IMG/VR virus record: IMGVR_UViG_3300023049_000574
Location: 32,001 to 96,000 of that record
Reading direction: 5' to 3' (one strand)
Origin: a virus
Length of the DNA: 64,000 bases
Position numbers and translations under genes: made by a program
Shown: positions 1-64,000 of the stretch, piece after piece
How positions within the stretch are numbered: position 1 is the first letter of the stretch
Layout: each line of letters begins with the position of its first letter
The notes under the pieces: model-generated
Told to the model about the DNA's origin: nothing
What the model saw: only the letters and a program-made list of their open reading frames with translations
The model's database searches: none

Positions 1-98
1 ATATGTGGTTAAAAAATTATAAAGATTTTACTAATATATTAGATACGAATAATATTAATTGGGAAAAAGATAATGATAAAATAAAATTAAGTATATGA
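1..98 (+). CDS. 3' end of upstream ORF (partial)
   Basis: Open frame ...WLKNYKDFTNILDTNNINWEKDNDKIKLSI* whose TGA overlaps the ATG at 95 (ATGA coupling). Confidence 0.55.
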   Translation, partial: MWLKNYKDFTNILDTNNINWEKDNDKIKLSI

Positions 99-949
99 AA
101 ATAATAGCAGAAGTGGGATGTAACCATATGGGAAATATAGAGACCGCAAAGGAACTTATAGATATCGCATCAGATTTTTGTGAAGTAGATGTAGTTAAAT
201 TTCAAAAAAGGGATAATAAAGAATTATTAACTGAGGAACAATACAATTCTCCACACCCTGTGCCAAGTAATTCATATGGGGATACTTATGGTGAGCATAG
301 AGAATACCTAGAATTTAGCTTAGAACAACACAAGGATCTTAAAGAGTATTGTGAAGAAAAGGGAATAATTTATAGCACTTCTGTTTGGGACTTAACTAGT
401 GCTAAAGAAATAACATCTCTAAACCCACAACTAATAAAAATACCTTCAGCATGTAATAATAATTTTGAAATGTTATCTTGGTTATGTGATAACTATACAG
501 GAGAAATACATTGTTCTTTTGGGATGACTACAAAAGAAGAAGAACGTAATATTGTTGGACTATTTATGGAAAAGAAAAGAAACAAAGATTTAGTTATATA
601 TAGTTGTACTAGTGGCTACCCTGTAGATTTTGAAGATGTGTGTCTTTTAGAAATAACAAGACTTAAAGAAAATTATGGGAACTTTGTAAAAGAAATAGGT
701 TTTTCGGGACACCATTTAGGGATTGCAATTGATGTGGCAGCATTAACATTAGGTGCTAGTGTAATTGAAAGACATTTCACTAAAGACAGAACATGGAAAG
801 GAACTGATCATTCCGCAAGTTTAGAACCTGAAGGAATGAGAAGATTAAAGAGAAATATGGTTGCTACAGAGAAAAGTTTAACATATAAATCTAAGGATAT
901 ATTAAATATTGAAATACCACAAAGAGACAAATTAAAATATAAAAAATAA
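95..949 (+). CDS. neuB: N-acetylneuraminate/nonulosonate synthase (NeuB family), no C-terminal SAF domain
   Basis: IIAEVGCNHMG, VKFQKR, KIPSA, CTSGYP, GFSGH, IERHFT, GTDHSASLEP motifs. Confidence 0.95.
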   Translation: MKIIAEVGCNHMGNIETAKELIDIASDFCEVDVVKFQKRDNKELLTEEQYNSPHPVPSNSYGDTYGEHREYLEFSLEQHKDLKEYCEEKGIIYSTSVWDLTSAKEITSLNPQLIKIPSACNNNFEMLSWLCDNYTGEIHCSFGMTTKEEERNIVGLFMEKKRNKDLVIYSCTSGYPVDFEDVCLLEITRLKENYGNFVKEIGFSGHHLGIAIDVAALTLGASVIERHFTKDRTWKGTDHSASLEPEGMRRLKRNMVATEKSLTYKSKDILNIEIPQRDKLKYKK

Positions 950-950
950 T

Positions 951-1643
951 ATGGAATTGAGTGAGTTGATTATAAATAAAGAAATGGGGATCACTAAAGA
1001 AAACATTATGAATTCTTTAGTAAGAAATGGTATAGTGATATTAGAGGATTATTATACAAATGAAGAGGTGTCTAAAATGGAAGAAGAATTTAATTCTGTG
1101 TTTGAGAAACATGGTGATGTGGTTGATATATTGGATAAAGAAGATTGTTCAAAGGATGAAAGAATATTTCATGCAGAAAAGTTCTCTCCTTACTTGAAAC
1201 AGAGAATATCCGATGATAAATTGTTTGAAACAATAGTTACCGAATATACTAAAGTGAATAGAAGGAATAAAAAAGTTCTTTTGAATAAAGTTGAGTATAA
1301 AGAGGGTGAGGTTAGAAATAGTGGCGCAGGTTGGCACAGAGATAACCATGATTGTCAATTCAAAGTTATTGTTTATCTAAGTGATGTGAATGAAAGAAAT
1401 GGTAATTTTCAGTTTTTGACTAATTCTTCGAAGCACCATATAGGCTATCCCACACCTAGAACTACTTCTTATAATACTAGGTTCTCAGATGAGGTAGTAG
1501 AGGGTCTAATAAAAGACAATGTTGAATTAATTAACATCGTTGGTAAGAAAGGAACAGTCTTGTTAGCTAATACTATTTATATACATAGGGGTAATATCAT
1601 CCAAGAAGGTGATAGAAAAGCCATAACACAATATTATTTTTAA
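951..1643 (+). CDS. 2OG-Fe(II) dioxygenase (PhyH-like)
   Basis: GWHRD (HxD) ... IHRG ... R facial-triad pattern, VIVYLSDV, GTVLLANT. Confidence 0.8.
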   Translation: MELSELIINKEMGITKENIMNSLVRNGIVILEDYYTNEEVSKMEEEFNSVFEKHGDVVDILDKEDCSKDERIFHAEKFSPYLKQRISDDKLFETIVTEYTKVNRRNKKVLLNKVEYKEGEVRNSGAGWHRDNHDCQFKVIVYLSDVNERNGNFQFLTNSSKHHIGYPTPRTTSYNTRFSDEVVEGLIKDNVELINIVGKKGTVLLANTIYIHRGNIIQEGDRKAITQYYF

Positions 1644-1645
1644 AC

Positions 1646-2317
1646 ATGGAAAAGAAAAAAATCGATAATTATTACAGTGAAAATAAAGAAAGTCTTATTA
1701 ATTTTTACAATGAAATTGAGAATAAGATAGAGGGTAGGATTTGCCACTCTTCTGTTATCTTAATCAAGATCGTTTGTGATCTAAATAAGATAGAAAACTA
1801 TTTAGAAATAGGCGTACATAACGGGGGTTCAATGGGTCTCATAATAGGTGATGATAATGTGAAAAACCTATATGGGCTAGATCTATTTGAAGACATGTAT
1901 GATCAGAGTAAACATCTGAATAAAAGTAAATTTGATAAATATCAGTATTTCAAAAGAGATAATTTATCAATGGCTAAAACAATTAGAAACCTAGAAAAAA
2001 TCGATAACACTAAAAACCTAAATCTAATACAGGGTAATACATACTTTGACGAAACGGAAGAAAAATTACAAGAAGTATTGGGTAATAATAAATTGGATCT
2101 AATACATATTGATGGTGATCACACATTAGATGGTGTTTCTAATGATTTTAAACGTTATTTCAAATATTTAAACACGGGTGGGTTCTTAGTATTTGATGAT
2201 TATCATCATAGTATAATAAAAAAATATGTTGATTCTATTGGAGGTGATAATATATCAAAAATAGGTAGCTTTAAGTTTAATTCGGAAGCAGAACAATTTT
2301 TAATAAAGAAGGTATGA
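1646..2317 (+). CDS. Class I SAM-dependent methyltransferase (Methyltransf_24-like)
   Basis: YLEIGVHNGGS, LIHIDGDH, GGFLVFDDY. Confidence 0.85.
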   Translation: MEKKKIDNYYSENKESLINFYNEIENKIEGRICHSSVILIKIVCDLNKIENYLEIGVHNGGSMGLIIGDDNVKNLYGLDLFEDMYDQSKHLNKSKFDKYQYFKRDNLSMAKTIRNLEKIDNTKNLNLIQGNTYFDETEEKLQEVLGNNKLDLIHIDGDHTLDGVSNDFKRYFKYLNTGGFLVFDDYHHSIIKKYVDSIGGDNISKIGSFKFNSEAEQFLIKKV

Positions 2318-2970
2318 ACTATAAAGTAGATTTATCAAAGAAATGGGATTACGAAAACGGGTTTTATCTAACTTGTGACACAGGTAGAATAGGTAAGTTT
2401 TTGAATCACTTAGAAATATACAAACAGATTATCGACCTACCAGGTGATGTCATGGAATTTGGTGTGTACAAAGGAACTTCTTTTGTTAGATTAATTTCAT
2501 TCAGAGACCTATTAGAGAACAAAGATTCTAGAAAGGTGATAGGGTTTGATGCTTTTGGTAAATTTCCTGATCAGTTATCCATTGATAGTGATAAAGATTT
2601 TGTAGGTAGTTTCGAAAATGACGGTGGATACGGAATCAATAAAAGTGACTTAGAATCTTTACTTTTAGAAAAAGGCACATCCAATTTTGATTTAGTAGAA
2701 GGTGATATAAATGAAACTTTAATTAAGTATATAGAAGAGAATCCACAGTTGAAAATATCATTATTACACATAGACGTAGATGTTTATGAGCCGACTAAAA
2801 TTATACTAGAACACCTTTGGGATAGAATAGTACCGAAAGGAATATTAATGTTAGATGACTATGGGACAATTGAAGGTGAAACGAGAGCAGTTGATGAATT
2901 CTTCGAAGGACAAAACATTGAGATAAAAAAACCTAAACATTATCATATACCATCATATATAATTAAATAA
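2314..2970 (+). CDS. TylF/MycF/NovP-family sugar O-methyltransferase
   Basis: PGDVMEFGVYKG, GFDAFGKFP, LLHIDVDVYEPT, LDDY. Confidence 0.9.
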   Translation: MNYKVDLSKKWDYENGFYLTCDTGRIGKFLNHLEIYKQIIDLPGDVMEFGVYKGTSFVRLISFRDLLENKDSRKVIGFDAFGKFPDQLSIDSDKDFVGSFENDGGYGINKSDLESLLLEKGTSNFDLVEGDINETLIKYIEENPQLKISLLHIDVDVYEPTKIILEHLWDRIVPKGILMLDDYGTIEGETRAVDEFFEGQNIEIKKPKHYHIPSYIIK

Positions 2971-2980
2971 CAAATAAACC

Positions 2981-3634
2981 ATGAAGATATATGCATTCAT
3001 ACCATTAAGAAGCGGGAGTAAGGGAATCATAAAGAAGAATATAAAACATATGGCAGGTAAACCACTTGCGCAATGGGTAATAGATTCAGCCAATAAATCT
3101 TATTATGTTGATGAAACTTACATATCTACGGATTCAGATGAAATATCAGATCCTTTAAGCGAGTGTTATGTACATAAAAGGTCGGATATAAGTGCTACGG
3201 ATGAGGCATCATCCGAAATAGTGTTATTAGAATTCTGTGAAAATCTAGAAGATGATGACATAGTAGTATTTATACAAGCTACTTCACCATTACTCGAACC
3301 TTCTGAAATAGATGAAGGTATTGAAAGTATTATAAAGGGTGGATACGATTCTGCTATAAGTGTAGTTCGACAAAAAAGGTTTATTTGGGAAAATGGAAAT
3401 CCGATTAATTATAATTTAAACAATAGACCAAGGCGACAAGAATGGGATGGGTATTTAGTTGAGAATGGTGCATTTTATATAAGTAAGGTGAAGAATATTA
3501 AAGATTCTAAACTTAGAGTTTCTAGTAAAATATCAACAATTATTTGTAGTGAATATAGCTACTTTGAAATAGATGATATATCTGATTGGTATATATTAGA
3601 ATCGATAATAGAAAATAAGAATATAAAAAAATAA
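2981..3634 (+). CDS. neuA: CMP-N-acylneuraminate (nonulosonate) cytidylyltransferase
   Basis: IPLRSGSKGIIKKN, STDSDEI, QATSPL, RPRRQ, ENGAFY, EIDDISD. Confidence 0.93.
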   Translation: MKIYAFIPLRSGSKGIIKKNIKHMAGKPLAQWVIDSANKSYYVDETYISTDSDEISDPLSECYVHKRSDISATDEASSEIVLLEFCENLEDDDIVVFIQATSPLLEPSEIDEGIESIIKGGYDSAISVVRQKRFIWENGNPINYNLNNRPRRQEWDGYLVENGAFYISKVKNIKDSKLRVSSKISTIICSEYSYFEIDDISDWYILESIIENKNIKK

Positions 3635-3644
3635 AAGAAAGAAA

Positions 3645-4814
3645 ATGGCATTTATATTAAAAAACCCCACACAAGAAAACAAAGGCATTATTATGTTGAC
3701 TCATAAAGAGACCAATCTTAATAACTTATTAAAAAAATACAGAAGTAGATATTTAATAGGTGTCCATGTAGGTTGGGATTTATCAAACAATAGTAACTCA
3801 GTTATGTCATTTAAGCCTGACTTTGTATTATCCTCTTTTAGTCATTTAGGACATAATGTTCCTAGAGATATAGTAATAGAATTAAATGCTAGGAACTTCT
3901 TACCTAATCACTTTAATTTCGAAAATAAAGATAAAAACCAATTATTAGAATCGATAATTAAATTAAACGAAGCCTCAGACCCTCAAATAGCTAAAAGGAT
4001 TATAGATAAGGTTAATGTTACTGAGGATGCGAATGTTTGGGATATTATATGGGTAAATAGACCAACAATTAACAAACAAATAAAAAGCTTTTTAGATAAT
4101 TTAAAAAGGTTATTTGAAGTTTATGGTATGTATGAAACATTAATAGTATGCGGTTACACAAAAGCAGAGAAAGAAGATATTAATCATAAATCTTATTTTG
4201 ATGTAGAAACATATATTAATAAAATATTTACAGAAAAAGAAAGAGAATATATCTCTTTATCTCGACCTTGGGCGGGAGAAGGATGCTTAGGTATTTCTAC
4301 ATATTATATAGCTCCCCTATATCATTGGTCAAAGGTTTACACATTTTATTCGGGGGTAGAGGGAGATGCTAGATCTTTACATGAAGCATTGTGTGGTAAA
4401 TGTAAGGTAATATATTATAAAAATTTAAAAGGCGCAGGTAAAGATTATTTAGATAAAGATAACTCACTGTATTTTGAAAACTACAGCGAATCATATAAAA
4501 CATTATACAACGCTATACAAGATGATAAAGAATTCGATCTAGATTTTATAAATAGTAAATGCTTCCAATCCAATTCTTTTAAAGTATTAAAAGATGAATT
4601 AGTAAAAATATATAAAAAGAATGGAGAAGATTTTGATGGTATTTTAAACGAAGAATACTCTTTAAACTTGGAATTAGCAGCACATAATGAAAAAACCGCA
4701 CCTTGGAAAGACCCTAGTAAAGTAACAGCAGATCTAATCCCTAAAAACTTCGATAAATTTGTTAAACATTCTACCATACTAATGGATGGTGATGGTAACG
4801 AAATAATTTTTTAA
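3645..4814 (+). CDS. Putative GT-B fold glycosyltransferase
   Basis: C-terminal SGVEGDARSLHEALC resembles the GT4 EG..E motif; located in sugar cluster. Confidence 0.5.
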   Translation: MAFILKNPTQENKGIIMLTHKETNLNNLLKKYRSRYLIGVHVGWDLSNNSNSVMSFKPDFVLSSFSHLGHNVPRDIVIELNARNFLPNHFNFENKDKNQLLESIIKLNEASDPQIAKRIIDKVNVTEDANVWDIIWVNRPTINKQIKSFLDNLKRLFEVYGMYETLIVCGYTKAEKEDINHKSYFDVETYINKIFTEKEREYISLSRPWAGEGCLGISTYYIAPLYHWSKVYTFYSGVEGDARSLHEALCGKCKVIYYKNLKGAGKDYLDKDNSLYFENYSESYKTLYNAIQDDKEFDLDFINSKCFQSNSFKVLKDELVKIYKKNGEDFDGILNEEYSLNLELAAHNEKTAPWKDPSKVTADLIPKNFDKFVKHSTILMDGDGNEIIF

Positions 4815-4816
4815 TA

Positions 4817-5926
4817 TCAACTATATTCTTTTATTAATGGATCTAGTTCATAAATACTACTTAATTTTCCCGAAAATATACTTATAAAAAAGGTATCGTT
4901 TTTGTTTTGATTAATATCAATTGATACTAATCTACTATCATCGATTTCCGAATTAGAATCTAAAACTTTTATAGTATAAATAGATTTTAGATAATTGATA
5001 TCGACATCTATAAAATTATTAACAACTCCCAACATTTTATCATAATTACTTTTTGGTACAAAAGGACAATTATTACAATTATCTAGTTGTAATATATCAC
5101 ACTTATCACTCTTTATCTGACAGGGCATATTAGGATATTTATCATACACCGAGTAGTGTGGTGTATATTCTACGGAAGATAGTGAGTAAGTATTTTGTAA
5201 ACCAAATGGCATCAATGAAAAAAACAACCCATCCATTACAGTTAACCCATAGTTCCCTAGATCTATTGGTGGGTCACATATTACCATCTCACATAACTGA
5301 TATTTAGTGGAAAATTCTTCAAAATTAAATAATTTCTTTATTTGGTTAATACTACTATATGTTGTATTAAAAACACCTCTACATGATATAGTATCACCAT
5401 TATTTAATTTAATTTTATAAATATCTGATTTTTCTTCTACTTGTGTTATATATGTGTTATATGAAAAGTTAGTATTATTATCTTTTAGTAATTTTTGTTT
5501 GATTATAGATACATCCATTGAACACTCTTTAACTAGATATTCATCTGTTATACTACCAGGTTTAAAAATACCACTATCTACCTTTGTGTAAGGAATTGAT
5601 ATATCGTCACAGAAGTATTCAAATTGCTCTGAGTCTATTTTACTGCCCTCTGTGGATATAGAGTATATGTGATCAAAACTATCATTTATAGAGTCTTTAA
5701 AATCATTTATGAATTTATCATAATAATTAGCTGAAAGTTCTGCTGTTTCTTTACTTCTCGGATAATGGTATCCATTGTGTAACCTTGCTTGGTTTACATA
5801 TGTTGATCTAGTAAATAAATCATTATCTATCTCTATTAACAAAACTTTCTTATCTTTAGATAAATATTTAGATAGATATAAACCATATATACCCCCACCT
5901 ATTATCAAATAATCATACTCTTTCAT
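4817..5926 (-). CDS. FAD-dependent oxidoreductase (DAO-like)
   Basis: N-terminal IIGGGIYG Rossmann motif, NQARLHNGYHYPRS. Confidence 0.85.
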   Translation of the reverse strand: MKEYDYLIIGGGIYGLYLSKYLSKDKKVLLIEIDNDLFTRSTYVNQARLHNGYHYPRSKETAELSANYYDKFINDFKDSINDSFDHIYSISTEGSKIDSEQFEYFCDDISIPYTKVDSGIFKPGSITDEYLVKECSMDVSIIKQKLLKDNNTNFSYNTYITQVEEKSDIYKIKLNNGDTISCRGVFNTTYSSINQIKKLFNFEEFSTKYQLCEMVICDPPIDLGNYGLTVMDGLFFSLMPFGLQNTYSLSSVEYTPHYSVYDKYPNMPCQIKSDKCDILQLDNCNNCPFVPKSNYDKMLGVVNNFIDVDINYLKSIYTIKVLDSNSEIDDSRLVSIDINQNKNDTFFISIFSGKLSSIYELDPLIKEYS

Positions 5927-6761
5927 CCAAGTCTTCTATAAATTTTGTTATCTTTAAAGAAACATTTTTACTGATGTCATCTTTATTTAACCTATTAAAC
6001 ATATAATTGATATTATCACATACTTTGTTTATATAAACATTCTCCTTATTTATTAAAAGTTCACCACTCAGTTCATCCCATATTATATGATTATTATCAG
6101 TTTTAATACGTATAACTCTTTTTTTATTGGTATTATATTTAGATACTATTTTCACCTTATTACTTCTTAAAAAACAGCTTTCAAATTTTTTGTGTTCTAT
6201 ATTTATATTTGATAGATTATCTACGTTAAATAAATAATCATAGATATACAAATCGTGATACATTAAATTCCCTATTATAGAACTATCGAATGTCGAGCAT
6301 TGACCGTTATATCTATATGCTTGATATTCTAACAGAATATCATTTTTTATAATATCTTTAATGTAATTTATTTCAGGGCAGAAAGTATAGATGTGATCAA
6401 CATATAATTTTCTATTCGATTCTTTTGACAATTGTACCATTTCATATACTTGATCATATGTTAAGCACATTGGTTTTTCGACAAAAACATCCTTTCCATT
6501 TATTAAAAATTCTTTAATATATTTATAATGATACTTAGTTTGGGTAGTTATAATAACTAAATCGATATTATCGGAGTTCAACAAATCTGTATATTCTGTC
6601 GAATAGGTACAATTATCTATTTTATCTACATCATTTAATCTTGATATCTTTCCTTCTCTGCCAATAACATATTTAATAGAATAATTATCATTGCCTTTTA
6701 AGGAGTTATGTATAATATTACCCCAATAACCAAATCCTAGTATTCCGATATTTTTCTTCAT
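5913..6761 (-). CDS. Gfo/Idh/MocA NAD(P)-dependent sugar oxidoreductase
   Basis: GILGFGYWG, VFVEKPM, HDL. Confidence 0.88.
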   Translation of the reverse strand: MKKNIGILGFGYWGNIIHNSLKGNDNYSIKYVIGREGKISRLNDVDKIDNCTYSTEYTDLLNSDNIDLVIITTQTKYHYKYIKEFLINGKDVFVEKPMCLTYDQVYEMVQLSKESNRKLYVDHIYTFCPEINYIKDIIKNDILLEYQAYRYNGQCSTFDSSIIGNLMYHDLYIYDYLFNVDNLSNINIEHKKFESCFLRSNKVKIVSKYNTNKKRVIRIKTDNNHIIWDELSGELLINKENVYINKVCDNINYMFNRLNKDDISKNVSLKITKFIEDLDERV

Positions 6762-6804
6762 ATTTTAAACTTTTATATATATATGATATATAAAAAGGGA
6801 ACTA

Positions 6805-7131
6805 ATGTTTAAAATTATGACGATTTATATAGATATAGATCATACTATTTGTATGACAGATGGTATGAAATATGAAGCAGCAGCACCCATCCCTGAGGCA
6901 ATTAAAAAAGCAAATAGTTTATATGATGAGGGTCATACTATTGTTTATTGGACAGCAAGGGGAACAATGTCAGGTATCGATTGGGTAAAGGTTACAAAAA
7001 AGCAATTTAAAGAGTGGGGTGTTAAATACCATGAGTTAAAAATGGGTAAACCCGCATTTGATTTATTTATAGATGATAAGAATATGAATAGCCAAAATTG
7101 GTGGAATCTAATCGATAATATATTAAAATAA
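6805..7131 (+). CDS. Small HAD-family phosphatase (capsule-biosynthesis type)
   Basis: IDIDHTI, WTARG, GKP..D.FIDDK. Confidence 0.85.
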   Translation: MFKIMTIYIDIDHTICMTDGMKYEAAAPIPEAIKKANSLYDEGHTIVYWTARGTMSGIDWVKVTKKQFKEWGVKYHELKMGKPAFDLFIDDKNMNSQNWWNLIDNILK

Positions 7132-7136
7132 TTTCT

Positions 7137-7144
7137 TATATTTG
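7137..7144 (+). promoter_or_regulatory. Bacteroidota-type -7 promoter element TAnnTTTG
   Basis: TATATTTG in intergenic gap; same motif at 17726-17733(-), 33277, 38505, 40545, 46426-46433(-), 56599, 62260, each upstream of a gene start. Confidence 0.6.
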
Positions 7145-7145
7145 T

Positions 7146-7364
7146 ATGGTGGAATGGATAAAGATAGATATAAATCATAAAGACGTTAAAACGGGTCAAA
7201 AAGTAATTGGTGCGTTTCAACACTTCTATACGAAGAATTATCGTTATCACGAAGTCAAGAAAGCAGATGAAGACGATTGTACTTTTAGAACAGTAGATGA
7301 TAATAGTGAAGTGTCCTATGATTGGACTCTTACGCATTACATTATTCCCGAAACACCCCAATAA
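7146..7364 (+). CDS. Hypothetical protein
   Basis: ORF after host-type promoter. Confidence 0.65.
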   Translation: MVEWIKIDINHKDVKTGQKVIGAFQHFYTKNYRYHEVKKADEDDCTFRTVDDNSEVSYDWTLTHYIIPETPQ

Positions 7365-7367
7365 GCC

Positions 7368-7553
7368 ATGAAAAAAATGTTAGTAGAAATTGAAGTATAC
7401 TCAGTTGAAGATTTGAGTGAGGGTGCTGTAAACAAAGGTAGTTATATTGAATATAAAGATGAAATCTATAAATTCGATGGCTATGATTTTGGTACATACC
7501 CCATGGCGACCAACATTAAAACAGAGGAACAGATACAACTTCCTCACTATTAA
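7368..7553 (+). CDS. Hypothetical protein
   Basis: Tightly packed ORF in operon. Confidence 0.6.
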   Translation: MKKMLVEIEVYSVEDLSEGAVNKGSYIEYKDEIYKFDGYDFGTYPMATNIKTEEQIQLPHY

Positions 7554-7558
7554 ATAAC

Positions 7559-8560
7559 ATGAACGAATTATTCATAAATAAAAAAGTTTGGAAAGAGTTT
7601 AGTGAAGAAGAACTCGAAGATTATATTAATAAAGTTTTCAACTATTATAAGGAAAGAGGATTCCCATATTTCGAATTGAGTGAGGAAGCAATATTAAAAG
7701 TCTTTGAAAAAATGAAAATCTTAGATACTTCTACGTTAGATCTAGAAGATGATTGCATTAAACAAATAATGATTGGGTTGAATGTAGTTAATTATTATAT
7801 GCCACATATCTTTGAAACTCGTTCGGGTAAATTTAAGACACCTTTAGAATGTTTCAACGATGATGAGATGCTTCTCAAAGCTATTAACAAAAGAATTAGT
7901 TTTGGTGATAATATATCTGATTCGGCTATGAGAAAAGCACTTAGTTGGACACATGGTACACATAGAGTATCTAACTTTAGACCATCTGTTGCTAAATTCA
8001 TTTATGATAAATACGCAGGAGAAGGAACTGTATTAGATTTCAGTTGTGGATTCGGTGGTAGGTTGTTTGGCGCACTTTCATCTGATAAGATTAAGAAATA
8101 TATTGGAACTGATCCTAATACTAAGACACATAAGTATTTACTAAAAATGGAAAAGGATCTAAGTCCATATCATGATAAATACGTAGAGATACATGATAAA
8201 CCGATAGAAGATCTTGACTTTGAAGTTAAGTTTGATCTATCTTTTTCATCTCCTCCCTATTTTGACACAGAACAGTATAGCCATGAGGACACACAAAGCT
8301 TTATTAGATATAAAAGCAAGGAAGAATGGCGTGATGGTTTTCTAAGACAACTGATCGAAAAAAACTATGATTGGGTCAAAAAAGGTGGTTACTTTATAAT
8401 TAATATAGCCAATGTTAAGAATTATAAAGACCTAGAAACAGATACCGTAGAAATAGCTAAATCTGTTGGCTTTAATCTAGAAAGGACTCATAAGATGTTA
8501 TTATCATCATTAATGAGTGGTGGTTATAAATTTGAACCCATATTTGTATTTAAGAAGTAA
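7559..8560 (+). CDS. DNA methyltransferase (amino-methylase, SPPY type)
   Basis: NFRPSVAK, LDFSCGFGGRL (SAM binding), FSSPPYF. Confidence 0.85.
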   Translation: MNELFINKKVWKEFSEEELEDYINKVFNYYKERGFPYFELSEEAILKVFEKMKILDTSTLDLEDDCIKQIMIGLNVVNYYMPHIFETRSGKFKTPLECFNDDEMLLKAINKRISFGDNISDSAMRKALSWTHGTHRVSNFRPSVAKFIYDKYAGEGTVLDFSCGFGGRLFGALSSDKIKKYIGTDPNTKTHKYLLKMEKDLSPYHDKYVEIHDKPIEDLDFEVKFDLSFSSPPYFDTEQYSHEDTQSFIRYKSKEEWRDGFLRQLIEKNYDWVKKGGYFIINIANVKNYKDLETDTVEIAKSVGFNLERTHKMLLSSLMSGGYKFEPIFVFKK

Positions 8561-8850
8561 TGTATACTGAATCAGAAATAAAATTATATGTTAAACGGGT
8601 AATATTAAACGATGTTATACCACTAAGTGATATAGTAGTTGATGTCAATAATGATTGTAATTACTTTACTTGGAAACGGCTTTTTGGATACGAATATAAA
8701 GATAAAACAAGAAGTTATAGTGATCCATTACCTAGTAACGGAAAGGGGTCATTTCGTAGTATTTCGGACTCAGGATTCGATAAATTCCTAATTATTTCGA
8801 AAAGAAGCCTCTATATTAACTCAATGTTAAGAAATATCGAAGAAAGTTAA
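8560..8850 (+). CDS. Hypothetical protein (degenerate C-terminal tag KRSLYINSML)
   Basis: TAATG overlap with upstream gene. Confidence 0.6.
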   Translation: MYTESEIKLYVKRVILNDVIPLSDIVVDVNNDCNYFTWKRLFGYEYKDKTRSYSDPLPSNGKGSFRSISDSGFDKFLIISKRSLYINSMLRNIEES

Positions 8851-8912
8851 GAAATTGTTAAACTTTCGGTATATTTTTTAATATATAATATAGAGAAAAA
8901 TATACAATAATT

Positions 8913-9203
8913 ATGAAAAATTTAATAATAATACTAGTGATGTTTATGATGGCTTCTTGTTCTATTATGAACTCAACGTCAGTTAACCAAGAAATATCAA
9001 ATGACGGAAACGATATTTATCACAAAGGAAAGAAGGTTGCTTATATAGAGAATATATCTTATGTGTACCACAAAGGAAAAAAAACAGTTGGGATTAACAT
9101 TATACAATACCAACCAGGTTTTAATGATGATACAGATTTGATCGTAGAATATGTTGCGAATAAACACCCCAAAGCAAAGGTTGAAATAACTGCTTTGAAA
9201 TAA
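8913..9203 (+). CDS. Putative lipoprotein
   Basis: MKNLIIILVMFMMASC signal peptide with lipobox-like Cys. Confidence 0.6.
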   Translation: MKNLIIILVMFMMASCSIMNSTSVNQEISNDGNDIYHKGKKVAYIENISYVYHKGKKTVGINIIQYQPGFNDDTDLIVEYVANKHPKAKVEITALK

Positions 9204-9224
9204 GAAAAAATGAACTTTACTTCT

Positions 9225-9233
9225 TAATATATA
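9225..9233 (+). promoter_or_regulatory. Recurrent phage motif TAATATATA (putative late promoter)
   Basis: Found 4 nt before start codons at 9238, 11935, 14036(-), 17218(-), 20783, 23320(-), 23885(-), 37569, 38079, 43347, 44147(-), 58601, 60809, 63743(-), and further upstream of several other genes. Confidence 0.75.
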
Positions 9234-9237
9234 GTGT

Positions 9238-9660
9238 ATGAGAATACAAAAATTTAACGAATTAAACAGCAGCCCTGAAGCAGCTTTAGTAAAAGGTAAA
9301 AAATTTGAACCTGATTTTGCTAAGATAAAATCTACTTTTAATGAAATATTAGAAGATAATCATATCGATCTAGTTAAACTAGAAGGTTTGAAAAAAATAG
9401 TAAAAACCGAGCATAAAAGAGCAGAGGCTATACATTCTGTATTAAAAACAGAAATAAATAAGATCCATGATGAGTATAAGAAAAACCCAACAGATGATGA
9501 AGAATCTGAAAAATTAGTTGGTGATCTAGAAAATACTGAGATGGATATCTATGAACAAATAGATAAACTAGAAGATTACTTAGAAATACTTGAAGAATTA
9601 TCGGAGGTAGTAGACCAAGAAAATGATCTTGTTACAAGCTTAAGGAAGTTTAAATTTTAA
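9238..9660 (+). CDS. Coiled-coil protein with N-terminal CTS-like peptide (MRIQKFNELN)
   Basis: N-terminal motif, upstream TAATATATA. Confidence 0.7.
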   Translation: MRIQKFNELNSSPEAALVKGKKFEPDFAKIKSTFNEILEDNHIDLVKLEGLKKIVKTEHKRAEAIHSVLKTEINKIHDEYKKNPTDDEESEKLVGDLENTEMDIYEQIDKLEDYLEILEELSEVVDQENDLVTSLRKFKF

Positions 9661-9917
9661 TCACCACAATCCTCTGAGTACTTTTTACTTATACTTTCTA
9701 ATAAATGATCTACATCATAGACCATGTATTGGTTAGTTGTGTCTGATTCAGATACTATTTCTTTTTCCAATTCCAAGAAATACTTTAAATTTAGGTCTTC
9801 TGCTAATTGATTGGCTTCTTCAACATTGTTGAAATTTCCCATAACATATTTACTGATGTTACCTACATCATAGTTTTTATGTATTATGACAAATGTTTTT
9901 GATAAGTTTGTTTCCAT
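9657..9917 (-). CDS. Hypothetical protein
   Basis: ORF with upstream TAATATATA on minus strand. Confidence 0.6.
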   Translation of the reverse strand: METNLSKTFVIIHKNYDVGNISKYVMGNFNNVEEANQLAEDLNLKYFLELEKEIVSESDTTNQYMVYDVDHLLESISKKYSEDCGD

Positions 9918-9968
9918 AGTTAAACATTTTTGCTTAATTTTATATATTAATTAAACGAACGGTAAAAA

Positions 9969-10307
9969 ATGGAATTAGATAAAGATAAAAATGGTAATAT
10001 TATACTCAGAAAAGTATACAATGGTGTAGGTTTTGAAACAGAAGGTGGTGAAAAATTGTCTGTCTGTATGAGAGATTCGGGTTATGAATTCACTTATAAT
10101 GATATTACCTACGAAGCCAAAGATGGTGAGATATCATTGCTAGGTAGCGACGAAGACATCTTAATGGGCATCTTAGAACGAAAGTTAAAAGGCGTTATGG
10201 ATAACCCTAAAGTAGAAAAGAAAGTAAATGAATTTAAAGAAAAACTTGTTAAAGAAGGGGTAGATACTATCTTTAATACGTTCCTAAAAAAGAAAAAGAA
10301 AACATGA
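9969..10307 (+). CDS. Hypothetical protein
   Basis: First gene of operon with radical SAM. Confidence 0.65.
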   Translation: MELDKDKNGNIILRKVYNGVGFETEGGEKLSVCMRDSGYEFTYNDITYEAKDGEISLLGSDEDILMGILERKLKGVMDNPKVEKKVNEFKEKLVKEGVDTIFNTFLKKKKKT

Positions 10308-11068
10308 AAAAGATAAGAAAATCAGTATTTGAAACAAATAGTTCTAGTTCCCACGTGCTTCATATCGATGAAGAAACAGAACTAATGGACATATCACTTG
10401 TGCCTAGAGAAGATGGGGTGATAGAAATAACGCCTTCTGATGACTATGGTTGGGAATGGGAAAAGTATAATACGGCTAGAGAGAAAATTATGTATTGTAT
10501 CGTAGACCAAGGGGATAACAATAACTATATGGATATGCTCAAAGAAGTCATCAAAAATCAGACAGGAGCTAAAGAAGTTATTCTACATACTGACCATGAT
10601 TGTTATTTAGATCACGAAAGTGTGGGTACATCACAAAGAGCATTTAACTCCAAGAGCTTACTAAGAAATTTTATTTTCAATAGGAAGTCTGCTGTTTTCA
10701 CAGGTAATGATAATGGTGATCCTGAACCTGAGTTCTATTGTGATAAATACACAGCACCATATAAAATCAGATTGGTGAGTTTGGTAGAATTAAGAGATAA
10801 TCTAATAAATTCAGTTGTTGGTGAAGAAAAAGAAGTGGAGTCAGTAAATGAGTGGATGTATACTTTAAACAAGCCTGAAAACGATTATAATTGGTCAGAT
10901 GATTACATACCCTTTCTAAAAGATTTTGTAGGTACTAGTCCTTGGCTGCGTAATTATGATAGTGAAAATAAGACTATCGAAATCACTGCGGGTAATGACG
11001 GGAGTGTAATTAAATATAAAGTTCAGGTTGAATTAAACGAGGAAAAAAATGAATCTATTCCAATATAA
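10304..11068 (+). CDS. FETNSSS-motif protein, radical-SAM associated
   Basis: N-terminal IRKSVFETNSSSSH, later YLDHES and TGNDN. Confidence 0.7.
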   Translation: MKKIRKSVFETNSSSSHVLHIDEETELMDISLVPREDGVIEITPSDDYGWEWEKYNTAREKIMYCIVDQGDNNNYMDMLKEVIKNQTGAKEVILHTDHDCYLDHESVGTSQRAFNSKSLLRNFIFNRKSAVFTGNDNGDPEPEFYCDKYTAPYKIRLVSLVELRDNLINSVVGEEKEVESVNEWMYTLNKPENDYNWSDDYIPFLKDFVGTSPWLRNYDSENKTIEITAGNDGSVIKYKVQVELNEEKNESIPI

Positions 11069-11924
11069 AAACGGAAACACATTTGTAACGATTAAGGAAG
11101 ATGGTACAAAGATCAGGGAATATGACTCTGATCCTTGTCCATCTTTTCCTGAATCTATGGATATTAAGATAACAAACTATTGTTCTCTTTCTAATTATTG
11201 TAAATGGTGTCATGAGGCATCTGATACTAATGGTAAACACGCTGATCTAGATTTCGTGATCACTAAGTTAAATGAACTACCTAGTGGTGTTGAACTAGCT
11301 ATTGGTGGCGGTAATCCATTAGATCATCCTCAGTTAGAAGAATTTTTGACTAAGGTTAGAGATCTTGGTATTATTGCTAATATTACTGTTAACCAACTTC
11401 ACGTTAAGAAGCATTTTGGTCAGATCGTTGACCTAATTGAAAACGATTTGATTAAAGGTCTTGGTATTAGCTATAATGGCAATAATATAAAGGAAACTAA
11501 AGCTTTAGTTAAGATGACTAATAATGTAGTATTCCATGTTATCGCAGGTGTTAATACATTACAAGATCTTCAAGACATCTCTGAAATACATAATAAGGTA
11601 TTGGTACTAGGATATAAACAATTCAGAAAAGGAGAGAAATATTTTTCTGATGCTGTCCAAGATAATATTGATCAGTGGTATAGGAGGCTTCCATTATTTT
11701 TCAAGAAACTTATTATCAGCTTTGATAATCTAGCAATTACCCAATTAAACCTAAGAAGGTATTTCACTGATAAGAGTTGGGAAACCTTTTATATGGGCGA
11801 TGACGGAACATTCACATATTACATTGATGCCGTAAATAAAACATATGGGAGGAATTCTACTTCTAGTGAAACTTTTGATCTGACTACTAAATCTATAAAA
11901 GAAAGTTTCGGAGAGTTTACTTAA
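11049..11924 (+). CDS. Radical SAM protein
   Basis: PESMDIKITNYCSLSNYCKWCHE (CX5CX2C), AIGGGNPL, NITVNQ. Confidence 0.88.
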   Translation: MNLFQYKNGNTFVTIKEDGTKIREYDSDPCPSFPESMDIKITNYCSLSNYCKWCHEASDTNGKHADLDFVITKLNELPSGVELAIGGGNPLDHPQLEEFLTKVRDLGIIANITVNQLHVKKHFGQIVDLIENDLIKGLGISYNGNNIKETKALVKMTNNVVFHVIAGVNTLQDLQDISEIHNKVLVLGYKQFRKGEKYFSDAVQDNIDQWYRRLPLFFKKLIISFDNLAITQLNLRRYFTDKSWETFYMGDDGTFTYYIDAVNKTYGRNSTSSETFDLTTKSIKESFGEFT

Positions 11925-11934
11925 TATATACTGT

Positions 11935-12978
11935 ATGTATATGTTTGAAACGTTTAAGTCACAAAAAGACTTAGAGAAATTAGCCAATGAGATATTATTA
12001 AAAGTAGCAGAGAAAACCTTTGACTACCATAATAAGATTTATTGGAATCCGAAAGTAAATTTTGATGGTGAGTATTGGAAAGACCGTGACTTCAATCCTG
12101 AGGATATGCTTAATATTAAGTATAGAGCATATGGTGTACCCGAAGGTTGGGTAGATGGTGCTATATATCAAGTAGCCTACTGCAGTTCATCACAATTATA
12201 TTTTCACGGATATAATAAAATATTCAATCACGGAGATCTTAAATTAGAATGGGCAGAAGAAAATAAATACGTTTTCGCTAAATTAGAACCTGTTTATCTA
12301 AGTGAGACAAAGGTTGATTTGGATGAAATAAGTAATATGTTACTTGTTAAAGACGTTAAGATAAATTTTTCTGAAACTAAATCAAAAGATAATAAAGGAA
12401 CTTTTATAGACGGTGAGTTTCCTTCCATTTACTTATATTATAACCCTAATGTTTTTAAATCTCTAAGAGATAAAAAAAAGAGATCCGATAATTTCACATA
12501 CAAAGATATATACTTTGATATCTTCTATGATTTCTTTTCTTCCCTATTACATGAATTACAACATGCTTACGATAGTTATAGAAGCGGAGGGGAAGCTTTT
12601 GATAAACAGATTAAGGACGAAAAATATAGAGAAGAACTTAAAAAGAAACAAACCCTTTTACAGAGGCGTGAAGAATTGGTTGAGGATGAAATAAACTTTG
12701 TTAACAGTGTTTCTAAAAAATACCTTAATTTCCCACATGAAATAAACGCAAGATTCACACAAGCAGTTAAGGATACTAGTTTTTGGGAATTTGATGTTGA
12801 TGTTGAAAAAGAAGAAGAAATTTCCAAGATGATAGATTTCAGAAAAGTGTTCAAAGATTTCAAAAGAAAATTTGATGGGTGGAATATATTAAGCGAAGAA
12901 GATAAATATAAACTCAGAAGGAAACTATCTCAGTTTTGGTATTTAGAAAAAGATTGGATAAAAAAGAAAAATATATAA
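11935..12978 (+). CDS. Putative zincin metallopeptidase, CTS-like N-terminus
   Basis: LLHELQHAYD (HExxH) and downstream HEINA. Confidence 0.6.
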   Translation: MYMFETFKSQKDLEKLANEILLKVAEKTFDYHNKIYWNPKVNFDGEYWKDRDFNPEDMLNIKYRAYGVPEGWVDGAIYQVAYCSSSQLYFHGYNKIFNHGDLKLEWAEENKYVFAKLEPVYLSETKVDLDEISNMLLVKDVKINFSETKSKDNKGTFIDGEFPSIYLYYNPNVFKSLRDKKKRSDNFTYKDIYFDIFYDFFSSLLHELQHAYDSYRSGGEAFDKQIKDEKYREELKKKQTLLQRREELVEDEINFVNSVSKKYLNFPHEINARFTQAVKDTSFWEFDVDVEKEEEISKMIDFRKVFKDFKRKFDGWNILSEEDKYKLRRKLSQFWYLEKDWIKKKNI

Positions 12979-12984
12979 ATCATA

Positions 12985-13359
12985 ATGGAATATATTAAAG
13001 AATATAATAGTAGAGTAACAATAGAATGTGCTAATAAATATAGTGGTCATGGTGAACTAGCACAGGGGTATGATTTTGATAAAATGTATAAACAAGCCAT
13101 CCGTGATAAAAAAAGAACGATCCAAGAAGAATTAAATAATGATGTAGTAGATTATACTACTTATATCGGGGTTAATTCTAACGATAAATTTGCTATTGTT
13201 TATATGACAAGGGAGTATTTCGATTACATAAAGACACTTCCTTCCGATAAATACACTGACCAATTTGTAAACGCTGCTAAAGATTTCATGGAATCGGGTG
13301 GCGAACCTAAGGTTTATTCTTATAGCGACCAAACTGAAATGAGATTATTTGAAGATTAA
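12985..13359 (+). CDS. Hypothetical protein with CTS-like N-terminus (MEYIKEYN)
   Basis: N-terminal motif, AATATATA 7 nt upstream. Confidence 0.65.
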   Translation: MEYIKEYNSRVTIECANKYSGHGELAQGYDFDKMYKQAIRDKKRTIQEELNNDVVDYTTYIGVNSNDKFAIVYMTREYFDYIKTLPSDKYTDQFVNAAKDFMESGGEPKVYSYSDQTEMRLFED

Positions 13360-13370
13360 ACATAATAATT

Positions 13371-14036
13371 TTAATTTAGGTATTGGTCATTTATCTTAGA
13401 TCCCATTTTCATTTTGATTTTTTGAATCATATTATCATATATTAACTTAAGTTCTTTCGTGCCGCCTTCTTTCTGATCATTAACAATATCTTCTACACTG
13501 ACATTTATATCAATATTTAAATCCGCTAATACTTCTTCCGTAAACATATCTAACATATACCTATAATCTTCTCTATAACTGTAAATTTCTTTCACGAATA
13601 ATCCATAAGTAGGTAAAGTTATTGATTTAACATATTTTTTGAAACCAATATGGTTTACTCCCTTTCTTAAGAGAATAGCTTCTTCGCTTTCATCATCTAC
13701 GTGTTTTTCTTTATCTAAACTTGAAAACCAATTAACAGGGAGTACTTTAAAATTATCTGTTAACTTATCAACATCAAGTTCAACCATACTGCTTAGGGAA
13801 TTTAAAATCCCATGATTCTTTTTATATAAATATTTGTTTCTAGTAGTAGATATATACAAAGGATACTTTTCTTCTAAATCCATCATCCTTTGTTCGTTTC
13901 CTATGTTATCTACATATAGGTCATCTAGTGGTTTACCCGTTTCTATCTTATCGGATTCGATGATCATATAAAGAGCCGTTAATGATGTAAAATGATATAA
14001 CGAGCCGTAATTTTTTCTTTCTAATAAAAATTTCAT
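13371..14036 (-). CDS. Putative ADP-ribosyltransferase-fold protein
   Basis: LYHFT ... YISTTRN ... DESEE pattern; similar to N-half of 29856..31427. Confidence 0.5.
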   Translation of the reverse strand: MKFLLERKNYGSLYHFTSLTALYMIIESDKIETGKPLDDLYVDNIGNEQRMMDLEEKYPLYISTTRNKYLYKKNHGILNSLSSMVELDVDKLTDNFKVLPVNWFSSLDKEKHVDDESEEAILLRKGVNHIGFKKYVKSITLPTYGLFVKEIYSYREDYRYMLDMFTEEVLADLNIDINVSVEDIVNDQKEGGTKELKLIYDNMIQKIKMKMGSKINDQYLN

Positions 14037-14116
14037 AACCTATATATTAAATCTGCGTATAAACAATAATATATATAACACTATAACGGAATAGTTATAA
14101 CCAATAAAATGTTGAT

Positions 14117-15973
14117 ATGTGGGAAGGTGTAATAATATTAGCTGCGATAGCTTTCATTTTCGATGGTATAAAGGTACTTATAGAATCATATAATGAACCT
14201 ATTAAATATGAAGGTAAGAGAAATAAAAAAGAAACAACAGCAGTAGTTTCAGTATATAATAGCCTAGATATATTAGAATCAATAGATTCAATAAAAAGAG
14301 AATTCGGTTCTATTATTATTATAAATGATGGTAGTAATGATGGAACAGAGGATATCTTATTTAATATGGGTAAAACTATAGACAAAGAAGAAACACCATT
14401 TGGTTGGTTATATACTAAGAAATACAAGCGAATGAATATTAAACTTTTATTCAATAAAGAGAATAAAGGTAAAGTCAATTCTATACATAGCGGATTAGAA
14501 TATGTAGACACTAAATATGTATTTATATGTGATGATGATATAAAGTTATCGGAAGACTTCGAACTACCTGTTTCATTATTAGAATCTGATCAAGCAGATG
14601 CGGTTTCATTCTTTGTTTTACCTGAACCTAATAATAGCAAGCTGTGGTACAACCTACAACTTCATGAATATATCAAGTCTATGCAAATAGGTAGACGATA
14701 TGCAGCTAACTCTAAAACAGTTGAATGTGTATCAGGTTGTTCGGGTTTATTTAAAACAGAAAGGATACAAAAATTCTCAAAGGAACATAGTTCGAAATGG
14801 GAAGGAGAAGACTTAGAAAGAACATTAATAGAACTAACACATGGCGGTAGAATAGTTTATTCTGAACAATTAATATTTACTGATGTGCCGAAAACTTTTA
14901 TATCATTAGCTAAACAACGTATATTCTCGTGGTGGGGTGGGTTATATAGAAACTTTGGGTTGTTCTTAAAAATATTAAGATCAAAGAAACAACCATTAAG
15001 ACTTCGTTTAGAAGTGTTATACAACATCATTAGTTTAATATTAGATCCGATTAAATTATTTTCTTTGTTATATATGCTATATACACTTAATTGGGTATCA
15101 ATAACTACAGTGTATATAATATACGCATACTTTGAATCGTTTATGTGGGAAACCTATTCAACCGAAACTAAATATAAGCCACATTCGACATACACATTAA
15201 TATATCCGTTTTATGGTTTTTTCCAATTAATATTCAGAGCATTAGCAGGTTTGTATATGTTAAAGAACTATATGGATAAAAAACTTTTAACTACTTTAAT
15301 AACAATATTCATATCTTCTGTTCCTTTATTGGCTCAACAAGATAGTGTTGAAGTTAAACAAGATAGTGTTGAAGCTAAACCTGATTGGACTATATCATAT
15401 AATCATGCTCAGTACGGATTTGATAATGAAATAGGATCTCCTAATAATAATCTTTATGTGGGTTGGAGAAATTATTATGCATCTGTTAACAACGGGTTGT
15501 TTGATCAAGTAATGATTGGAACATATTATAAAAGGTTTCAGTTTGATATTAGTGTGGGTAGGGAAGTGATTATACCAACTTTAAGATATGAACAATGGTT
15601 TGGTGATAATACCCTTATGGCGATGGCTCGGTATAACCAAGGATATAATGGTATAAACACAAACTTATATCCAAATACTTCATTAACAAGTGTTGGTTAT
15701 GGTATGTATAGGGGGAATAATTTCTATTCATTAGAAATTATGCAAGAATTCGAAAGGGAATATGCTACTACATTAATTGCAACAGTGAAACAAGAAATAT
15801 TGAATGATTTCAGATCGAAAAGTAAAATATTTGTGAACAATAAAAAAGATTATGTACTCTCACAAGCATTTGAATATAAGATATTTGGATTAGGTTATAT
15901 ATACCACACAGATTTTGACTTCACGGGTAGAGAATTGAGTTGGATTAACGGATATGTTACTGTTAAATTCTAG
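14117..15973 (+). CDS. Processive GT2 glycosyltransferase fused to internal signal peptide and outer-membrane beta-barrel-like domain
   Basis: NDGSND, NKGK, DDD, SGCSGLFK, GED, QRIFSW, TM helices; then MDKKLLTTLITIFISSVPLLAQQ and an aromatic/Gly-rich domain ending YVTVKF. Confidence 0.8.
   Translation: MWEGVIILAAIAFIFDGIKVLIESYNEPIKYEGKRNKKETTAVVSVYNSLDILESIDSIKREFGSIIIINDGSNDGTEDILFNMGKTIDKEETPFGWLYTKKYKRMNIKLLFNKENKGKVNSIHSGLEYVDTKYVFICDDDIKLSEDFELPVSLLESDQADAVSFFVLPEPNNSKLWYNLQLHEYIKSMQIGRRYAANSKTVECVSGCSGLFKTERIQKFSKEHSSKWEGEDLERTLIELTHGGRIVYSEQLIFTDVPKTFISLAKQRIFSWWGGLYRNFGLFLKILRSKKQPLRLRLEVLYNIISLILDPIKLFSLLYMLYTLNWVSITTVYIIYAYFESFMWETYSTETKYKPHSTYTLIYPFYGFFQLIFRALAGLYMLKNYMDKKLLTTLITIFISSVPLLAQQDSVEVKQDSVEAKPDWTISYNHAQYGFDNEIGSPNNNLYVGWRNYYASVNNGLFDQVMIGTYYKRFQFDISVGREVIIPTLRYEQWFGDNTLMAMARYNQGYNGINTNLYPNTSLTSVGYGMYRGNNFYSLEIMQEFEREYATTLIATVKQEILNDFRSKSKIFVNNKKDYVLSQAFEYKIFGLGYIYHTDFDFTGRELSWINGYVTVKF
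15338..15379 (+). repeat. 21-bp tandem duplication (QDSVEVK/QDSVEAK)
   Basis: caagatagtgttgaagttaaa caagatagtgttgaagctaaa. Confidence 0.85.
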
Positions 15974-16451
15974 AACAGTTTGTTATTATTAATTCATCTC
16001 TTAGAAAAAAGGTATCACCACTATATTTGATTATATTGAAATCCTTATATAATTCTCTGATAAATTTACAGTCTTGATAAGATAAGAAAAACTCACCCTT
16101 TATGCCCTTTAAAACATTTCTTAGTTCTGTGTGGAATACACCATCACCCTTTATTAAATCGTATAGATGTTCTTTGTTATAGTACGGTGGGTCTAAATAA
16201 AACACAGTTTGTTCTGAATCAAATTCAGCCATCACTTTTTTGTAGTCTTGGTGCGATTTGATATCTGCTTCTATATCAAAATCATATTGGTGTATATCAT
16301 TATACACAAGAGTGTCAGGTCTATTCTCTAAATAAGTAGACATATTAAATGTGCCACCAAATGGCTCAACATATGTTTTGATATTTTTTGGTAAATATTC
16401 TTTTAGGAAATCAGTGTAATGTGGTTTTCTTTTTTCGCCTACTAGTTTCAT
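15963..16451 (-). CDS. Minimal Dam/D12-class DNA adenine methyltransferase
   Basis: YVEPFGG, VYND, FYLDPPYY, ELIITN; only 162 aa. Confidence 0.8.
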   Translation of the reverse strand: MKLVGEKRKPHYTDFLKEYLPKNIKTYVEPFGGTFNMSTYLENRPDTLVYNDIHQYDFDIEADIKSHQDYKKVMAEFDSEQTVFYLDPPYYNKEHLYDLIKGDGVFHTELRNVLKGIKGEFFLSYQDCKFIRELYKDFNIIKYSGDTFFLRDELIITNCSRI

Positions 16452-17218
16452 TTGATAACTCGGTTTAAGTCCTTAATCATATTCTTTAGTTTGTTAGAAC
16501 CTAAATGTCTATCAAGTTCAGCAAAAAATTTACTATCCTTATATAATCTAAGAATTATATTTTGGATAATTTCTATATTGTTATTATCGATCTTTATACG
16601 AAATTGGTTCAATAAACACTTAACTTCTTCTATATCTCTTATAGCAGTTGTATAATCTAATCTACCTTCTGTTACATCGGGATAACAATGTACTAAATTT
16701 TTTAAATACATAGTACCACTTAATAGCCCTACGTCTTCAATCGTTGTTGGGAAATTTGATAACACTTCCATGGGATAATAATCACTGAAAAAGGAATATT
16801 CTAATGCGTATGGTATTTCAACAACAGTGCCGATAAGTTTAGAATCTTCTATGTAGTCTTCATGATCGGTATCTATTTTACCATTGCCTTCTTCGTCTGT
16901 ATAGAAATAACTATCTTCTACTTCTTCTTTCGTAAGTAATTTACCTAACTCTAATCTATACTCCGTACCAACTTCATTTGGTAAAATGATACCGTTTTTT
17001 TTAGTATAATCTCCTTGATTAACACTAAGTACACCTAGATTATTATCAGCAAGGACTGATCTAATGTCTTTAACCATTGGCATATTAGTTATCTTATCTA
17101 ACTTTTTTTGAATTTCTTTTCTTTTAGTGGGGCTAATAGTTTTACCTGACCAACCATCTAGACTGCTCTTGTTAACAACTTTCATATTTTCGTTAAATGT
17201 ATCGATGTGTTTTCTCAT
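16448..17218 (-). CDS. Hypothetical protein with CTS-like N-terminus (MRKHIDTFNEN)
   Basis: N-terminal motif; TAATATATA-N4-ATG. Confidence 0.7.
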   Translation of the reverse strand: MRKHIDTFNENMKVVNKSSLDGWSGKTISPTKRKEIQKKLDKITNMPMVKDIRSVLADNNLGVLSVNQGDYTKKNGIILPNEVGTEYRLELGKLLTKEEVEDSYFYTDEEGNGKIDTDHEDYIEDSKLIGTVVEIPYALEYSFFSDYYPMEVLSNFPTTIEDVGLLSGTMYLKNLVHCYPDVTEGRLDYTTAIRDIEEVKCLLNQFRIKIDNNNIEIIQNIILRLYKDSKFFAELDRHLGSNKLKNMIKDLNRVIK

Positions 17219-17228
17219 GTATTATATA

Positions 17229-17522
17229 TTAATCTCCAATTATAGAACTAATTTTATACTCCCTTAGTGCTATTTTTAGTTCTCTGTTTACTTTCTCTGT
17301 TATATCATTGGGTGCGTGTAATTGGAAGTATGTAACATCACCTGTTGCAAAATTGAAGTAAACCCTACTGTCTATATATTTCTGAGAAGAAAAAATCTGA
17401 ACATCGTAAATGAATTTTAGATAGTTGATCCTTTCATCTGTAGCCCCACCATGGCTATATTCATCTTCTAGACGAAAACCATTCTTTATTAATATACCAT
17501 AATATACTTCATATTCTTCCAT
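17229..17522 (-). CDS. Hypothetical protein with C-terminal tag (LREYKISSII)
   Basis: Likely start at ATG 17522 (MEEYEVYY). Confidence 0.65.
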   Translation of the reverse strand: MEEYEVYYGILIKNGFRLEDEYSHGGATDERINYLKFIYDVQIFSSQKYIDSRVYFNFATGDVTYFQLHAPNDITEKVNRELKIALREYKISSIIGD

Positions 17523-17721
17523 AATTAATCTTACCGATATTATCTTCGTCTTCAAAGGTAGGAGTAACACTAATTATTTCAGCTACCCCATCTCCCATAC
17601 TACCCATAGGAACAGCTTCTTCGACTTGCCATTCTTCCCAATCACTTGGGCATCTAGCAGTAGTCTACCTATAATTACCCTCACAAGAAGTATATTCTAT
17701 CTTCCAATATTCGTATTCCAT
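17509..17721 (-). pseudogene. Small ORF interrupted by in-frame TAG (codon 19)
   Basis: MEYEYWKIEYTSCEGNYR*TTARCPSDWEEWQVEEAVPMGSMGDGVAEIISVTPTFEDEDNIGKINYGRI; TAG at 17665-17667; host-type promoter 4 nt upstream. Confidence 0.6.
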
Positions 17722-17734
17722 TAAGCAAATATAG

Positions 17735-17956
17735 CTAAAATATGCGCATGAATCCCTTATTTACGCCTAAAAAATCACCTATTTGATAATCATAACCATA
17801 TTCCTTGATACAACTAATAACTAGATCTTTCATATCTTCTGAGTTACCTGTTATAATTATAAGCTCGTTTCTATCATAATACTTACATATAAACTGATCA
17901 ATCTTACTACTTACCTCACTATGTCTTGTATTATGTAAATCTAATTCAGGTATCAT
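17735..17956 (-). CDS. Smr/MutS2 C-terminal domain small protein
   Basis: LDLHNTRH, IITGNS, N.G. Confidence 0.7.
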   Translation of the reverse strand: MIPELDLHNTRHSEVSSKIDQFICKYYDRNELIIITGNSEDMKDLVISCIKEYGYDYQIGDFLGVNKGFMRIF

Positions 17957-18004
17957 TAAACAAATTACTTATTTTTTGATATATAGTAAAAAGTATAATT
18001 CATT

Positions 18005-19123
18005 ATGGGTAAAGTCTATTTATCGACTGATTGGCACTTCGGTGTATATAAAGTAAACTTAAATAAATGGTTGAATATCCAACTAGATTATTTTTATAAA
18101 GAATTTATACCACACCTTAAAAAAACATCAGAGAAAGGAGATATTCTAATTATGTTAGGTGATCTATTTGATGATAGAACAAGTGTGCCGATTATTGTTC
18201 AAAATAAAGTAGAGCAATTATTAATAGATATAGCTGATATCTTACCGATTCACTTAATCGTTGGAAACCATGATTGTTGGAACAAAGGTAATAATGAGAT
18301 TAATAGCCCTAGACTATTCAGACATTTAGATAATGTACATATCTATGATAGTACACATGTTCTAGAAATGGGCGGTAAGAAATTAGTACTAATGCCTTGG
18401 GTTGAACATAGAGATGATATGATCCAAGCTATTAAAGATAACCAAGGAGATTATTTATTTTGCCATAGTGATTTAAATGGGTGTAGAATGCACTTATCAA
18501 GTGTCGCACATAGAAACAGTAGTAAGATAGAAGTTGATGAATTTAGTGGGTATATAAGGGTGTTCAGTGGTCATATCCATATACGTCAAATACATAAAAA
18601 CTTTGAATTCATTGGCGCACCATATCAGATGGATCGTAATGACTATCATGATAATAAGGGTATGACTATATTAGATCTCGGAACAGGTGAAACTGAATTC
18701 ATAGAAAACACAATTAGCCCAACATTTAAGAAACATAAGATTGAGAAAGACGGTGATATTCTTTTATTAGCTCATATTGATACCAAAAAACATTTTGTTG
18801 ATTTAGAAATAAATAACTCTGTATTAGTTGGTAAGAGAAAGAATAGAAAGTTATTAGAGGAACACTTGAGTAATAAACAATTTTCTTCTGTTCAGTATAT
18901 CAATGATTTGGTTAAGGAAAGAAAGAAGAATGATGAGGTTGAGATAGAAGATGTAGATATTGCGGATCTTCAATTTGACGACTTCGATAAAACTATTATT
19001 AAGTATGTTGAACATCAATCCTATGAAACAAAGGATATTAAAGAAGGTGTTGGATCGGAGCTAGAGAAAGTTCTAAATATATATAATAAAGAACATAAAT
19101 TTAAAAGTGATGAACAACAATAA
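18005..19123 (+). CDS. Recombination endonuclease subunit (T4 gp47 / SbcD / Mre11-like)
   Basis: TDWHFG, GDLFD, GNHD, FCH, SGHIH, IGAPYQ. Confidence 0.9.
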   Translation: MGKVYLSTDWHFGVYKVNLNKWLNIQLDYFYKEFIPHLKKTSEKGDILIMLGDLFDDRTSVPIIVQNKVEQLLIDIADILPIHLIVGNHDCWNKGNNEINSPRLFRHLDNVHIYDSTHVLEMGGKKLVLMPWVEHRDDMIQAIKDNQGDYLFCHSDLNGCRMHLSSVAHRNSSKIEVDEFSGYIRVFSGHIHIRQIHKNFEFIGAPYQMDRNDYHDNKGMTILDLGTGETEFIENTISPTFKKHKIEKDGDILLLAHIDTKKHFVDLEINNSVLVGKRKNRKLLEEHLSNKQFSSVQYINDLVKERKKNDEVEIEDVDIADLQFDDFDKTIIKYVEHQSYETKDIKEGVGSELEKVLNIYNKEHKFKSDEQQ

Positions 19124-19286
19124 AGAAAAGATAAACGCAGAAGACCTATTATCGAAAACACTAGCAGGGGAGCTTAGTAAAGAAATAGATAAAATGATAA
19201 TCGAGGATTTGAAAGAAATGGCAACACAAATGAAAATCGAAGACAGGGATAAGTTTATCGATAGTATATTAAAGGGAAAGAAATAA
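19110..19286 (+). CDS. 58-aa protein with C-terminal tag (DRDKFIDSIL); not in ORF track
   Basis: Translated by hand: MNNNKEKINAEDLLSKTLAGELSKEIDKMIIEDLKEMATQMKIEDRDKFIDSILKGKK. Confidence 0.7.
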   Translation: MNNNKEKINAEDLLSKTLAGELSKEIDKMIIEDLKEMATQMKIEDRDKFIDSILKGKK

Positions 19287-19287
19287 A

Positions 19288-19428
19288 ATGAGGAATAGGA
19301 AAAAGAAATTAATAATGGGTGGATACACACCTAAGGCTGCTATATTAGCCAAGAAGGTGAAAGAACGTAGGTTAAAAATAGCCAAACGAAATAAAATAAT
19401 AGATCGGATATTAAATGATAAAAAATGA
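19288..19428 (+). CDS. 46-aa basic protein with C-terminal tag (KRNKIIDRIL); not in ORF track
   Basis: Translated by hand: MRNRKKKLIMGGYTPKAAILAKKVKERRLKIAKRNKIIDRILNDKK. Confidence 0.65.
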   Translation: MRNRKKKLIMGGYTPKAAILAKKVKERRLKIAKRNKIIDRILNDKK

Positions 19429-19792
19429 GACTTGTTTAATTGTAAATGGTAATAAGTATATCGAAATAATGATAAATGATATTACTATACGCCAAGATCA
19501 AGAACAATTTTCCTATTTCAATGAAAATAAAATGGAACTAGCTATTTCCACTTGGTGGAATATAGACCTTTTAGATTTTTTAAACGCAGGTGAACGTGTG
19601 GATATCTATTTTCTACATAGGGATTGTGTTGAACGAAACCTACTATTAAATTCATATAGCGTTGAGAGTGATCTAATATCGATAGACCTAGTAACTTATG
19701 ATAGACAAATAACAAGCTACAAGAAAGATTTTATCTATATAGCTTATATGAGAGATAAAAAAATAGATAACTTACTAGATGGAGATGGATAG
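19415..19792 (+). CDS. Hypothetical protein with C-terminal tag (MRDKKIDNLL)
   Basis: ORF track plus motif. Confidence 0.7.
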   Translation: MIKNETCLIVNGNKYIEIMINDITIRQDQEQFSYFNENKMELAISTWWNIDLLDFLNAGERVDIYFLHRDCVERNLLLNSYSVESDLISIDLVTYDRQITSYKKDFIYIAYMRDKKIDNLLDGDG

Positions 19793-20219
19793 CACTACTG
19801 CAGAAACTGAGGATATTGTATTTATGGTATCTAAACACAGACTTACTAAAAATTTCTTCATAGAAGATGTGTATTACCAATTAGATGATTATAATAATAT
19901 TAGAATAGAAATACATTACGAAATTCAACAAGATAAAGAAGAACAAAGAGATATTATCATAACTGAATTATTTGATCATTTAGAATCTGAGTTCTTCTTG
20001 GATTCCATTTATTTTATGGAATCAAGTATCTATATAAGCAGAGTAGATGTATTTAATGGGAATAAAGAAAATGATGGTAAAATTTGGTTAGATATAACAG
20101 CAACAAGCAGGAAATACTCTACGAAGTTAGGTGATTTAAACCTTTTAGATACAAATGAATATAATATTTACAAAGCTAGTAAAAGAAACAAATTTATAGA
20201 TAATATAATCAATGAATGA
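19779..20219 (+). CDS. Hypothetical protein with C-terminal tag (KRNKFIDNII)
   Basis: ORF track plus motif. Confidence 0.7.
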   Translation: MEMDSTTAETEDIVFMVSKHRLTKNFFIEDVYYQLDDYNNIRIEIHYEIQQDKEEQRDIIITELFDHLESEFFLDSIYFMESSIYISRVDVFNGNKENDGKIWLDITATSRKYSTKLGDLNLLDTNEYNIYKASKRNKFIDNIINE

Positions 20220-20394
20220 AATAGAAAGGTTAAAAGACGAACTAAGAAATATTGATGCTAAAAAAAGACGTGCTATCGAACATCAACAATATGAGACAGC
20301 AGCAGAAGCAAGAACAGAGGAAAAAAGACTAACAGAAATTATAGAAAAGTTAGAAAAAAGATACGATATAATAGATAGTATATTAAATGGATAA
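20212..20394 (+). CDS. UVR (UvrB/UvrC) motif mini-protein with C-terminal tag (KRYDIIDSIL)
   Basis: KRRAIEHQQYETAAEARTEEKRL resembles ClpC M-domain KKTVIKQQQYEKAAKIRDMEREL in this window. Confidence 0.75.
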   Translation: MNEIERLKDELRNIDAKKRRAIEHQQYETAAEARTEEKRLTEIIEKLEKRYDIIDSILNG

Positions 20395-20779
20395 TTATAT
20401 ACACGTATTAGAAGATAATAATGGATTTTATCCAATTGGTAAAGGTATATGCTCTCCTGTTGATCTGATACCGATGGACGAAGATCCTTCTAATATGAGA
20501 ATGCTTATGTTGATACGTATTCAAATATATGAAGATGCAGAACATATGCACGAAATTTTCAATAGGTTGGAAAAGTTTAATATCTATACAACAGATCCTA
20601 ACGATAGGCATTATTTTAGTGGCTGTGAACTATCTGATCTATATAGTAGAGAGTCTTTATCGGTATACTTAACGTATAAACAATATGAATATTTAAGTGA
20701 TGAAGAATTTAAAAACAAGATGTCGTACTTCAGTTCTATAATAAGAGATGATAAAATAGATGGGATATTAAATATATAA
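20387..20779 (+). CDS. Hypothetical protein with C-terminal tag (IRDDKIDGIL)
   Basis: ORF track plus motif. Confidence 0.7.
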   Translation: MDNYIHVLEDNNGFYPIGKGICSPVDLIPMDEDPSNMRMLMLIRIQIYEDAEHMHEIFNRLEKFNIYTTDPNDRHYFSGCELSDLYSRESLSVYLTYKQYEYLSDEEFKNKMSYFSSIIRDDKIDGILNI

Positions 20780-20782
20780 GGT

Positions 20783-21268
20783 ATGGATTATATGAAAAGC
20801 TTTGAGTCGTTTGAAACAGATGATATAAAATATATGCTTAAAAGAGCAGAAAAGAATGGTGATATTGTTATTAAAACAAATGCTGATTCTGTCTTAAAAA
20901 ATTTACATGAAATAAAAATAGGTAGCTTTGAATCTCTTATTTTGAAAAACCCCAATAACTCAGTTGTTTATAAGTGGTTATATAAAGAACATATAACAGA
21001 GTTAATTGATAAATTTGGTGGGATGGGACTAGATGTTTCTGAGTTAAAGAAACTAAATAAAGGATATTTGGAAAGGCACTTTAATATTGATGAAAGGATA
21101 TCAGAACTTCTTTATGATGGTGATCCTGATTTCGAAACCGAAGAAGAAAGAGATAAGGAAGTTGAACGACTTCAAATAGAGTCTGATCAAGCTGAGACTA
21201 AAATGGAAGAAGTTAAAAAGGAGATCATAAAGCTCAAAGAACAAGCCCATAAAATATTAACTGATTAA
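20783..21268 (+). CDS. Coiled-coil protein with CTS-like N-terminus (MDYMKSFESFE)
   Basis: AATATATA-N4-ATG. Confidence 0.7.
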   Translation: MDYMKSFESFETDDIKYMLKRAEKNGDIVIKTNADSVLKNLHEIKIGSFESLILKNPNNSVVYKWLYKEHITELIDKFGGMGLDVSELKKLNKGYLERHFNIDERISELLYDGDPDFETEEERDKEVERLQIESDQAETKMEEVKKEIIKLKEQAHKILTD

Positions 21269-21293
21269 ACAATTATTCACTTTTAAACTATAA
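21267..21293 (+). promoter_or_regulatory. Putative phage promoter AAAC-N17/18-TATAA
   Basis: Same architecture at 33443-33468, 54527-54552, 61498-61524; similar near 17958, 23898, 26208, 63755. Confidence 0.5.
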
Positions 21294-21298
21294 GGCTA

Positions 21299-22480
21299 GT
21301 GGAAGGACTAGAAATTAATATAGGATATATCAAAAGTGTGCTACAACAGATAGTTAATAAAGCACATACTCACCCCCAAAAGAAGGAAGTTAGAGAGAAA
21401 TCCAATGGCAAAGGTTTCCAAATAGCTTGTCCTTACTGTGGTGATAGTGATAAAAATCCCAATAAATATAGAGGTAACATAAACAGTATCTTATTTTACA
21501 AATGTTTCAACGATGGTTGTTTCAGAACAACTCACTTTACAAGTATGTGTAAAGACTTCGGTATAGATATCGATGGGGAAACAAAGAGGAATATCTATGA
21601 TTATTTAGATAACTATACAGATAAAGTTGATACGTTACAAGACGAACTATCAGAACATGGGTTAAATAACTTAATCGATTTGGATCAATTATCTAAATGT
21701 ATTAATGAAAACCTATGTGATTCCTCTTTATCTGATTTCAAACCAATAGAGAAGGGTTCTGCCCAATGGTATTATTTAGTTGAGAATAGAGGCTTAACTG
21801 ATCCAAAGATGTGGAAAAATATATATCAAGCCAATTTTCATATCACAGGCGATTGGATAGAGAAGAGTATTATCTTCCTAAATAAGCGTGGTAACAAAGT
21901 AATAGGCGCACAGATGCGTAACTTAAAGGATGGATATAAACGAAAGTTTAAGATCTATACTTTCTCTGATCTATATGAATGGGTTGGTGATAAAGAGTTA
22001 TCTGATGGTCAATTAATGATGTATAACAAACTAAGTTATTACTACGGTATATTAGAAGTTGATTTTAGTAAAGACCTTACTATATTCGAGGGATATGGTG
22101 ATGCTGTTCTTTTCCCAAATAGTATTGGATTAGCAGGTGTGAACACAGAATTGACATTTTTAGAAAATAATGGACTTAAAATTAGATACTTCTTTGATAA
22201 TGATGAAGCAGGATCTCCTAAAACAGAAGAAAAGATAAGAGAAGGGTTTCCTTGTTTCTTATGGAATAAGATGTTTGAATTTGTTGTTGATAAGAAGAAG
22301 TCTAGTGATCCATATTATCACGAAAGACAAATAAAGAAAGTGAAGGATTTAACTAACTTAAATAAATTAGTACCTAATTGTTATATTAAATTAGAGATGG
22401 AAAGTTATTTTTCAAAAGACGTATTTGATTTAAGATATGTCCCTAAAGCTGAAAAGAAAAAGTATTATAAGAAATCATAG
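21299..22480 (+). CDS. DNA primase (T4 gp61-like)
   Basis: CPYCGDS...YKCFNDGC Zn finger; TOPRIM IFEGYGDA and FFDNDEAG; KDL. Confidence 0.85.
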   Translation: MEGLEINIGYIKSVLQQIVNKAHTHPQKKEVREKSNGKGFQIACPYCGDSDKNPNKYRGNINSILFYKCFNDGCFRTTHFTSMCKDFGIDIDGETKRNIYDYLDNYTDKVDTLQDELSEHGLNNLIDLDQLSKCINENLCDSSLSDFKPIEKGSAQWYYLVENRGLTDPKMWKNIYQANFHITGDWIEKSIIFLNKRGNKVIGAQMRNLKDGYKRKFKIYTFSDLYEWVGDKELSDGQLMMYNKLSYYYGILEVDFSKDLTIFEGYGDAVLFPNSIGLAGVNTELTFLENNGLKIRYFFDNDEAGSPKTEEKIREGFPCFLWNKMFEFVVDKKKSSDPYYHERQIKKVKDLTNLNKLVPNCYIKLEMESYFSKDVFDLRYVPKAEKKKYYKKS

Positions 22481-22517
22481 TTTATGAACTATTCTTGATA
22501 GGTTTTTAATACTATCT

Positions 22518-22676
22518 CTAAATCCTTCCATCTACTTCTCTACTCGGTTTAGTTTTACTATTAACGAATTTCATCATTTTTCTCGCTAATCTATCTTGAC
22601 CTAATACACTTGCTTTAGCTGCTGATTTTATATAAGTATCAGTGTTTAACTCGTTTATTTTCTTTAAATATTTCAT
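22518..22676 (-). CDS. 52-aa CTS-like protein paralogous to N-terminus of 22673..23320; not in ORF track
   Basis: MKYLKKINELNTDTYIKSAAKASVLGQDRLARKMMKF versus MEYLRKINELNAETYKNAAKKVKEMGQ. Confidence 0.65.
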   Translation of the reverse strand: MKYLKKINELNTDTYIKSAAKASVLGQDRLARKMMKFVNSKTKPSREVDGRI

Positions 22677-23320
22677 AATCTATCGTAATACTTTCTAGGT
22701 TGGATATTAGATTTGAATTCCTTAAAACTCCCAAAGATATTATTTATAAATTCATTGAACTCACCGTTTTCTATATCAGGTACTTCGGTGTCGTTTAACT
22801 TACCCATCATTTTAGCTACGGTATTTCTATCTTCCATCTTATAATACTTTTCTAATATAGCTATAAATGTATTAAAGTCCTTTCTAGATGCAAATTTATT
22901 TTTATCTCCTGTGAATTCCATATCGACTTTACCATTATCTTCTGTAATAGCACAGTTTAAACCTATGTGTTCATCGGGGTGTTGGTGTCCTATATCCTTT
23001 CTAAATTGTTCTAAATCTGCATTTAAGAAAATAAAACATATATCGGGTTCAGGTACATCTATATCAGCCATATTAACGTCCAATATTTTAGAACTTACCT
23101 TATGTAGATCCCCCTCATATAAAACTTCTTCGATATTCATCTTGAAACTATTTTGTTCTATTAAAGTTTGTTTAAGTCTATTCTCTTGGCTCATTGATCT
23201 AAACCTATACATCTTCATTAGATCTTGGTAGGTTTTCATTTGACCCATTTCTTTAACTTTCTTAGCAGCGTTTTTATACGTTTCTGCATTTAGCTCATTT
23301 ATTTTTCTTAAATATTCCAT
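22673..23320 (-). CDS. CTS-like protein, paralogue of 23331..23885
   Basis: Shared FAS..DF..FI.IL.K.Y..ED....A.M.G.L.DT...GEF.EF C-domain. Confidence 0.75.
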   Translation of the reverse strand: MEYLRKINELNAETYKNAAKKVKEMGQMKTYQDLMKMYRFRSMSQENRLKQTLIEQNSFKMNIEEVLYEGDLHKVSSKILDVNMADIDVPEPDICFIFLNADLEQFRKDIGHQHPDEHIGLNCAITEDNGKVDMEFTGDKNKFASRKDFNTFIAILEKYYKMEDRNTVAKMMGKLNDTEVPDIENGEFNEFINNIFGSFKEFKSNIQPRKYYDRL

Positions 23321-23330
23321 ATCCTATATA

Positions 23331-23885
23331 TTAAACCCTATTATGTTTTTTTAAAGTTGTTTCGAATTTATCAAAATTATCAAAGTTAGTTTTCACAAAC
23401 TCAAAAAACTCACCACCTTGTATATTATGGTCTTTTAGATCCGTATCACTTAATCTCCCAATCATAGTAGCAATAGCTCCTTTATCTTCTGATAAATAAA
23501 ACTTTCTTAATATGTTTATAAATTTTTGGAAATCTTCCTTTGATGCAAAGTTATTATCTCCTTCGCCATCATTATGTACTATTACTCCATCATGGTATAT
23601 ATCTAAATCAAATGATAATGAGTAATTTCCATTATAGCCTATCTTATCTTCTATTTCATTTTCTATATATGTATCTACAAATCCTAAAAATACATTAGCA
23701 CGATCTTCAACAGAAGAATCAACACCCGTTATTTTAATATCTACTATCATATCTATATCGGTATAATAAGTATCTGCTGTTATCGCATCTAATTTATATT
23801 TAAAACTTTCCTTTCCTAAAAATTCCCTAATTTCGTCCCTGTGGGATTCGTTTATAAATTGGTCGAATTTTTTTATAACTTTCAT
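23331..23885 (-). CDS. CTS-like protein (MKVIKKFDQFINES)
   Basis: N-terminal motif; paralogy with neighbour. Confidence 0.75.
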   Translation of the reverse strand: MKVIKKFDQFINESHRDEIREFLGKESFKYKLDAITADTYYTDIDMIVDIKITGVDSSVEDRANVFLGFVDTYIENEIEDKIGYNGNYSLSFDLDIYHDGVIVHNDGEGDNNFASKEDFQKFINILRKFYLSEDKGAIATMIGRLSDTDLKDHNIQGGEFFEFVKTNFDNFDKFETTLKKHNRV

Positions 23886-23929
23886 ATAATATATATTAAA
23901 CTTTTGGATAATAAAATGATATTATATAT

Positions 23930-24121
23930 ATGGAAGATTATTACCAAGATTTAGAATTGATGAAATTGTACAAAGAAGGTAATTTACAAATCTTAACAGA
24001 TGGTTCTGTTTCTATTATAAACAAAATACAATATGTTCACTATAGAAAGGGTTCACCATTTACTAATCGATGCAAAATACTCATAAGAGATACAAAAATA
24101 GACCAAATACTAAATGATTAA
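23930..24121 (+). CDS. Small protein with C-terminal tag (IRDTKIDQIL)
   Basis: ORF track plus motif. Confidence 0.7.
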   Translation: MEDYYQDLELMKLYKEGNLQILTDGSVSIINKIQYVHYRKGSPFTNRCKILIRDTKIDQILND

Positions 24122-24944
24122 GGCAGACGAATATTACCTAAACAACTTAAAAGAGATCCTAGAAAACGGATCATGGGATAAAGACCCTAGACCTTCTTAT
24201 AAAGACGGAACAAAAGCACATTCAAAATTCATTACACAAGTATTCGAAAAGTATGATATTTCTAAAGGGGAATACCCGATTACTACGTTAAGAAATACTG
24301 CAATTAAAACAGGGATAAAGGAAATGTTTTGGATCTACCAAAAACAAACTTCTTCATTAGAGGTAGCAAGGGAACTCGGTATCAATTGGTGGGAAGAATG
24401 GAACGTTGGTGATGGCACTATCGGTACTAGATACGGAGAAACTATTGCACGTTATGACTTGATGAATAAATTATTATGGGGTCTTAAAAAAGATCCGTTC
24501 TCAAGAAGACATATAATTGATATGTATCAATATACTGATCTAGAAGAGACGGATGGTTTATTTCCTTGTGCTTATTTGACTGAGTGGAGTGTTAGAGAAA
24601 AAGACGGAAGAATGTATATAGATATGACATTAAACCAAAGATCTAATGATTATATTATGGCAGGTTACATTAATAAGATACAATATGTAGCACTAATGGA
24701 AATGGTAGCAGCACATTTAGGTTATGAGGTGGGAGTATTTGCACATAAGGTACAAAATTTACATATCTATGATAGACATCTAGATGCGGCAAGAGAGATT
24801 TTAGACCGAGAACCATTAGATGTACAGCCATCCATTCTTTTAAAATCATATAAAGGTTTTTACGATTATACGATTAAAGATTTCGAAGTACATAATGTAA
24901 CAGGAATTAAAAAAATAGAATCAGAATTAGAAATAGCAATTTAA
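24114..24944 (+). CDS. thyA: Thymidylate synthase
   Basis: PITTLR, WEEW, SRR, LFPCAY (catalytic Cys), QRSND, NLHIYDRH. Confidence 0.95.
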   Translation: MIKADEYYLNNLKEILENGSWDKDPRPSYKDGTKAHSKFITQVFEKYDISKGEYPITTLRNTAIKTGIKEMFWIYQKQTSSLEVARELGINWWEEWNVGDGTIGTRYGETIARYDLMNKLLWGLKKDPFSRRHIIDMYQYTDLEETDGLFPCAYLTEWSVREKDGRMYIDMTLNQRSNDYIMAGYINKIQYVALMEMVAAHLGYEVGVFAHKVQNLHIYDRHLDAAREILDREPLDVQPSILLKSYKGFYDYTIKDFEVHNVTGIKKIESELEIAI

Positions 24945-24955
24945 TAATTAAAGAT

Positions 24956-25195
24956 ATGATAGAAGAAATAATAGAACAATATTCCGACGAAGAATTTTTA
25001 ATAGCTGATGGATTTGATGATGTTATTATAGGAATAGACGAAAAAGAAATGCGACTAATATATTCAGTGTCCTTATGTTTAGCGATATTAGAGGAAGAAA
25101 TGGATGAAGTAGATGCTATAGAATATTTCACCTTTAATGTGAGTGGTGCTTATGTTGGTGAAAAAACCCCAATATGGTGTTGGGATATTTACTAA
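24956..25195 (+). CDS. Conserved phage hypothetical protein
   Basis: ADGFDDVIIG ... EYFTFNVSGAYVGEKTP pattern recalled from phage proteins. Confidence 0.7.
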   Translation: MIEEIIEQYSDEEFLIADGFDDVIIGIDEKEMRLIYSVSLCLAILEEEMDEVDAIEYFTFNVSGAYVGEKTPIWCWDIY

Positions 25196-25207
25196 TAAAA
25201 TATAGTT

Positions 25208-26179
25208 ATGAAATTACTTAATAAAATACATTTAATTGATAATTTAGAATTATCTAAAAAGATACCTGATAATTCTATTGCGTTGATATATGCCGATGTT
25301 CTTTATGGAACTAATAGCAAAGACATTAAAGATTATGATGATACTACATTCAATAATCCACAGGAAGCATTAGAATTTTACCGACCAAGATTTATCGAAT
25401 ATAAAAGGATACTCAAAAATAACGGGTCTATTTACATTCATTGTGATTGGCATTTATCTCATTATCTTAAAGTATTGATGGATGAAGTTTTTGGAATCGA
25501 TTGTTTCAAGAATGATATTATAAGACAATGCACAAATGCTAAAAACAACTCTAAGAATTGGGGTAGGATATATGATAACATCCTTTATTATACAATGGAT
25601 GAAAAAGATTATACCTGGAACTATGTTCAGGAAGTGAAATCAGAAGCTGAGTTACAGAAACAATATAATAAGGTAGATGATGAGGGAAGAATATATACTA
25701 CTGTTCCATTACATGGAAAGGGTGGCTCAAATGGGGTAACAGGTTTTGATTGGGAGCATCCCGAAAGAGGCACTATTAGTTTACCCAATGGTAGACATTG
25801 GGCTACTACTCCTGATAAACTACTTTTATTAGATCAAGAAGGTGGTGTTTCTTGGAGCAAGAATAACGTACCTAGAAAAATTCAGTATGCGGATGATTAT
25901 GATAGTAAGCATATTCAGAATATATGGGATATGAAATCAATCGGAACAAGACAGAAGAATAAAGATATGGTATATGATACACAGAAGCCATATGAATTAT
26001 TGAAGCGAATCATATTACAGTCTTCTAACGAAGGTGATATAATCTTTGATCCATTCGTGGGATCGGGTTGTACATGTGAAGTAGCTAGAGATCACAATAG
26101 GAAATTCTTAGGCTGTGACATCACAGAGAAGTCTGTTAATATATGTGAGAAGAAAGACTTTGAAATAATTAAACATTAG
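25208..26179 (+). CDS. Site-specific DNA methyltransferase (N6/N4, beta class)
   Basis: GSIYIHCDW, YLKVLMDEVFG, YDTQKP..LL.RII..SSNEGD, DPFVGSG; motif IV reads DVLY. Confidence 0.88.
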   Translation: MKLLNKIHLIDNLELSKKIPDNSIALIYADVLYGTNSKDIKDYDDTTFNNPQEALEFYRPRFIEYKRILKNNGSIYIHCDWHLSHYLKVLMDEVFGIDCFKNDIIRQCTNAKNNSKNWGRIYDNILYYTMDEKDYTWNYVQEVKSEAELQKQYNKVDDEGRIYTTVPLHGKGGSNGVTGFDWEHPERGTISLPNGRHWATTPDKLLLLDQEGGVSWSKNNVPRKIQYADDYDSKHIQNIWDMKSIGTRQKNKDMVYDTQKPYELLKRIILQSSNEGDIIFDPFVGSGCTCEVARDHNRKFLGCDITEKSVNICEKKDFEIIKH

Positions 26180-26260
26180 CATCTTAAAAAATATATAGCT
26201 AAATCATTAAACTAAAGTGGCTTTCTAATATATAAGAATACAAAAAAGAAGTAAACATGT

Positions 26261-26788
26261 ATGTCATTAGTTATCAATTTATTGGGAGGTCCAGGGATCG
26301 GAAAAAGCACATTAGCTGCAGAAATATTCGTCAATTTAAAAAAGAGAAGAATTAAATGTGAATATATCACCGAGTATGCGAAGGATAAGACATGGGAAGA
26401 ATCAAAAATGACATTAGAAAACCAAATATATGTATTTGGAAAACAACAACATAAAATGTTTCGAGTAAATAATAAAGTCGATTACTTAGTATGTGATTCG
26501 CCACTTATATTAAGTATTATATACGGGGATCTAACACCTGAATCAAATTTCTATAAATTGATTATGGAAGAGTTTGATAAATATAGAAATTTAAATATTT
26601 ACCTAACAAGAAAAACAGAATATGATCCTGTCGGTAGAAACCAAAATGAAAGTGGTGCAATTGAATTAGATGAGTCTATTAAGAAAGTGATAGATGAAAA
26701 CAATCTACCTTATATCGAATATGATATTAATAGTGATATCAATGTACTAATAGAAAAAATAATTAAAGAACACGAACATGGTCAATAA
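26261..26788 (+). CDS. P-loop kinase / AAA (NadR-like) protein
   Basis: GGPGIGKST, EYAKD, VCDSPL, GRNQ. Confidence 0.8.
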   Translation: MSLVINLLGGPGIGKSTLAAEIFVNLKKRRIKCEYITEYAKDKTWEESKMTLENQIYVFGKQQHKMFRVNNKVDYLVCDSPLILSIIYGDLTPESNFYKLIMEEFDKYRNLNIYLTRKTEYDPVGRNQNESGAIELDESIKKVIDENNLPYIEYDINSDINVLIEKIIKEHEHGQ

Positions 26789-27326
26789 CAATAAGAATAC
26801 TTTAGTGGATATCTTTAAACAAATATACCCTGATACAGAAATCAAAAGGATAGAAATACAAAAAGAGATTAATACAAAATACGAAACCGATTGTAAAAAA
26901 AGAAGGGAAGCGTGGACAAAACAAGTAAAGGAAGTAATGTCTGTTACTAATAACTATAACTTTAGTTTAGGTAACTCTAAACCCATAATCGATGCTCAGG
27001 CTAAATCCCTTAATTATAGACAAGCATTAAATGCAGAAATAGCAACTTATATGAAACGTCTAAGTGGTGTGAGAGTAGAGTTAAAGGAACTAGAGCAACA
27101 GAAAACCGTTTTCTACTTAACTGCAAATATTAGTCATCTAAATGTTAAACAAAAAGGGGAGAGAGATAAGATGATAGAAGGTAATCTTAGGGAGAATATT
27201 AGGACTGCCGAGATATTAGAAACACATATTGAATTCTTACGTGGTACTAGAGATCAATTAAATAACTTCCAATTCGCATTAAAGAATGTGATTGCGTTAG
27301 TAGATGTACTAAGTGGAAAAAGTTAA
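26778..27326 (+). CDS. Possible recombination mediator (UvsY-like) coiled-coil protein
   Basis: Helical; C-terminal LETHIEFLRGTRDQLNNFQFALKNVI resembles UvsY; weak. Confidence 0.4.
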   Translation: MVNNNKNTLVDIFKQIYPDTEIKRIEIQKEINTKYETDCKKRREAWTKQVKEVMSVTNNYNFSLGNSKPIIDAQAKSLNYRQALNAEIATYMKRLSGVRVELKELEQQKTVFYLTANISHLNVKQKGERDKMIEGNLRENIRTAEILETHIEFLRGTRDQLNNFQFALKNVIALVDVLSGKS

Positions 27327-27381
27327 TCTAAACTATCTATTATAATATCCCTATTATGTTTCTTAATAGTTTTCCATAGTA

Positions 27382-27597
27382 TTATAGTCTTTCGAATTCT
27401 ATCTTGTGGTTAAAGGAATCTCCGTTTCCACTAGACCGCACTGCGTATTTATTACCTTCCTGATCAACTATCTCTGCATAGGTGGTATCTACTATTAGAA
27501 TTTCATATTCTTCGTCCATATGGTTATTTAAATAGTCTAACATAGTAATAGAATTGTCACTATGGTATTCATCGGTTGTCCAATAATAAGTATTCAT
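27382..27597 (-). CDS. Hypothetical protein
   Basis: Coupled ORF. Confidence 0.6.
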   Translation of the reverse strand: MNTYYWTTDEYHSDNSITMLDYLNNHMDEEYEILIVDTTYAEIVDQEGNKYAVRSSGNGDSFNHKIEFERL

Positions 27598-28028
27598 TTC
27601 TTAACCTTTATTTTGAAACTTTCATGATACCTTCTCACTAAATAATTTTTTAAGATACTGAATAGTGTAAATAATATCGTGATCTCAGTGATATCTATTA
27701 GAGTAACACTGATATCAAACATTGGGTATATGACAAACGATGCTGAGAAACTAACAATAGTTCCTATTCCTGTTTGTAAAACAGATTCAAACATTGATTG
27801 ATGTTTCTTTTGTGTAGTTTGTAAATAATTAAAAAACCTTCTTATCCCATAGTTCTTCACTATGGCGATCAACATAAATATGAAGTTAACGCCTGCTATT
27901 TGTTGTATATTCGCTTCAACACCACATAGGGGAAATACTATAAACGCCATACTGAAGCCAACAATAGTTCCTATAAAGGTTTGTATAATACTTTCTAAAA
28001 ACGATTTTAATTTACTTTGCTGACCCAT
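27594..28028 (-). CDS. Small membrane protein with internal duplication (DUF7220/GtrA-like)
   Basis: Two repeats S..ES..QT.IG.IV.F...F..FP...KNY..RR. Confidence 0.7.
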   Translation of the reverse strand: MGQQSKLKSFLESIIQTFIGTIVGFSMAFIVFPLCGVEANIQQIAGVNFIFMLIAIVKNYGIRRFFNYLQTTQKKHQSMFESVLQTGIGTIVSFSASFVIYPMFDISVTLIDITEITILFTLFSILKNYLVRRYHESFKIKVKK

Positions 28029-28962
28029 TTAATACTTTTTCAACATATTCTTTTGTATAATTATCTCCTTCTGCTGTACCTAAGATGTCCTTTTTCTTAT
28101 TAACTAAGGATACAAATTTTCCTTCTAAGTGAAGCACATACTTAGATTCATTCTTAGGGTTACTATACACGAATAATTCACCTAAATCATCATCATCGGT
28201 TGGCTTCTTAGAAACCTCAGTGTATCCGTGTTTGGAAATGATACTGTTGATCATCCCAGGGTCATTCTGATCTTCCTCATATTTATCAAGAACTTCTTTA
28301 ACATTACTCAACGTATAGTCTTCGCCTGTCAACGATTCAATCACTTTTCCGTTAGAGTTGCTTACGATAACACCCTTTTTTTCAAAGTGATCCACAAAAG
28401 ATAAATAATGTGAATATCTTTTGTGTCCTTCATTAGTTTCTTTTCCTTCTCCTAAATATCTATCTAAGTATTCATCGATTTCAGAAACGTGATTTCCGAT
28501 ATTCTGCTTGTGGAAGATTTCCTCAGAAGATTTAGTGGGTTCTTTCTTTTTGGGTACTTCCTTAGGTACTTCTGATCTTTCGGGTACATCTACTGTTTCA
28601 CTGTTGTTCTGTAGATCTTTTAGGTTCTTATGTGGGTCGAATATCTTTTTTCTTTCATATAGAAACGCTTCCATTAATTCGTGTTTCACGATTAATTCAG
28701 CACATACCCAAGCGGTTTTAACTAAACCATCAATAGATATATTTTGAGGCACATACATCCATCTACCATATCCTCTTTCTATTTCCCCGCTATTAATATC
28801 AGGACGCATAAATGTAGTTCTGATAGAAAATCCTTTTTCTAATACTACGTTACTTTCATCATATATCTTTGTTGGTTTAATATCCCATTCCCAACCCATA
28901 TCTAAATTAGATGGTGCAAATGATACATTTTTTAACGTGTCTTTGATTTCTTGAATATTCAT
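28012..28962 (-). CDS. Hypothetical phage protein
   Basis: GRWMYV...VKTAW...HELMEAFLY...IFDPH N-domain followed by low-complexity linker. Confidence 0.7.
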   Translation of the reverse strand: MNIQEIKDTLKNVSFAPSNLDMGWEWDIKPTKIYDESNVVLEKGFSIRTTFMRPDINSGEIERGYGRWMYVPQNISIDGLVKTAWVCAELIVKHELMEAFLYERKKIFDPHKNLKDLQNNSETVDVPERSEVPKEVPKKKEPTKSSEEIFHKQNIGNHVSEIDEYLDRYLGEGKETNEGHKRYSHYLSFVDHFEKKGVIVSNSNGKVIESLTGEDYTLSNVKEVLDKYEEDQNDPGMINSIISKHGYTEVSKKPTDDDDLGELFVYSNPKNESKYVLHLEGKFVSLVNKKKDILGTAEGDNYTKEYVEKVLNGSAK

Positions 28963-29225
28963 TACAGTATTTCTTTTAAGTTATCGGAATATAAAAGATT
29001 TCCCTTTCCGTCATTTAATACAAATATACCACTTTTCATCTTACAAATAGTAACCTTTGCTATACCCTTTTTTGGAACATTTTCCAAAATGTTCTTTTCT
29101 ATTTGATTTTCCCCCACTTTAAATTGAGTTTTTGTTGATCTTAGATTCCCCCATTTAGTGTTCATTATATTTTCTTGTATAGAAATTATCTCATTGGGAT
29201 CAAACTGTGAATCGAATTTTCTCAT
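28962..29225 (-). CDS. Hypothetical protein
   Basis: Coupled ORF downstream of IF3. Confidence 0.6.
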   Translation of the reverse strand: MRKFDSQFDPNEIISIQENIMNTKWGNLRSTKTQFKVGENQIEKNILENVPKKGIAKVTICKMKSGIFVLNDGKGNLLYSDNLKEIL

Positions 29226-29231
29226 TAAATA

Positions 29232-29777
29232 TTATTTCTTATGTGGGCTTAACACCATAGTCATAGCTCTTCCTTTCATAGAAGGTAATCCATCAGGTTT
29301 CCCGTGGTCTTCTAATTCTAGTGCAGTTTTAAGTAAAACTGCTTCACCAACTTTCTTGTTGTTTACTATCATTCTGCCCTTAAAGCGCATATCTAATTTT
29401 ACTTTATGTCCATCTTCTAAGAATCCGATCATTTTATTTTTCTTAACTTCTAGATCGTGTTCAGAAATATTAGGAGATAGTCTAATCTCTTTTAAAGGTT
29501 TATTATTTTCCTTTTGTTTCTTTACTTCTTCTTCTTTCTTCTTCTTCTCTATATAAAGAAATTTATTATAATCACACATTCTAACTACGGGAAGGTCTGC
29601 TTTCCCTGTAACTAACATTAGATCCAATCCTTCTGATTTGGAAATCTGTCTTGCTTTTTCGAGATCCATAATTTCTGCCTCTCTGTCGTCAGAAATTAAT
29701 CTAATTTTATCACCCTTAATTCTATCGTTTAGAATGTGGTTAGGTTTATCACTTGTGTAGTGTCTTTTGTTTTTCAT
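29232..29777 (-). CDS. infC: Translation initiation factor IF-3
   Basis: LNDRI..IRLI, GLDLMLV, PVVRMCDYNKFLY, KEIRLSPNISEHDL, FLEDGHKVK...RFKGR. Confidence 0.92.
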   Translation of the reverse strand: MKNKRHYTSDKPNHILNDRIKGDKIRLISDDREAEIMDLEKARQISKSEGLDLMLVTGKADLPVVRMCDYNKFLYIEKKKKEEEVKKQKENNKPLKEIRLSPNISEHDLEVKKNKMIGFLEDGHKVKLDMRFKGRMIVNNKKVGEAVLLKTALELEDHGKPDGLPSMKGRAMTMVLSPHKK

Positions 29778-29855
29778 GTACTTATAGTTTTTTTGATCAT
29801 TTGCTTTATATATTAACGAACAAATAAATCTTTACTATTTAATATATACAAATAT

Positions 29856-31427
29856 ATGAAGAAAGTTTACTCTAAAAAAATATTTGAAGCTAAAAATTAT
29901 AGTAAGTTATACCACATATTGGATTTCAAGAAATTGAAATATGTATTTGAAAATAACCATTTTAAGCCATATAGAGCAGCTAACGGTGCATATATCAGTT
30001 TCACGAGGAACAAGATGATGAATAGTTATCTAGGTGATAATACTACTTCTTTTTTTAAGCTAGAATTAGATGGGGAGAAACTTTCTAATAATCACAAGAT
30101 AAAACCATTCTCTTATATATCAGCTACAAACGTTAGATTTCAAGAATGGGAAGAAATAGTTAAAACTAATAAAGGGGGATTAATTACTAATATAGATAAG
30201 TATGTAACAAAGCTTATTATTATTAAAAGTAAAATAGAAAGCCTTATGGAAGTCCATTCTTGGTCAAGGAGCGATACGCCAAGCGATTACTTCACAACAG
30301 CAGGAACACGTAATGGCACAATGCCTGAGATATTTAAATACGTAGTGGAAAATTCTCCATTTGATATCTATGTTCAAGAAGGATCAGTAATTAAAAAGGA
30401 TGATGAATATATTAAAAGTATTATCAATTATGATTTACATAAAGTAGAATTTAAATATGATATTTGGTATAGAGGCAACATTAAACAAAAAAGAACTACA
30501 TTTGGGTCAACAGATGCTTTAGTAGATAGCGAAGGGAATGTTTATCCGAATTGGGTAGTTGGACATACGTATAATAATATTGAACTTAAGGACAAGGATG
30601 AATTAGATATTAACCAAGAGCCTAAAGAATTCAAAGGTGGTAATTTCATCGAAGGAGAAAAGTATAAACCATACATCTTAAAGTTTAGAAAAACCCCCAA
30701 AGGATATTATATGGAAGATGCTAGACCATTAGATTGGTTAAAACCTGATCAATTTTTCGAATCATTAAATGAAAGCTATGTAGTAAATCCTGAATTAGTA
30801 AAACACCATATTAGACAAATGATTAAAAGTATACAGAAGAAGTCTAAAAATAAGATAACAAATAGCCAACTTAGAAAAGGTATAGCTACAAGGCATATAG
30901 AAGTTAAATTTAATGATATAATAGATTATCAAGTATTTGAAAAAGTATTAAAGTCTTACCAAAAGAAATTACTTGATTATAATATAGTAATAGGATATGA
31001 TATGAAAGATGGATATGATACTAAGTTAGGAAATGATCTAGGTGATATCAAATCTATACCCAATGGTAAGAAAGATTTCTATATCCACATTAAGGATCTA
31101 CATACCATGAGAGTTAAACCACCTAAATACGTTTATCATTTCAGTGATAAAAAGAATAGAGAAAGTATATTGAAAGATGGACTAAAACCAATGGCACATA
31201 AAGATAGTGAAAGATGGAAAGAAATAAGTCTTACATATCCACCTGCTGTATTTGCAACACTTGATAGAGATATTATGTGGCATCACGATGAATGGAAAAT
31301 TGACACAGAAGGATTAGATAATAAGTGGTGGAAAGATATTAACTTCTTTATTCCAAAATCTGAAACTAGTGCTATAATGACTTTTGATAATATTCCGAGT
31401 GAGTGCTTAACTCTTGTTAATCCTTAA
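29856..31427 (+). CDS. Multidomain CTS-like protein with two putative ART-fold domains
   Basis: LYHILD..YISFTRN..QEWEE; internal FFESLNES; YVYHFS..NRESILKDGLKP..AVF. Confidence 0.6.
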   Translation: MKKVYSKKIFEAKNYSKLYHILDFKKLKYVFENNHFKPYRAANGAYISFTRNKMMNSYLGDNTTSFFKLELDGEKLSNNHKIKPFSYISATNVRFQEWEEIVKTNKGGLITNIDKYVTKLIIIKSKIESLMEVHSWSRSDTPSDYFTTAGTRNGTMPEIFKYVVENSPFDIYVQEGSVIKKDDEYIKSIINYDLHKVEFKYDIWYRGNIKQKRTTFGSTDALVDSEGNVYPNWVVGHTYNNIELKDKDELDINQEPKEFKGGNFIEGEKYKPYILKFRKTPKGYYMEDARPLDWLKPDQFFESLNESYVVNPELVKHHIRQMIKSIQKKSKNKITNSQLRKGIATRHIEVKFNDIIDYQVFEKVLKSYQKKLLDYNIVIGYDMKDGYDTKLGNDLGDIKSIPNGKKDFYIHIKDLHTMRVKPPKYVYHFSDKKNRESILKDGLKPMAHKDSERWKEISLTYPPAVFATLDRDIMWHHDEWKIDTEGLDNKWWKDINFFIPKSETSAIMTFDNIPSECLTLVNP

Positions 31428-32527
31428 CCAATTCTTTGTATATTAAGTGATGTTTTTCTAGCATCAGCACCATTTACTATTGTCCATACAGTACCTGTTG
31501 TACCCGAAGGTGTGGTTTTATCAGTAAACCATAAAGCGGGAAGGGCAGCTAAAGCAGGGAAATCATTATCAGGTGTAATAACTCTTTTAATAATTGTTGC
31601 ATTTGTAATATCTACTGTGTCTAACACAAGATTATTTCCTACTATTGCGTATATTTCCCAAACTGTTTCAGAAACAATTGATCTTATTCTACCGAAAATA
31701 TACCCAAACCCAACACCACTTGGCATACCACCATATACAGTCTCTTCCATAGTATCGAAGTTAAAGGTTCTGAATGTTAGAGCGTTATTACCCACTCTTC
31801 TTTGTATGAAATATAATTTCTTAGTCCTAACATCAAAATAAGTATTGAAGCCTCGTGTTGATAATGGTAATGTTTCAGCATCTGTTCTCTGTTCAACTAC
31901 TCCCGAATTCTTATTTATAACTAACCACTCCCCTGTGCCATTATTCAATGAATAATTACAATAAATATAATGTCCATATATTTTATTGATTGTAAACACA
32001 CCCCCACTTCCTGTAACCGTGAATGGACTAATAATAGTTTCTTGGAAGTCTTGAAGATTTGTCGGAAGCGTCATCTCGACTATGCCTGAGTCGCCCATGA
32101 AATAATATTTGTTATTGCTTTGTAAATAATATGGCTGCTGTAAACTAAGAGGGTTTACATAAGCAGATGTGATGAAATCTAAAAAAGAGAAATCTTGTGA
32201 ATGGTATCTAGCCAAGATTATACTACCACCTGTTCCTGATAAGTTAACTGATGCTAAATATAAATAGTTGTTTGTTCTATCGAATTCTTGTGTTTGTACA
32301 TAACTAAAGTCAACACCTAACCCTGTTACTTTAAAGAAAACTTTTAAAAAGAAATCTAGTAGTATATTACCACCCGCACCTGCTGCGGGACTAAATACTT
32401 CTTCGTTTATTATATCATTTGATCTTATCCAAGCATATCTTCTTACTATTTCTTGTGATATTGATTTATTTGCTGCTCTAACTTGATTTACTATTCTATT
32501 ATATAGTTGACGGAAATACCCAAACAT
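31424..32527 (-). CDS. Hypothetical beta-rich protein, possibly virion-associated
   Basis: G/T/N-rich, Lys-poor composition; upstream TAATATATA. Confidence 0.55.
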   Translation of the reverse strand: MFGYFRQLYNRIVNQVRAANKSISQEIVRRYAWIRSNDIINEEVFSPAAGAGGNILLDFFLKVFFKVTGLGVDFSYVQTQEFDRTNNYLYLASVNLSGTGGSIILARYHSQDFSFLDFITSAYVNPLSLQQPYYLQSNNKYYFMGDSGIVEMTLPTNLQDFQETIISPFTVTGSGGVFTINKIYGHYIYCNYSLNNGTGEWLVINKNSGVVEQRTDAETLPLSTRGFNTYFDVRTKKLYFIQRRVGNNALTFRTFNFDTMEETVYGGMPSGVGFGYIFGRIRSIVSETVWEIYAIVGNNLVLDTVDITNATIIKRVITPDNDFPALAALPALWFTDKTTPSGTTGTVWTIVNGADARKTSLNIQRIG

Positions 32528-32554
32528 ACTTTAATGCTTTATTTAGTTTATATA

Positions 32555-33226
32555 TTAATTATAAACAGCCCTTTCGACATCTATGGATGCTGAAATATCA
32601 GCTTCACAGTACTTCTTAATTCGCTCTAAATCATTTTCCCAAAACACTCTATGTACGTCCTTTCCCGACATATCAAATTTAGGTGTATCGATTCCTAGCT
32701 CATAACAAACTTCTTCGAAGCTATATGTTGAATATGCTCTTTGTTTCCAATCTTCATAAATATCTACGATCATGGTTTCCCACGGTTTCTTATTGTATAT
32801 ATCCAATATAGGAGCAGGTTGTATCCCGTATTTATGCATCTTATGTAATACCCAAGGAATATCAAAGTGTTTAATGTTATATCCCGATAGATGGAAACCA
32901 TTACGTGAGATCTTTTCTAAGCTTTTATTAAATCCTTCTATGATCTTTTTTTCTTCATCGCCATATATGGATTTTATTTCCTTTTCACCACCAGCAGTTT
33001 GGAATCCCATAGATATACAACATATACTCCCATATGTTGATACAATAGAACAACGGCTTAAGTACGCTTCTTCTATTGTTTCATCTTCTTTGTGCCAATA
33101 CGTATCATATTTGTTTCTAAATATTTTAGCTCCTTGTGGATCGTTAGATTCAAAGGTTTCGAAGTCTTTATATTGACCCCTTGTTTCGATATCAAAATGC
33201 ATTAATTTCATGCTATGTATATACAA
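32555..33226 (-). CDS. DEDD 3'-5' exonuclease (PolB-exonuclease-related)
   Basis: FDIET, GYNIKHFDIP, KPWE, YCEAD. Confidence 0.88.
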   Translation of the reverse strand: MYIHSMKLMHFDIETRGQYKDFETFESNDPQGAKIFRNKYDTYWHKEDETIEEAYLSRCSIVSTYGSICCISMGFQTAGGEKEIKSIYGDEEKKIIEGFNKSLEKISRNGFHLSGYNIKHFDIPWVLHKMHKYGIQPAPILDIYNKKPWETMIVDIYEDWKQRAYSTYSFEEVCYELGIDTPKFDMSGKDVHRVFWENDLERIKKYCEADISASIDVERAVYN

Positions 33227-33487
33227 TAATTAATATTTGTTTAAAATTAATTGTTAACAACTTGTGTAAAAACGTGTATATTTGTATAAACCTTAATTTT
33301 TTTATTATGGAAAAAATCATTATTAAAGAGATAAGAGATAATACAGTTCTTCCTGATTGTCAGAAACTTATCAATACACAGGGAAGAAGTATTTGTAATA
33401 TATAATCCAATTATAGAATCGGGAAGTACTTAAAAAAGTTCTAAACTTTTTGATTACAAGTACTATAACAAAAAATATTACACGATA

Positions 33488-34303
33488 ATGAGTGATAATA
33501 AAAAACAGTTCTCAGACCTATTAAAACGGTTTGCAGACGAAGGGTTAATCACTTTCAACAAAGACATCAGTTCTTTGGAGGAAATGATAGAAGACCCAAA
33601 TACTAGTGGGGAGTCGGACGGGGTATATGATGATGATTTAGTCATTTCTATTGATATAGAACATGAGCAATTCATGAACATCTTTTTAAAAGATGAACAT
33701 ATATTCGATGAGTTATTTAACTGTAACACTGTATATGGGTTACAAAAAAATATTAACAAAATTTCAACTAAGTACAAGAAGATCGGCTACAACGATGATA
33801 ATGGTAGTAGCGGAAAGAACAAATTCGCAGGTGATTTATTTGAGATATTTGGTGAAATATTTTTTAAATTAACCTCAACCGATTCAAGAGTTGGTGTTAC
33901 TGAGTACCATCCTATTAAGGACAAAGATGACTTTGGTGTAGATGGTATAGGTAAAGCTATGAACGGAAAAAGGTGCGCTATTCAGATAAAGTTCAGGACT
34001 AATGTAGGAACAGAACTCATAGCAGAAGATTTAGGTAACTTCCAAGGGCAAGCATATAGAAAGTATAATGTTCCCGTAGATACTACTGAGAATTTAATAA
34101 TACTAACTAATTGTAAAGGATTACATTGGAATACAGCAACAAACGTTCTTGATGGGACAGTTATATGTTTCGATTATAATAATCCGAAGTCAACACATTC
34201 TTTAAATGACTTACTCAACCAAAATGATTCGTTTTGGAAATCAGCAAATAGTGTTATACGATATAACATAGATAATATAATGAATACATATGGGATTAGA
34301 TAA
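33488..34303 (+). CDS. Mrr-like PD-(D/E)xK restriction endonuclease
   Basis: GDLFEIF, DDFGVDGIG, AIQIKF. Confidence 0.7.
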   Translation: MSDNKKQFSDLLKRFADEGLITFNKDISSLEEMIEDPNTSGESDGVYDDDLVISIDIEHEQFMNIFLKDEHIFDELFNCNTVYGLQKNINKISTKYKKIGYNDDNGSSGKNKFAGDLFEIFGEIFFKLTSTDSRVGVTEYHPIKDKDDFGVDGIGKAMNGKRCAIQIKFRTNVGTELIAEDLGNFQGQAYRKYNVPVDTTENLIILTNCKGLHWNTATNVLDGTVICFDYNNPKSTHSLNDLLNQNDSFWKSANSVIRYNIDNIMNTYGIR

Positions 34304-35900
34304 TCTGATCAAAACAATGAATAGTGATCAGGTTCGTGTGTTTAACGAAATTGATCGAAACAAAAGACTTCAAATCTGTATGCCTACGGGTTGGGGGAAG
34401 GGGTATATCATGATGTTATCTTTATTACATAAGTTCCTTAATAAAGATGAAGATATAGCTGCTATTGCCTCACATAGATTAACTCTTAACCACCAACACA
34501 TTGGTGATATGATATCTACCTACGCTGATGATATTGACAAACTTGGTTTCATATTTGTAGGATCGGATGGTTTTGATTTCTCTTCTATTTTATCTAATCA
34601 AGACGACAATTATATATCTAACCCTGAGACAAAAAAGAAAATATTTCAAATACTTTATAAAAATAAAATAAGTTTTAAAGATATTGCTGTTAATACTCTG
34701 TCTAACAAAGATGTATTAAATGCTGTGGCTAGATATAGATCAATGGGTAAAAAGATAATTATCGTAAGTACTTATCATAGTTTAGATAAATTATCAGATA
34801 TCAATATAGATAGCCTTTATTGTGATGAAGCACATACCTTAGCATCAGAAGATTCGAGAAGTAACTTCAAAGTTAATTATGATTTAATCACAAAAAAGAA
34901 TTGTTATTTCTTTACAGCTACACCTAAGGATTGTGCGGATGACCTGATGGGTCAGTTTCTAATGGATAATGAGCATATATTTGGTAACCGAATTGAGATG
35001 TCATTAAGAGATGCACACAAAGGAGGATATATCGCTAAACTAATGTTACATACATTAGAACCCGAAAATTATAACCATGAAGACTATGATAATATAACCA
35101 ATAAGATTCTTCTTATAGAGAGTGCGTACAAAGAACATACTAAAATATTAAAAGAAAATTCTTCTTTTCCTGATGACATAGAACCCAAACTTCTTATCAA
35201 GTGTGATTCTGTAGATACGATGTGGATGTTAAATAAAAGATTAGTGAATAGAAACCTTGGAACAGGGGTTAGGATATTTTCAGGCGCATCTAGGAAATTT
35301 AAAGAGAAAGCTACTTACGAAATAGATGGAGAGAAGGTAGATAAAGGAACTCACCTTAGGGTTATGAAAGATCTTAAAGACACAGAAAGAGCTATTGTAT
35401 TACACGTAGATACTTTATCAGAAGGCGTAAATGTAAAAAGCTTCACAGGTGTTTTATTCTTATCAGATAAAGTTCCTACAACAACTAAGATATTACAGAA
35501 TTCGGGTAGAGCAGCTAGGTTAATGAAACAAGATAGAGAGAATTTAAGAAAGGGTAAGATCACCACTGATAGTTACGAAGGTTGGTTGAAACCATGTGCT
35601 TATGTAATATTACCTTGTTATAATCCCGAATCATTTTATAGTCAGAGAACGGTTGCTAATATTATACAAAAATTCCAAACAGGTGATAGTGCAGAATATT
35701 ATATCTCGATAGGGTCTGATACTTGTAAAGTACATAATAACCAAATAGAAGATATGAAAGGAACTTTTATAAGTGACAAAGATTTTAAAACTAAAGTGGA
35801 TAAGATAACACATAGTATAGAGAGAATAAATATAAGTGAAGATGACCTAAGATTAAATAGTCTTAGTAAAATAGAACTACTAAAAGAAAAATTTAACTAA
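34290..35900 (+). CDS. SF2 DExH helicase (ResIII-like)
   Basis: MPTGWGKG, CDEAH, FTATP, LSEGVNV, QNSGRAAR. Confidence 0.9.
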   Translation: MGLDNLIKTMNSDQVRVFNEIDRNKRLQICMPTGWGKGYIMMLSLLHKFLNKDEDIAAIASHRLTLNHQHIGDMISTYADDIDKLGFIFVGSDGFDFSSILSNQDDNYISNPETKKKIFQILYKNKISFKDIAVNTLSNKDVLNAVARYRSMGKKIIIVSTYHSLDKLSDINIDSLYCDEAHTLASEDSRSNFKVNYDLITKKNCYFFTATPKDCADDLMGQFLMDNEHIFGNRIEMSLRDAHKGGYIAKLMLHTLEPENYNHEDYDNITNKILLIESAYKEHTKILKENSSFPDDIEPKLLIKCDSVDTMWMLNKRLVNRNLGTGVRIFSGASRKFKEKATYEIDGEKVDKGTHLRVMKDLKDTERAIVLHVDTLSEGVNVKSFTGVLFLSDKVPTTTKILQNSGRAARLMKQDRENLRKGKITTDSYEGWLKPCAYVILPCYNPESFYSQRTVANIIQKFQTGDSAEYYISIGSDTCKVHNNQIEDMKGTFISDKDFKTKVDKITHSIERINISEDDLRLNSLSKIELLKEKFN

Positions 35901-37558
35901 TGGAAGATTTAATAAATAAAAATTTAGATTTCACAAAAGATAACCTCGGTGTAGATAATTCGAATAGTTTCACTTATTCTGATCAGGCTTATGATACTTT
36001 TAATAAGAGTGGCTATAGTAATATCTTCCAAAGGTCGATAGATAGTGTGATTTTAAATAAGTATGGTAAGCTAGAAGAGAAGGAATATATTAATGCTATG
36101 AAAACTGAACAAAAGAGAATGTCAATTCTATCTCTTTTGAATAAAGATAACGCACTATGGTCTAAGATATTTGATTCTGCTTATAACACACAATTGAATT
36201 TTAGTGAAATAGAATTATTAGTTCCTTATTTAAGACAATATACTAATGGCTTAGTAGACACAAAAAGATTTGGTGATATTAAAACACCTGTCTTTATCGT
36301 AGAACATATGTTAGATAAACTTCCTAAAGAGGTATGGTCTGATCCACATTTGAAGTGGTTAGATCCTGTTGTTGGTATGGGTATTTTCCCAATTTATGTA
36401 ATAGATCGATTGATGAAAGGACTTCGTTATTATAATGACGGTAAATTAGATCTAAGTGATAGTAAAATGAGGTATAAGCATATTGTTGAGAATATGATTT
36501 ATACTGCTGATATACAAGCAATTAAACTATTCGAATATAACACATTAGTTGACCCGAAAAATCTATATAATATGAATCAATATTGGGGTTCTTTTACGGC
36601 TTCTGATTTTGATAATTATATGGAAAGGGTATGGTGTGTAGATAGCTTTGATATAATCCTTGGTAATCCACCATATCAAGAAGAAAACCCAATCAATAAG
36701 AGAAGTAAAACAATTTACAATGATTTCTTCACTAAGGCTATGAGTATATCTGATAAGACAATATTTCTAACACCTAGTAGATGGATGACAGGTGGATTTA
36801 AATTAGACACTTTTAGAGAAACTATGATCAAGTCTAATATAAGAGAGATCATTCATTACGAAGATGCTAGAGATATATTCGGATATAATGTTAAGATACG
36901 TGGTGGGGTATCATTTACGTATGTAGATAAAGATTATAACGATTTACCTAAGTTCAATGGTATGGAAATTGATTTAGATCAATTTGATATCATAGTAGAT
37001 CCTAGGTATACAGACCTTTTAAATAAAGTGATTGAAATCACAGATAGTTCTCTTTCTAGTAGGGTGAAGAGTCAAAACTATTTCGGTTTCCCTGCTAACG
37101 AAAGTCTTTTCAAAGAAGAAGAATCTGAAGATAGTGTTAAAGTATATGTATCTAAGAAAAAGGGAGAAACTATGTGGGTTAATAAGAATCATATTAGGGA
37201 TAGTTATAAATTAGAAGGCTATAAAGTATTCACACCTGCTGCTTCGGGTTCTACAAAAGAGTTAGGCGCATTTGGTAATAAGATAATAGGATACCCAAGC
37301 GAGGTTGCTTCTAAGTCATATGTAGTAATTCCTGTGGATTCAGAACAAGAAGCACAGTCATTAGTATCATATATGAATACTAAATTTTGTAACTTCTTTT
37401 TATCATTGAGGAAGAAGACACAGAATATAAAACCTGATACGTGTAAGTGGATTCCTAATATACCACTTGATCGAATTTGGAACGATGAAGAATTATATAA
37501 CTGTTTCGAACTAACGAAAGAAGAAATCGGATTAATCGAAAATGGGATTATTCTTTAA
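35900..37558 (+). CDS. Eco57I-like N6-adenine methyltransferase with C-terminal TRD
   Basis: FGDIKTP, LDPVVGMGIF, IILGNPPYQ, TPSRW, SYMNTKFCNFFL. Confidence 0.9.
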   Translation: MEDLINKNLDFTKDNLGVDNSNSFTYSDQAYDTFNKSGYSNIFQRSIDSVILNKYGKLEEKEYINAMKTEQKRMSILSLLNKDNALWSKIFDSAYNTQLNFSEIELLVPYLRQYTNGLVDTKRFGDIKTPVFIVEHMLDKLPKEVWSDPHLKWLDPVVGMGIFPIYVIDRLMKGLRYYNDGKLDLSDSKMRYKHIVENMIYTADIQAIKLFEYNTLVDPKNLYNMNQYWGSFTASDFDNYMERVWCVDSFDIILGNPPYQEENPINKRSKTIYNDFFTKAMSISDKTIFLTPSRWMTGGFKLDTFRETMIKSNIREIIHYEDARDIFGYNVKIRGGVSFTYVDKDYNDLPKFNGMEIDLDQFDIIVDPRYTDLLNKVIEITDSSLSSRVKSQNYFGFPANESLFKEEESEDSVKVYVSKKKGETMWVNKNHIRDSYKLEGYKVFTPAASGSTKELGAFGNKIIGYPSEVASKSYVVIPVDSEQEAQSLVSYMNTKFCNFFLSLRKKTQNIKPDTCKWIPNIPLDRIWNDEELYNCFELTKEEIGLIENGIIL

Positions 37559-37568
37559 TATATAACAT

Positions 37569-38063
37569 GTGAAATATATTAAAGTCTTCGAACAACACAC
37601 TAATAATAATCCATACACTGACTATTGTAATGCACAAGATTTAGACTCTGTTAAAGAATTAATACAAAAGGGAGTAGATCCAAGTGTGAATAATAATGTT
37701 GTATTGGTGTGGGCATCCTATTTTGGTTATTCCGATATTGTTGAACTTTTATTAAATGATAGTAGAGTAGATCCAAGTGATAAACATAATGAAGCACTTA
37801 AAGTAGCTATAAGAAAAGGACACATTAATATAGTTAAGCTGCTACTAAACGATAGTAGAATAGATTTAAGTGATTTAGATAAGTATGATGCGGATTTTAA
37901 TACCGAAGTAGATAAATTGTTAAACTCAGCCAAATCTATAAATGATGATATATTAATTCTACTTTTGAGACAACCTTATATAAAAAATAATATATCAGAC
38001 AGAAAGTTACTACATTATATGAAACCATTCTTAGATGATGTTTTTATAAAAATGAACGAATAA
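37569..38063 (+). CDS. Ankyrin-repeat protein with CTS-like N-terminus (MKYIKVFEQ)
   Basis: ASYFGYSDIVELLLNDSRVDPS / AIRKGHINIVKLLLNDSRID repeats; GTG start. Confidence 0.85.
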   Translation: MKYIKVFEQHTNNNPYTDYCNAQDLDSVKELIQKGVDPSVNNNVVLVWASYFGYSDIVELLLNDSRVDPSDKHNEALKVAIRKGHINIVKLLLNDSRIDLSDLDKYDADFNTEVDKLLNSAKSINDDILILLLRQPYIKNNISDRKLLHYMKPFLDDVFIKMNE

Positions 38064-38078
38064 TTTTATATATAGGAT

Positions 38079-38501
38079 ATGAACAATTATATTATTAATA
38101 ACTTTAAAGCCTTTTCAACTGAATATTATGATTCTTTTAAGGAATCTGATTTCCCAAAGACTATTGAATTCAATAAGCCATATAAGATCAAATTCAAGAA
38201 AAGCCATTTGGTTGCAGGATCTAATAAATTCTATTTAGTTTATGTATTAGAGGGTGGTCAACCACAAGATAATAATCCATATTCGGGTGATATTCCTGAA
38301 AAAATAACTATTGATGTTGGGTTTACCTATAAAGAAGAAGGCACTAAGATCTATGTCACAATAATTGGTGGTGTTAGGAATTGGTATGGGTTCTCTTATG
38401 AAGATAAGAAGGTTAAAGACATCGAAGTAACTGAATATAAATTGACTAAAGGTTCAAAGGATAAATTAATCAAATCTTTAAATAAATATTCTAAGAATTA
38501 A
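38079..38501 (+). CDS. Hypothetical protein
   Basis: TATATATA-N4-ATG. Confidence 0.65.
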   Translation: MNNYIINNFKAFSTEYYDSFKESDFPKTIEFNKPYKIKFKKSHLVAGSNKFYLVYVLEGGQPQDNNPYSGDIPEKITIDVGFTYKEEGTKIYVTIIGGVRNWYGFSYEDKKVKDIEVTEYKLTKGSKDKLIKSLNKYSKN

Positions 38502-38518
38502 TCTTACATTTGTAACCT

Positions 38519-38848
38519 ATGGGTTCAATTGTCTTTAAAATGGATTTACTGCTTGCGTATGCTATGGATGGTGATGTAAAACACGTTAAAAACTTATTAG
38601 ATGCTAATAGCAAGCTAATGGAATTAGACATATTCTATTTAGTGGGGACTACTATAAGAAGACATCTAGTGGATAATCGAAAAAGAGAAAATATGATTGA
38701 AATAGTTAATCATATTTTAGATCAACCTTATGTTGATATCAATGTTCTTATTGAGAACAAAGACGATCTTTTAGGAAGAAGATTAGTAGATGAATTAAAA
38801 GAACTCAAAAGAAAAAGACGTAATAATTTAATTGATAAAATCATATAA
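38519..38848 (+). CDS. Hypothetical protein with C-terminal tag (RRNNLIDKII)
   Basis: Host-type promoter at 38505; motif. Confidence 0.7.
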   Translation: MGSIVFKMDLLLAYAMDGDVKHVKNLLDANSKLMELDIFYLVGTTIRRHLVDNRKRENMIEIVNHILDQPYVDINVLIENKDDLLGRRLVDELKELKRKRRNNLIDKII

Positions 38849-40468
38849 ATGGGACATTATTCACATAGTTGTCAGCTCAGTGGGCTACCTATCACAGATA
38901 ACGAAAAGGTATATTTTCAAATACTAATAAACAACGTATATTATAAATATACTGAAAATGGATACGGTAAATCTAATATAATTTCAAACGATACAACAAG
39001 GCTAAAATTTAATCCATTCGCATTGCCCATTAAAGGTGAGTATAATGGATACGGTAGATTAGAGAATATAGAAGAAGATGAAAATACTAAAATACTAGAA
39101 AAGTATTTTGGGATGCCTATTAAAGAAATAACAGACATCATCTGCTCAAACAGAAAAGATGATGGTTATGACGATATATTAAAGAAACTGAAAACCAATC
39201 CTGAACATGAATATGGGGATAATGTAAAATATAAAGAAGAGTATAAAGAAATCCTATCCTTATCGGCTACTTGGTTTAGAAAAGATGTAGTTGATAAACT
39301 AAATAATAGAAAAAGAGAATATCTTGAGTACCAAATAGGAGAGCCTTATATAGTAGAATACTTAGGGTTTAAACATAAACAAGAAGATACCTATGAAAAA
39401 GATGGAATAGAGCTAATGTGTGGTACATATATAATAGAAACCGAGAAAGGCACACTTTATGATATTAGTAATCTACAACAATATTTGAAGAATAAAAGAA
39501 TTGACACCAACGGAAAGATGGACGAATTAATGGAAATGGATTCTATTGATATATTCTACAATTTCGGTGTGAAAAATATGATAGATTATGAAAACTTTAC
39601 AGAGGAACAAAAAAAGAAGGCTTTAGCTATAATCGAAAAAACATATCCTACTATGTACAAGGTAATAAAAGAAACGGATGGGGATATTATAGATATAATC
39701 AAGAGTATTATGTTATCAGGAGGTAATAATGAATTTGATCATTTTATCCTAAAGTATCAGAATTATGAATCTCCTCTTTATTCTAAGTATGTATCTGTTG
39801 CTAAGAAAGGAGAATTAAAAGAATTAGTTAGGTCTAATAGAACGATAAGTAATTATTTATATGTTACAGGTAGATATTATGACTACGTAGGTACATCGCC
39901 ACAAGATGGTGATTTCGACGAAGTTCAGAACCTATTGAAAGTTTCTTTAGAACTTAATATTAATAAGTATGAAGATAGAGAAGCGGGCGATGTAGATTAC
40001 AATGGTTATGATAACCAATTCCTAAAAGTATCCTGTAAGAAAGGATATCTTAGTGTTATTGAAGACCACTATGAAGAGAATGATTTCGATGTTGAATTAT
40101 TTCGAGTTTTATCAGATCAATCTATATTATATGACCAAGTAGAGATACTTGAGTTCCTTTTTCGGTTAGTATCAACAGAGGGTCACGTGAGTAATTCTTT
40201 CCGTATAGCAGTGGAAAATAATGCTAAGAAGTGTATTGATTTTATAATGAGCCATAATAAGTTCATAAACGAACATATAACCGATAGATTAGTAATTGCT
40301 CATAAAAATGAAGAAGTTTTAATTCGATTATTAAATCACCCTGAGTTTGATTTAGATAAAATAGATTTTGAAGGTTATTATTTGAAACATAATGAGGTAA
40401 CTAAAGTAAGTTTATCGGGTATAATTGCTGATATTAGGGATCAAAAAATAGACGAAATATTATCATAA
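38849..40468 (+). CDS. Hypothetical protein with ankyrin-like C-half and C-terminal tag (IRDQKIDEIL)
   Basis: MGHYSHSCQLSGLPI, LPIKGEYNGYG N-domain; motif at end. Confidence 0.7.
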   Translation: MGHYSHSCQLSGLPITDNEKVYFQILINNVYYKYTENGYGKSNIISNDTTRLKFNPFALPIKGEYNGYGRLENIEEDENTKILEKYFGMPIKEITDIICSNRKDDGYDDILKKLKTNPEHEYGDNVKYKEEYKEILSLSATWFRKDVVDKLNNRKREYLEYQIGEPYIVEYLGFKHKQEDTYEKDGIELMCGTYIIETEKGTLYDISNLQQYLKNKRIDTNGKMDELMEMDSIDIFYNFGVKNMIDYENFTEEQKKKALAIIEKTYPTMYKVIKETDGDIIDIIKSIMLSGGNNEFDHFILKYQNYESPLYSKYVSVAKKGELKELVRSNRTISNYLYVTGRYYDYVGTSPQDGDFDEVQNLLKVSLELNINKYEDREAGDVDYNGYDNQFLKVSCKKGYLSVIEDHYEENDFDVELFRVLSDQSILYDQVEILEFLFRLVSTEGHVSNSFRIAVENNAKKCIDFIMSHNKFINEHITDRLVIAHKNEEVLIRLLNHPEFDLDKIDFEGYYLKHNEVTKVSLSGIIADIRDQKIDEILS

Positions 40469-40569
40469 AACTTTATTTGATAAGCGAATAAAAAAAAGAT
40501 ATAAAATAATTGACGATTTAATTTAATAAACAAGAATTCATTCTTATATTTGTACAAAATAAAAAATAA

Positions 40570-41160
40570 ATGAACACTAGTAAAGAAGAATTCATAGTAT
40601 TAAGACCTGATAATGAAGAAGTATCACAGGAAAAGTTATTTGAGGTGATTGATGAATTTAGGAAAAATGCTGATGAGATCAAAGAGCTGAGTAAAACAAA
40701 TGATGCTAATAAAGCGTTATTAAAACAGATAGGTACTGATGCTTATTTAGAAGAATATAAATTGAGATCTGAAAACCCTGGTTCTGTTATCATTGAAGCT
40801 ATAAAGGACAATAATGTTAAGAGTTTCATGTTTATTCCGAAAGACCAATATCTTCAAATTAAAAGTAAGATGCATGTAGATGATCTTAAAGAAAAATATG
40901 GTGAAGATATTATAGAGAGTTCTAAATCTTATACTTTTAACACAAAATTATTCGAAAAATATAGAACCATATTTGAGCAATTTATTGAGGATTCATTTGA
41001 GATAGAGGAAGAAGATAAGAAGGAACTTATCAAAGAACAAGAAAAATTTTCCATAAAAAAGGGAACAATTGAAGAGATTTCGCATATAAGCTTAGACACG
41101 GGTGAAGAGATCGAAGAAATCTTCGAACAAATTAGTGTCGTAAACAACATAAAAGTATAA
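40570..41160 (+). CDS. Hypothetical acidic protein, co-transcribed with ClpC
   Basis: Host-type promoter at 40545. Confidence 0.7.
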   Translation: MNTSKEEFIVLRPDNEEVSQEKLFEVIDEFRKNADEIKELSKTNDANKALLKQIGTDAYLEEYKLRSENPGSVIIEAIKDNNVKSFMFIPKDQYLQIKSKMHVDDLKEKYGEDIIESSKSYTFNTKLFEKYRTIFEQFIEDSFEIEEEDKKELIKEQEKFSIKKGTIEEISHISLDTGEEIEEIFEQISVVNNIKV

Positions 41161-41176
41161 AAATTAATAATTAAAC

Positions 41177-43273
41177 ATGAATAATATGAAAGATCAAAAC
41201 TTAGAAATTTCGAATTCATCAGCAACTCCTGATGAAGACAACCCGAATGACGACAACAACAGAGGTGGAAAGGATAATAAGAAACGAAAGGAAAGCACAA
41301 CTCCTGTTTTAGATCAGTTTGGAAGAAATATTTCTGAGATGGTTGAAGATGGTAAAATCGATCCTATCATCGGTAGAGATAAGGAAGTCGAAAGGGTTTC
41401 TCAAATTCTTAGTAGAAAGAAGAAAAACAATCCTATTTTGATAGGTGAACCAGGTACAGGTAAATCTGCAATTGCGGAAGCATTAGCACTTAGAATTTAC
41501 CACAAGAAAGTATCTCGTGCTTTGTTTGATAAGATAATTATCAACTTAGATCTTGGTTCTTTAGTTGCAGGTACTAAATATCGTGGACAATTCGAAGAAA
41601 GAATGAAAGCCGTTATCGATGAATTAACAGCAAATGATCACATCATTTTGTTTATCGATGAAATCCACACTATTGTTGGTGCGGGTGGCACATCAGGTAG
41701 CTTAGATGCTGCTAATATGATTAAGCCTGCTTTAGCAAGGGGTGAGCTACAATGTATTGGTGCAACTACTTTGGACGAGTACAGAGAGAACATCGAAAAA
41801 GATGGCGCACTAGTAAGACGTTTCCAAAAAGTAATGATCGAGCCTACTTCGGAAGAAGACACAATAGAAATTTTACGTTCTATTAAAGAAGTGTATGAAA
41901 ATCACCACAATGTAAATTATACAGATGATGCAATTGATGCTTGTGTTACATTGACTTCTAGATATATTACAGATAGGTTTCTTCCCGACAAGGCTATTGA
42001 TGCAATGGATGAATCAGGTAGCAGAGTGAATATCTCTAATATCGAAGTTCCTGAAAAAATCACAACTTTAGAAGAAAAGATTGCGGAACTTAACGTGGAG
42101 AAGAAAACTGTTATCAAGCAGCAACAATATGAGAAGGCTGCTAAGATCAGAGATATGGAAAGAGAACTCCAAGATGAACTCCAAGTTGCTAAAGATGAAT
42201 GGGAAGATGAAATGAAAAAGAACAAGAAGACAGTAAGTGCTTCTGATGTTGCCGAAGTAGTTTCTATGATAACAGGAATTCCTGTTACTAAAGTTGACTC
42301 CGCAGAGGGTTCTAACTTAGCAAATCTTGATCAAACTATCATTGATAAAGTGATTGGTCAGGACGATGCGGTAAGAAAAGTAGTGAAAGCTATTAAGAGA
42401 AACCGTGCGGGTCTTAAAGATCCAAACAAGCCTGTGGGATCATTTATCTTCTTAGGTGCTTCAGGTGTTGGTAAAACACAGCTTTGTAAAGTTATCGCTG
42501 AGAATATGTTCGAAGGTGTTGAAAGCTTAGTGCGTGTGGATATGAGTGAGTATATGGAAAAATTCTCTGTAAACAAACTTATCGGTTCACCTCCTGGTTA
42601 TGTTGGACACGACGAAGGTGGTAGATTAACAGAAGCAATCAGAAGAAAGCCTTATAGTGTTATACTATTGGATGAAATTGAGAAAGCTCACCCTGACATC
42701 TTTAACTTACTTCTCCAAGTATTGGATGAGGGACACTTAACTGATGGTCTTGGTAGAAAAGTAGATTTCAAAAACACGATTATCATTATGACCTCTAACG
42801 TAGGTGTGAGAAAAATCGCTGATTTTGGTGCAGGTGTTGGTTTCCAAACCACTAGCAGATCTTCTCAAAAAGATAAGAACAACAGAAGTGTTCTTGAAAA
42901 AGAAATGAAGAAGAAGTTTGCTCCTGAGTTCTTAAATCGTGTTGATGACATCATAGTATTCAATAACTTGAAGAAAGAGGATATCAATAAGATTGTAGAA
43001 ATCGAACTTCGTATTCTTGAAAAAAGAATCAACAAATTAGGCTTTGATATCACAGTACGTAAAAAAGCAATTGAATTCATCTCAAATGAAGGATTCAACC
43101 CCGAATATGGTGTTAGACCGCTTAAAAGGGCTATTCAGCGTTATGTTGAAGACCCTATTGCAGAACAAATGGTGGATGATCCATCAGTTCAAAGTGGTAA
43201 GATCACTATAACCCACAACAAGGGAGATGACGAATTGACTGTTACCCTAAAGGGTAAGAAAGTTAATAGCTAA
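41177..43273 (+). CDS. clpC: ClpC-type AAA+ chaperone/protease ATPase lacking Clp N-domain
   Basis: DPIIGR, GEPGTGKS, FIDEIH, GATTLDEY, LPDKAID, UVR M-domain, GASGVGKT, PPGYVG, LLDEIEKAH, GVGF (ClpP-docking loop). Confidence 0.95.
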   Translation: MNNMKDQNLEISNSSATPDEDNPNDDNNRGGKDNKKRKESTTPVLDQFGRNISEMVEDGKIDPIIGRDKEVERVSQILSRKKKNNPILIGEPGTGKSAIAEALALRIYHKKVSRALFDKIIINLDLGSLVAGTKYRGQFEERMKAVIDELTANDHIILFIDEIHTIVGAGGTSGSLDAANMIKPALARGELQCIGATTLDEYRENIEKDGALVRRFQKVMIEPTSEEDTIEILRSIKEVYENHHNVNYTDDAIDACVTLTSRYITDRFLPDKAIDAMDESGSRVNISNIEVPEKITTLEEKIAELNVEKKTVIKQQQYEKAAKIRDMERELQDELQVAKDEWEDEMKKNKKTVSASDVAEVVSMITGIPVTKVDSAEGSNLANLDQTIIDKVIGQDDAVRKVVKAIKRNRAGLKDPNKPVGSFIFLGASGVGKTQLCKVIAENMFEGVESLVRVDMSEYMEKFSVNKLIGSPPGYVGHDEGGRLTEAIRRKPYSVILLDEIEKAHPDIFNLLLQVLDEGHLTDGLGRKVDFKNTIIIMTSNVGVRKIADFGAGVGFQTTSRSSQKDKNNRSVLEKEMKKKFAPEFLNRVDDIIVFNNLKKEDINKIVEIELRILEKRINKLGFDITVRKKAIEFISNEGFNPEYGVRPLKRAIQRYVEDPIAEQMVDDPSVQSGKITITHNKGDDELTVTLKGKKVNS

Positions 43274-43303
43274 CCCTAGTTGTTTTTAGTTCATGTTGTT
43301 TTT

Positions 43304-43332
43304 AAAGGCACTCCTTCGGGGGTGTCTTTTTT
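43304..43332 (+). terminator. Rho-independent terminator after clpC
   Basis: aaaggcactcc-TTCG-ggggtgtcttt followed by T-run. Confidence 0.85.
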
Positions 43333-43346
43333 GTTATATATATGAC

Positions 43347-43793
43347 ATGAAATATCTAAAAAACAGAAAAAAAACATTATTAATAAGTGCTTTCCCAGGT
43401 TGTGGTAAATCACATTTTTATAACAACTGTAAACATTTAAAAGTATTAGACTCTGATAGCTCCACTTTTGATAAAGAACACTTCCCACAGAACTACATGG
43501 ATCACATAAGAGATAATATAGACAAAGTTGATATAATACTAATCAGTAGCCATAAAGAAGTTAGAGACGTTTTAAAAGAAAATGAATTTGATTTCACTTT
43601 AGTGTACCCTGATAAAGATATAAAAGAAGAATATATTGGTCGTTACAAAGAGAGAGGAAACGATGATGCTTTTGTTAAACTCTTAGAAAATAATTGGGAT
43701 AATTGGATAAATGAAATAGAATCTGAGGATGGTTACCAAAAGATAGTTTTAAGTAACGGTGAATATTTATCAGATAAAATCGACATCGGCTAA
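43347..43793 (+). CDS. P-loop NTPase/kinase-like protein
   Basis: ISAFPGCGKS, DSDSS, RYKERGN; likely start ATG 43347. Confidence 0.7.
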   Translation: MKYLKNRKKTLLISAFPGCGKSHFYNNCKHLKVLDSDSSTFDKEHFPQNYMDHIRDNIDKVDIILISSHKEVRDVLKENEFDFTLVYPDKDIKEEYIGRYKERGNDDAFVKLLENNWDNWINEIESEDGYQKIVLSNGEYLSDKIDIG

Positions 43794-44147
43794 ACTTATT
43801 TTACTAGGATCTATTTTAGTAGTAACTACCCATTCATACTCTACTGAAACTATTATATCTAGATAGTTAATATCGGTTATATCTACTTTAAGTAATACTT
43901 CATCGTAGTCTTCATCATATTCTTCTTCCCACTCTTCTATTCTCTCACCCATCCATTGCGCTAATGCGCTCTTAACATCCTCTAAAGTTTTAAATAAATA
44001 AACACCTTCTATATCACCTTCTTCGCCATAATCTTTGGGTACTTTTGAGACAAGACCTTCTTCCATAATTTTTTTTAGATTCTTTCTCCTAGTAATATGG
44101 TAGCCATATTTTTTATCACTAGACTCAAATAATTTAATATATTTCAT
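43770..44147 (-). CDS. Small ART-fold (KptA/DUF952-like) protein with CTS-like N-terminus (MKYIKLFES)
   Basis: YHIT..NL..I.EEGL, GVYLF, EW....I.P..I. Confidence 0.6.
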   Translation of the reverse strand: MKYIKLFESSDKKYGYHITRRKNLKKIMEEGLVSKVPKDYGEEGDIEGVYLFKTLEDVKSALAQWMGERIEEWEEEYDEDYDEVLLKVDITDINYLDIIVSVEYEWVVTTKIDPSKISLADVDFI

Positions 44148-44194
44148 ATACTATATATATTAATTTAATATATAAGGTAAATAAATAAAAACCA

Positions 44195-44926
44195 ATGGGG
44201 AGCTATAAAACCTTATTTATATCCGACATACACTTGGGTACAAGCTTAGCACAAGCTGATAAACTTATTGATTTTTTACAAAAAAACACCTTTGAGAAAA
44301 TATATTTAGTGGGTGATATTATAGATATGATCGCTATGAAAAGAAAATTTTATTGGAAAAAGAAACATAATAAATCGATACAAGAACTTCTTAAGTTAAG
44401 CAAGAAATCCGAAGTAGTTTATATTATAGGAAATCATGATATATATTTAGAAAGTTTTGTAAATGAAAAGTTTGGTAATATATTGATAAAGGAAAGGGAT
44501 GTACATATTACAGAAAGGGGAGAAAAGTGTTTAGTAATACATGGACATCAGTTTGATGGAGCAATAATGACTTACACGTGGTTATATTTAATCGGATCTA
44601 AAGCATATGATATTTCTATATACCTGAGTAACTTAGTTACAAAAATAAGAAGACTGCTAGGGTTAAGCCATTGGTCACTCTCTATGTATTTAAAAGCAAA
44701 GACTAAAAGTGCTATAAAGTTTATTAACAATTTTGAATATATTGTAGCCGAATACGCATTAGAACAAGGTGTTGATACGGTTATAGCAGGACATATCCAC
44801 ATGAAAGAAGACAAAGTATTTAAACTCGATAAAGAGGTTAGATATCTAAATTGTGGTTGTTTCACCGAGTTCACTTCTTGTGTTATCGAAACCTTAGATG
44901 GGGAGCTAAGATTAATAGACGTATGA
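44195..44926 (+). CDS. UDP-2,3-diacylglucosamine hydrolase-like (LpxH/YbbF) metallophosphoesterase
   Basis: ISDIHLG, VGDIID, GNHD, HGHQFD, WSLS.YLK, GHIH, YLNCG. Confidence 0.85.
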   Translation: MGSYKTLFISDIHLGTSLAQADKLIDFLQKNTFEKIYLVGDIIDMIAMKRKFYWKKKHNKSIQELLKLSKKSEVVYIIGNHDIYLESFVNEKFGNILIKERDVHITERGEKCLVIHGHQFDGAIMTYTWLYLIGSKAYDISIYLSNLVTKIRRLLGLSHWSLSMYLKAKTKSAIKFINNFEYIVAEYALEQGVDTVIAGHIHMKEDKVFKLDKEVRYLNCGCFTEFTSCVIETLDGELRLIDV

Positions 44927-45789
44927 AAACACTATTAATAATACAAGGAGAGGGAAGGGGTCATATATCACAAGCAATAGCTTATTGTGATAAATACGAT
45001 ATAGAAGTCAGTAAGGTAATTATATCTGATCAGAGAGAGATACCTAATGAGTTTTTGGATAAATTCAACAATGTTGATATAATAAAGCTGACTTCACTTA
45101 ATTTTCAATACGAAAGGGGTAAGGTAAGTTTAAGTAAGACTATAATATATAATATAAAGATCTTTCCTATATATCTTAAAAGTTTATATAGGACATATAA
45201 AGAAATGAAAGGGATGGATTTTGTTTTAAATTTCTATGAAATATTATCAATTGTTTCTATTTTCAGAAGAGTTAAGAAACATAGTATATCAAATCAATAT
45301 TTAATATTTCATTTACTATGGGAAAAAGAAATAACTTTATTTTTCTTACTAGTGTATTTTTGGACATATTTAACCAAATTCGGCTCAGAAATAATGATAG
45401 CTCCTTGTTTTAAATATTTACCTAGTTATAAAGATTTACAAGTAACTAAACCACTTATCAACAAAGATGTTGAGAAACTAAGACCAAACAAAGGGAATAG
45501 AATATTAGTTTATTTATTCGATAAGAACTTAATTGAGAAGTTTGTTGATCAAATAGACCCAAAAGAAGAATATGACTTATTTATAGAATCAACTGATTAT
45601 GGATTTCCACCCAATGTAGAAGTATATGATCTGAGTAGAAAATATTTCTTAAATAAATTAGAAAGTTGTAAGAAAGTGATTTGTTCAGGTGGTTTCCAAT
45701 TAATATCAGAAGCTAAGTATTTAAACAAAGAGGTAGAAGTTATACCACTTCATTATGAACAAAGGATGAATCAATTGAATTTAGGTTAA
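44923..45789 (+). CDS. Glycosyltransferase (MJ1255/VC2487-like, GT-B)
   Basis: QGEGRGH, NFYE, GGFQLISEAKYL.K, EQRMN; likely start ATG 44923. Confidence 0.8.
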   Translation: MKTLLIIQGEGRGHISQAIAYCDKYDIEVSKVIISDQREIPNEFLDKFNNVDIIKLTSLNFQYERGKVSLSKTIIYNIKIFPIYLKSLYRTYKEMKGMDFVLNFYEILSIVSIFRRVKKHSISNQYLIFHLLWEKEITLFFLLVYFWTYLTKFGSEIMIAPCFKYLPSYKDLQVTKPLINKDVEKLRPNKGNRILVYLFDKNLIEKFVDQIDPKEEYDLFIESTDYGFPPNVEVYDLSRKYFLNKLESCKKVICSGGFQLISEAKYLNKEVEVIPLHYEQRMNQLNLG

Positions 45790-46421
45790 TAAAAATCATA
45801 ACTATCAGCATCTCCATAAATAGTATCCCCATTAACATAGTCATCTTCACCAATGCCTAATTTTTTCTTTATATTCACGAAATCTACATAATCTTTATCT
45901 CTTTTATAAGATAGTTTATATTTTAAAGTATCATAATAATGGGTATGTAAAATACCATCTATTTCGATAGATTTCTTAATTTGGAATATATCCAACTTTT
46001 TCTTTTTGTGTTTAACTTTAATTCTCTTTTCTACGTTATCGTCTTTTTGGTCATAGTCATCGCTATTCCCATGAACAATATTATCATTTCTAATAATCCC
46101 GCTTTCTTTAGCAATATCAAGTTTGTGAATGACATCAACATCACCTGAGGGTCTATCTAATAATCCATATATTCTTAAAACATGACTACTTGTTACGACA
46201 ATCCCATCTTTAGATAGTTCTCTTAAATATATAATTTCTTTTTCGGGAAGTCTGTTAATATCAGCTTTGATATCATCATCATAAAAGATCCTTATTTTAA
46301 GATCTCTCAAAAATGCTTTTAGATCGGTGTCTGTATATTTTTTGACATTCTTTGGTTTTGGTATATGTTCAACCAATTTACCAAATATATAATCTATAGA
46401 CTTTATTAAAAATTTATTCAT
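45786..46421 (-). CDS. Putative nucleotidyltransferase-fold protein
   Basis: VTSSHVLRIYGLLDRPSGDVDV ... KLSYKRDKDYVD. Confidence 0.55.
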   Translation of the reverse strand: MNKFLIKSIDYIFGKLVEHIPKPKNVKKYTDTDLKAFLRDLKIRIFYDDDIKADINRLPEKEIIYLRELSKDGIVVTSSHVLRIYGLLDRPSGDVDVIHKLDIAKESGIIRNDNIVHGNSDDYDQKDDNVEKRIKVKHKKKKLDIFQIKKSIEIDGILHTHYYDTLKYKLSYKRDKDYVDFVNIKKKLGIGEDDYVNGDTIYGDADSYDFY

Positions 46422-46483
46422 AATACAAACTTAATAGAAAATAACTACTTTTTATATATAGTGTAACAAAAAAGTTTTAAGAC

Positions 46484-49400
46484 ATGCAAAATTCGTTTAT
46501 ATCCATATCTGAACAGATCGTAAATTACAATAATAATGTATTAGATCTGCTTTCACAATTAAATTCTGTTTTCGTTTCATCCAATGAAAGTGTACAAGTA
46601 AATTTCACTGATGAAAACAGAAACTTAGCAACATATGATGTTCCATCTTGGGGATATCTACAAAGAGAGATCCAAAGAATGAACACTAATATAAATACTC
46701 TTTTCGCAATAGATGAAAATGGCGCAGAAATACAAACTGCTGAAAACGTATGGAGAAAGATAGTATTAGTAGATTTAAACGAAGAGCCAAATCAAATCCA
46801 ATCATTAGATAATATCAACGTATTTGAATCAAGAAGAAATCACTTTTTTGATGCTTTATTAAATCCTAGTTTAACCATAAGACTTGACTTAACGGATAAA
46901 GTTCAGTCTAATGTAAGACAAGTTTTAGTAAGAAGATACATAGTAAATTTTGACAAAAATCCTGATGGGTCTTTTACTAACAACGGACAAGTGGGATTAG
47001 ATAGTTTTAATTCTCAATTCAGAGGACAGAATGATATAAACTTTGGGGATTTCTTAGAGTGGTATGAAACTACGCCAGGTGTGAGTAACCCAACTACTCC
47101 ATATTTTGATCAAGAAACGTTTGATTTAGATCCTAACCAACCTTTATATGATGGTATATTCACAGTATTCAATACACAAGAAGATACTATTAACAAAAAA
47201 CTTTTCTATGTTTTCAACACAATCAATTATACGATTACGACAACAGGTGAAGAAAGGGAATTAGTAGTGGGTGATAGGCTTGTAATTAATCGTGAAAAGA
47301 CAAATACTATTTATGAAATTGACGAAGTATCTAAAGCAGATACTAATCCAAAATTAGTTCTTAGAAGAATCCAAGGTAATGAAATAGTGCCTATCGGTGA
47401 GGGAACGATGAAGGCTTACGGTCCTAGCACGGAGACAAAAACATTAAACGTTACAATTGGATATAATGAAAGAAACGTAATTTTTGTTAAACCTATTAAT
47501 GCTGAAAGTTATGTAATAGCTAAAAATTGGTCATCAGGTGTAGGATACTATACCAATGATCTTAATTTAAGTAGTAATAATAGTGATAATGGTAAGACAA
47601 TGGATGAATACTATACTAATAAAGTTAGTGATTATGGACTTGCTATTAAGGATTTAGTTCAAACTAAAACACCATTAGAACTTGGTAGGTTACCAAACAG
47701 AACCGTCTTATTAACAGACAACTTTAAGGTAGTTCAGATCAACAAACATTTAACAAACAATTTAGATAAAAAAGAAATAACTAATAGATTCAATCAAATG
47801 AACACTCTTAAAAATGAGTTAAACCAAATTGATAAATCAATAAGTAATAAAATGACAAAAATGAGGGTCGCTACTTTCAAATCAGATAACGAAAGAAGAA
47901 CTGCTGAAAGAGAGTTGAATGACTTAACTCAGAGAAAATCAAATAAATCGGAATTACTAAGAAGCACATCAAACGAGATCATAACATTAAGTAATGATCC
48001 AAATAGTTTAACAAAGGCTGCTCCTAAATTTAGAGTTAGGGGGTTTTGGGATATTCCTGAACCTAGATTAGTTAGAGGAACTAGACCACAGGAAGTAGTA
48101 CAATTCAAGATACAATATAGATATCTATCTTTAGCAGGTGAGGAAAGTGCTATTGAAACTTTCAAATTACAAAATGCTGATGGAACAGATGCGAATAATG
48201 CGGTTTTCTCAAATTGGGTAACAGTATTTTCTGATGTTAGAGAGAGGGTATTTAATGAAGATACGGGAATATACGAATGGCAGATTCAGGACGTTAGCGA
48301 AGCTGATACTCCTAATATCAACCAATTAGATATACCTATACAAAGTAGCGAAAGAGTAGAGATAAGAGTTAAGTCTTTATCAGAAGTAGGGTATCCTGAG
48401 AATCCACTAGAAAGTGATTGGAGTGAGATATTTACGATTGACTTTCCTGAGGATTTATCTTCGGTAGCAGGTCAAGATGACTTCATATTAAAAGAAGCAG
48501 ATAAACAAGATACTATAGTTCAACTAAGAAGCCAACTTGGTAATGTAGATGAACATTTAAATGATCAAACAACTGTTAATGATACTACTTATTGGCATAG
48601 TACTGATACTATATTAGCACTTATACCTGATGGTAGTGGAAACCAACAATCATTATTGAATTATTTGACTGCTCTTCAAGATAGATTAACATCATTAGAA
48701 GAACAATTAAATAGAACGAGAGGTATACTTCAAGTATATGTATACAGAGGTGATGAAGCTTTCTTAGTTAAAAACGATACAGAAGTTCAATTTAATGTTG
48801 AGTGTGAAGATTACTTAGATAAATATGATGAGGATAGTACGGTTACGGGTAGAGTATATAGAAACAATGTTTATACAATTAAAGATTTCTATGTAGAGAT
48901 ACAAAACGCATCGTCATCTTCTCCGTTGGGATTACTTAGTGATAAGACATATAACACAAACAATCCTACTGTATATAACCAAAATTCACCACAGATATTT
49001 TGGGTAAATGATAGAGATGAGTTAATATTTAACACAAGTACGGGTGCTACTAGAACACAATTAGATTTCCAATACACGTGGTCAGTGAATACTGATAGCG
49101 GTAACAACAGTAACAATTCTACTAAATTAGCAGAAAATATAGGAAATCAATTTACGATAGATAGTTCTAATTCGATTACTAGTGTATTAGCATCGACTGA
49201 ATATAACATTGGATATAGTGAAAACACAATATTAGAATTTAACAATAACAATAATTCATTATTAGATCTTAATAAGTGGGTAGATGATTCACCTACTGTG
49301 AATAGTGCATCTAAGCTTCTTACGTCTGTTCACCCAAGTGTACAGAATTTAGAGGATATTGTAGAAAATAATAGCGATAAAGTTAGAACCTTTAATGCGG

Positions 49401-49702
49401 GAGATAGTTTAATATTACCTCTTAATATTTACTTTAAAATGAATGCTTTAGATCCTAACGATGGTACAGGTAAAGATTATACTTATGTAGATTTAAATAA
49501 CTTATCTACAACAACAAGACATATTAAGAGAGTTAAAATTTTATTAGAAAATGAGGCTGAAAATAAACCTTTTATATTCAGAATTCGATTCACTATTAAT
49601 AGAAATAAAGTAGTAGTTCAAAAACTTGGACAGAATAATCAGTTGAGTCAGGTGAGTCAGTTTACATTCAGACCCTTTAATCCTGGTGCGGGTGGACAAT
49701 AA
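46484..49702 (+). CDS. Large putative virion structural protein (1072 aa)
   Basis: N/T/S-rich beta regions plus central coiled coil; upstream TATATATA. Confidence 0.55.
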   Translation: MQNSFISISEQIVNYNNNVLDLLSQLNSVFVSSNESVQVNFTDENRNLATYDVPSWGYLQREIQRMNTNINTLFAIDENGAEIQTAENVWRKIVLVDLNEEPNQIQSLDNINVFESRRNHFFDALLNPSLTIRLDLTDKVQSNVRQVLVRRYIVNFDKNPDGSFTNNGQVGLDSFNSQFRGQNDINFGDFLEWYETTPGVSNPTTPYFDQETFDLDPNQPLYDGIFTVFNTQEDTINKKLFYVFNTINYTITTTGEERELVVGDRLVINREKTNTIYEIDEVSKADTNPKLVLRRIQGNEIVPIGEGTMKAYGPSTETKTLNVTIGYNERNVIFVKPINAESYVIAKNWSSGVGYYTNDLNLSSNNSDNGKTMDEYYTNKVSDYGLAIKDLVQTKTPLELGRLPNRTVLLTDNFKVVQINKHLTNNLDKKEITNRFNQMNTLKNELNQIDKSISNKMTKMRVATFKSDNERRTAERELNDLTQRKSNKSELLRSTSNEIITLSNDPNSLTKAAPKFRVRGFWDIPEPRLVRGTRPQEVVQFKIQYRYLSLAGEESAIETFKLQNADGTDANNAVFSNWVTVFSDVRERVFNEDTGIYEWQIQDVSEADTPNINQLDIPIQSSERVEIRVKSLSEVGYPENPLESDWSEIFTIDFPEDLSSVAGQDDFILKEADKQDTIVQLRSQLGNVDEHLNDQTTVNDTTYWHSTDTILALIPDGSGNQQSLLNYLTALQDRLTSLEEQLNRTRGILQVYVYRGDEAFLVKNDTEVQFNVECEDYLDKYDEDSTVTGRVYRNNVYTIKDFYVEIQNASSSSPLGLLSDKTYNTNNPTVYNQNSPQIFWVNDRDELIFNTSTGATRTQLDFQYTWSVNTDSGNNSNNSTKLAENIGNQFTIDSSNSITSVLASTEYNIGYSENTILEFNNNNNSLLDLNKWVDDSPTVNSASKLLTSVHPSVQNLEDIVENNSDKVRTFNAGDSLILPLNIYFKMNALDPNDGTGKDYTYVDLNNLSTTTRHIKRVKILLENEAENKPFIFRIRFTINRNKVVVQKLGQNNQLSQVSQFTFRPFNPGAGGQ

Positions 49703-49724
49703 ATTAAAAAAAAGATTCTAATTA

Positions 49725-52700
49725 ATGAATAGTTTTACATTATTAAAAACAAATCCTAAATTAACTACGAACGTAAAGGTCATTTATAGTGATGATAAAG
49801 TGTATCTACAATCTTTTGAGGTATTACCCGAACTATCTGAGAGAAAGTATACTAAAAGGGTAGTAACACAAAACAGTGATATAAATAGTCAAATAGGTAA
49901 ATTTTGGCAGAATACACCAAAAGAGATAGCCTATTTCAATTTTGATGAATTAGATTTTGATGTTTCTTATAACACATATGATAAACAGATAGATGATACT
50001 TACATCAGTGGGGCATCTAGAATTAATAACTATGAAGAAGAGTTCGAATATTTCGCTCCTGTTCATATTTATAAAAATGATATACCTTGTAACTTTATTA
50101 TTTTCAGAGCAGACGGAGCAGGTGTACTTGATCTAAATACTCAAAACTTTAGACAAAATGTTCTTAATAAGATGAAGGTTGTTAGAAATTTTAATCTTAA
50201 ATCTGATAATAAGTTAGGTAAAATGATCACCAATACTTATTTAGGTAATGATGATTTACCAAATAGTGGGATATCGATTAACTTTAACCAAACGGAATTC
50301 ACATATTGGAATGGTATAGACTATGAAACAGGTGAATACACATCTAAGGGGAAGATATTAGATGATAACTTCGATAAAGAATTAACTTTCACACAGGGGT
50401 TTGATTTATTAACAGGAAATTTTGAAGAAGAGGGAGTAATATATCCTTTCATATTAAATATGAGCTTCTTATTCGATGATAAACCTGCTAGTCCTGAGGG
50501 TCTTAACACATGGTCAATAAATAGGTATTATGGATTTTATGGTGATCTAGAAAACGTAACAAGCATATCTCCTTATATGCCTCCTGCGTTAAAAGAAGGA
50601 CTTAAGTTAGATAGGAATAATATATTTACATTAAGTGGCGCAAGAGTTAACCCATTTAAAAGAGAATTTAAAGATGGTAAAACATATTATGTAGAATACA
50701 AAAATGATTTTTACTTAGTAGAGAAAATAGAAGATGGGTATAAAGTAATATCTGATGTGGCTTTACCTACGGATGTTGACAGTAACTTCAACTTAAACAC
50801 AATAACTTTCTTAGATAATAATGTAATTAAATACCAAAATGGGAATAATTATACATTAGATGAAGATTCTGACGTATTAATAATCGATATTGATGGTGTT
50901 TGTCATAGGTTTTTAAAAGATGGTGATAATTGGAGAGTTCTTTCAGATTATAAGTTTGAGATAAATAATAACATATTCAAATATTTTGTAAACAGAGGCG
51001 ACCCATCACAAACTACAATTCTTAATTTAAATGAGGTAACTAAAGACAATCCCCCAAAATCATTTAAGGTATGTAAATTTAATTTTAAGGAAGTAAAAAA
51101 CTTTGATCTAGATATATTAGATACGGAGTACTCTAAATTTGAATATGAGTTTAGTTCATTTATTACGAAGAGCGAAGAACCTAAGTTATATGAAGACGAT
51201 AACCTATTCAGTGGTTATGAAAAACCTATAGAAAAGTATATCTACAATAAAGAAGTTATCTCTATTCCTGTTGCTAATGAATATTTAGCTACTTCTGAAT
51301 TATTTGAATTGATCCAAAAAGGACAAAGACCAAATAAGTTTTGGGATAAGAATTCAGATATAGTAAAATGGGGTATAGAAAGTAGTGTGGGTAATAATGA
51401 TTATCCTTATATGTTTAATATAAACCAAAAGGGTGATGATTATAATAGAGTAGCTAACACAGATAATAGCATACCTAGTAGAGTAGACAGAAATTTAGAT
51501 TATTTCTATACATTAGCAAGTAGTGATTATAATTTTGGATACAATAATAATGTAATACATCAATCATTATCTATTATTAATGAAAACGATTTTAAAATAG
51601 ATAAATATTTTAACAGGAACTATGCTTCTAATTACTTTGATGAAATATTCTCAGGAGAGGAAACATATAATAATGTTATATCTAAGAGTAAGAAATTTTC
51701 TAACTTCTTACCTAGTGAGGAAAGTAACCCTAATAAAACTTGGTTTAAAGGATTAGAGTTTAGTATTTATAACGTAGATCAAATAGAAAAAGATAATAAT
51801 ACTATATTAAAGATGAATGTAAGTTCTTCTAATAGTTTCGAAAACTATAAGTTTTCTGTGTTATTATCCGCTAGATCAAATAATATAGAAAATGATTTTG
51901 CGCCAACAAATACATCCTCGAATTGGGTATTGATAAGAAATTGGGAAAGGAATACGACTTATTTCACAGGTAGTATAGTTCTATTTGATGGAACTAAATT
52001 TAAAGACAGTGATGGTCAGTATGGATTTCCAGGATATGTAGGAACAAGCTCTACTACGGGAACAGTAGATCCACAAGAATATGTTTACCCTAATGGTGAA
52101 ACAGAAACTTTAACAATAGACAGTGAAACATATGCGTTAACAGAAATATCACCAACAGGACCGAACAACGGTAATGCTGAACTCTTTATATGTACAGCTA
52201 CTACCTCGGTAATAAGTCCATTTGGAAACCCTGTTGATAGTACGGATTGGACAATATATCCACCTATTAGTTATAGATCTATTTATTATAGAAAAAATAC
52301 ATCATATTTGGCATTTGATTCATCTATTACTTATAATAGTTTAATAGATAGACCTGCCCTTAATTTTAACTATTTATCTTATTTCGTTTTATATAAAGGA
52401 CAATATTATAAAAGCGTTAGGGAACAAGGAAGCGCAGATAATATAACACCCGAAACAGTAGTTATAAGTGAATTAGACGGAAACCAAATAGTATATTGGG
52501 AGCAGGTAGAACAATATAATACGACTAAGAACTATATAGAAAATGAGATCGTTAGTTTAGATAGAGATTTATATTATTTTGATTCCGATACAGAGGAACT
52601 ATCATTAATATTTACTCTAAAACCATCGGTTGATACTTTATATAGTAGATATAATGTAGTAAGATTCAATGATGATTATTACACTAATTTAATAGATGGG

Positions 52701-53468
52701 TCAGTATTGGATAATGGTGTGAATATATATATCAACAAAAAGTGGAAAAACATTTTAATTAATCCATATTTTAATGATATCATAAATCCATTTAACACAA
52801 ACAGAGAACTTTTATATACACCCGAATTGCAACAATTGACTGCTTCTAATATGATAGAGATAATCAACAGTATTAATCTAAAGAACGGATTTGTGAAAAA
52901 TTTAGCGTATTATGTAATTGAAGAAGACGGAAGTTTTAACAAATATGATATCAATAATATTGAAGAAATTCCTTATATCCTGCAGGTTGAAGGACCTACC
53001 GAGAGAGAAATATATTCTCATAGTTTAATTAAAAAGGGGTTAAATGTTAACCGTGATGTATTTAATATAGATAATGTTTTAGAAAATAACAATATAGAAA
53101 TTTTAAATCAGATCAATTACTATAATGGTCAGCCATTAGCTTATAAGTTTGAGAATAGAAACGGTCTTACTTTTGAAGATAGAACAAGTATCATATATAG
53201 GTTTGGTGGTGAGTATAATCCTATATTTAGTAATATATCTTTATTTGAATCCGATGGAGATAATAATTATAAATTCAACGAGAACCTAAGGGGTTTCGGT
53301 GAGATAAAAGAAATGATGAAATCTAAAGTTAATGAGAATGATATACTAATAAACAAAAAGGGATATAGCTCTATTTACCCACAGATAGATGAAATTGGAT
53401 ATTTTGTAGATAGACATAACATCTTTAAGAGTACTTGGGATAAGAGTTATTATAAAAAAACTATATAA
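49725..53468 (+). CDS. Large putative virion structural protein (1247 aa)
   Basis: LLKTNPKLTTNVK N-terminus; beta-rich; operon with previous gene. Confidence 0.55.
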   Translation: MNSFTLLKTNPKLTTNVKVIYSDDKVYLQSFEVLPELSERKYTKRVVTQNSDINSQIGKFWQNTPKEIAYFNFDELDFDVSYNTYDKQIDDTYISGASRINNYEEEFEYFAPVHIYKNDIPCNFIIFRADGAGVLDLNTQNFRQNVLNKMKVVRNFNLKSDNKLGKMITNTYLGNDDLPNSGISINFNQTEFTYWNGIDYETGEYTSKGKILDDNFDKELTFTQGFDLLTGNFEEEGVIYPFILNMSFLFDDKPASPEGLNTWSINRYYGFYGDLENVTSISPYMPPALKEGLKLDRNNIFTLSGARVNPFKREFKDGKTYYVEYKNDFYLVEKIEDGYKVISDVALPTDVDSNFNLNTITFLDNNVIKYQNGNNYTLDEDSDVLIIDIDGVCHRFLKDGDNWRVLSDYKFEINNNIFKYFVNRGDPSQTTILNLNEVTKDNPPKSFKVCKFNFKEVKNFDLDILDTEYSKFEYEFSSFITKSEEPKLYEDDNLFSGYEKPIEKYIYNKEVISIPVANEYLATSELFELIQKGQRPNKFWDKNSDIVKWGIESSVGNNDYPYMFNINQKGDDYNRVANTDNSIPSRVDRNLDYFYTLASSDYNFGYNNNVIHQSLSIINENDFKIDKYFNRNYASNYFDEIFSGEETYNNVISKSKKFSNFLPSEESNPNKTWFKGLEFSIYNVDQIEKDNNTILKMNVSSSNSFENYKFSVLLSARSNNIENDFAPTNTSSNWVLIRNWERNTTYFTGSIVLFDGTKFKDSDGQYGFPGYVGTSSTTGTVDPQEYVYPNGETETLTIDSETYALTEISPTGPNNGNAELFICTATTSVISPFGNPVDSTDWTIYPPISYRSIYYRKNTSYLAFDSSITYNSLIDRPALNFNYLSYFVLYKGQYYKSVREQGSADNITPETVVISELDGNQIVYWEQVEQYNTTKNYIENEIVSLDRDLYYFDSDTEELSLIFTLKPSVDTLYSRYNVVRFNDDYYTNLIDGSVLDNGVNIYINKKWKNILINPYFNDIINPFNTNRELLYTPELQQLTASNMIEIINSINLKNGFVKNLAYYVIEEDGSFNKYDINNIEEIPYILQVEGPTEREIYSHSLIKKGLNVNRDVFNIDNVLENNNIEILNQINYYNGQPLAYKFENRNGLTFEDRTSIIYRFGGEYNPIFSNISLFESDGDNNYKFNENLRGFGEIKEMMKSKVNENDILINKKGYSSIYPQIDEIGYFVDRHNIFKSTWDKSYYKKTI

Positions 53469-53471
53469 TAC

Positions 53472-54161
53472 ATGAGAAGAAGCGGAATATCACCTGAATA
53501 CAGATATATAAACACAGCAGGAACTTTTAATATGATAGAACAAAAAAGTTTCATGGGATCTAAGTTAATGACAGCAGAGAACCCTATAGCTATAACTGAT
53601 CAGGATATAGTATATTATCAACAACTGAATGGTGAGCAATTAAACTTGAATCAAGAAATAAACATCAGTAAGATTATATTTTCTAGTTTAACAGAAAAGG
53701 CAAACAATCATCAAATAAATTTAGATGCTACTCAAACTGAAACTGATCAGAACGGAAGAACTAAGTGGATCATAAATATAAATTTAGTTGAGATACTAAG
53801 ATCATATATGTTTACTAGAATAAAAGAGAAAAGATCTTTTGGTGGTATATTAAGTGAGGAAACTTCTTTCAAATCCATAGATGATTCTATCAGACAATAC
53901 TTAAATAATAATATAATAGGTTTATATGATTTCAAAAACATGGATCTTTACATAGAGTACTTACCATTATCAGAAGAAGAAAGAAAGAGATATGAGGTGA
54001 GTTATGATCGAAAGGTTAAAGAAGATGGAAGCAAATCAAGTAAGTTCAGTTTATCCTTTAGTAAAGATCGATCATATGTGCAAGTATTCTTCACACAAGA
54101 AAAGAACAGTAAAGATTTTACTTTCAACTATTACTTTGATTTATACTACGAGCAAAAATAA
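53472..54161 (+). CDS. Hypothetical protein, probably structural
   Basis: Operon context. Confidence 0.6.
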   Translation: MRRSGISPEYRYINTAGTFNMIEQKSFMGSKLMTAENPIAITDQDIVYYQQLNGEQLNLNQEINISKIIFSSLTEKANNHQINLDATQTETDQNGRTKWIININLVEILRSYMFTRIKEKRSFGGILSEETSFKSIDDSIRQYLNNNIIGLYDFKNMDLYIEYLPLSEEERKRYEVSYDRKVKEDGSKSSKFSLSFSKDRSYVQVFFTQEKNSKDFTFNYYFDLYYEQK

Positions 54162-54163
54162 TA

Positions 54164-54535
54164 ATGAATATGAGCTACGATAAGTTTCAGAACAATTTAA
54201 TCAGGCTTTTCAAAATATTTGAGAAAAGACCTAACCATTTAAGTCAATTTCTAATTGAAAACGATGCTTTTAATGAAGACTTCAAAAAGAATGTTATCAA
54301 AAGCGAAAACCTTAATTCGATCAATGAGTTATCTGAATCACTTATTGATTTCTCTGACTTTGATGAAATGAATGAATTTTTAAATGACCTTATTAAAAAC
54401 CATAAGAAAAATAAAATAGTGTCTGAAAGCAAGATGAACAAAGAGTTATTTAAATTAATTTCAGAAGAAAAATTCGAAGATGCTGCCGCTTTGAGAGATT
54501 ATATGAAAAAAAATCAAATAAAAATTAAACTTTAA
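54164..54535 (+). CDS. Protein with C-terminal UVR (UvrB/UvrC) motif
   Basis: LFKLISEEKFEDAAALRDYM. Confidence 0.7.
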   Translation: MNMSYDKFQNNLIRLFKIFEKRPNHLSQFLIENDAFNEDFKKNVIKSENLNSINELSESLIDFSDFDEMNEFLNDLIKNHKKNKIVSESKMNKELFKLISEEKFEDAAALRDYMKKNQIKIKL

Positions 54536-54579
54536 TCTAATCTCATATATAACAATTGAACATTTAAATTAATAAATAT

Positions 54580-55668
54580 ATGAGTAAAAAAATAAGCCCA
54601 ATCGGTGATCCAACTCTAACCGATGTATTCGAAGAGGAATTACCTATCGAACAACGTGATAAAGAACAATATGATCTTATCATGCAACACACAAATTTCC
54701 CTAAGCCTAACAGTGTAATGACTGCACAATTTTTAGGAAAGGACGAAACGCATTATTTACTTAATGCAAACTTAAAGGATGTAATCCGAGTTCCTGTTAA
54801 CAGAAGTGAAAAGAAAATATTCTCTACCCTAGCGGAAGGATCTGATATCGATGTACTAGTTACAGGTATTTCAGATGATACCAATGAATATTCTATTAAC
54901 GGAAGTGTTAGTCAGATTTACCAAGAAAAAGCATTCCAAATCCTCAGAAACATAAATGATGATGAGTATGTAAGCGTTAATATCTTAGAACTTACTCCTG
55001 GTGGGTACAGATGTGAGATCAACATGGAAAACTGCTTACTCGATGCGTTCTTACCACAGTTCTTAGCAGATGTGAATAAAATAAGAGACGAAGCTAAAGA
55101 TAATTTAGTAGGGAACACTTATAACATATGTATCGAAAGTTATTCAAGAGATAAGAGAACTTGGATTGTATCAAGAAGAAAATACTTGAAGCAACTTATT
55201 CCTTCTCACTTAAACGATCTCGATAAAGAAACTAACTATACAGGTCATGTTACAGGAACAGCACCATTTGGTATTTTTGTTCAATTTAACGAGTGTTTAA
55301 CAGGATTGATTCATAGCTCTAACCTTAATGATGATGTATTAGGAGAATTCGAAAACGGAAACATTAAAGCGGGTGATGAAATCACATTCAAAGTAAAAGA
55401 TAAGTTGAATAAAAACAAGATTATCTTAACACAAAAATCAACAGTTTCTTTTTGGGATACCATTGAGATAAACCAAGAAGTAGAGGCAGTGATCAAAGAT
55501 CATAAACCTTTTGGGACTCTTGTGAATTTGGATAACGAAACCCTTGGGTTAGTTTATAAAAACGAACAAAGTGAACAAGTGTTAAGCCTGAAAAAAGGAG
55601 ATCCTATTAACGTCAAGATCATAAAATTTAATCGAGATAAAAGAGATATATTTTTATCAGTTATATAA
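54580..55668 (+). CDS. rpsA: Ribosomal protein bS1-like (multiple S1 domains)
   Basis: AFLPQ, IVSRRKYL, YTGHVTGTAPFGIFVQF..LTGLIHSS, KPFGTLV. Confidence 0.8.
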   Translation: MSKKISPIGDPTLTDVFEEELPIEQRDKEQYDLIMQHTNFPKPNSVMTAQFLGKDETHYLLNANLKDVIRVPVNRSEKKIFSTLAEGSDIDVLVTGISDDTNEYSINGSVSQIYQEKAFQILRNINDDEYVSVNILELTPGGYRCEINMENCLLDAFLPQFLADVNKIRDEAKDNLVGNTYNICIESYSRDKRTWIVSRRKYLKQLIPSHLNDLDKETNYTGHVTGTAPFGIFVQFNECLTGLIHSSNLNDDVLGEFENGNIKAGDEITFKVKDKLNKNKIILTQKSTVSFWDTIEINQEVEAVIKDHKPFGTLVNLDNETLGLVYKNEQSEQVLSLKKGDPINVKIIKFNRDKRDIFLSVI

Positions 55669-55671
55669 AAC

Positions 55672-55710
55672 AAAAAAAAAGAGAGAAGCGTATGTTTCTC
55701 TCTTTTTTTT
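55672..55710. terminator. Bidirectional rho-independent terminator
   Basis: A9-gagagaagc-gtat-gtttctctc-T8. Confidence 0.85.
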
Positions 55711-55726
55711 AATTAATTTCACACCT

Positions 55727-55957
55727 ATGGACAATAACGATTTAATTAAGAAGATAAACGATCTACAAGAACGTCCTTTTATCCCATTCGAAGGAATGGA
55801 AGATAGTGTTTTCATGAAAGAAGGTATGCCTATACATCCATTAACTTGTGGTAACGATAGTAGACATAAAGTTCTTAGAGCTACCGAAGAAAACGGAAAA
55901 GTGATATTAGTGTGTGATGATTGTGACTATAAACAAAGTTATATACCTAATTTCTAA
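55727..55957 (+). CDS. Small putative Zn-binding protein
   Basis: HPLTCGNDSRH ... CDDCDY. Confidence 0.6.
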   Translation: MDNNDLIKKINDLQERPFIPFEGMEDSVFMKEGMPIHPLTCGNDSRHKVLRATEENGKVILVCDDCDYKQSYIPNF

Positions 55958-55959
55958 TC

Positions 55960-56544
55960 TCAATTCTTAGAAAGTTTATCTAATATTCTCTTTTCATACT
56001 CACTAAGAGATTTCATACCAAACTTACTGATCTTATCTAAGATATCGTCTAATGTCATAGAATCTACTTCTTCTTTATCCACCTCTTCTAAAAGTTTAGG
56101 ACTCATTAAACTATATAACTCATTATTTTCTATATCATTAGGGATACTATCAATCACTTCTTTAATGTTATAGTGATTCTGCTCATACCTCATTATCGGG
56201 CATAATAAGAACGCAAAATCCTCTTCTATTAAAGGTGGTATAAAATCATCAACAATTTCTCCCCTGATATATTTATCATATTTTATATAAACTTCTACTA
56301 TTACCCTAGATAGCTCGTAGTCTAATCGGTCATCGTATTTCATTTTATATTTAGTATCCTCTATTATTTGGTCTTCCTCATCTTCTATTACGGGATATGT
56401 TCCCCAAGTATAGAAGAAATATAATTCTTCTTCATCTAATTTTTCATTAGCATAAGATTCAAGATCTTTTAGAAACCTTTCAGTTATATCAGGGAAATCA
56501 AGTTTGAATTCTTCGTATGACACAAGTATTTCTTTCATAATCAA
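55960..56544 (-). CDS. Acidic protein with DUF6576-like C-terminal tail
   Basis: LDDILDKISKFGMKSLSEYEKRIL. Confidence 0.7.
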   Translation of the reverse strand: MIMKEILVSYEEFKLDFPDITERFLKDLESYANEKLDEEELYFFYTWGTYPVIEDEEDQIIEDTKYKMKYDDRLDYELSRVIVEVYIKYDKYIRGEIVDDFIPPLIEEDFAFLLCPIMRYEQNHYNIKEVIDSIPNDIENNELYSLMSPKLLEEVDKEEVDSMTLDDILDKISKFGMKSLSEYEKRILDKLSKN

Positions 56545-56621
56545 CTAAGTCATTTATTTTATATATTAGAAAATTCTGTACCTATATGAAAAAATCAGTA
56601 TATTTGTATAAAAATAATTAC

Positions 56622-57197
56622 ATGAACATATTGAACAAAAAATCATTCAAGATACTTTTGATCATAAACAGTATCGTATTCTCAGCACAGATGCTTATTC
56701 CTTACACGAATTATGTTGTGCCATTATACCCTATGGGAACAGATAAATTCCTTGTTACTCAGTATCTTACGTCAATATTTTCACATGCTAATCTAATCCA
56801 TTTTGCTTTTAATATGCTAGGATTATATTTCATAATTAAGATGCTCGAACCTGCCTTTACGTGGAAAAAGGTTATTTTATATTACTTAATAACAGGATTG
56901 GCTTCTTCTGTTGTGTATCATCTAATTGGATCACCTGATAAAGCATTAGTTGGGGCAAGCGGTGCATTATATGGATTACTTACCATACTAGCATTTTCTT
57001 TACCTAATATTAGGGTGTATTTGTTTTTTATACCTATTCCGATTAAGTTAAAAAACATATTTTATGCATATATAGCAATTGAATTATTTTTGTTCCTTAC
57101 TATACAATCAGCAGATGGGGTGGCTCATATTGTTCACTTATTGGGAGCATTTTTTGGATATGTAACATTTTTACTAAACAAAAGAGGGATTATTTAA
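56622..57197 (+). CDS. Rhomboid intramembrane serine protease
   Basis: FSHAN..HFAFNM, GASG, AHIVHLLG; likely start 56622 after host-type promoter. Confidence 0.92.
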   Translation: MNILNKKSFKILLIINSIVFSAQMLIPYTNYVVPLYPMGTDKFLVTQYLTSIFSHANLIHFAFNMLGLYFIIKMLEPAFTWKKVILYYLITGLASSVVYHLIGSPDKALVGASGALYGLLTILAFSLPNIRVYLFFIPIPIKLKNIFYAYIAIELFLFLTIQSADGVAHIVHLLGAFFGYVTFLLNKRGII

Positions 57198-57207
57198 TAT
57201 ATTTAGT

Positions 57208-57732
57208 ATGGATATTTTTCATTTCATATTAGGTGTAATATTTGGCGCATCCGCAGTAATTGTTGGGATTTCTATTAATGTACATAGGTCAGAATATAAG
57301 AAATATGTGCTACCTTTTAAAAAATTAATCGGTGAGCATATATCTAGTTTTACATTCAACACGAGAGTAGCAAATTTAGTTTACTTCAACCATAAAGATT
57401 ATACGGTTGTTCTAAACCTTAAAGAAAAAGAAGTTTACTTATACCAAGATACTACTATTATCGCAACTACTTTCAAAGAGAACACACAAGAAGTGAAGCA
57501 TCTATATACTTTATTAGAAACAGCATACCACGCAGATATTTATCTTAAGATTATTACAGCATCAAATGGTGTAGTAATGTCACAACCCAAGGAAACAGAT
57601 GTTAGTAAGAAAGAGAAAGAACATGTTCATACACCAAGCGTTGATGATATTTTAGATAAGATCAGCAAAGATGGGATGGATAGCTTATCTGAAATAGAAT
57701 TAGAGATCCTTAAAAATAATAGTGATGATTAA
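57208..57732 (+). CDS. Membrane-anchored protein with DUF6576-like tail
   Basis: N-terminal TM helix; VDDILDKISKDGMDSLSEIELEIL. Confidence 0.7.
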   Translation: MDIFHFILGVIFGASAVIVGISINVHRSEYKKYVLPFKKLIGEHISSFTFNTRVANLVYFNHKDYTVVLNLKEKEVYLYQDTTIIATTFKENTQEVKHLYTLLETAYHADIYLKIITASNGVVMSQPKETDVSKKEKEHVHTPSVDDILDKISKDGMDSLSEIELEILKNNSDD

Positions 57733-58541
57733 TCTATAAAAGATTTAATTGCTTTAGCATCTTTTTTACTATAAAAAACACCTATATATCCAATTAATTG
57801 ACTATTATCATACATAGGGTTTATACTAAGATATACCTCTGTATTTCTCATATCGTTTCTATTTAGTTTTACTTTTTGCATAATATTTAAATTGTCTTCT
57901 GAGAATAGATTTTTCTTAGGGAACACATCATAAATGTGTCTTCTCATTATTTCCCCCCTAGTGTACCCGCTTAATTCTTCTGAGCGTTTGTTGAATTCTA
58001 CGATTTTTCCGTATTTATTAACACAAACCATACCTCCTGGGTAATTGTCCAATACTACGTTTTTATATCTAATAGTATCTCTAACCTGAGCGTTTAGTTG
58101 AACTTCTTTGGTTATATCTTCTCCGAATAAAAGATAAAGTTCTTCGTCCTCTAAATACATACCGTGCCATTTAATAGTATATGATTCACCGTGGGTAGAT
58201 ACAATTCTTGATACCATTGATCTTTCTTCCTTCTTTAATATTTCGATATATTGTTTAAAGTCATCAACATCATCAGGATGTATATCTCTTGTTAATAGAC
58301 CATTTATTAAGCTAGTGTGTGAAAGGTTTAATTTTTTCTTTAATAAGTAGTTGTACTTTTTAACACGTGTGTCTTCGTCTATTAATGTGTATATGAATGG
58401 ACACTTATCGAAATATTTCTGTAAGCTTTTAAGATCTTTAGTAGTTTGTAAATTTTTTTCTTTCAAAAAGGAGGACATGTTGCTTATTTCTTTTACTAGT
58501 TCCTCATCACTGTATTTTTTTGATTTATTAAAAATTCCCAC
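57729..58541 (-). CDS. Tandem PAS-domain protein without output domain
   Basis: IHPDD, GEDIT, VNKYGKIVEFNKRSEELSGYTRGEIM. Confidence 0.8.
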   Translation of the reverse strand: MGIFNKSKKYSDEELVKEISNMSSFLKEKNLQTTKDLKSLQKYFDKCPFIYTLIDEDTRVKKYNYLLKKKLNLSHTSLINGLLTRDIHPDDVDDFKQYIEILKKEERSMVSRIVSTHGESYTIKWHGMYLEDEELYLLFGEDITKEVQLNAQVRDTIRYKNVVLDNYPGGMVCVNKYGKIVEFNKRSEELSGYTRGEIMRRHIYDVFPKKNLFSEDNLNIMQKVKLNRNDMRNTEVYLSINPMYDNSQLIGYIGVFYSKKDAKAIKSFID

Positions 58542-58600
58542 GTTGTTTATTATTTTAATTTATATATTAAAAGTAAAAGTTCATTTTTAATATATAGGGT

Positions 58601-59353
58601 ATGAGAAAGATACTAGAATTCGAAGAAAAGGACTTAAAACCCACAAATAGCTTTAAATTAAACGATACTTTAAATCCCGATTTATGGGAAGACATGAATC
58701 TGAAACAAGAAGTCAGAGAAAAATTAATCGAAATAGCTAATGAGTTTATATCAATGATACACGGAGAATTCTCAGTAAGTGATATTTATTTCACAGGATC
58801 TTTAGCTTCTTATAATTGGAGTGAGTATTCAGACGTAGATATTCATGTAAAGATTGATTTCAGTGAGATTAATGATGATACCGAATTAGTAGAAGAATAT
58901 TTGAAACTAGTAGCAAAGAAATTCAATAATGGTTATGACATTTCAATATATAAATATGATGTTGAAATATATTTAGAAGATGTTTCTGAAGAAAGGGAAC
59001 ACGTGAATGGATTATATAGTATTTTAAATGATAAGTGGGTAAAGAAAGCTTCGCCATTTGATCGTGAGATAGATGTTAAATTAGTTGAGGAAAAAGCGAT
59101 CAATTTAATGGAACAAATTGATGAACTCTTAGATAAAGATGAAAAGAATGAAATCGAGAAGGAAGAACTAATCGAAGAGATCAATAAGATTTGGCTTAAA
59201 ATAAAAAAGTCTAGAAAAGATGGGATCAGTTCCCCTGACGGTGATCTATCTATTGGTAATCTAGTATTTAAATATCTTAGAAGAAATGAATATATTTCTA
59301 AGATCATAGGAGTCAAAAAGGAAGTAGTAGAAGCTAAGTATAGCTTAGACTAA
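58601..59353 (+). CDS. Pol-beta superfamily nucleotidyltransferase, CTS-like N-terminus
   Basis: FTGSLASYNWSEYSDVDIH, DVEIY, NLVFKYLRR. Confidence 0.8.
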   Translation: MRKILEFEEKDLKPTNSFKLNDTLNPDLWEDMNLKQEVREKLIEIANEFISMIHGEFSVSDIYFTGSLASYNWSEYSDVDIHVKIDFSEINDDTELVEEYLKLVAKKFNNGYDISIYKYDVEIYLEDVSEEREHVNGLYSILNDKWVKKASPFDREIDVKLVEEKAINLMEQIDELLDKDEKNEIEKEELIEEINKIWLKIKKSRKDGISSPDGDLSIGNLVFKYLRRNEYISKIIGVKKEVVEAKYSLD

Positions 59354-59713
59354 TTCGTTTAACTTTTTATCTCTAATAAGCTGTTTTAAATTATCACCAT
59401 TTTTTATACCAAGATCAGCATATCTATTTTTAACAATACGTATTTTATTATCTATAATTCTAATAAAAAGAGTAGCACCATATAACAACTCTAAGCCACC
59501 ACGGTCTATTATACGCTCTTCGGTTTGATATATAGTTGTATAAAAAAGGGTATTATCATCGCTTCTAACTTCTTTTGTGGTAGTCCGCATTGTAGTTTCG
59601 ATATCAACTACATTGTCAATATTAAACCGATGGAAAAGGTATCTGATGTTTTCTATCATATTCTCTTCTTTATAAGAATCATCATTTGTTGATATAACTA
59701 TTTTATTCGGCAT
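59345..59713 (-). CDS. Hypothetical protein with C-terminal tag (IRDKKLNELV)
   Basis: Motif at end; IVKNRY. Confidence 0.65.
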   Translation of the reverse strand: MPNKIVISTNDDSYKEENMIENIRYLFHRFNIDNVVDIETTMRTTTKEVRSDDNTLFYTTIYQTEERIIDRGGLELLYGATLFIRIIDNKIRIVKNRYADLGIKNGDNLKQLIRDKKLNELV

Positions 59714-60137
59714 CTTCTAATATTTCGTCTATAATATTATCTCTCTTTACCACAGTATCATATTTATGCCATGATATATTAGATGGCAACATTACAACTT
59801 CATTTTGCTCTATATCTGAGAAAATCATTGTTGTTTTATAAAAACTATATTTAGACGCAGTTTCTGTGTATCCCTCACTTATATGATTAATATCCTTACT
59901 ATTTATTCTACCATAATCATACTTATTCAGTTGTTTTATGAATATTGAATATCTTTGGTAGATAATGAAAGCGATACCTAAATTTATAAGCAGGTTAAAA
60001 ATACTAATATAGGCAAAACTTGTAAGTAAAAATATTATACCTATTGTAGTAGATATTAAAAAAACTATCATAAGGTCGTCTAATAACAACCCTATGATAG
60101 CTTTTTTATCTTTTATATCTAAGTCTTTAAACCGCAT
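59703..60137 (-). CDS. Membrane protein with C-terminal tag (KRDNIIDEIL)
   Basis: Two TM helices, motif at end. Confidence 0.7.
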   Translation of the reverse strand: MRFKDLDIKDKKAIIGLLLDDLMIVFLISTTIGIIFLLTSFAYISIFNLLINLGIAFIIYQRYSIFIKQLNKYDYGRINSKDINHISEGYTETASKYSFYKTTMIFSDIEQNEVVMLPSNISWHKYDTVVKRDNIIDEILEDAE

Positions 60138-60738
60138 GGATAGCCTGATTTACTTCTTCTATACTTAATATGACATTATATAAGAACATCTTAACACCAA
60201 TGGCGATGATAATAATACCGAAAATTCTTTCGATCAAATTAATACCAACTACTCCAAGTTTTCTTTTTAACCAATCTGCTGATTTCAACACAAGAAATAT
60301 GATAATAGAATTTATTAAAATTCCTGTAACAATTTCGATATCTTGGTATTCTGCTCTCATGGATATGATTACGGACAATGTGCCTGGTCCTGCAATGAGA
60401 GGAAAAGCAATCGGAAACACCGTAGCATTAGTAGCTTGTTTTTTAGTTTGTTTATTAGGACTTGACCCAACATCAATTACCATCTGCAGACCAAACCAAC
60501 AGATGAGTAAAGCCCCCGCAACACCAAAGTGGTGTGCATCTACACCCAATAGATTAAATATTGTTTTACCGAAGAAAAGAAACACGATCATTATTATAGT
60601 GGAGATAAGTGTTCCTCTGAAAGAATTGATATGACCTCCGTTGTCTTCTCTTAGTTTAATTATCAGTGGTATGTTGCCAAGCATGTCAATCACAGCAAAG
60701 AGAGTAATAGCAATAGTAGCGATGTTAACGTAGTTCAT
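60127..60738 (-). CDS. MarC family integral membrane protein
   Basis: LFAVIDMLGNIP, FGVAGALL, FPIAFPLIAGPG, RIFGII; likely start 60738. Confidence 0.88.
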   Translation of the reverse strand: MNYVNIATIAITLFAVIDMLGNIPLIIKLREDNGGHINSFRGTLISTIIMIVFLFFGKTIFNLLGVDAHHFGVAGALLICWFGLQMVIDVGSSPNKQTKKQATNATVFPIAFPLIAGPGTLSVIISMRAEYQDIEIVTGILINSIIIFLVLKSADWLKRKLGVVGINLIERIFGIIIIAIGVKMFLYNVILSIEEVNQAIHAV

Positions 60739-60808
60739 TTTATTCTTATATAATATTAGGCGCAAAATTGCGTGGCAAAGATAAGAATTAATTTTAAATA
60801 TATATGGT

Positions 60809-61495
60809 ATGATTAGTTTAAAAGAAGTAGATAACACATTAAAAATATTATTTAGTGAAGCCAAGGTATTATCGTTTGATTCAGTATATGAATTATCCGA
60901 AGATAAAAAATATTATAAATTAGTATTTTCACTACATAATTTAGAAGTAGAAATGAGTGATACTATCGATACTACTATTTTACATACTAAGTTTATATTT
61001 AGAACAGATTTAGAAAAAACTAAACTAGTTGAAAATAGTTTTTGGTATCTTAAAGATATCGATTGTTCTTATGTAAAAAAGAATTTTGATACTAACGATG
61101 ACTTAATCGATGTATTAGAAGAAATTATCAATGAGGATAACTTCGGGGAAGATATGTCAAACCTATCTAATTTTATATCAGAAGCACCTTCTAGTAGTAT
61201 AAATGATTTTCTAAGTCAAGTAGAGTATAGTTTATTTTCAGTAACTACTGTGATGTATAACCCATCTCTTAAATTAGCACCGTGTCAAGAAATGACATTT
61301 GATTTTGATATTACATTAAATAATGGAGAACATATAATTAAATTGAGTATAGAGAAGGTAGATTCAACAGATGTATTTAAGTTTTATTACCACTTATCTG
61401 ATACAGTAGAAGAAATAGATGTTGATGATATTAGCCAACTTGCACAAACTATTGGTGATCATTTAATTTTACTTTTCAATAAATATCTGAAATAA
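60809..61495 (+). CDS. Hypothetical protein
   Basis: ATATATA-N4-ATG. Confidence 0.7.
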   Translation: MISLKEVDNTLKILFSEAKVLSFDSVYELSEDKKYYKLVFSLHNLEVEMSDTIDTTILHTKFIFRTDLEKTKLVENSFWYLKDIDCSYVKKNFDTNDDLIDVLEEIINEDNFGEDMSNLSNFISEAPSSSINDFLSQVEYSLFSVTTVMYNPSLKLAPCQEMTFDFDITLNNGEHIIKLSIEKVDSTDVFKFYYHLSDTVEEIDVDDISQLAQTIGDHLILLFNKYLK

Positions 61496-61538
61496 TTAAA
61501 CTATCTTTACAAACTATTATATAACATTAAAAAGAATT

Positions 61539-61790
61539 ATGTTTAGTATTCAATTTGATCACACAGTTGACGTAGATATTTGTATGACAGATATCATAGG
61601 AAATTTAAATAGCTTTAGTAGAAGTAACCTGATGGAATTAAAATCCGAAATAGAAGACGAAATAGGTGGTGTATATGTTCCTACATTAAATAGGAACGAT
61701 AACACTATCGAAAACGAAGAAAAAATTAAGTTTTTAGTTGATAATATTTGGAATATCGACTTAAAAGATCTAGAAACTATTAAAAAATAA
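61539..61790 (+). CDS. Hypothetical protein
   Basis: After AAAC-N18-TATAA promoter. Confidence 0.6.
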   Translation: MFSIQFDHTVDVDICMTDIIGNLNSFSRSNLMELKSEIEDEIGGVYVPTLNRNDNTIENEEKIKFLVDNIWNIDLKDLETIKK

Positions 61791-61795
61791 AAAAT

Positions 61796-61990
61796 ATGAG
61801 TTATTGTATTGTAAAAATCATGGAAAATAAAGATGGAGGTAGACCTATCCATCACATCATTATTGATAGCATGGCTGAGGTAATGGAATTCACCGAAGAG
61901 GAAACGGCTAAGACCTATAAAGATTTATTGGAAGCTAATTCAGATTCAGGTCATAAATATGTAGTAAAGAAAATTGGGGAAGCAAAATAA
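61796..61990 (+). CDS. Hypothetical protein
   Basis: Operon context. Confidence 0.6.
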   Translation: MSYCIVKIMENKDGGRPIHHIIIDSMAEVMEFTEEETAKTYKDLLEANSDSGHKYVVKKIGEAK

Positions 61991-62255
61991 AGAATCAGAT
62001 ATAAGTATAGGAGATATAGTTAACCTTAATAGGGAGCTAGATAATATCTATATTGATTGGGGAGGCGAAACACCCAAAGACATTAAAGTGATTGATATCA
62101 AAAACTATAAAGGTATCACAGTGGCTATCATTGATAAAGAGTATACGAGATCTGATAATGAGAAGTCGAATGAAATTTCGATTGATTTTTTAGTTAAAGA
62201 TGTAGTAGAAACAAGAAATAATTTCATTGATAATCTTTTGGACGAAGAAGAATAA
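61974..62255 (+). CDS. Hypothetical protein with C-terminal tag (TRNNFIDNLL)
   Basis: Motif near end; start codon uncertain. Confidence 0.6.
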   Translation: MGKQNKESDISIGDIVNLNRELDNIYIDWGGETPKDIKVIDIKNYKGITVAIIDKEYTRSDNEKSNEISIDFLVKDVVETRNNFIDNLLDEEE

Positions 62256-62283
62256 TTATTATATTTGCAGAAACTACATAACT

Positions 62284-62469
62284 ATGAACGAAAGAGAATT
62301 GAGAAAACTAGAAAGTAGAATCAGAAAAAACATGAGAGATATCAAAAGTGGTGAAACAACACCCAAGGAAAGTGGTATCGGAACTAAAATGAATATTCTG
62401 AAAAAATACGATGAAGCTCTTTTCGAAAAAATCATAGTTGAGTACAAAGAAATTTTAACAACCAAATGA
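62284..62469 (+). CDS. Hypothetical protein
   Basis: ATG 62284 after host-type promoter at 62260. Confidence 0.6.
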   Translation: MNERELRKLESRIRKNMRDIKSGETTPKESGIGTKMNILKKYDEALFEKIIVEYKEILTTK

Positions 62470-63056
62470 GCTTTTACGTAAACCCATTCGAACGAATTGA
62501 TCATCAAGATGTATTTTTTACATCTGATATCCACATTGGTCATCAAAATGTTATAGGGTTCGATAGTAGACCCTTTAAAGACCTCGATGAGATGCATGAA
62601 GAAATGATCATCAGATGGAACTATAAAGTCCCATCTGATGCTATTGTATATCTCGTTGGGGATGTTTCTTATAGGTGTAATAACATGGGCTTAGTTAAAG
62701 ATATCATGAAGCAACTAAATGGGGATATTCGCCTTATTTTAGGAAACCATGATAGAATGAAGGAAATGGCTAAATTGGGTGTTTTCTCTGATATTCAGAG
62801 TTATAAAAGATTAGAGATATTACATGATGATGGCAATAATGGAGATCGTCAAGATGTTGTATTATGTCATTACCCGATACTTTCTTGGGATAAAGAATTC
62901 CACGGGGCAATTCATTTACATGGTCACTGTCACCAAAACCTTAAAGATAAATACCCTTGGTATTACGAGGAAAATAAAGTGATCGATGTCGGATGTATGG
63001 GTCACAATTACGAACCCATCTCTTATCAAGAGGTGAAAAAATTAATTATAGTATGA
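62466..63056 (+). CDS. Calcineurin-like metallophosphoesterase
   Basis: TSDIHIGH, VGDVS, GNHD, LCHYP, HLHGHCH, DVG. Confidence 0.9.
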   Translation: MSFYVNPFERIDHQDVFFTSDIHIGHQNVIGFDSRPFKDLDEMHEEMIIRWNYKVPSDAIVYLVGDVSYRCNNMGLVKDIMKQLNGDIRLILGNHDRMKEMAKLGVFSDIQSYKRLEILHDDGNNGDRQDVVLCHYPILSWDKEFHGAIHLHGHCHQNLKDKYPWYYEENKVIDVGCMGHNYEPISYQEVKKLIIV

Positions 63057-63211
63057 TATATTTATTAGGCATTGGAACATTTTTATTTATTATCCTATTC
63101 ATTTATTTACTAATAGGGAATGCTTATAAGAGAGGAAAAAGAGATGTTCTTGATAAACTATACAGAAACGGGGAGATATCTTCTCACATCAAAGGACATT
63201 ATAATAGGTAA
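63053..63211 (+). CDS. Small membrane protein
   Basis: MIYLLGIGTFLFIILFIYLLIG TM helix; ATGA overlap. Confidence 0.55.
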   Translation: MIYLLGIGTFLFIILFIYLLIGNAYKRGKRDVLDKLYRNGEISSHIKGHYNR

Positions 63212-63254
63212 GCCTTAAAAGTTAGGTTATTTAATGTTTACTCAGTTTATGATA

Positions 63255-63743
63255 TTAAACTATTCTTAATATACCTTCTTTGATTACGTTGATATTTCTA
63301 TCACTATCAGGTAAGAAAAGGAATGAATTCATTCTATTCAAAGGTGCTTCAATAGCATTGAATCCTAGTTCAATTAAAGTTTCATTCACATCAAGTTCTT
63401 CTCGTTCTAAATAAGCTATGAAGCTTTTTCCCCCCATATCTTTGTTTTCTTCTAAAGATTCAGCTAAATATTCTTGATCCATATCTCTTAATTTATCGAT
63501 AACAGATTCTACATTATTTATATCCCCAAAATAGTGTAAACTATTAAGTGGTTCAATAAGCTCTATTCTATATAGATTAGCACCATATTCAGAAGCAGCT
63601 TCCTTTGAGTTAGTAATATATATACCATCTCCTAAAAACTTAGATTCGCCACTGGTTTTAGGCATCTGTTTTAACTCAGATAAATCTTTATCTGTTCCAT
63701 GGTAATACCTTTCTTGATTATTATACTCTTTAATAAATTTCAT
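63255..63743 (-). CDS. ART-fold protein with CTS-like N-terminus (MKFIKEYNNQE)
   Basis: YYHGT, LGDGIYIT, ASEYG (H-Y type ART pattern). Confidence 0.6.
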   Translation of the reverse strand: MKFIKEYNNQERYYHGTDKDLSELKQMPKTSGESKFLGDGIYITNSKEAASEYGANLYRIELIEPLNSLHYFGDINNVESVIDKLRDMDQEYLAESLEENKDMGGKSFIAYLEREELDVNETLIELGFNAIEAPLNRMNSFLFLPDSDRNINVIKEGILRIV

Positions 63744-63786
63744 ACAGTATATATAAACTTTTTGGTCTTTTTAAAATATATGTTAT

Positions 63787-64000
63787 ATGGATGAAAATAA
63801 AATCAAAGAACACCCCGATTTTAAAATGTACGTAGATAATAACGATGGAATAGAAGATCCTAATTTATTAGATTTTTGCTTAAAAACAGCAGACTACTTA
63901 CTTAAAGTTCCTTACGTTGATACTAATGGTTATTTTAAAATGCGGGCTACCGAAAACGGAGAAGAAGTAACTAAAACGATATACAAAGAGACTAAAGAGT
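63787..64000 (+). CDS. Partial ORF running off window end
   Basis: MDENKIKEHPDFKMY... open to the end of the window. Confidence 0.6.
   Translation, partial: MDENKIKEHPDFKMYVDNNDGIEDPNLLDFCLKTADYLLKVPYVDTNGYFKMRATENGEEVTKTIYKETKE

What the first reader, a model, noticed from the sequence alone, without database searches (positions are those of the whole stretch)
14117..15973. Single-ORF polysaccharide synthase plus outer-membrane barrel with an internal signal peptide
Seen: residues 1-385 form a processive GT2 (D, DxD, GED, QRxxxW-like, TM helices; PgaC/YaiP/hyaluronan-synthase-like). At Met386 (ATG 15272) a typical Sec signal peptide begins (MDKKLLTTLITIFISSVPLLA-QQ). It is followed by a duplicated QDSVE(V/A)K spacer and about 200 aa of alternating aromatic/Gly strands ending YVTVKF, a BAM beta-signal-like terminus. 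Established: synthase-dependent exopolysaccharide systems normally encode the inner-membrane synthase and the outer-membrane porin separately (PgaC/PgaA, YaiP/YaiO, NfrB/NfrA). Inference: a minimal phage-encoded glycan export machine made as a polyprotein split by signal peptidase, or by internal initiation, which may coat the infected cell for superinfection exclusion or receptor masking.
Basis: partly seen in the sequence, partly recalled or inferred. Interest (0 to 1): 0.8.

Follow-up and report, generated by a model that had tools for sequence, protein, structure and literature searches.

The report
Phage sugar-polymer synthase fused to porin
A large uncultured phage carries one gene that joins an inner-membrane sugar-polymer synthase to an outer-membrane pore through an internal export signal; the two parts are separate neighbouring genes in many soil bacteria, so this looks like a two-part polysaccharide export machine made as a single precursor that is probably cut in two.

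Summary
ORF 14117-15973 (618 aa) is uninterrupted. Residues 1-385 form a hyaluronan/chitin-synthase-like processive GT2. Residues 386-406 look like a Sec signal peptide, and residues 424-618 are predicted with high confidence to form a 14-strand barrel whose nearest structures are all outer-membrane barrels.

The fusion is not an artefact: about 19 distinct, divergent fused relatives keep the same junction. About 98 distinct relatives in diderm phyla (Eisenbacteria, Acidobacteriota, Nitrospirota, Deltaproteobacteria) have the same two parts as adjacent genes, and there the barrel has its own N-terminal signal peptide. Fused and split forms interleave in the window's own subclade.

Most fused relatives have no Met at the junction and almost no linker. 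Signal-peptidase cleavage is therefore the best family-wide mechanism, but it is inferred, not shown. The window's own Met386 leaves internal initiation possible here.

The barrel family has no Pfam or NCBIfam model and is not YaiO.

One result was unexpected. The other fused copies whose surroundings could be read lie mostly in chromosomes of Patescibacteria, which have signal peptidase I but no BamA. What a lipid-facing barrel does in those cells is unexplained.

The phage's relatives point to a Bacteroidota host. Its role in infection is untested.

The parts
14117..15973 (+). Whole ORF, 618 aa plus stop: synthase, internal signal peptide and barrel
   Evidence: Fused relatives cover 99-100% of its length at 32-39% identity.
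14120..14188 (+). N-terminal transmembrane helix (residues 2-24), followed by a positively charged loop (5 K/R)
   Evidence: AF2 helix 2-24. Kyte-Doolittle hydropathy peak of 2.41 and loop charges.
14234..14881 (+). Cytoplasmic GT-A glycosyltransferase domain (residues about 40-255). It holds DDD 139-141 (14531-14539) and GED 230-232 (14804-14812).
   Evidence: PF00535, E 1.8e-14. Invariant columns. Foldseek hits to Chlorella virus hyaluronan synthase 7sp8 (E 4e-15), Xenopus HAS1, BcsA and chitin synthases.
14915..14935 (+). QRIFSWW motif (residues 267-273) in the interface helix. It is a variant of the Q(R/Q)xRW motif of processive synthases, with W one residue further from Q.
   Evidence: Q267, R268, W272 and W273 are invariant in nine relatives. 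AF2 helices 261-278 and 280-288.
14996..15160 (+). Two transmembrane helices (residues 294-322 and 326-348) with invariant D310 and K313; likely channel-forming
15203..15271 (+). Last synthase helix (residues 363-385, conserved YPxYGxxQLxFR). Its tail is positively charged, and the synthase-only relatives end exactly at this tail.
   Evidence: Whether it crosses the membrane or lies at the interface is not resolved.
15272..15334 (+). Internal Sec-type signal peptide (residues 386-406, MDKK-LLTTLITIFISSVPLLA). Predicted signal peptidase I cut after Ala406, exposing Gln407.
   Evidence: Sequence features are shared by 17 fused relatives: net-positive n-region, 12-20 residue h-region, small residues at -1/-3. 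The segment aligns with N-terminal signal peptides of stand-alone barrels. pLDDT is low here in both models.
15332..15380 (+). 21-bp tandem duplication encoding QDSVEVK/QDSVEAK: a linker found only in this sequence
   Evidence: Absent from relatives.
15386..15970 (+). 14-strand beta-barrel (residues 424-618) ending in YVTVKF
   Evidence: AF2 pLDDT above 90. VIA-align Z 18.2/18.0/17.4 to 3dwo, 6gie and 2f1c. One strand face is 66% hydrophobic with 2 charged residues; the other is 37% hydrophobic with 13 charged. The same faces hold in 17 relatives.

Best explanation
The ORF encodes, as one precursor, both parts of a minimal synthase-dependent polysaccharide secretion system.

The N-terminal 385 residues form an inner-membrane processive GT2 synthase of the hyaluronan/chitin-synthase type. 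It should polymerise a nucleotide sugar from the host pool and thread the chain across the inner membrane. The polymer is probably hexosamine-containing, but that is inference.

The positively charged tail of the synthase stays in the cytoplasm. The next 21 residues act as an internal Sec signal peptide and carry the C-terminal part across the membrane. Signal peptidase I then cuts after Ala406. The signal helix stays on the synthase, and a 212-residue barrel protein starting with Gln is released. That start fits the Bacteroidota habit of a Gln (converted to pyroglutamate) after the cleavage site.

The host BAM machinery would insert the 14-strand barrel into the outer membrane, where it serves as the exit pore for the polymer.

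Shown by computation: domain identities, the predicted fold, conservation of the junction, and the existence of split two-gene forms. Inferred: cleavage, localisation, that synthase and barrel work together, the nature of the polymer, and any benefit to the phage (the best guess is a surface coat on the infected cell).
For: Domains: GT2 with all catalytic motifs invariant. The full model is closest to Chlorella virus and Xenopus hyaluronan synthases, BcsA and chitin synthases.

Barrel: pLDDT 85, 14 strands, Z 17-18 to 14-strand outer-membrane barrels. It has a lipid-type outer face, defined on the window sequence and confirmed in 17 relatives at 68-82% hydrophobic.

Same parts as two genes: an iterated HMM finds the barrel directly downstream of the synthase gene in 107 loci (98 distinct), with N-terminal signal peptides. 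Direct profile-profile homology between the phage-clade barrel and the Eisenbacteria barrel gives probability 91.6%, E 8e-7, over 178 columns. In Deltaproteobacteria the pair is flanked by guaA and IMPDH, so it is a self-contained two-gene unit.

Fused and split forms interchange. The tree needs at least 2-3 changes between them. In the window's own subclade (support 97-99), synthase-only proteins end exactly at the junction (P0006, P0008). They share contig lengths with stand-alone barrels that start with a signal peptide followed by Gln (P0017, P0015).

Cleavage rather than tethering or internal start: h-regions are 12-20 residues long and followed by small residues. Only 2 of 17 fused relatives have a Met in the n-region. 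In most relatives the first barrel strand starts within about 0-8 residues of the predicted cut, too short to span a periplasm.

Host: Gln follows the predicted cut in 11 of 17 fused forms and in the stand-alone barrels of the phage clade. This matches the Bacteroidetes Q-rule (PMC5837995). Relatives of the phage's 1072-aa protein lie in Prevotella, Tenacibaculum, Chryseobacterium and Flavobacterium phages and in 634-735 kb huge phages.
Against: Nothing shows cleavage, localisation or polymer production, and no dedicated signal-peptide or topology predictor was available.

The parity of membrane crossings is unresolved. Helix 363-385 is flanked by loops that are both positive in the phage clade but acidic on the N-terminal side in some relatives. 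The cytoplasmic placement of the n-region therefore rests on the positive-inside rule and on homology with N-terminal signal peptides.

Fused forms also sit in Patescibacteria chromosomes that lack Omp85/BamA. The outer-membrane pore reading therefore cannot hold for every fused member, which weakens it as a family-wide explanation.

The QRxxxWW motif departs from the canonical QxxRW spacing.

The system has no periplasmic scaffold (TPR), no deacetylase and no c-di-GMP receptor, all of which known systems of this kind have.

The host assignment is indirect. The TAnnTTTG promoter element is not enriched: 84 found against 91 expected.
Confidence: 0.6

Rival explanations
1. Internal initiation. 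In this phage the barrel is made mainly as a separate protein, by translation starting at Met386 (ATG 15272). The full-length fusion is minor or irrelevant, so the gene is effectively two overlapping cistrons in one frame.
For: Met386-Asp-Lys-Lys sits where stand-alone barrels start (MKK.., MTR..). Bacteroidota-type translation does not need a Shine-Dalgarno site, and the sequence upstream is A/T-rich. Split relatives in the same subclade show that the barrel works as a separate protein.
Against: Only 2 of 17 fused relatives have any Met in the n-region, so this cannot be the family's mechanism. No promoter-like or ribosome-binding signal above chance lies before 15272. Ribosomes translating the synthase would still produce the fusion.
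Confidence: 0.15
2. Uncleaved signal anchor. Residues 386-406 form a permanent last transmembrane helix, and the barrel stays attached on the outer face of the cytoplasmic membrane, acting as a vestibule or cap over the synthase channel. This might be the state in Patescibacteria, which have no outer membrane.
For: Fused forms occur in genomes without BamA. The linker is very short in most relatives, so the barrel would sit directly on the synthase. The fusion is kept over long divergence (20-40% identity).
Against: The barrel's outer face is lipid-like in all members and would be unstable in water. The h-regions are short, mostly 13-18 residues, and are followed by small residues as in cleavable signals. 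All five Patescibacteria genomes encode signal peptidase I. Split forms with ordinary secreted barrels interleave with fused ones.
Confidence: 0.12
3. The barrel is not a glycan pore. It is an outer-membrane protein with another job (general porin, adhesin anchor, phage-receptor decoy), linked to the synthase only for co-expression.
For: A 14-strand fold alone shows no function. The best structural matches transport lipids, sugars or nothing specific. No periplasmic coupling domain is present.
Against: The synthase-barrel pairing is kept across at least six phyla, in about 100 split and about 19 fused forms, and the barrel was found only next to this synthase family in the loci fetched. An exhaustive search of 1.8 billion representatives found only 10 barrel relatives, 6 of them fused.
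Confidence: 0.08
4. Artefact: the fusion comes from an assembly or sequencing error that removed a stop codon between two genes.
For: Split forms exist in the same subclade, so a single lost stop codon would produce this ORF.
Against: The junction is identical on a second contig (P0013). About 19 distinct fused relatives have open junctions. GC content equals that of the genome.
Confidence: 0.02

Closest known systems
PgaCD/PgaA, NfrB/NfrA and YaiP/YaiO of E. coli (synthase-dependent exopolysaccharide systems)
   Same: An inner-membrane processive GT2 is paired with an outer-membrane beta-barrel encoded in the same locus. NfrB/NfrA is described in PMC8669472. The yaiO, yaiP and yaiS genes lie together in K-12.
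   Different: Those parts are always separate proteins. PgaA and NfrA have large TPR domains and 16-strand-type barrels, and the systems carry c-di-GMP receptors and deacetylases. Here none of these is present, the barrel has 14 strands and about 200 residues, and the two parts are fused. In sequence it is not PgaC (37 bits against a cut-off of 422), is only generically similar to YaiP (24% identity, E 1e-12), and is not YaiO (hhalign probability 1.5%).
Chlorella virus hyaluronan synthase (PDB 7sp8) and chlorovirus chitin synthases
   Same: It is the best structural match of the synthase half (Foldseek E 4e-15). It is also a virus-encoded processive GT2 that makes the infected cell extrude a polymer (the second point is from general knowledge).
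   Different: The host is eukaryotic and no outer-membrane component is needed. There is no significant sequence match to any solved structure. Chloroviruses also carry sugar-precursor genes, and none was found here.
Bradyrhizobium FbcH cytochrome b/c1 precursor (from memory: Thony-Meyer and colleagues, around 1989-1991; not found in the paper library)
   Same: A bacterial polytopic membrane protein is fused to a secreted partner through an internal signal peptide, and the partner is released by signal peptidase.
   Different: Both FbcH products stay at the inner membrane. Here the released part would travel to another membrane. The proteins are unrelated.
Phage-encoded outer-membrane barrels (lambda Lom; cyanophage Phage_OMP PF24653) and the small cellulose-locus barrel BcsS
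   Same: These are small beta-barrel proteins carried by phages or sitting in synthase loci. The language-model search for the barrel gave BcsS, Phage_OMP, DUF6733 and KdgM as the nearest named clusters (scores 0.91-0.94).
   Different: These are leads only. No Pfam family matches the barrel at E up to 1. None of these proteins is fused to a synthase.

Membership tests
Membrane-integrated processive GT2 synthases (HAS / chitin synthase / BcsA / PgaC class) | GT-A domain with a DxD nucleotide-sugar/metal site and a (T/G)ED catalytic base | tested here: met
   PF00535, E 1.8e-14. D139/D141 and G230-E-D232 are invariant in nine relatives.
Membrane-integrated processive GT2 synthases (HAS / chitin synthase / BcsA / PgaC class) | Q(R/Q)xRW motif on an interface helix | tested here: inconclusive
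   QRIFSWW is invariant at Q, R, W, W and lies on AF2 helix 261-278. However, W lies at Q+5/Q+6 rather than Q+4.
Membrane-integrated processive GT2 synthases (HAS / chitin synthase / BcsA / PgaC class) | Transmembrane helices after the GT domain, with an overall fold like solved synthases | tested here: met
   AF2 pLDDT 84, helices 294-322, 326-348 and 363-385. Foldseek hits to 7sp8 (E 4e-15, TM 0.57 by target), 8smm and 4p00.
Membrane-integrated processive GT2 synthases (HAS / chitin synthase / BcsA / PgaC class) | Makes and translocates a polymer | not testable with these tools
   Needs expression and glycan analysis.
PgaC/IcaA (TIGR03937) | Score at or above the curated cut-off | tested here: not met
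   37 bits against a cut-off of 422.3. Bacterial split-form synthases score 49-58 bits.
YaiO outer-membrane barrel family | Sequence or profile similarity to E. coli YaiO | tested here: not met
   hhalign of the C-domain alignment against YaiO gives probability 1.5%. No Pfam hit.
Outer-membrane beta-barrel proteins | Closed, even-numbered, all-antiparallel barrel | tested here: met
   14 strands, pLDDT above 90. Z 18.2 (3dwo), 18.0 (6gie), 17.4 (2f1c), with rmsd 2.6-2.9 over 171-193 residues. This is a predicted structure only.
Outer-membrane beta-barrel proteins | Hydrophobic lipid-facing surface and polar lumen | tested here: met
   By alternation within strands: 66% against 37% hydrophobic and 2 against 13 charged residues. 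The same faces in 17 relatives give 68-82% against 24-39%.
Outer-membrane beta-barrel proteins | Sec signal peptide before the barrel and an aromatic C-terminal beta-signal | tested here: met
   The signal is internal here and N-terminal in stand-alone relatives. Terminal F is nearly invariant in the fused clade. The diderm split forms instead end in a short tail after the last strand.
Outer-membrane beta-barrel proteins | BAM-dependent insertion into, and residence in, an outer membrane | not testable with these tools
   Five Patescibacteria genomes with fused forms have no Omp85 match, so this cannot hold for all members.
Synthase-dependent exopolysaccharide secretion systems (Pga, Bcs, Alg, Pel, Nfr) | Periplasmic TPR scaffold, polymer-modifying enzyme and c-di-GMP receptor alongside the synthase and porin | tested here: not met
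   Neither half has such a domain. No polysaccharide deacetylase is present in the 145-kb phage record. The Deltaproteobacteria pairs are flanked by housekeeping genes.
Signal peptidase I substrates (Bacteroidota Q-rule) | n/h/c regions with small residues at -1/-3, and Gln at +1 | tested here: met
   MDKK / 17-residue h-region / L-L-A | Q-Q. Gln at +1 in 11 of 17 fused relatives and in P0015-P0017. The rule is described in PMC5837995. Actual cleavage was not tested.

The most novel reading that the evidence does not exclude
The fused form is native to monoderm Patescibacteria, and phages acquired it from them (or the reverse). Cells with no outer membrane and no BAM would then make a secreted barrel with a lipid-type surface, coupled to a polysaccharide synthase. 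The barrel might insert into the membrane of the host cell these episymbionts attach to, or into an undescribed outer layer of their own. In that case the gene is a one-polypeptide, BAM-independent device for exporting a glycan or contacting a host, not just a compact Pga-like system.
Probability: 0.25. Interest if true: 0.85.

Novelty: new variant of a known kind. Interest (0 to 1): 0.72.

Why it matters
Known synthase-dependent polysaccharide systems need several proteins: synthase, co-polymerase or c-di-GMP receptor, TPR scaffold and a large porin. This work finds a much smaller unit, one GT2 synthase plus a barrel of about 200 residues and 14 strands. It is widespread in little-studied phyla, and its barrel family has no Pfam or NCBIfam model.

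The fused version would be a rare bacterial or phage case of a polyprotein that signal peptidase splits into an inner-membrane enzyme and an outer-membrane pore. That makes it a compact, portable cassette for testing how a polymer crosses two membranes with no scaffold.

In a phage it parallels chlorovirus hyaluronan synthase and suggests that some huge phages change the surface of the cells they infect.

Its presence in Patescibacteria, which lack BamA, raises a concrete and testable question about the envelopes of those organisms.

Tried and rejected
The neighbours of the Logan proteins P0006-P0011 and P0015-P0017 could not be read. The pairings P0006+P0017 and P0008+P0015 rest only on equal contig lengths and counts.
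- Megablast of 20 kb of the window against cultured-phage records gave no match. tblastn of the whole protein against phages hit only the GT2 part, in two Staphylococcus phage records.
- Two scans of IMG/VR, one with synthase motifs and one with barrel motifs, found only one other viral record, UViG_3300000563_000005. A wider barrel alignment was too divergent to give search patterns.
- The synthase half has no sequence match in the PDB.
- Host assignment from the TAnnTTTG promoter element was rejected as evidence: 84 sites against 91 expected. The sigma-70 and terminator scan around the gene was below chance.
- The Q-rule could not be tested on the phage's other secreted proteins: too few have signal peptides (6 with a loose rule, 0 with a stricter one). 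A crude test on 400 kb of the Paceibacterota genome gave Gln at +1 in 3 of 25 (12%, against 2.5% Gln overall). That is neither a Q-rule nor clearly absent, and the predictor was home-made.
- I first suspected that the Patescibacteria contigs were misbinned phage. This was rejected: ribosomal protein L2 lies on the same 598-kb contig, and the neighbours are cellular genes such as thyA, alr, ftsK, mscS and response regulators.
- Membrane topology could not be settled from hydropathy and loop charges.
- Paper searches found no description of a synthase-barrel fusion, nor of barrels in Patescibacteria.
Full report
**What is there.** The window is part of a 145.5-kb IMG/VR virus record with 30% GC, estimated 58% complete. 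Several of its large proteins match PHROG families. ORF 14117..15973 (+) is uninterrupted and encodes 618 aa. It is a lone plus-strand gene between two minus-strand genes. It overlaps by 11 bp the end of a short Dam-like methyltransferase gene (15963-16451, phrog_56). Its GC content equals that of the genome.

**The synthase half.** Pfam gives GT2 (PF00535, E 1.8e-14). NCBIfam's best hit is PgaC/IcaA at 37 bits against a cut-off of 422, so it belongs to no curated synthase family. In an alignment of nine relatives, D71, D139, D141, G230, D232 (GEDLERTL) and Q267, R268, W272, W273 (QRIFSWW) are invariant. An AlphaFold2 model of the whole protein (pLDDT 84) shows:
- an N-terminal transmembrane helix;
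- a GT-A domain;
- interface helices carrying the QR..WW motif;
- three further helices (294-322, 326-348, 363-385).

Foldseek places the model next to Chlorella virus hyaluronan synthase (E 4e-15), Xenopus HAS1, BcsA and chitin synthases. No solved structure matches by sequence.

**The barrel half.** From Met386 the sequence reads MDKK, then 17 uncharged residues ending LLA, then QQ. A 21-bp tandem duplication (15332-15380) adds a linker that no relative has. The rest folds, with pLDDT above 90, as 14 antiparallel strands. All top Foldseek hits are porins. A Foldseek-independent search gives Z 18.2, 18.0 and 17.4 to the 14-strand barrels of a FadL homologue, Omp33 and OmpG, and Z 12.3 to the PgaA barrel.

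Within strands, one face is 66% hydrophobic with 2 charged residues, and the other is 37% hydrophobic with 13 charged. I fixed these faces on the window sequence and then read them in 17 relatives. The result was 68-82% against 24-39% hydrophobic in every one. The barrel matches no Pfam, NCBIfam or PHROG family, and it is not YaiO (hhalign probability 1.5%).

**Relatives: fused and split.** A word-indexed search found full-length fused relatives at 32-39% identity, and synthase-only relatives at 36-49%. An exhaustive HMMER pass of the barrel over 1.8 billion representatives found only ten proteins. Apart from the window's own fragment and one spurious repeat protein, these are:
- five fused proteins;
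- three stand-alone barrels of 217-226 aa, which begin with ordinary N-terminal signal peptides and end in F.

Motif scans of metagenomes and of one genome per species fetched 148 loci. An HMM of the barrel, iterated on these loci, finds it fused in 21 loci and as a separate gene directly after the synthase gene in 107 loci (98 distinct barrels). These split barrels carry their own signal peptides. The split loci come from Eisenbacteria, Acidobacteriota, Nitrospirota, Deltaproteobacteria and others.

To guard against profile drift, I compared the phage-clade barrel profile directly with an Eisenbacteria barrel profile. The result was probability 91.6%, E 8e-7, over 178 aligned columns. In Deltaproteobacteria the pair lies between guaA and IMPDH, so it stands alone. 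Eisenbacteria-type loci have in addition a conserved gene of about 550 aa upstream, with no Pfam match.

**The junction.** In 17 distinct fused relatives, the segment between synthase and barrel always has a net-positive n-region and a 12-20 residue uncharged stretch followed by small residues. Gln follows in 11 of them. Only two, including the window, have a Met in the n-region. The segment aligns with the N-terminal signal peptides of the stand-alone barrels. In most relatives the first strand (the 'DW' motif) starts within a few residues of the predicted cut. An uncut protein therefore could not have its helix in one membrane and its barrel in another.

Synthase-only proteins of the window's subclade end exactly at the positive tail. 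Two of them share contig length and count with stand-alone barrels: P0006 with P0017 at 14,295 bp, and P0008 with P0015 at 3,744 bp. A maximum-likelihood tree of the synthase domain puts the diderm split forms in one clade (support 98) and needs at least two or three fused/split changes. Two of those changes lie inside the window's subclade (support 97-99).

Together these results say that the two halves work as separate proteins, and that fusion and fission at this point are tolerated. Signal-peptidase cleavage is the simplest way for the fused forms to achieve that. For this phage alone, initiation at Met386 is also possible.

**Host.** The phage's 1072-aa protein is 48-49% identical to proteins of uncultured phages of 634-642 kb. 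It has weaker relatives in Prevotella Lak phages and in Tenacibaculum, Chryseobacterium and Flavobacterium phages (23 of 31 records), plus Sphingomonas phage PAU. Gln after the cleavage site is the Bacteroidetes Q-rule (PMC5837995). None of the 73 loci that the motif scan of species-representative genomes returned carries a Bacteroidota label ('not found with this query').

**The unexpected part.** All five fused copies found in species-representative genomes are in Patescibacteria assemblies (Saccharibacteria, Campbellbacteria, Paceibacterota, Elulimicrobiales). They are not misbinned phage. In the Paceibacterota assembly the gene lies on a 598-kb contig that also carries ribosomal protein L2. 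The neighbours are cellular genes: response regulators, MscS and a P-type ATPase, and in the other assemblies thyA, alr, rsmI-like, ftsK and Wzy_C. All five genomes encode signal peptidase I, and none has an Omp85/BamA match. This agrees with the placement of CPR among monoderms (bioRxiv 10.1101/2021.05.31.446380; PMC8871954). Their barrels nevertheless keep the lipid-type outer face. I cannot explain where such a barrel goes in a cell without an outer membrane.

**Function in the phage.** The 145-kb record contains no sugar-precursor or deacetylase genes, and one other small GT2. The enzyme would therefore use host nucleotide sugars. Its structural similarity to hyaluronan and chitin synthases, together with the GED...R motif, hints at a hexosamine polymer. 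The link between that motif and hexosamine polymers is from memory. A coat on the infected cell is plausible by analogy with chloroviruses but is untested.

**Verdict.** This is a new fused variant of a synthase-dependent secretion system, built on a previously unannotated two-gene family. The scan had noted this same stretch once before, in another window (e1-5790822), and nowhere else.

Noticed in passing
L135:2235-3893, L137:2181-3956, L039:2298-3932, L031:2265-3920 (all + strand): In Eisenbacteria-type loci a conserved gene of about 550 aa ends just before the synthase gene on the same strand. It has no Pfam match. It may be a third component of the cassette.
   Followed up: partly
L082:1-2099 (G005:C1:266972-269070): In the Paceibacterota chromosome, two camelysin/TasA-like genes (PF12389) and a weak signal-peptidase S26 match lie 2-4 kb upstream of the fused gene, with a Bro-N domain gene in between. 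The arrangement recalls the Bacillus sipW-tasA matrix operon and may mark an extracellular-matrix locus.
   Followed up: partly
L010:6107-6925 (- strand): A second copy of the junction plus barrel lies on the opposite strand at the contig end, and its printed stretches (junction, signal peptide, C-terminus) match the tail of the fused gene at 1172-2974. It is either an inverted duplication or an assembly artefact.
   Followed up: no
window 46484-49702: This 1072-aa protein (phrog_29329) is 48-49% identical to proteins of uncultured phages of 634-642 kb (LR745206, LR756502). It has weaker relatives in Lak and Flavobacteriia phages. The phage therefore belongs with the huge-phage lineages, and the record may be well under 58% complete.
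   Followed up: partly
window 15963-16451 (-) and 11049-11924 (+): A 162-aa Dam-like DNA methyltransferase (phrog_56, motifs FGG and DPPY) overlaps the end of the synthase-barrel ORF by 11 bp. A radical-SAM/Fe-S oxidoreductase (phrog_16999, E 3e-59) lies 2 kb upstream.
   Followed up: no
G000:C1:137133-137555 (outside the window): A second, small GT2 gene (open frame 252 aa, 25.6 bits) is present in the same phage record.
   Followed up: no
G005:C1:1-400000 (L151-L170): With a crude home-made predictor, Gln follows the predicted signal-peptide cut in 3 of 25 Paceibacterota proteins (12%, against 2.5% Gln overall). By eye several more read A|Q. This may be a mild preference for Gln at +1 outside Bacteroidota.
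   Followed up: partly
Atlas cluster of 711 aa, Gemmatimonadota: The nearest language-model cluster to the whole protein (score 0.95) is a 711-aa 'chitin synthase/GT2' family. Only its first 386 or so residues align structurally, so it may be another synthase with a different C-terminal addition.
   Followed up: no

What the first reader, a model, noticed from the sequence alone, without database searches (positions are those of the whole stretch)
17229..62255. Shared C-terminal tag R-[DN]-x-x-I-D-x-[IL]-[IL] on about 13 unrelated phage proteins
Seen in sequence: proteins with no other similarity end in the same short amphipathic motif. They range from 46 to 539 aa and include soluble and membrane proteins. 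Instances: 17229(-) LREYKISSII, 19110 DRDKFIDSIL, 19288 KRNKIIDRIL, 19415 MRDKKIDNLL, 19779 KRNKFIDNII, 20212 KRYDIIDSIL, 20387 IRDDKIDGIL, 23930 IRDTKIDQIL, 38519 RRNNLIDKII, 38849 IRDQKIDEIL, 59345(-) IRDKKLNELV, 59703(-) KRDNIIDEIL, 61974 TRNNFIDNLL, and weakly 8560 KRSLYINSML. The motif is always within about 5 residues of the stop and uses variable codons, so it is conserved at protein level rather than as a DNA repeat. It never co-occurs with the N-terminal CTS-like peptide. Where a promoter is recognisable upstream it is host-type or AAAC-type, and none of these genes has the ATATATA-N4-ATG arrangement. Inference: a portable address or docking tag read by one receptor, for example a degron or adaptor site for the phage ClpC, or a signal recruiting early proteins to a phage compartment or host complex. 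I know of no described function for it.
Basis: partly seen in the sequence, partly recalled or inferred. Interest (0 to 1): 0.9.

Follow-up and report, generated by a model that had tools for sequence, protein, structure and literature searches.

The report
Shared C-terminal helix tag, huge phage
About one protein in seven of this uncultured large phage, nearly all small and otherwise unrelated, ends in the same ten-residue helix (R-D-x-K-I-D-x-I-L); it behaves like an undescribed docking label, and its best but unproven candidate reader is the phage's own ClpC unfoldase, which lacks the usual N-terminal domain.

Summary
The motif R-[DNE]-x-x-[IL]-[DN]-x-[IL]-[ILV] ends 24 of 197 ORFs of the 145.5-kb record, against about 0.05 expected; looser variants bring this to 28. 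Thirteen carriers lie in the window. It is selected at protein level. Synonymous codons follow genome usage, 25 of 28 matches are in frame, and in one orthologous family the tag is the only invariant block.

The carriers share no detectable similarity and match no Pfam or PHROG family. The same tag ends many ORFs in other AT-rich huge phages that lack Shine-Dalgarno sequences, including the published LR756502.1 and LR745206.1. Those phages share few genes with this one.

The best lead is ClpC at window 41177-43273, which lacks the N-domain but keeps the M-domain and the VGF loop that docks ClpP. A tagged gene sits directly upstream of this ClpC subtype in at least 10 phage records. Tags flank 8 of 12 loci of this subtype against 1 of 68 loci of other phage ClpC types. 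This could still be shared ancestry.

I found no paper describing the tag.

The parts
19107..19286 (+). 59-aa carrier; tag RDKFIDSIL at 19227-19280, 4 aa before the stop
19288..19428 (+). 46-aa basic helix plus tag RNKIIDRIL; overlaps the next gene by 14 nt
19415..19792 (+). 125-aa carrier, tag RDKKIDNLL
19779..20219 (+). 146-aa carrier, tag RNKFIDNII
20212..20394 (+). 60-aa protein: UVR hairpin (residues 8-40, Pfam PF02151, 21.8 bits) followed by variant tag RYDIIDSIL
20387..20779 (+). 130-aa carrier, tag RDDKIDGIL
23930..24121 (+). 63-aa carrier, tag RDTKIDQIL
38519..38848 (+). 109-aa carrier, tag RNNLIDKII at the very end; second gene upstream of the 196-aa gene and ClpC
38849..40468 (+). 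539-aa carrier, tag RDQKIDEIL; the body is ankyrin-repeat-like only by language-model features and weak structure match (a lead, not an assignment)
59345..59713 (-). 122-aa carrier, variant tag RDKKLNELV at the very end
59703..60137 (-). 144-aa carrier with two predicted membrane helices; tag RDNIIDEIL plus acidic tail, predicted to face the cytoplasm
   Evidence: topology is inferred from the positive-inside rule
61974..62255 (+). 93-aa carrier, tag RNNFIDNLL plus DEEE tail
17229..17570 (-). 113-aa weak variant, REYKISSII
8560..8850 (+). 96-aa very weak variant, RSLYINSML, 6 aa before the stop
58601..59353 (+). 250-aa nucleotidyltransferase-like protein with weak variant RNEYISKII 14 aa before the stop; homologues occur in three other tag-bearing loci
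41177..43273 (+). Candidate reader: 698-aa ClpC orthologue without the N-domain. It has AAA D1, an M-domain with a UVR motif (299-333), AAA D2, and a VGF ClpP-docking loop
40570..41160 (+). 196-aa acidic protein directly upstream of ClpC. It is conserved in tag-bearing relatives but also in a tag-free huge phage, so it is not a specific partner
54164..54535 (+). 123-aa protein ending in a UVR motif (residues 90-116); its homologue in record G002 ends in the tag instead

Best explanation
The motif is a portable, protein-level docking module. It is a short C-terminal amphipathic helix, roughly h-x-x-h-h-R-[DNE]-x-K-[IL]-[DN]-x-[IL]-[IL] followed by 0-5 polar or acidic residues. It is attached to many small, fast-evolving and otherwise unrelated cytoplasmic proteins of huge phages of probable Bacteroidota hosts, and it ties them all to one shared reader. 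Shown here: the enrichment, protein-level selection, invariance among orthologues, spread across distantly related phages, and the diversity of the bodies. Inferred: that there is a single reader. My preferred reader (about 0.25-0.3 on its own) is the phage's N-domain-less ClpC at window 41177-43273. Having lost the normal adaptor and substrate docking domain, it would recognise the tag helix instead, perhaps on its coiled-coil M-domain. It would then either unfold the tagged proteins and feed them to host ClpP (a timed degron for early proteins), or pull in whatever host proteins the variable bodies hold (an adaptor handle).
For: Enrichment is 24 observed against about 0.05 expected. Codon usage at the conserved positions equals genome usage, and 25 of 28 matches are in frame. 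In the family encoded upstream of ClpC, with 22-44% identity overall, R, D, I, D and L of the tag are the invariant columns. Among loci fetched from IMG/VR with a DNA pattern for the motif, 39 of 117 matches lie in frame within 10 codons of a stop. Other records carry many tags: G005 about 24, G001 18, G002 about 8, LR756502.1 28 and LR745206.1 38. These phages share only 22 of 197 proteins with this one. Conserved positions fall on the a, d, e and g heptad positions, and the b, c and f positions vary, which is the pattern of a helix buried along one broad face (the reading is mine). For ClpC: it is a true orthologue, 761 bits against S. aureus ClpC (6em8), aligned from residue 148 onward, with a UVR M-domain and a VGF loop. 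No Clp_N domain occurs anywhere in the record, and no phage ClpP occurs in G000 or in the 94%-complete G005. A tagged gene lies directly upstream of ClpC in L007/L133, L040, L071, L122, L126, L129, L145, G005, LR756502.1 and LR745206.1. Tags flank 8 of 12 loci of the roughly 700-aa N-less ClpC type against 1 of 68 loci of other phage ClpC types. ClpC was found in 6 of 11 tag-bearing record fragments, where summed completeness predicts about 4.4, against 0 of 4 AT-rich control records. One carrier and one near-carrier have UVR hairpins like the ClpC M-domain.
Against: No binding was shown by any method. The ClpC association may only reflect shared descent of one phage lineage, since tag-bearing ClpCs form the clade closest to the window's. 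A second N-less ClpC class (about 670 aa, 30 loci) and the long forms with Clp_N have no tags. LR756501.1 and LR756504.1 encode more distant ClpC-like proteins and have no tags. Tags are scattered over the whole genome rather than clustered at ClpC. The control records were not themselves checked for absence of tags. The tag's variable distance from the stop (0-16 residues) is unlike classical C-terminal degrons.
Confidence: 0.5

Rival explanations
1. The reader is a conserved host protein of the Bacteroidota hosts, such as a protease, RNA polymerase, ribosome or nucleoid hub. Unrelated phages infecting such hosts converged on, or exchanged, the same docking helix for their early host-takeover proteins.
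For: Tag-bearing phages share very few genes. G001, with 18 tags, shares one protein with G000, and no protein cluster is common to all four genomes compared. All four lack Shine-Dalgarno sequences (2-3% against 4-8% background), as expected for Bacteroidota hosts. A cultured Flavobacterium sasangense genome encodes an 82-aa protein ending in the tag.
Against: No host is known and no host candidate was tested. Two of the four huge phages of the LR7565xx series checked here have no tags; I recall, but did not check, that the depositors placed them in one clade with predicted Bacteroidetes hosts. In 120 bacterial pattern hits only 2 were C-terminal tags, so host proteins do not seem to use the motif themselves.
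Confidence: 0.25
2. There is no common reader. The helix is a self-association or structural element, such as a short coiled coil or a capping helix, inherited by very diverged paralogues that arose by tandem duplication of small genes.
For: Carriers sit in tandem arrays of similar size: six genes at window 19107-20779 and six at G000 124947-126646. In relatives, a 15-member SH3-like family ends in the variant R-E-x-K-L-K-x-L-G-I, and its model shows a barrel plus a confident terminal helix. The heptad-like pattern is also compatible with helix-helix pairing.
Against: Bodies range from 46 to 539 aa, include a membrane protein, a UVR hairpin and a tube/Hcp-like sandwich, and show no similarity to each other. 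The invariant Arg and two conserved acidic or amide residues on the buried face fit specific recognition better than generic packing. A structural cap would not be expected to be the only invariant block of a family.
Confidence: 0.15
3. It is a packaging or ejection signal that loads the carriers into the capsid, or a targeting helix for a phage-built compartment. Analogues are the T4 capsid-targeting sequence, encapsulin cargo-loading peptides and microcompartment encapsulation peptides.
For: Those systems also place one short terminal peptide on unrelated cargo. The phages are huge, with estimated genomes of 250-700 kb from CheckV completeness. The tag is an amphipathic helix like microcompartment encapsulation peptides (from my own knowledge).
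Against: Carriers lie in arrays of small orphan genes typical of early regions, not with structural genes (the timing is inferred, not measured). 14% of all ORFs would be an unusually large cargo set. No shell or chimallin-like gene was identified; I did not search for one specifically.
Confidence: 0.07
4. The peptide is a by-product of a nucleic-acid signal at gene ends, for example a translation-initiation region for the overlapping downstream gene in hosts without Shine-Dalgarno pairing, a promoter, or a recombination linker.
For: Many carriers overlap or abut the next start codon (-14 to +3 nt). The N-[DE] that often follows the tag encodes that ATG. The regions upstream of start codons are very A/T-rich.
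Against: Synonymous sites vary exactly as genome codon usage predicts, and there are no antisense or intergenic copies. Eight of 28 carriers have no downstream gene within 60 nt, and the motif-to-next-start distance varies widely. The amino acids are invariant across orthologues whose DNA has diverged.
Confidence: 0.03

Closest known systems
C-terminal degrons and adaptor tails read by AAA+ unfoldases (ssrA tag for ClpX/ClpA; SspB XB tail for the ClpX N-domain; MecA and phospho-arginine for the ClpC N-domain)
   Same: A short terminal peptide on unrelated proteins delivers them to one machine. A ClpC orthologue with a ClpP-docking loop is encoded here and is syntenic with tagged genes.
   Different: The sequence is unrelated. 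The tag is a helix with conserved charged residues, and it lies 0-16 residues from the end rather than at the free carboxyl end. The ClpC here has no N-domain, which is the known docking site. Degradation has not been shown.
Pup binding to the coiled-coil N-domain of Mpa/ARC (from my own knowledge)
   Same: An acidic helix containing an I-D-x-V-L-like core docks onto a coiled coil of an AAA+ unfoldase to form a three-helix bundle. The ClpC M-domain is also a coiled coil.
   Different: Pup is a separate protein conjugated to its targets. No ligase or Mpa-type domain is present here. The resemblance is recalled, not tested.
Poxvirus ankyrin/PRANC (F-box-like) proteins
   Same: Variable binding bodies carry one conserved C-terminal motif that hooks them to a degradation machine. 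The 539-aa carrier has a weak ankyrin-like signal.
   Different: That is a eukaryotic SCF system and a different motif. The ankyrin assignment is not supported by Pfam.
T4 capsid-targeting sequence and encapsulin cargo-loading peptides
   Same: One short terminal peptide on diverse cargo of a phage or a phage-like shell.
   Different: The CTS is N-terminal and is cleaved. The encapsulin peptide has a different consensus and its genes lie next to the shell gene. The carriers here look like early orphan genes.
Clamp-binding C-terminal tails (bacterial QL[SD]LF; T4 gp43, gp33 and gp55 tails)
   Same: C-terminal L/I-D-x-L/I-hydrophobic tails on several unrelated phage proteins bind one ring.
   Different: There is no Gln. 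The middle position is polar rather than aromatic. An invariant Arg lies four residues upstream. There are about 28 carriers, none of them a recognisable replication protein.

Membership tests
Classical C-terminal degron (ssrA-like) | Lies at the extreme C-terminus, with the free carboxylate and last residues recognised | tested here: not met
   The motif ends 0-16 residues before the stop, mode 2
Classical C-terminal degron (ssrA-like) | Confers degradation by a Clp or Lon protease when transplanted | not testable with these tools
   Needs an experiment
T4-type capsid-targeting sequence | N-terminal peptide removed by the prohead protease | tested here: not met
   The tag is C-terminal in every carrier
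Bacterial or T4 clamp-binding motif | Consensus QL[SD]LF, or S/T-L-D-F-L-F/Y | tested here: not met
   Column counts show no Gln, an invariant Arg at position 1, and a polar position 7
UVR motif (PF02151) | Match to the Pfam model over the tag | tested here: not met
   UVR matches cover residues 8-40 of the 60-aa carrier, not the tag, and the other carriers give no UVR match
ClpC (candidate reader, window 41177-43273) | Two AAA+ modules, a short coiled-coil M-domain with a UVR motif, and a ClpP-docking [LIV]-G-[FL] loop | tested here: met
   Pfam AAA, AAA_lid_9, UVR, AAA_2 and ClpB_D2-small; 761 bits to S. aureus ClpC, with VGF aligned to its loop
ClpC (candidate reader, window 41177-43273) | N-terminal Clp_N repeat domain that binds adaptors and phospho-arginine | tested here: not met
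   The alignment starts at ClpC residue 148. No Clp_N occurs in G000 or G005. Long phage forms do have it
Ankyrin-repeat protein (539-aa carrier) | Match to Pfam ankyrin models | tested here: not met
   No Pfam family at E <= 0.01; only language-model score 0.93 with 152 shared features and TM 0.3-0.45

The most novel reading that the evidence does not exclude
Huge phages of Bacteroidota run their own targeted-proteolysis system. A library of small, fast-evolving binder proteins, including folds borrowed from phage parts such as a tail-tube/Hcp-like sandwich, each carries the same helix handle. The handle docks on an N-domain-less phage ClpC, which delivers the binders, and the host proteins they hold, to host ClpP. 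This would be a bacterial-virus counterpart of viral hijacking of ubiquitin ligases.
Probability: 0.15. Interest if true: 0.9.

Novelty: new variant of a known kind. Interest (0 to 1): 0.72.

Why it matters
A tenth or more of the proteome of a widespread group of huge phages, including published 634-642 kb genomes, carries one address label that I found in no paper. Identifying its reader would assign a common pathway to dozens of orphan genes per genome at once. It would also show how these phages organise early infection, whether by timed disposal, recruitment of host targets, or assembly on a hub. The result could be a compact portable tag for Bacteroidota, a phylum with few genetic tools. 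The link to a ClpC that has lost its adaptor-binding domain gives a concrete experiment.

Tried and rejected
- **Complex prediction.** Complex prediction of ClpC (alignment A3) with the last 35 residues of a carrier gave no verdict (score 0.00, controls not run). The tool was unreachable. This is no evidence either way.
- **Family scans of carriers.** Pfam and PHROG scans of carriers here and in other phages found nothing.
- **Relatives of the 539-aa carrier.** None in IMG/VR by pattern scan.
- **Cultured phages.** tblastn of an SH3-like tagged protein against cultured phages found no match.
- **PDB search.** A profile of the SH3-like family against PDB sequences found nothing significant.
- **Tag alignment as query.** It is too short for the large protein search.
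- **Arginine-kinase route.** No McsB-like kinase and no Clp_N, so phospho-arginine marking is unlikely.
- **Other shared proteins as readers.** The 196-aa neighbour of ClpC is also present in a tag-free phage. The 285-aa and 125-aa candidates are not conserved. The remaining proteins shared between G000 and G005 are ordinary enzymes or DUF6576 proteins.
- **DNA- or RNA-level signal.** Rejected.
- **Tag as half of a UVR motif.** The registers differ and the Pfam model does not match.
- **Exclusion of the ATATATA-start arrangement.** Not significant.
- **Literature.** Three full-text searches found no description of the motif. The jumbo-phage survey PMC7824862 mentions phage ClpP, ClpS, ClpA and ClpX but no shared tag.
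- **M-domain comparison.** Comparing M-domain residues between tag-bearing and tag-free ClpCs showed only clade signal.

Full report
**What is there.** The window is bases 32001-96000 of a single 145,521-bp virus record, G+C 30%, which CheckV estimates to be 58% complete. A crude non-overlapping ORF set of the whole record has 197 ORFs. In that set the pattern R-[DNE]-x-x-[IL]-[DN]-x-[IL]-[ILV] lies within 15 residues of the stop 24 times and elsewhere once. Shuffling whole proteins or only their last 24 residues gives a mean of 0.05-0.07 and never more than 2. A looser pattern gives 28 carriers, or 14% of ORFs, with median length 118 aa against 185 aa for the rest. The finding's own range therefore holds about half of a genome-wide set. 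Other arrays lie at G000 6019-6423, 22667-25694, 101752-112800, 124947-126646 and 143767-144174.

**The level of selection.** At the conserved positions the codons are AGA/AGG/CGA/CGT, GAT/GAC, ATA/ATC/ATT and TTA/CTA/TTG/CTT, in the proportions expected from genome-wide usage. Of 28 six-frame matches, 25 are in the coding frame and none is antisense or intergenic. Many carriers overlap the next start codon, and the frequent N-[DE] after the tag encodes that ATG. But eight carriers have no downstream gene within 60 nt, and the distance to the next start varies widely. A nucleic-acid signal is therefore rejected.

**The bodies.** With the tag removed, blastp among carriers gives nothing better than E = 0.04. 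Pfam and PHROGs find no family. There are three exceptions:
- a UVR hairpin in the 60-aa protein at 20212-20394;
- a weak nucleotidyltransferase match in a weak carrier;
- one carrier with two membrane helices.

The 539-aa carrier is ankyrin-like only by language-model features, which is a lead and not an assignment.

**Spread beyond this genome.** A DNA pattern for R-D-x-x-I-D-x-I-L pulled 117 matches from IMG/VR. Of these, 39 lie in frame within 10 codons of the stop of an ORF, in many different AT-rich contigs of 40-280 kb. Whole-record counts are as follows.

| Record | Size | Tag matches |
|---|---|---|
| G005 (94% complete) | 281 kb | about 24 |
| G001 | 84.6 kb | 18 |
| G002 | 204 kb | about 8 |
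| LR756502.1 (published) | 642 kb | 28 |
| LR745206.1 (published) | 635 kb | 38 |
| LR756501.1 | 735 kb | 0 |
| LR756504.1 | 636 kb | 0 |

These phages are distant from this one. Only 22 of its 197 proteins have a blastp match in G005, G001 or G002, and G001 shares a single protein. All four genomes are depleted in Shine-Dalgarno cores, at 2-3% of genes against 4-8% background, which is the pattern of Bacteroidota. Among 120 hits of a tighter pattern in bacterial genomes, nearly all were internal segments of ordinary proteins, such as a FeoB-like protein in Clostridia. Only two were C-terminal tags. One is in Flavobacterium sasangense. The other is on a 4-kb phage-like contig binned into a MAG.

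**Conservation within families.** The family encoded directly upstream of ClpC has eight members with 22-44% identity. It is invariant only at two body positions and at R, D, I, D and L of the tag (A4). Several G002/G005 orthologue pairs both keep the tag, while some homologues carry a degenerate or different end. A 15-member family of roughly 75-aa SH3-like barrels in relatives ends in either the tag or the variant R-E-x-K-L-K-x-L-G-I. Its model has mean pLDDT 85, with a terminal helix at residues 67-82.

**Shape of the tag.** Pooled over 77 tags, position 4 is Lys in 45, position 7 is polar, and the tail is enriched in E, N and D. Hydrophobic residues recur at -5, -2, -1, 5, 8 and 9. Read as a helix, the conserved residues fall on heptad positions a, d, e and g, and the variable ones on b, c and f. 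This is my inference. It suggests a helix buried along one broad face, with Arg and two Asp/Asn residues inside the interface, which means specific recognition.

**The search for a reader.** The window encodes a true ClpC orthologue at 41177-43273. It scores 761 bits against S. aureus ClpC, aligned from that protein's residue 148. It has both AAA modules, an M-domain with a UVR motif, and a VGF loop at the ClpP-docking position, but a 40-residue low-complexity N-terminus instead of the N-domain. Neither Clp_N, ClpP nor a McsB-type kinase is found in G000 or G005.

A tagged gene of about 130 aa sits directly upstream of this ClpC type in L007/L133, L040, L071, L122, L126, L129, L145, G005, LR756502.1 and LR745206.1. 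A second tagged gene often lies just downstream. The upstream protein models as a β-sandwich plus a long terminal helix, and weakly resembles tail-tube/Hcp proteins (E about 3e-3, TM 0.4-0.5).

Among 80 phage ClpC loci with up to 10 kb of flanks, tags occur beside 8 of 12 loci of the roughly 700-aa N-less type. They occur beside only 1 of 68 loci of the other types, which are a roughly 670-aa N-less class and long forms that do have Clp_N (Fisher p = 1.5e-7; the loci are not phylogenetically independent). ClpC was found in 6 of 11 tag-bearing record fragments, where summed completeness predicts about 4.4 if every such phage has one. It was found in 0 of 4 AT-rich control records, which I did not check for tags.

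On the other side, the association can be explained by common descent of one lineage, and tagged genes are spread over the whole genome. The two tag-free huge phages have only distant ClpC-like genes at 45-48% identity. That fits co-inheritance as well as it fits function. Other proteins shared with tag-bearing relatives gave no better candidate.

**Verdict.** The most economical reading is a portable docking helix read by one partner. The partner is unknown, and the N-domain-less phage ClpC is the best lead at roughly one chance in four. A host hub is about as likely, and a reader-free structural or oligomerising helix comes third.

**Literature and earlier notes.** I found no description of the motif in three full-text searches or in the jumbo-phage survey PMC7824862. 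That LR756502.1 and LR745206.1 come from the 2020 survey of huge phages is from my own memory. I verified the claim that a published 642-kb phage carries it. I also add the link to the ClpC subtype.

Noticed in passing
window 41177-43273; loci L122-L201: Phage ClpC homologues fall into three length classes: about 700 aa and about 670 aa, both without Clp_N, and 820-907 aa with Clp_N. More than 585 IMG/VR contigs encode a relative. One long form (L153) has a ClpP gene directly upstream.
   Followed up: partly
G010 (record behind L066), about 19.9-28.4 kb: The ClpC orthologue is matched in three separate pieces over about 8.5 kb (query residues 19-94, 92-434 and 433-687). This suggests inserted elements such as introns or inteins, or a split gene.
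   Followed up: no
L153:8803-9384: Phage ClpP ends in …Y-G-I-I-D-K-I-L-Q. The I-D-x-I-L core of the tag resembles this conserved last helix of ClpP. It may be coincidence.
   Followed up: no
whole record G000, also G001, G002 and G005: Shine-Dalgarno cores are depleted upstream of start codons (2-3% against 4-8% background), and the upstream 20 nt are about 85-90% A+T. This is consistent with Bacteroidota hosts.
   Followed up: partly
L217-L220 (G001), L223 and L227 (G002), L207 and L214 (G005): A multi-copy family of roughly 75-aa SH3/Tudor-like barrels (M-K-V-x-C … L-T-I-G-K-x-Y) with a terminal helix ending in R-E-x-K-L-K-x-L-G-I or in the tag; 13 copies in the 84.6-kb G001 record.
   Followed up: partly
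L203:8417-8815 and orthologues (alignment A4): The tagged protein encoded upstream of ClpC models as a tail-tube/Hcp-like β-sandwich (Foldseek E about 3e-3, TM 0.4-0.5). A tube-like fold outside the structural genes is odd.
   Followed up: partly
L314 (CAYHBE010000189.1, 4,070 bp): A contig binned into a Dehalococcoidales MAG carries three or four tagged small ORFs and the CYTH-like gene seen near ClpC in tag-bearing phages. It is probably a mis-binned phage fragment.
   Followed up: no
L309:3419-3667 (Flavobacterium sasangense DSM 21067): An 82-aa hypothetical protein ends in R-D-S-K-I-D-E-I-L-K-K-E. It has only a handful of close relatives, all unnamed.
   Followed up: partly
Genome-contig hits L234-L352: A protein of many Clostridia and Bacilli, which I take from memory to be FeoB, carries R-D-R-K-I-D-K-I-L-T-S-K just before its first membrane helix. 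It is an internal look-alike of the tag.
   Followed up: no
L002:815-5869 (G000 15815-20869): A 1,684-aa protein with seven DUF285 repeats (Pfam E = 6e-161).
   Followed up: no
window 55960-56544(-), window 57208-57732(+), L004:12281-12814(-): Three paralogues with the 47-residue DUF6576 motif, shared with G002 and G005.
   Followed up: no
L001:656-1459: A tyrosine integrase 70% identical to one in G005, although the two phages share few other genes.
   Followed up: no
window 46484-49702 and 49725-53468: Two adjacent giant ORFs (1,072 and 1,247 aa) with no Pfam family; the first matches only PHROG 29329, of unknown function.
   Followed up: no
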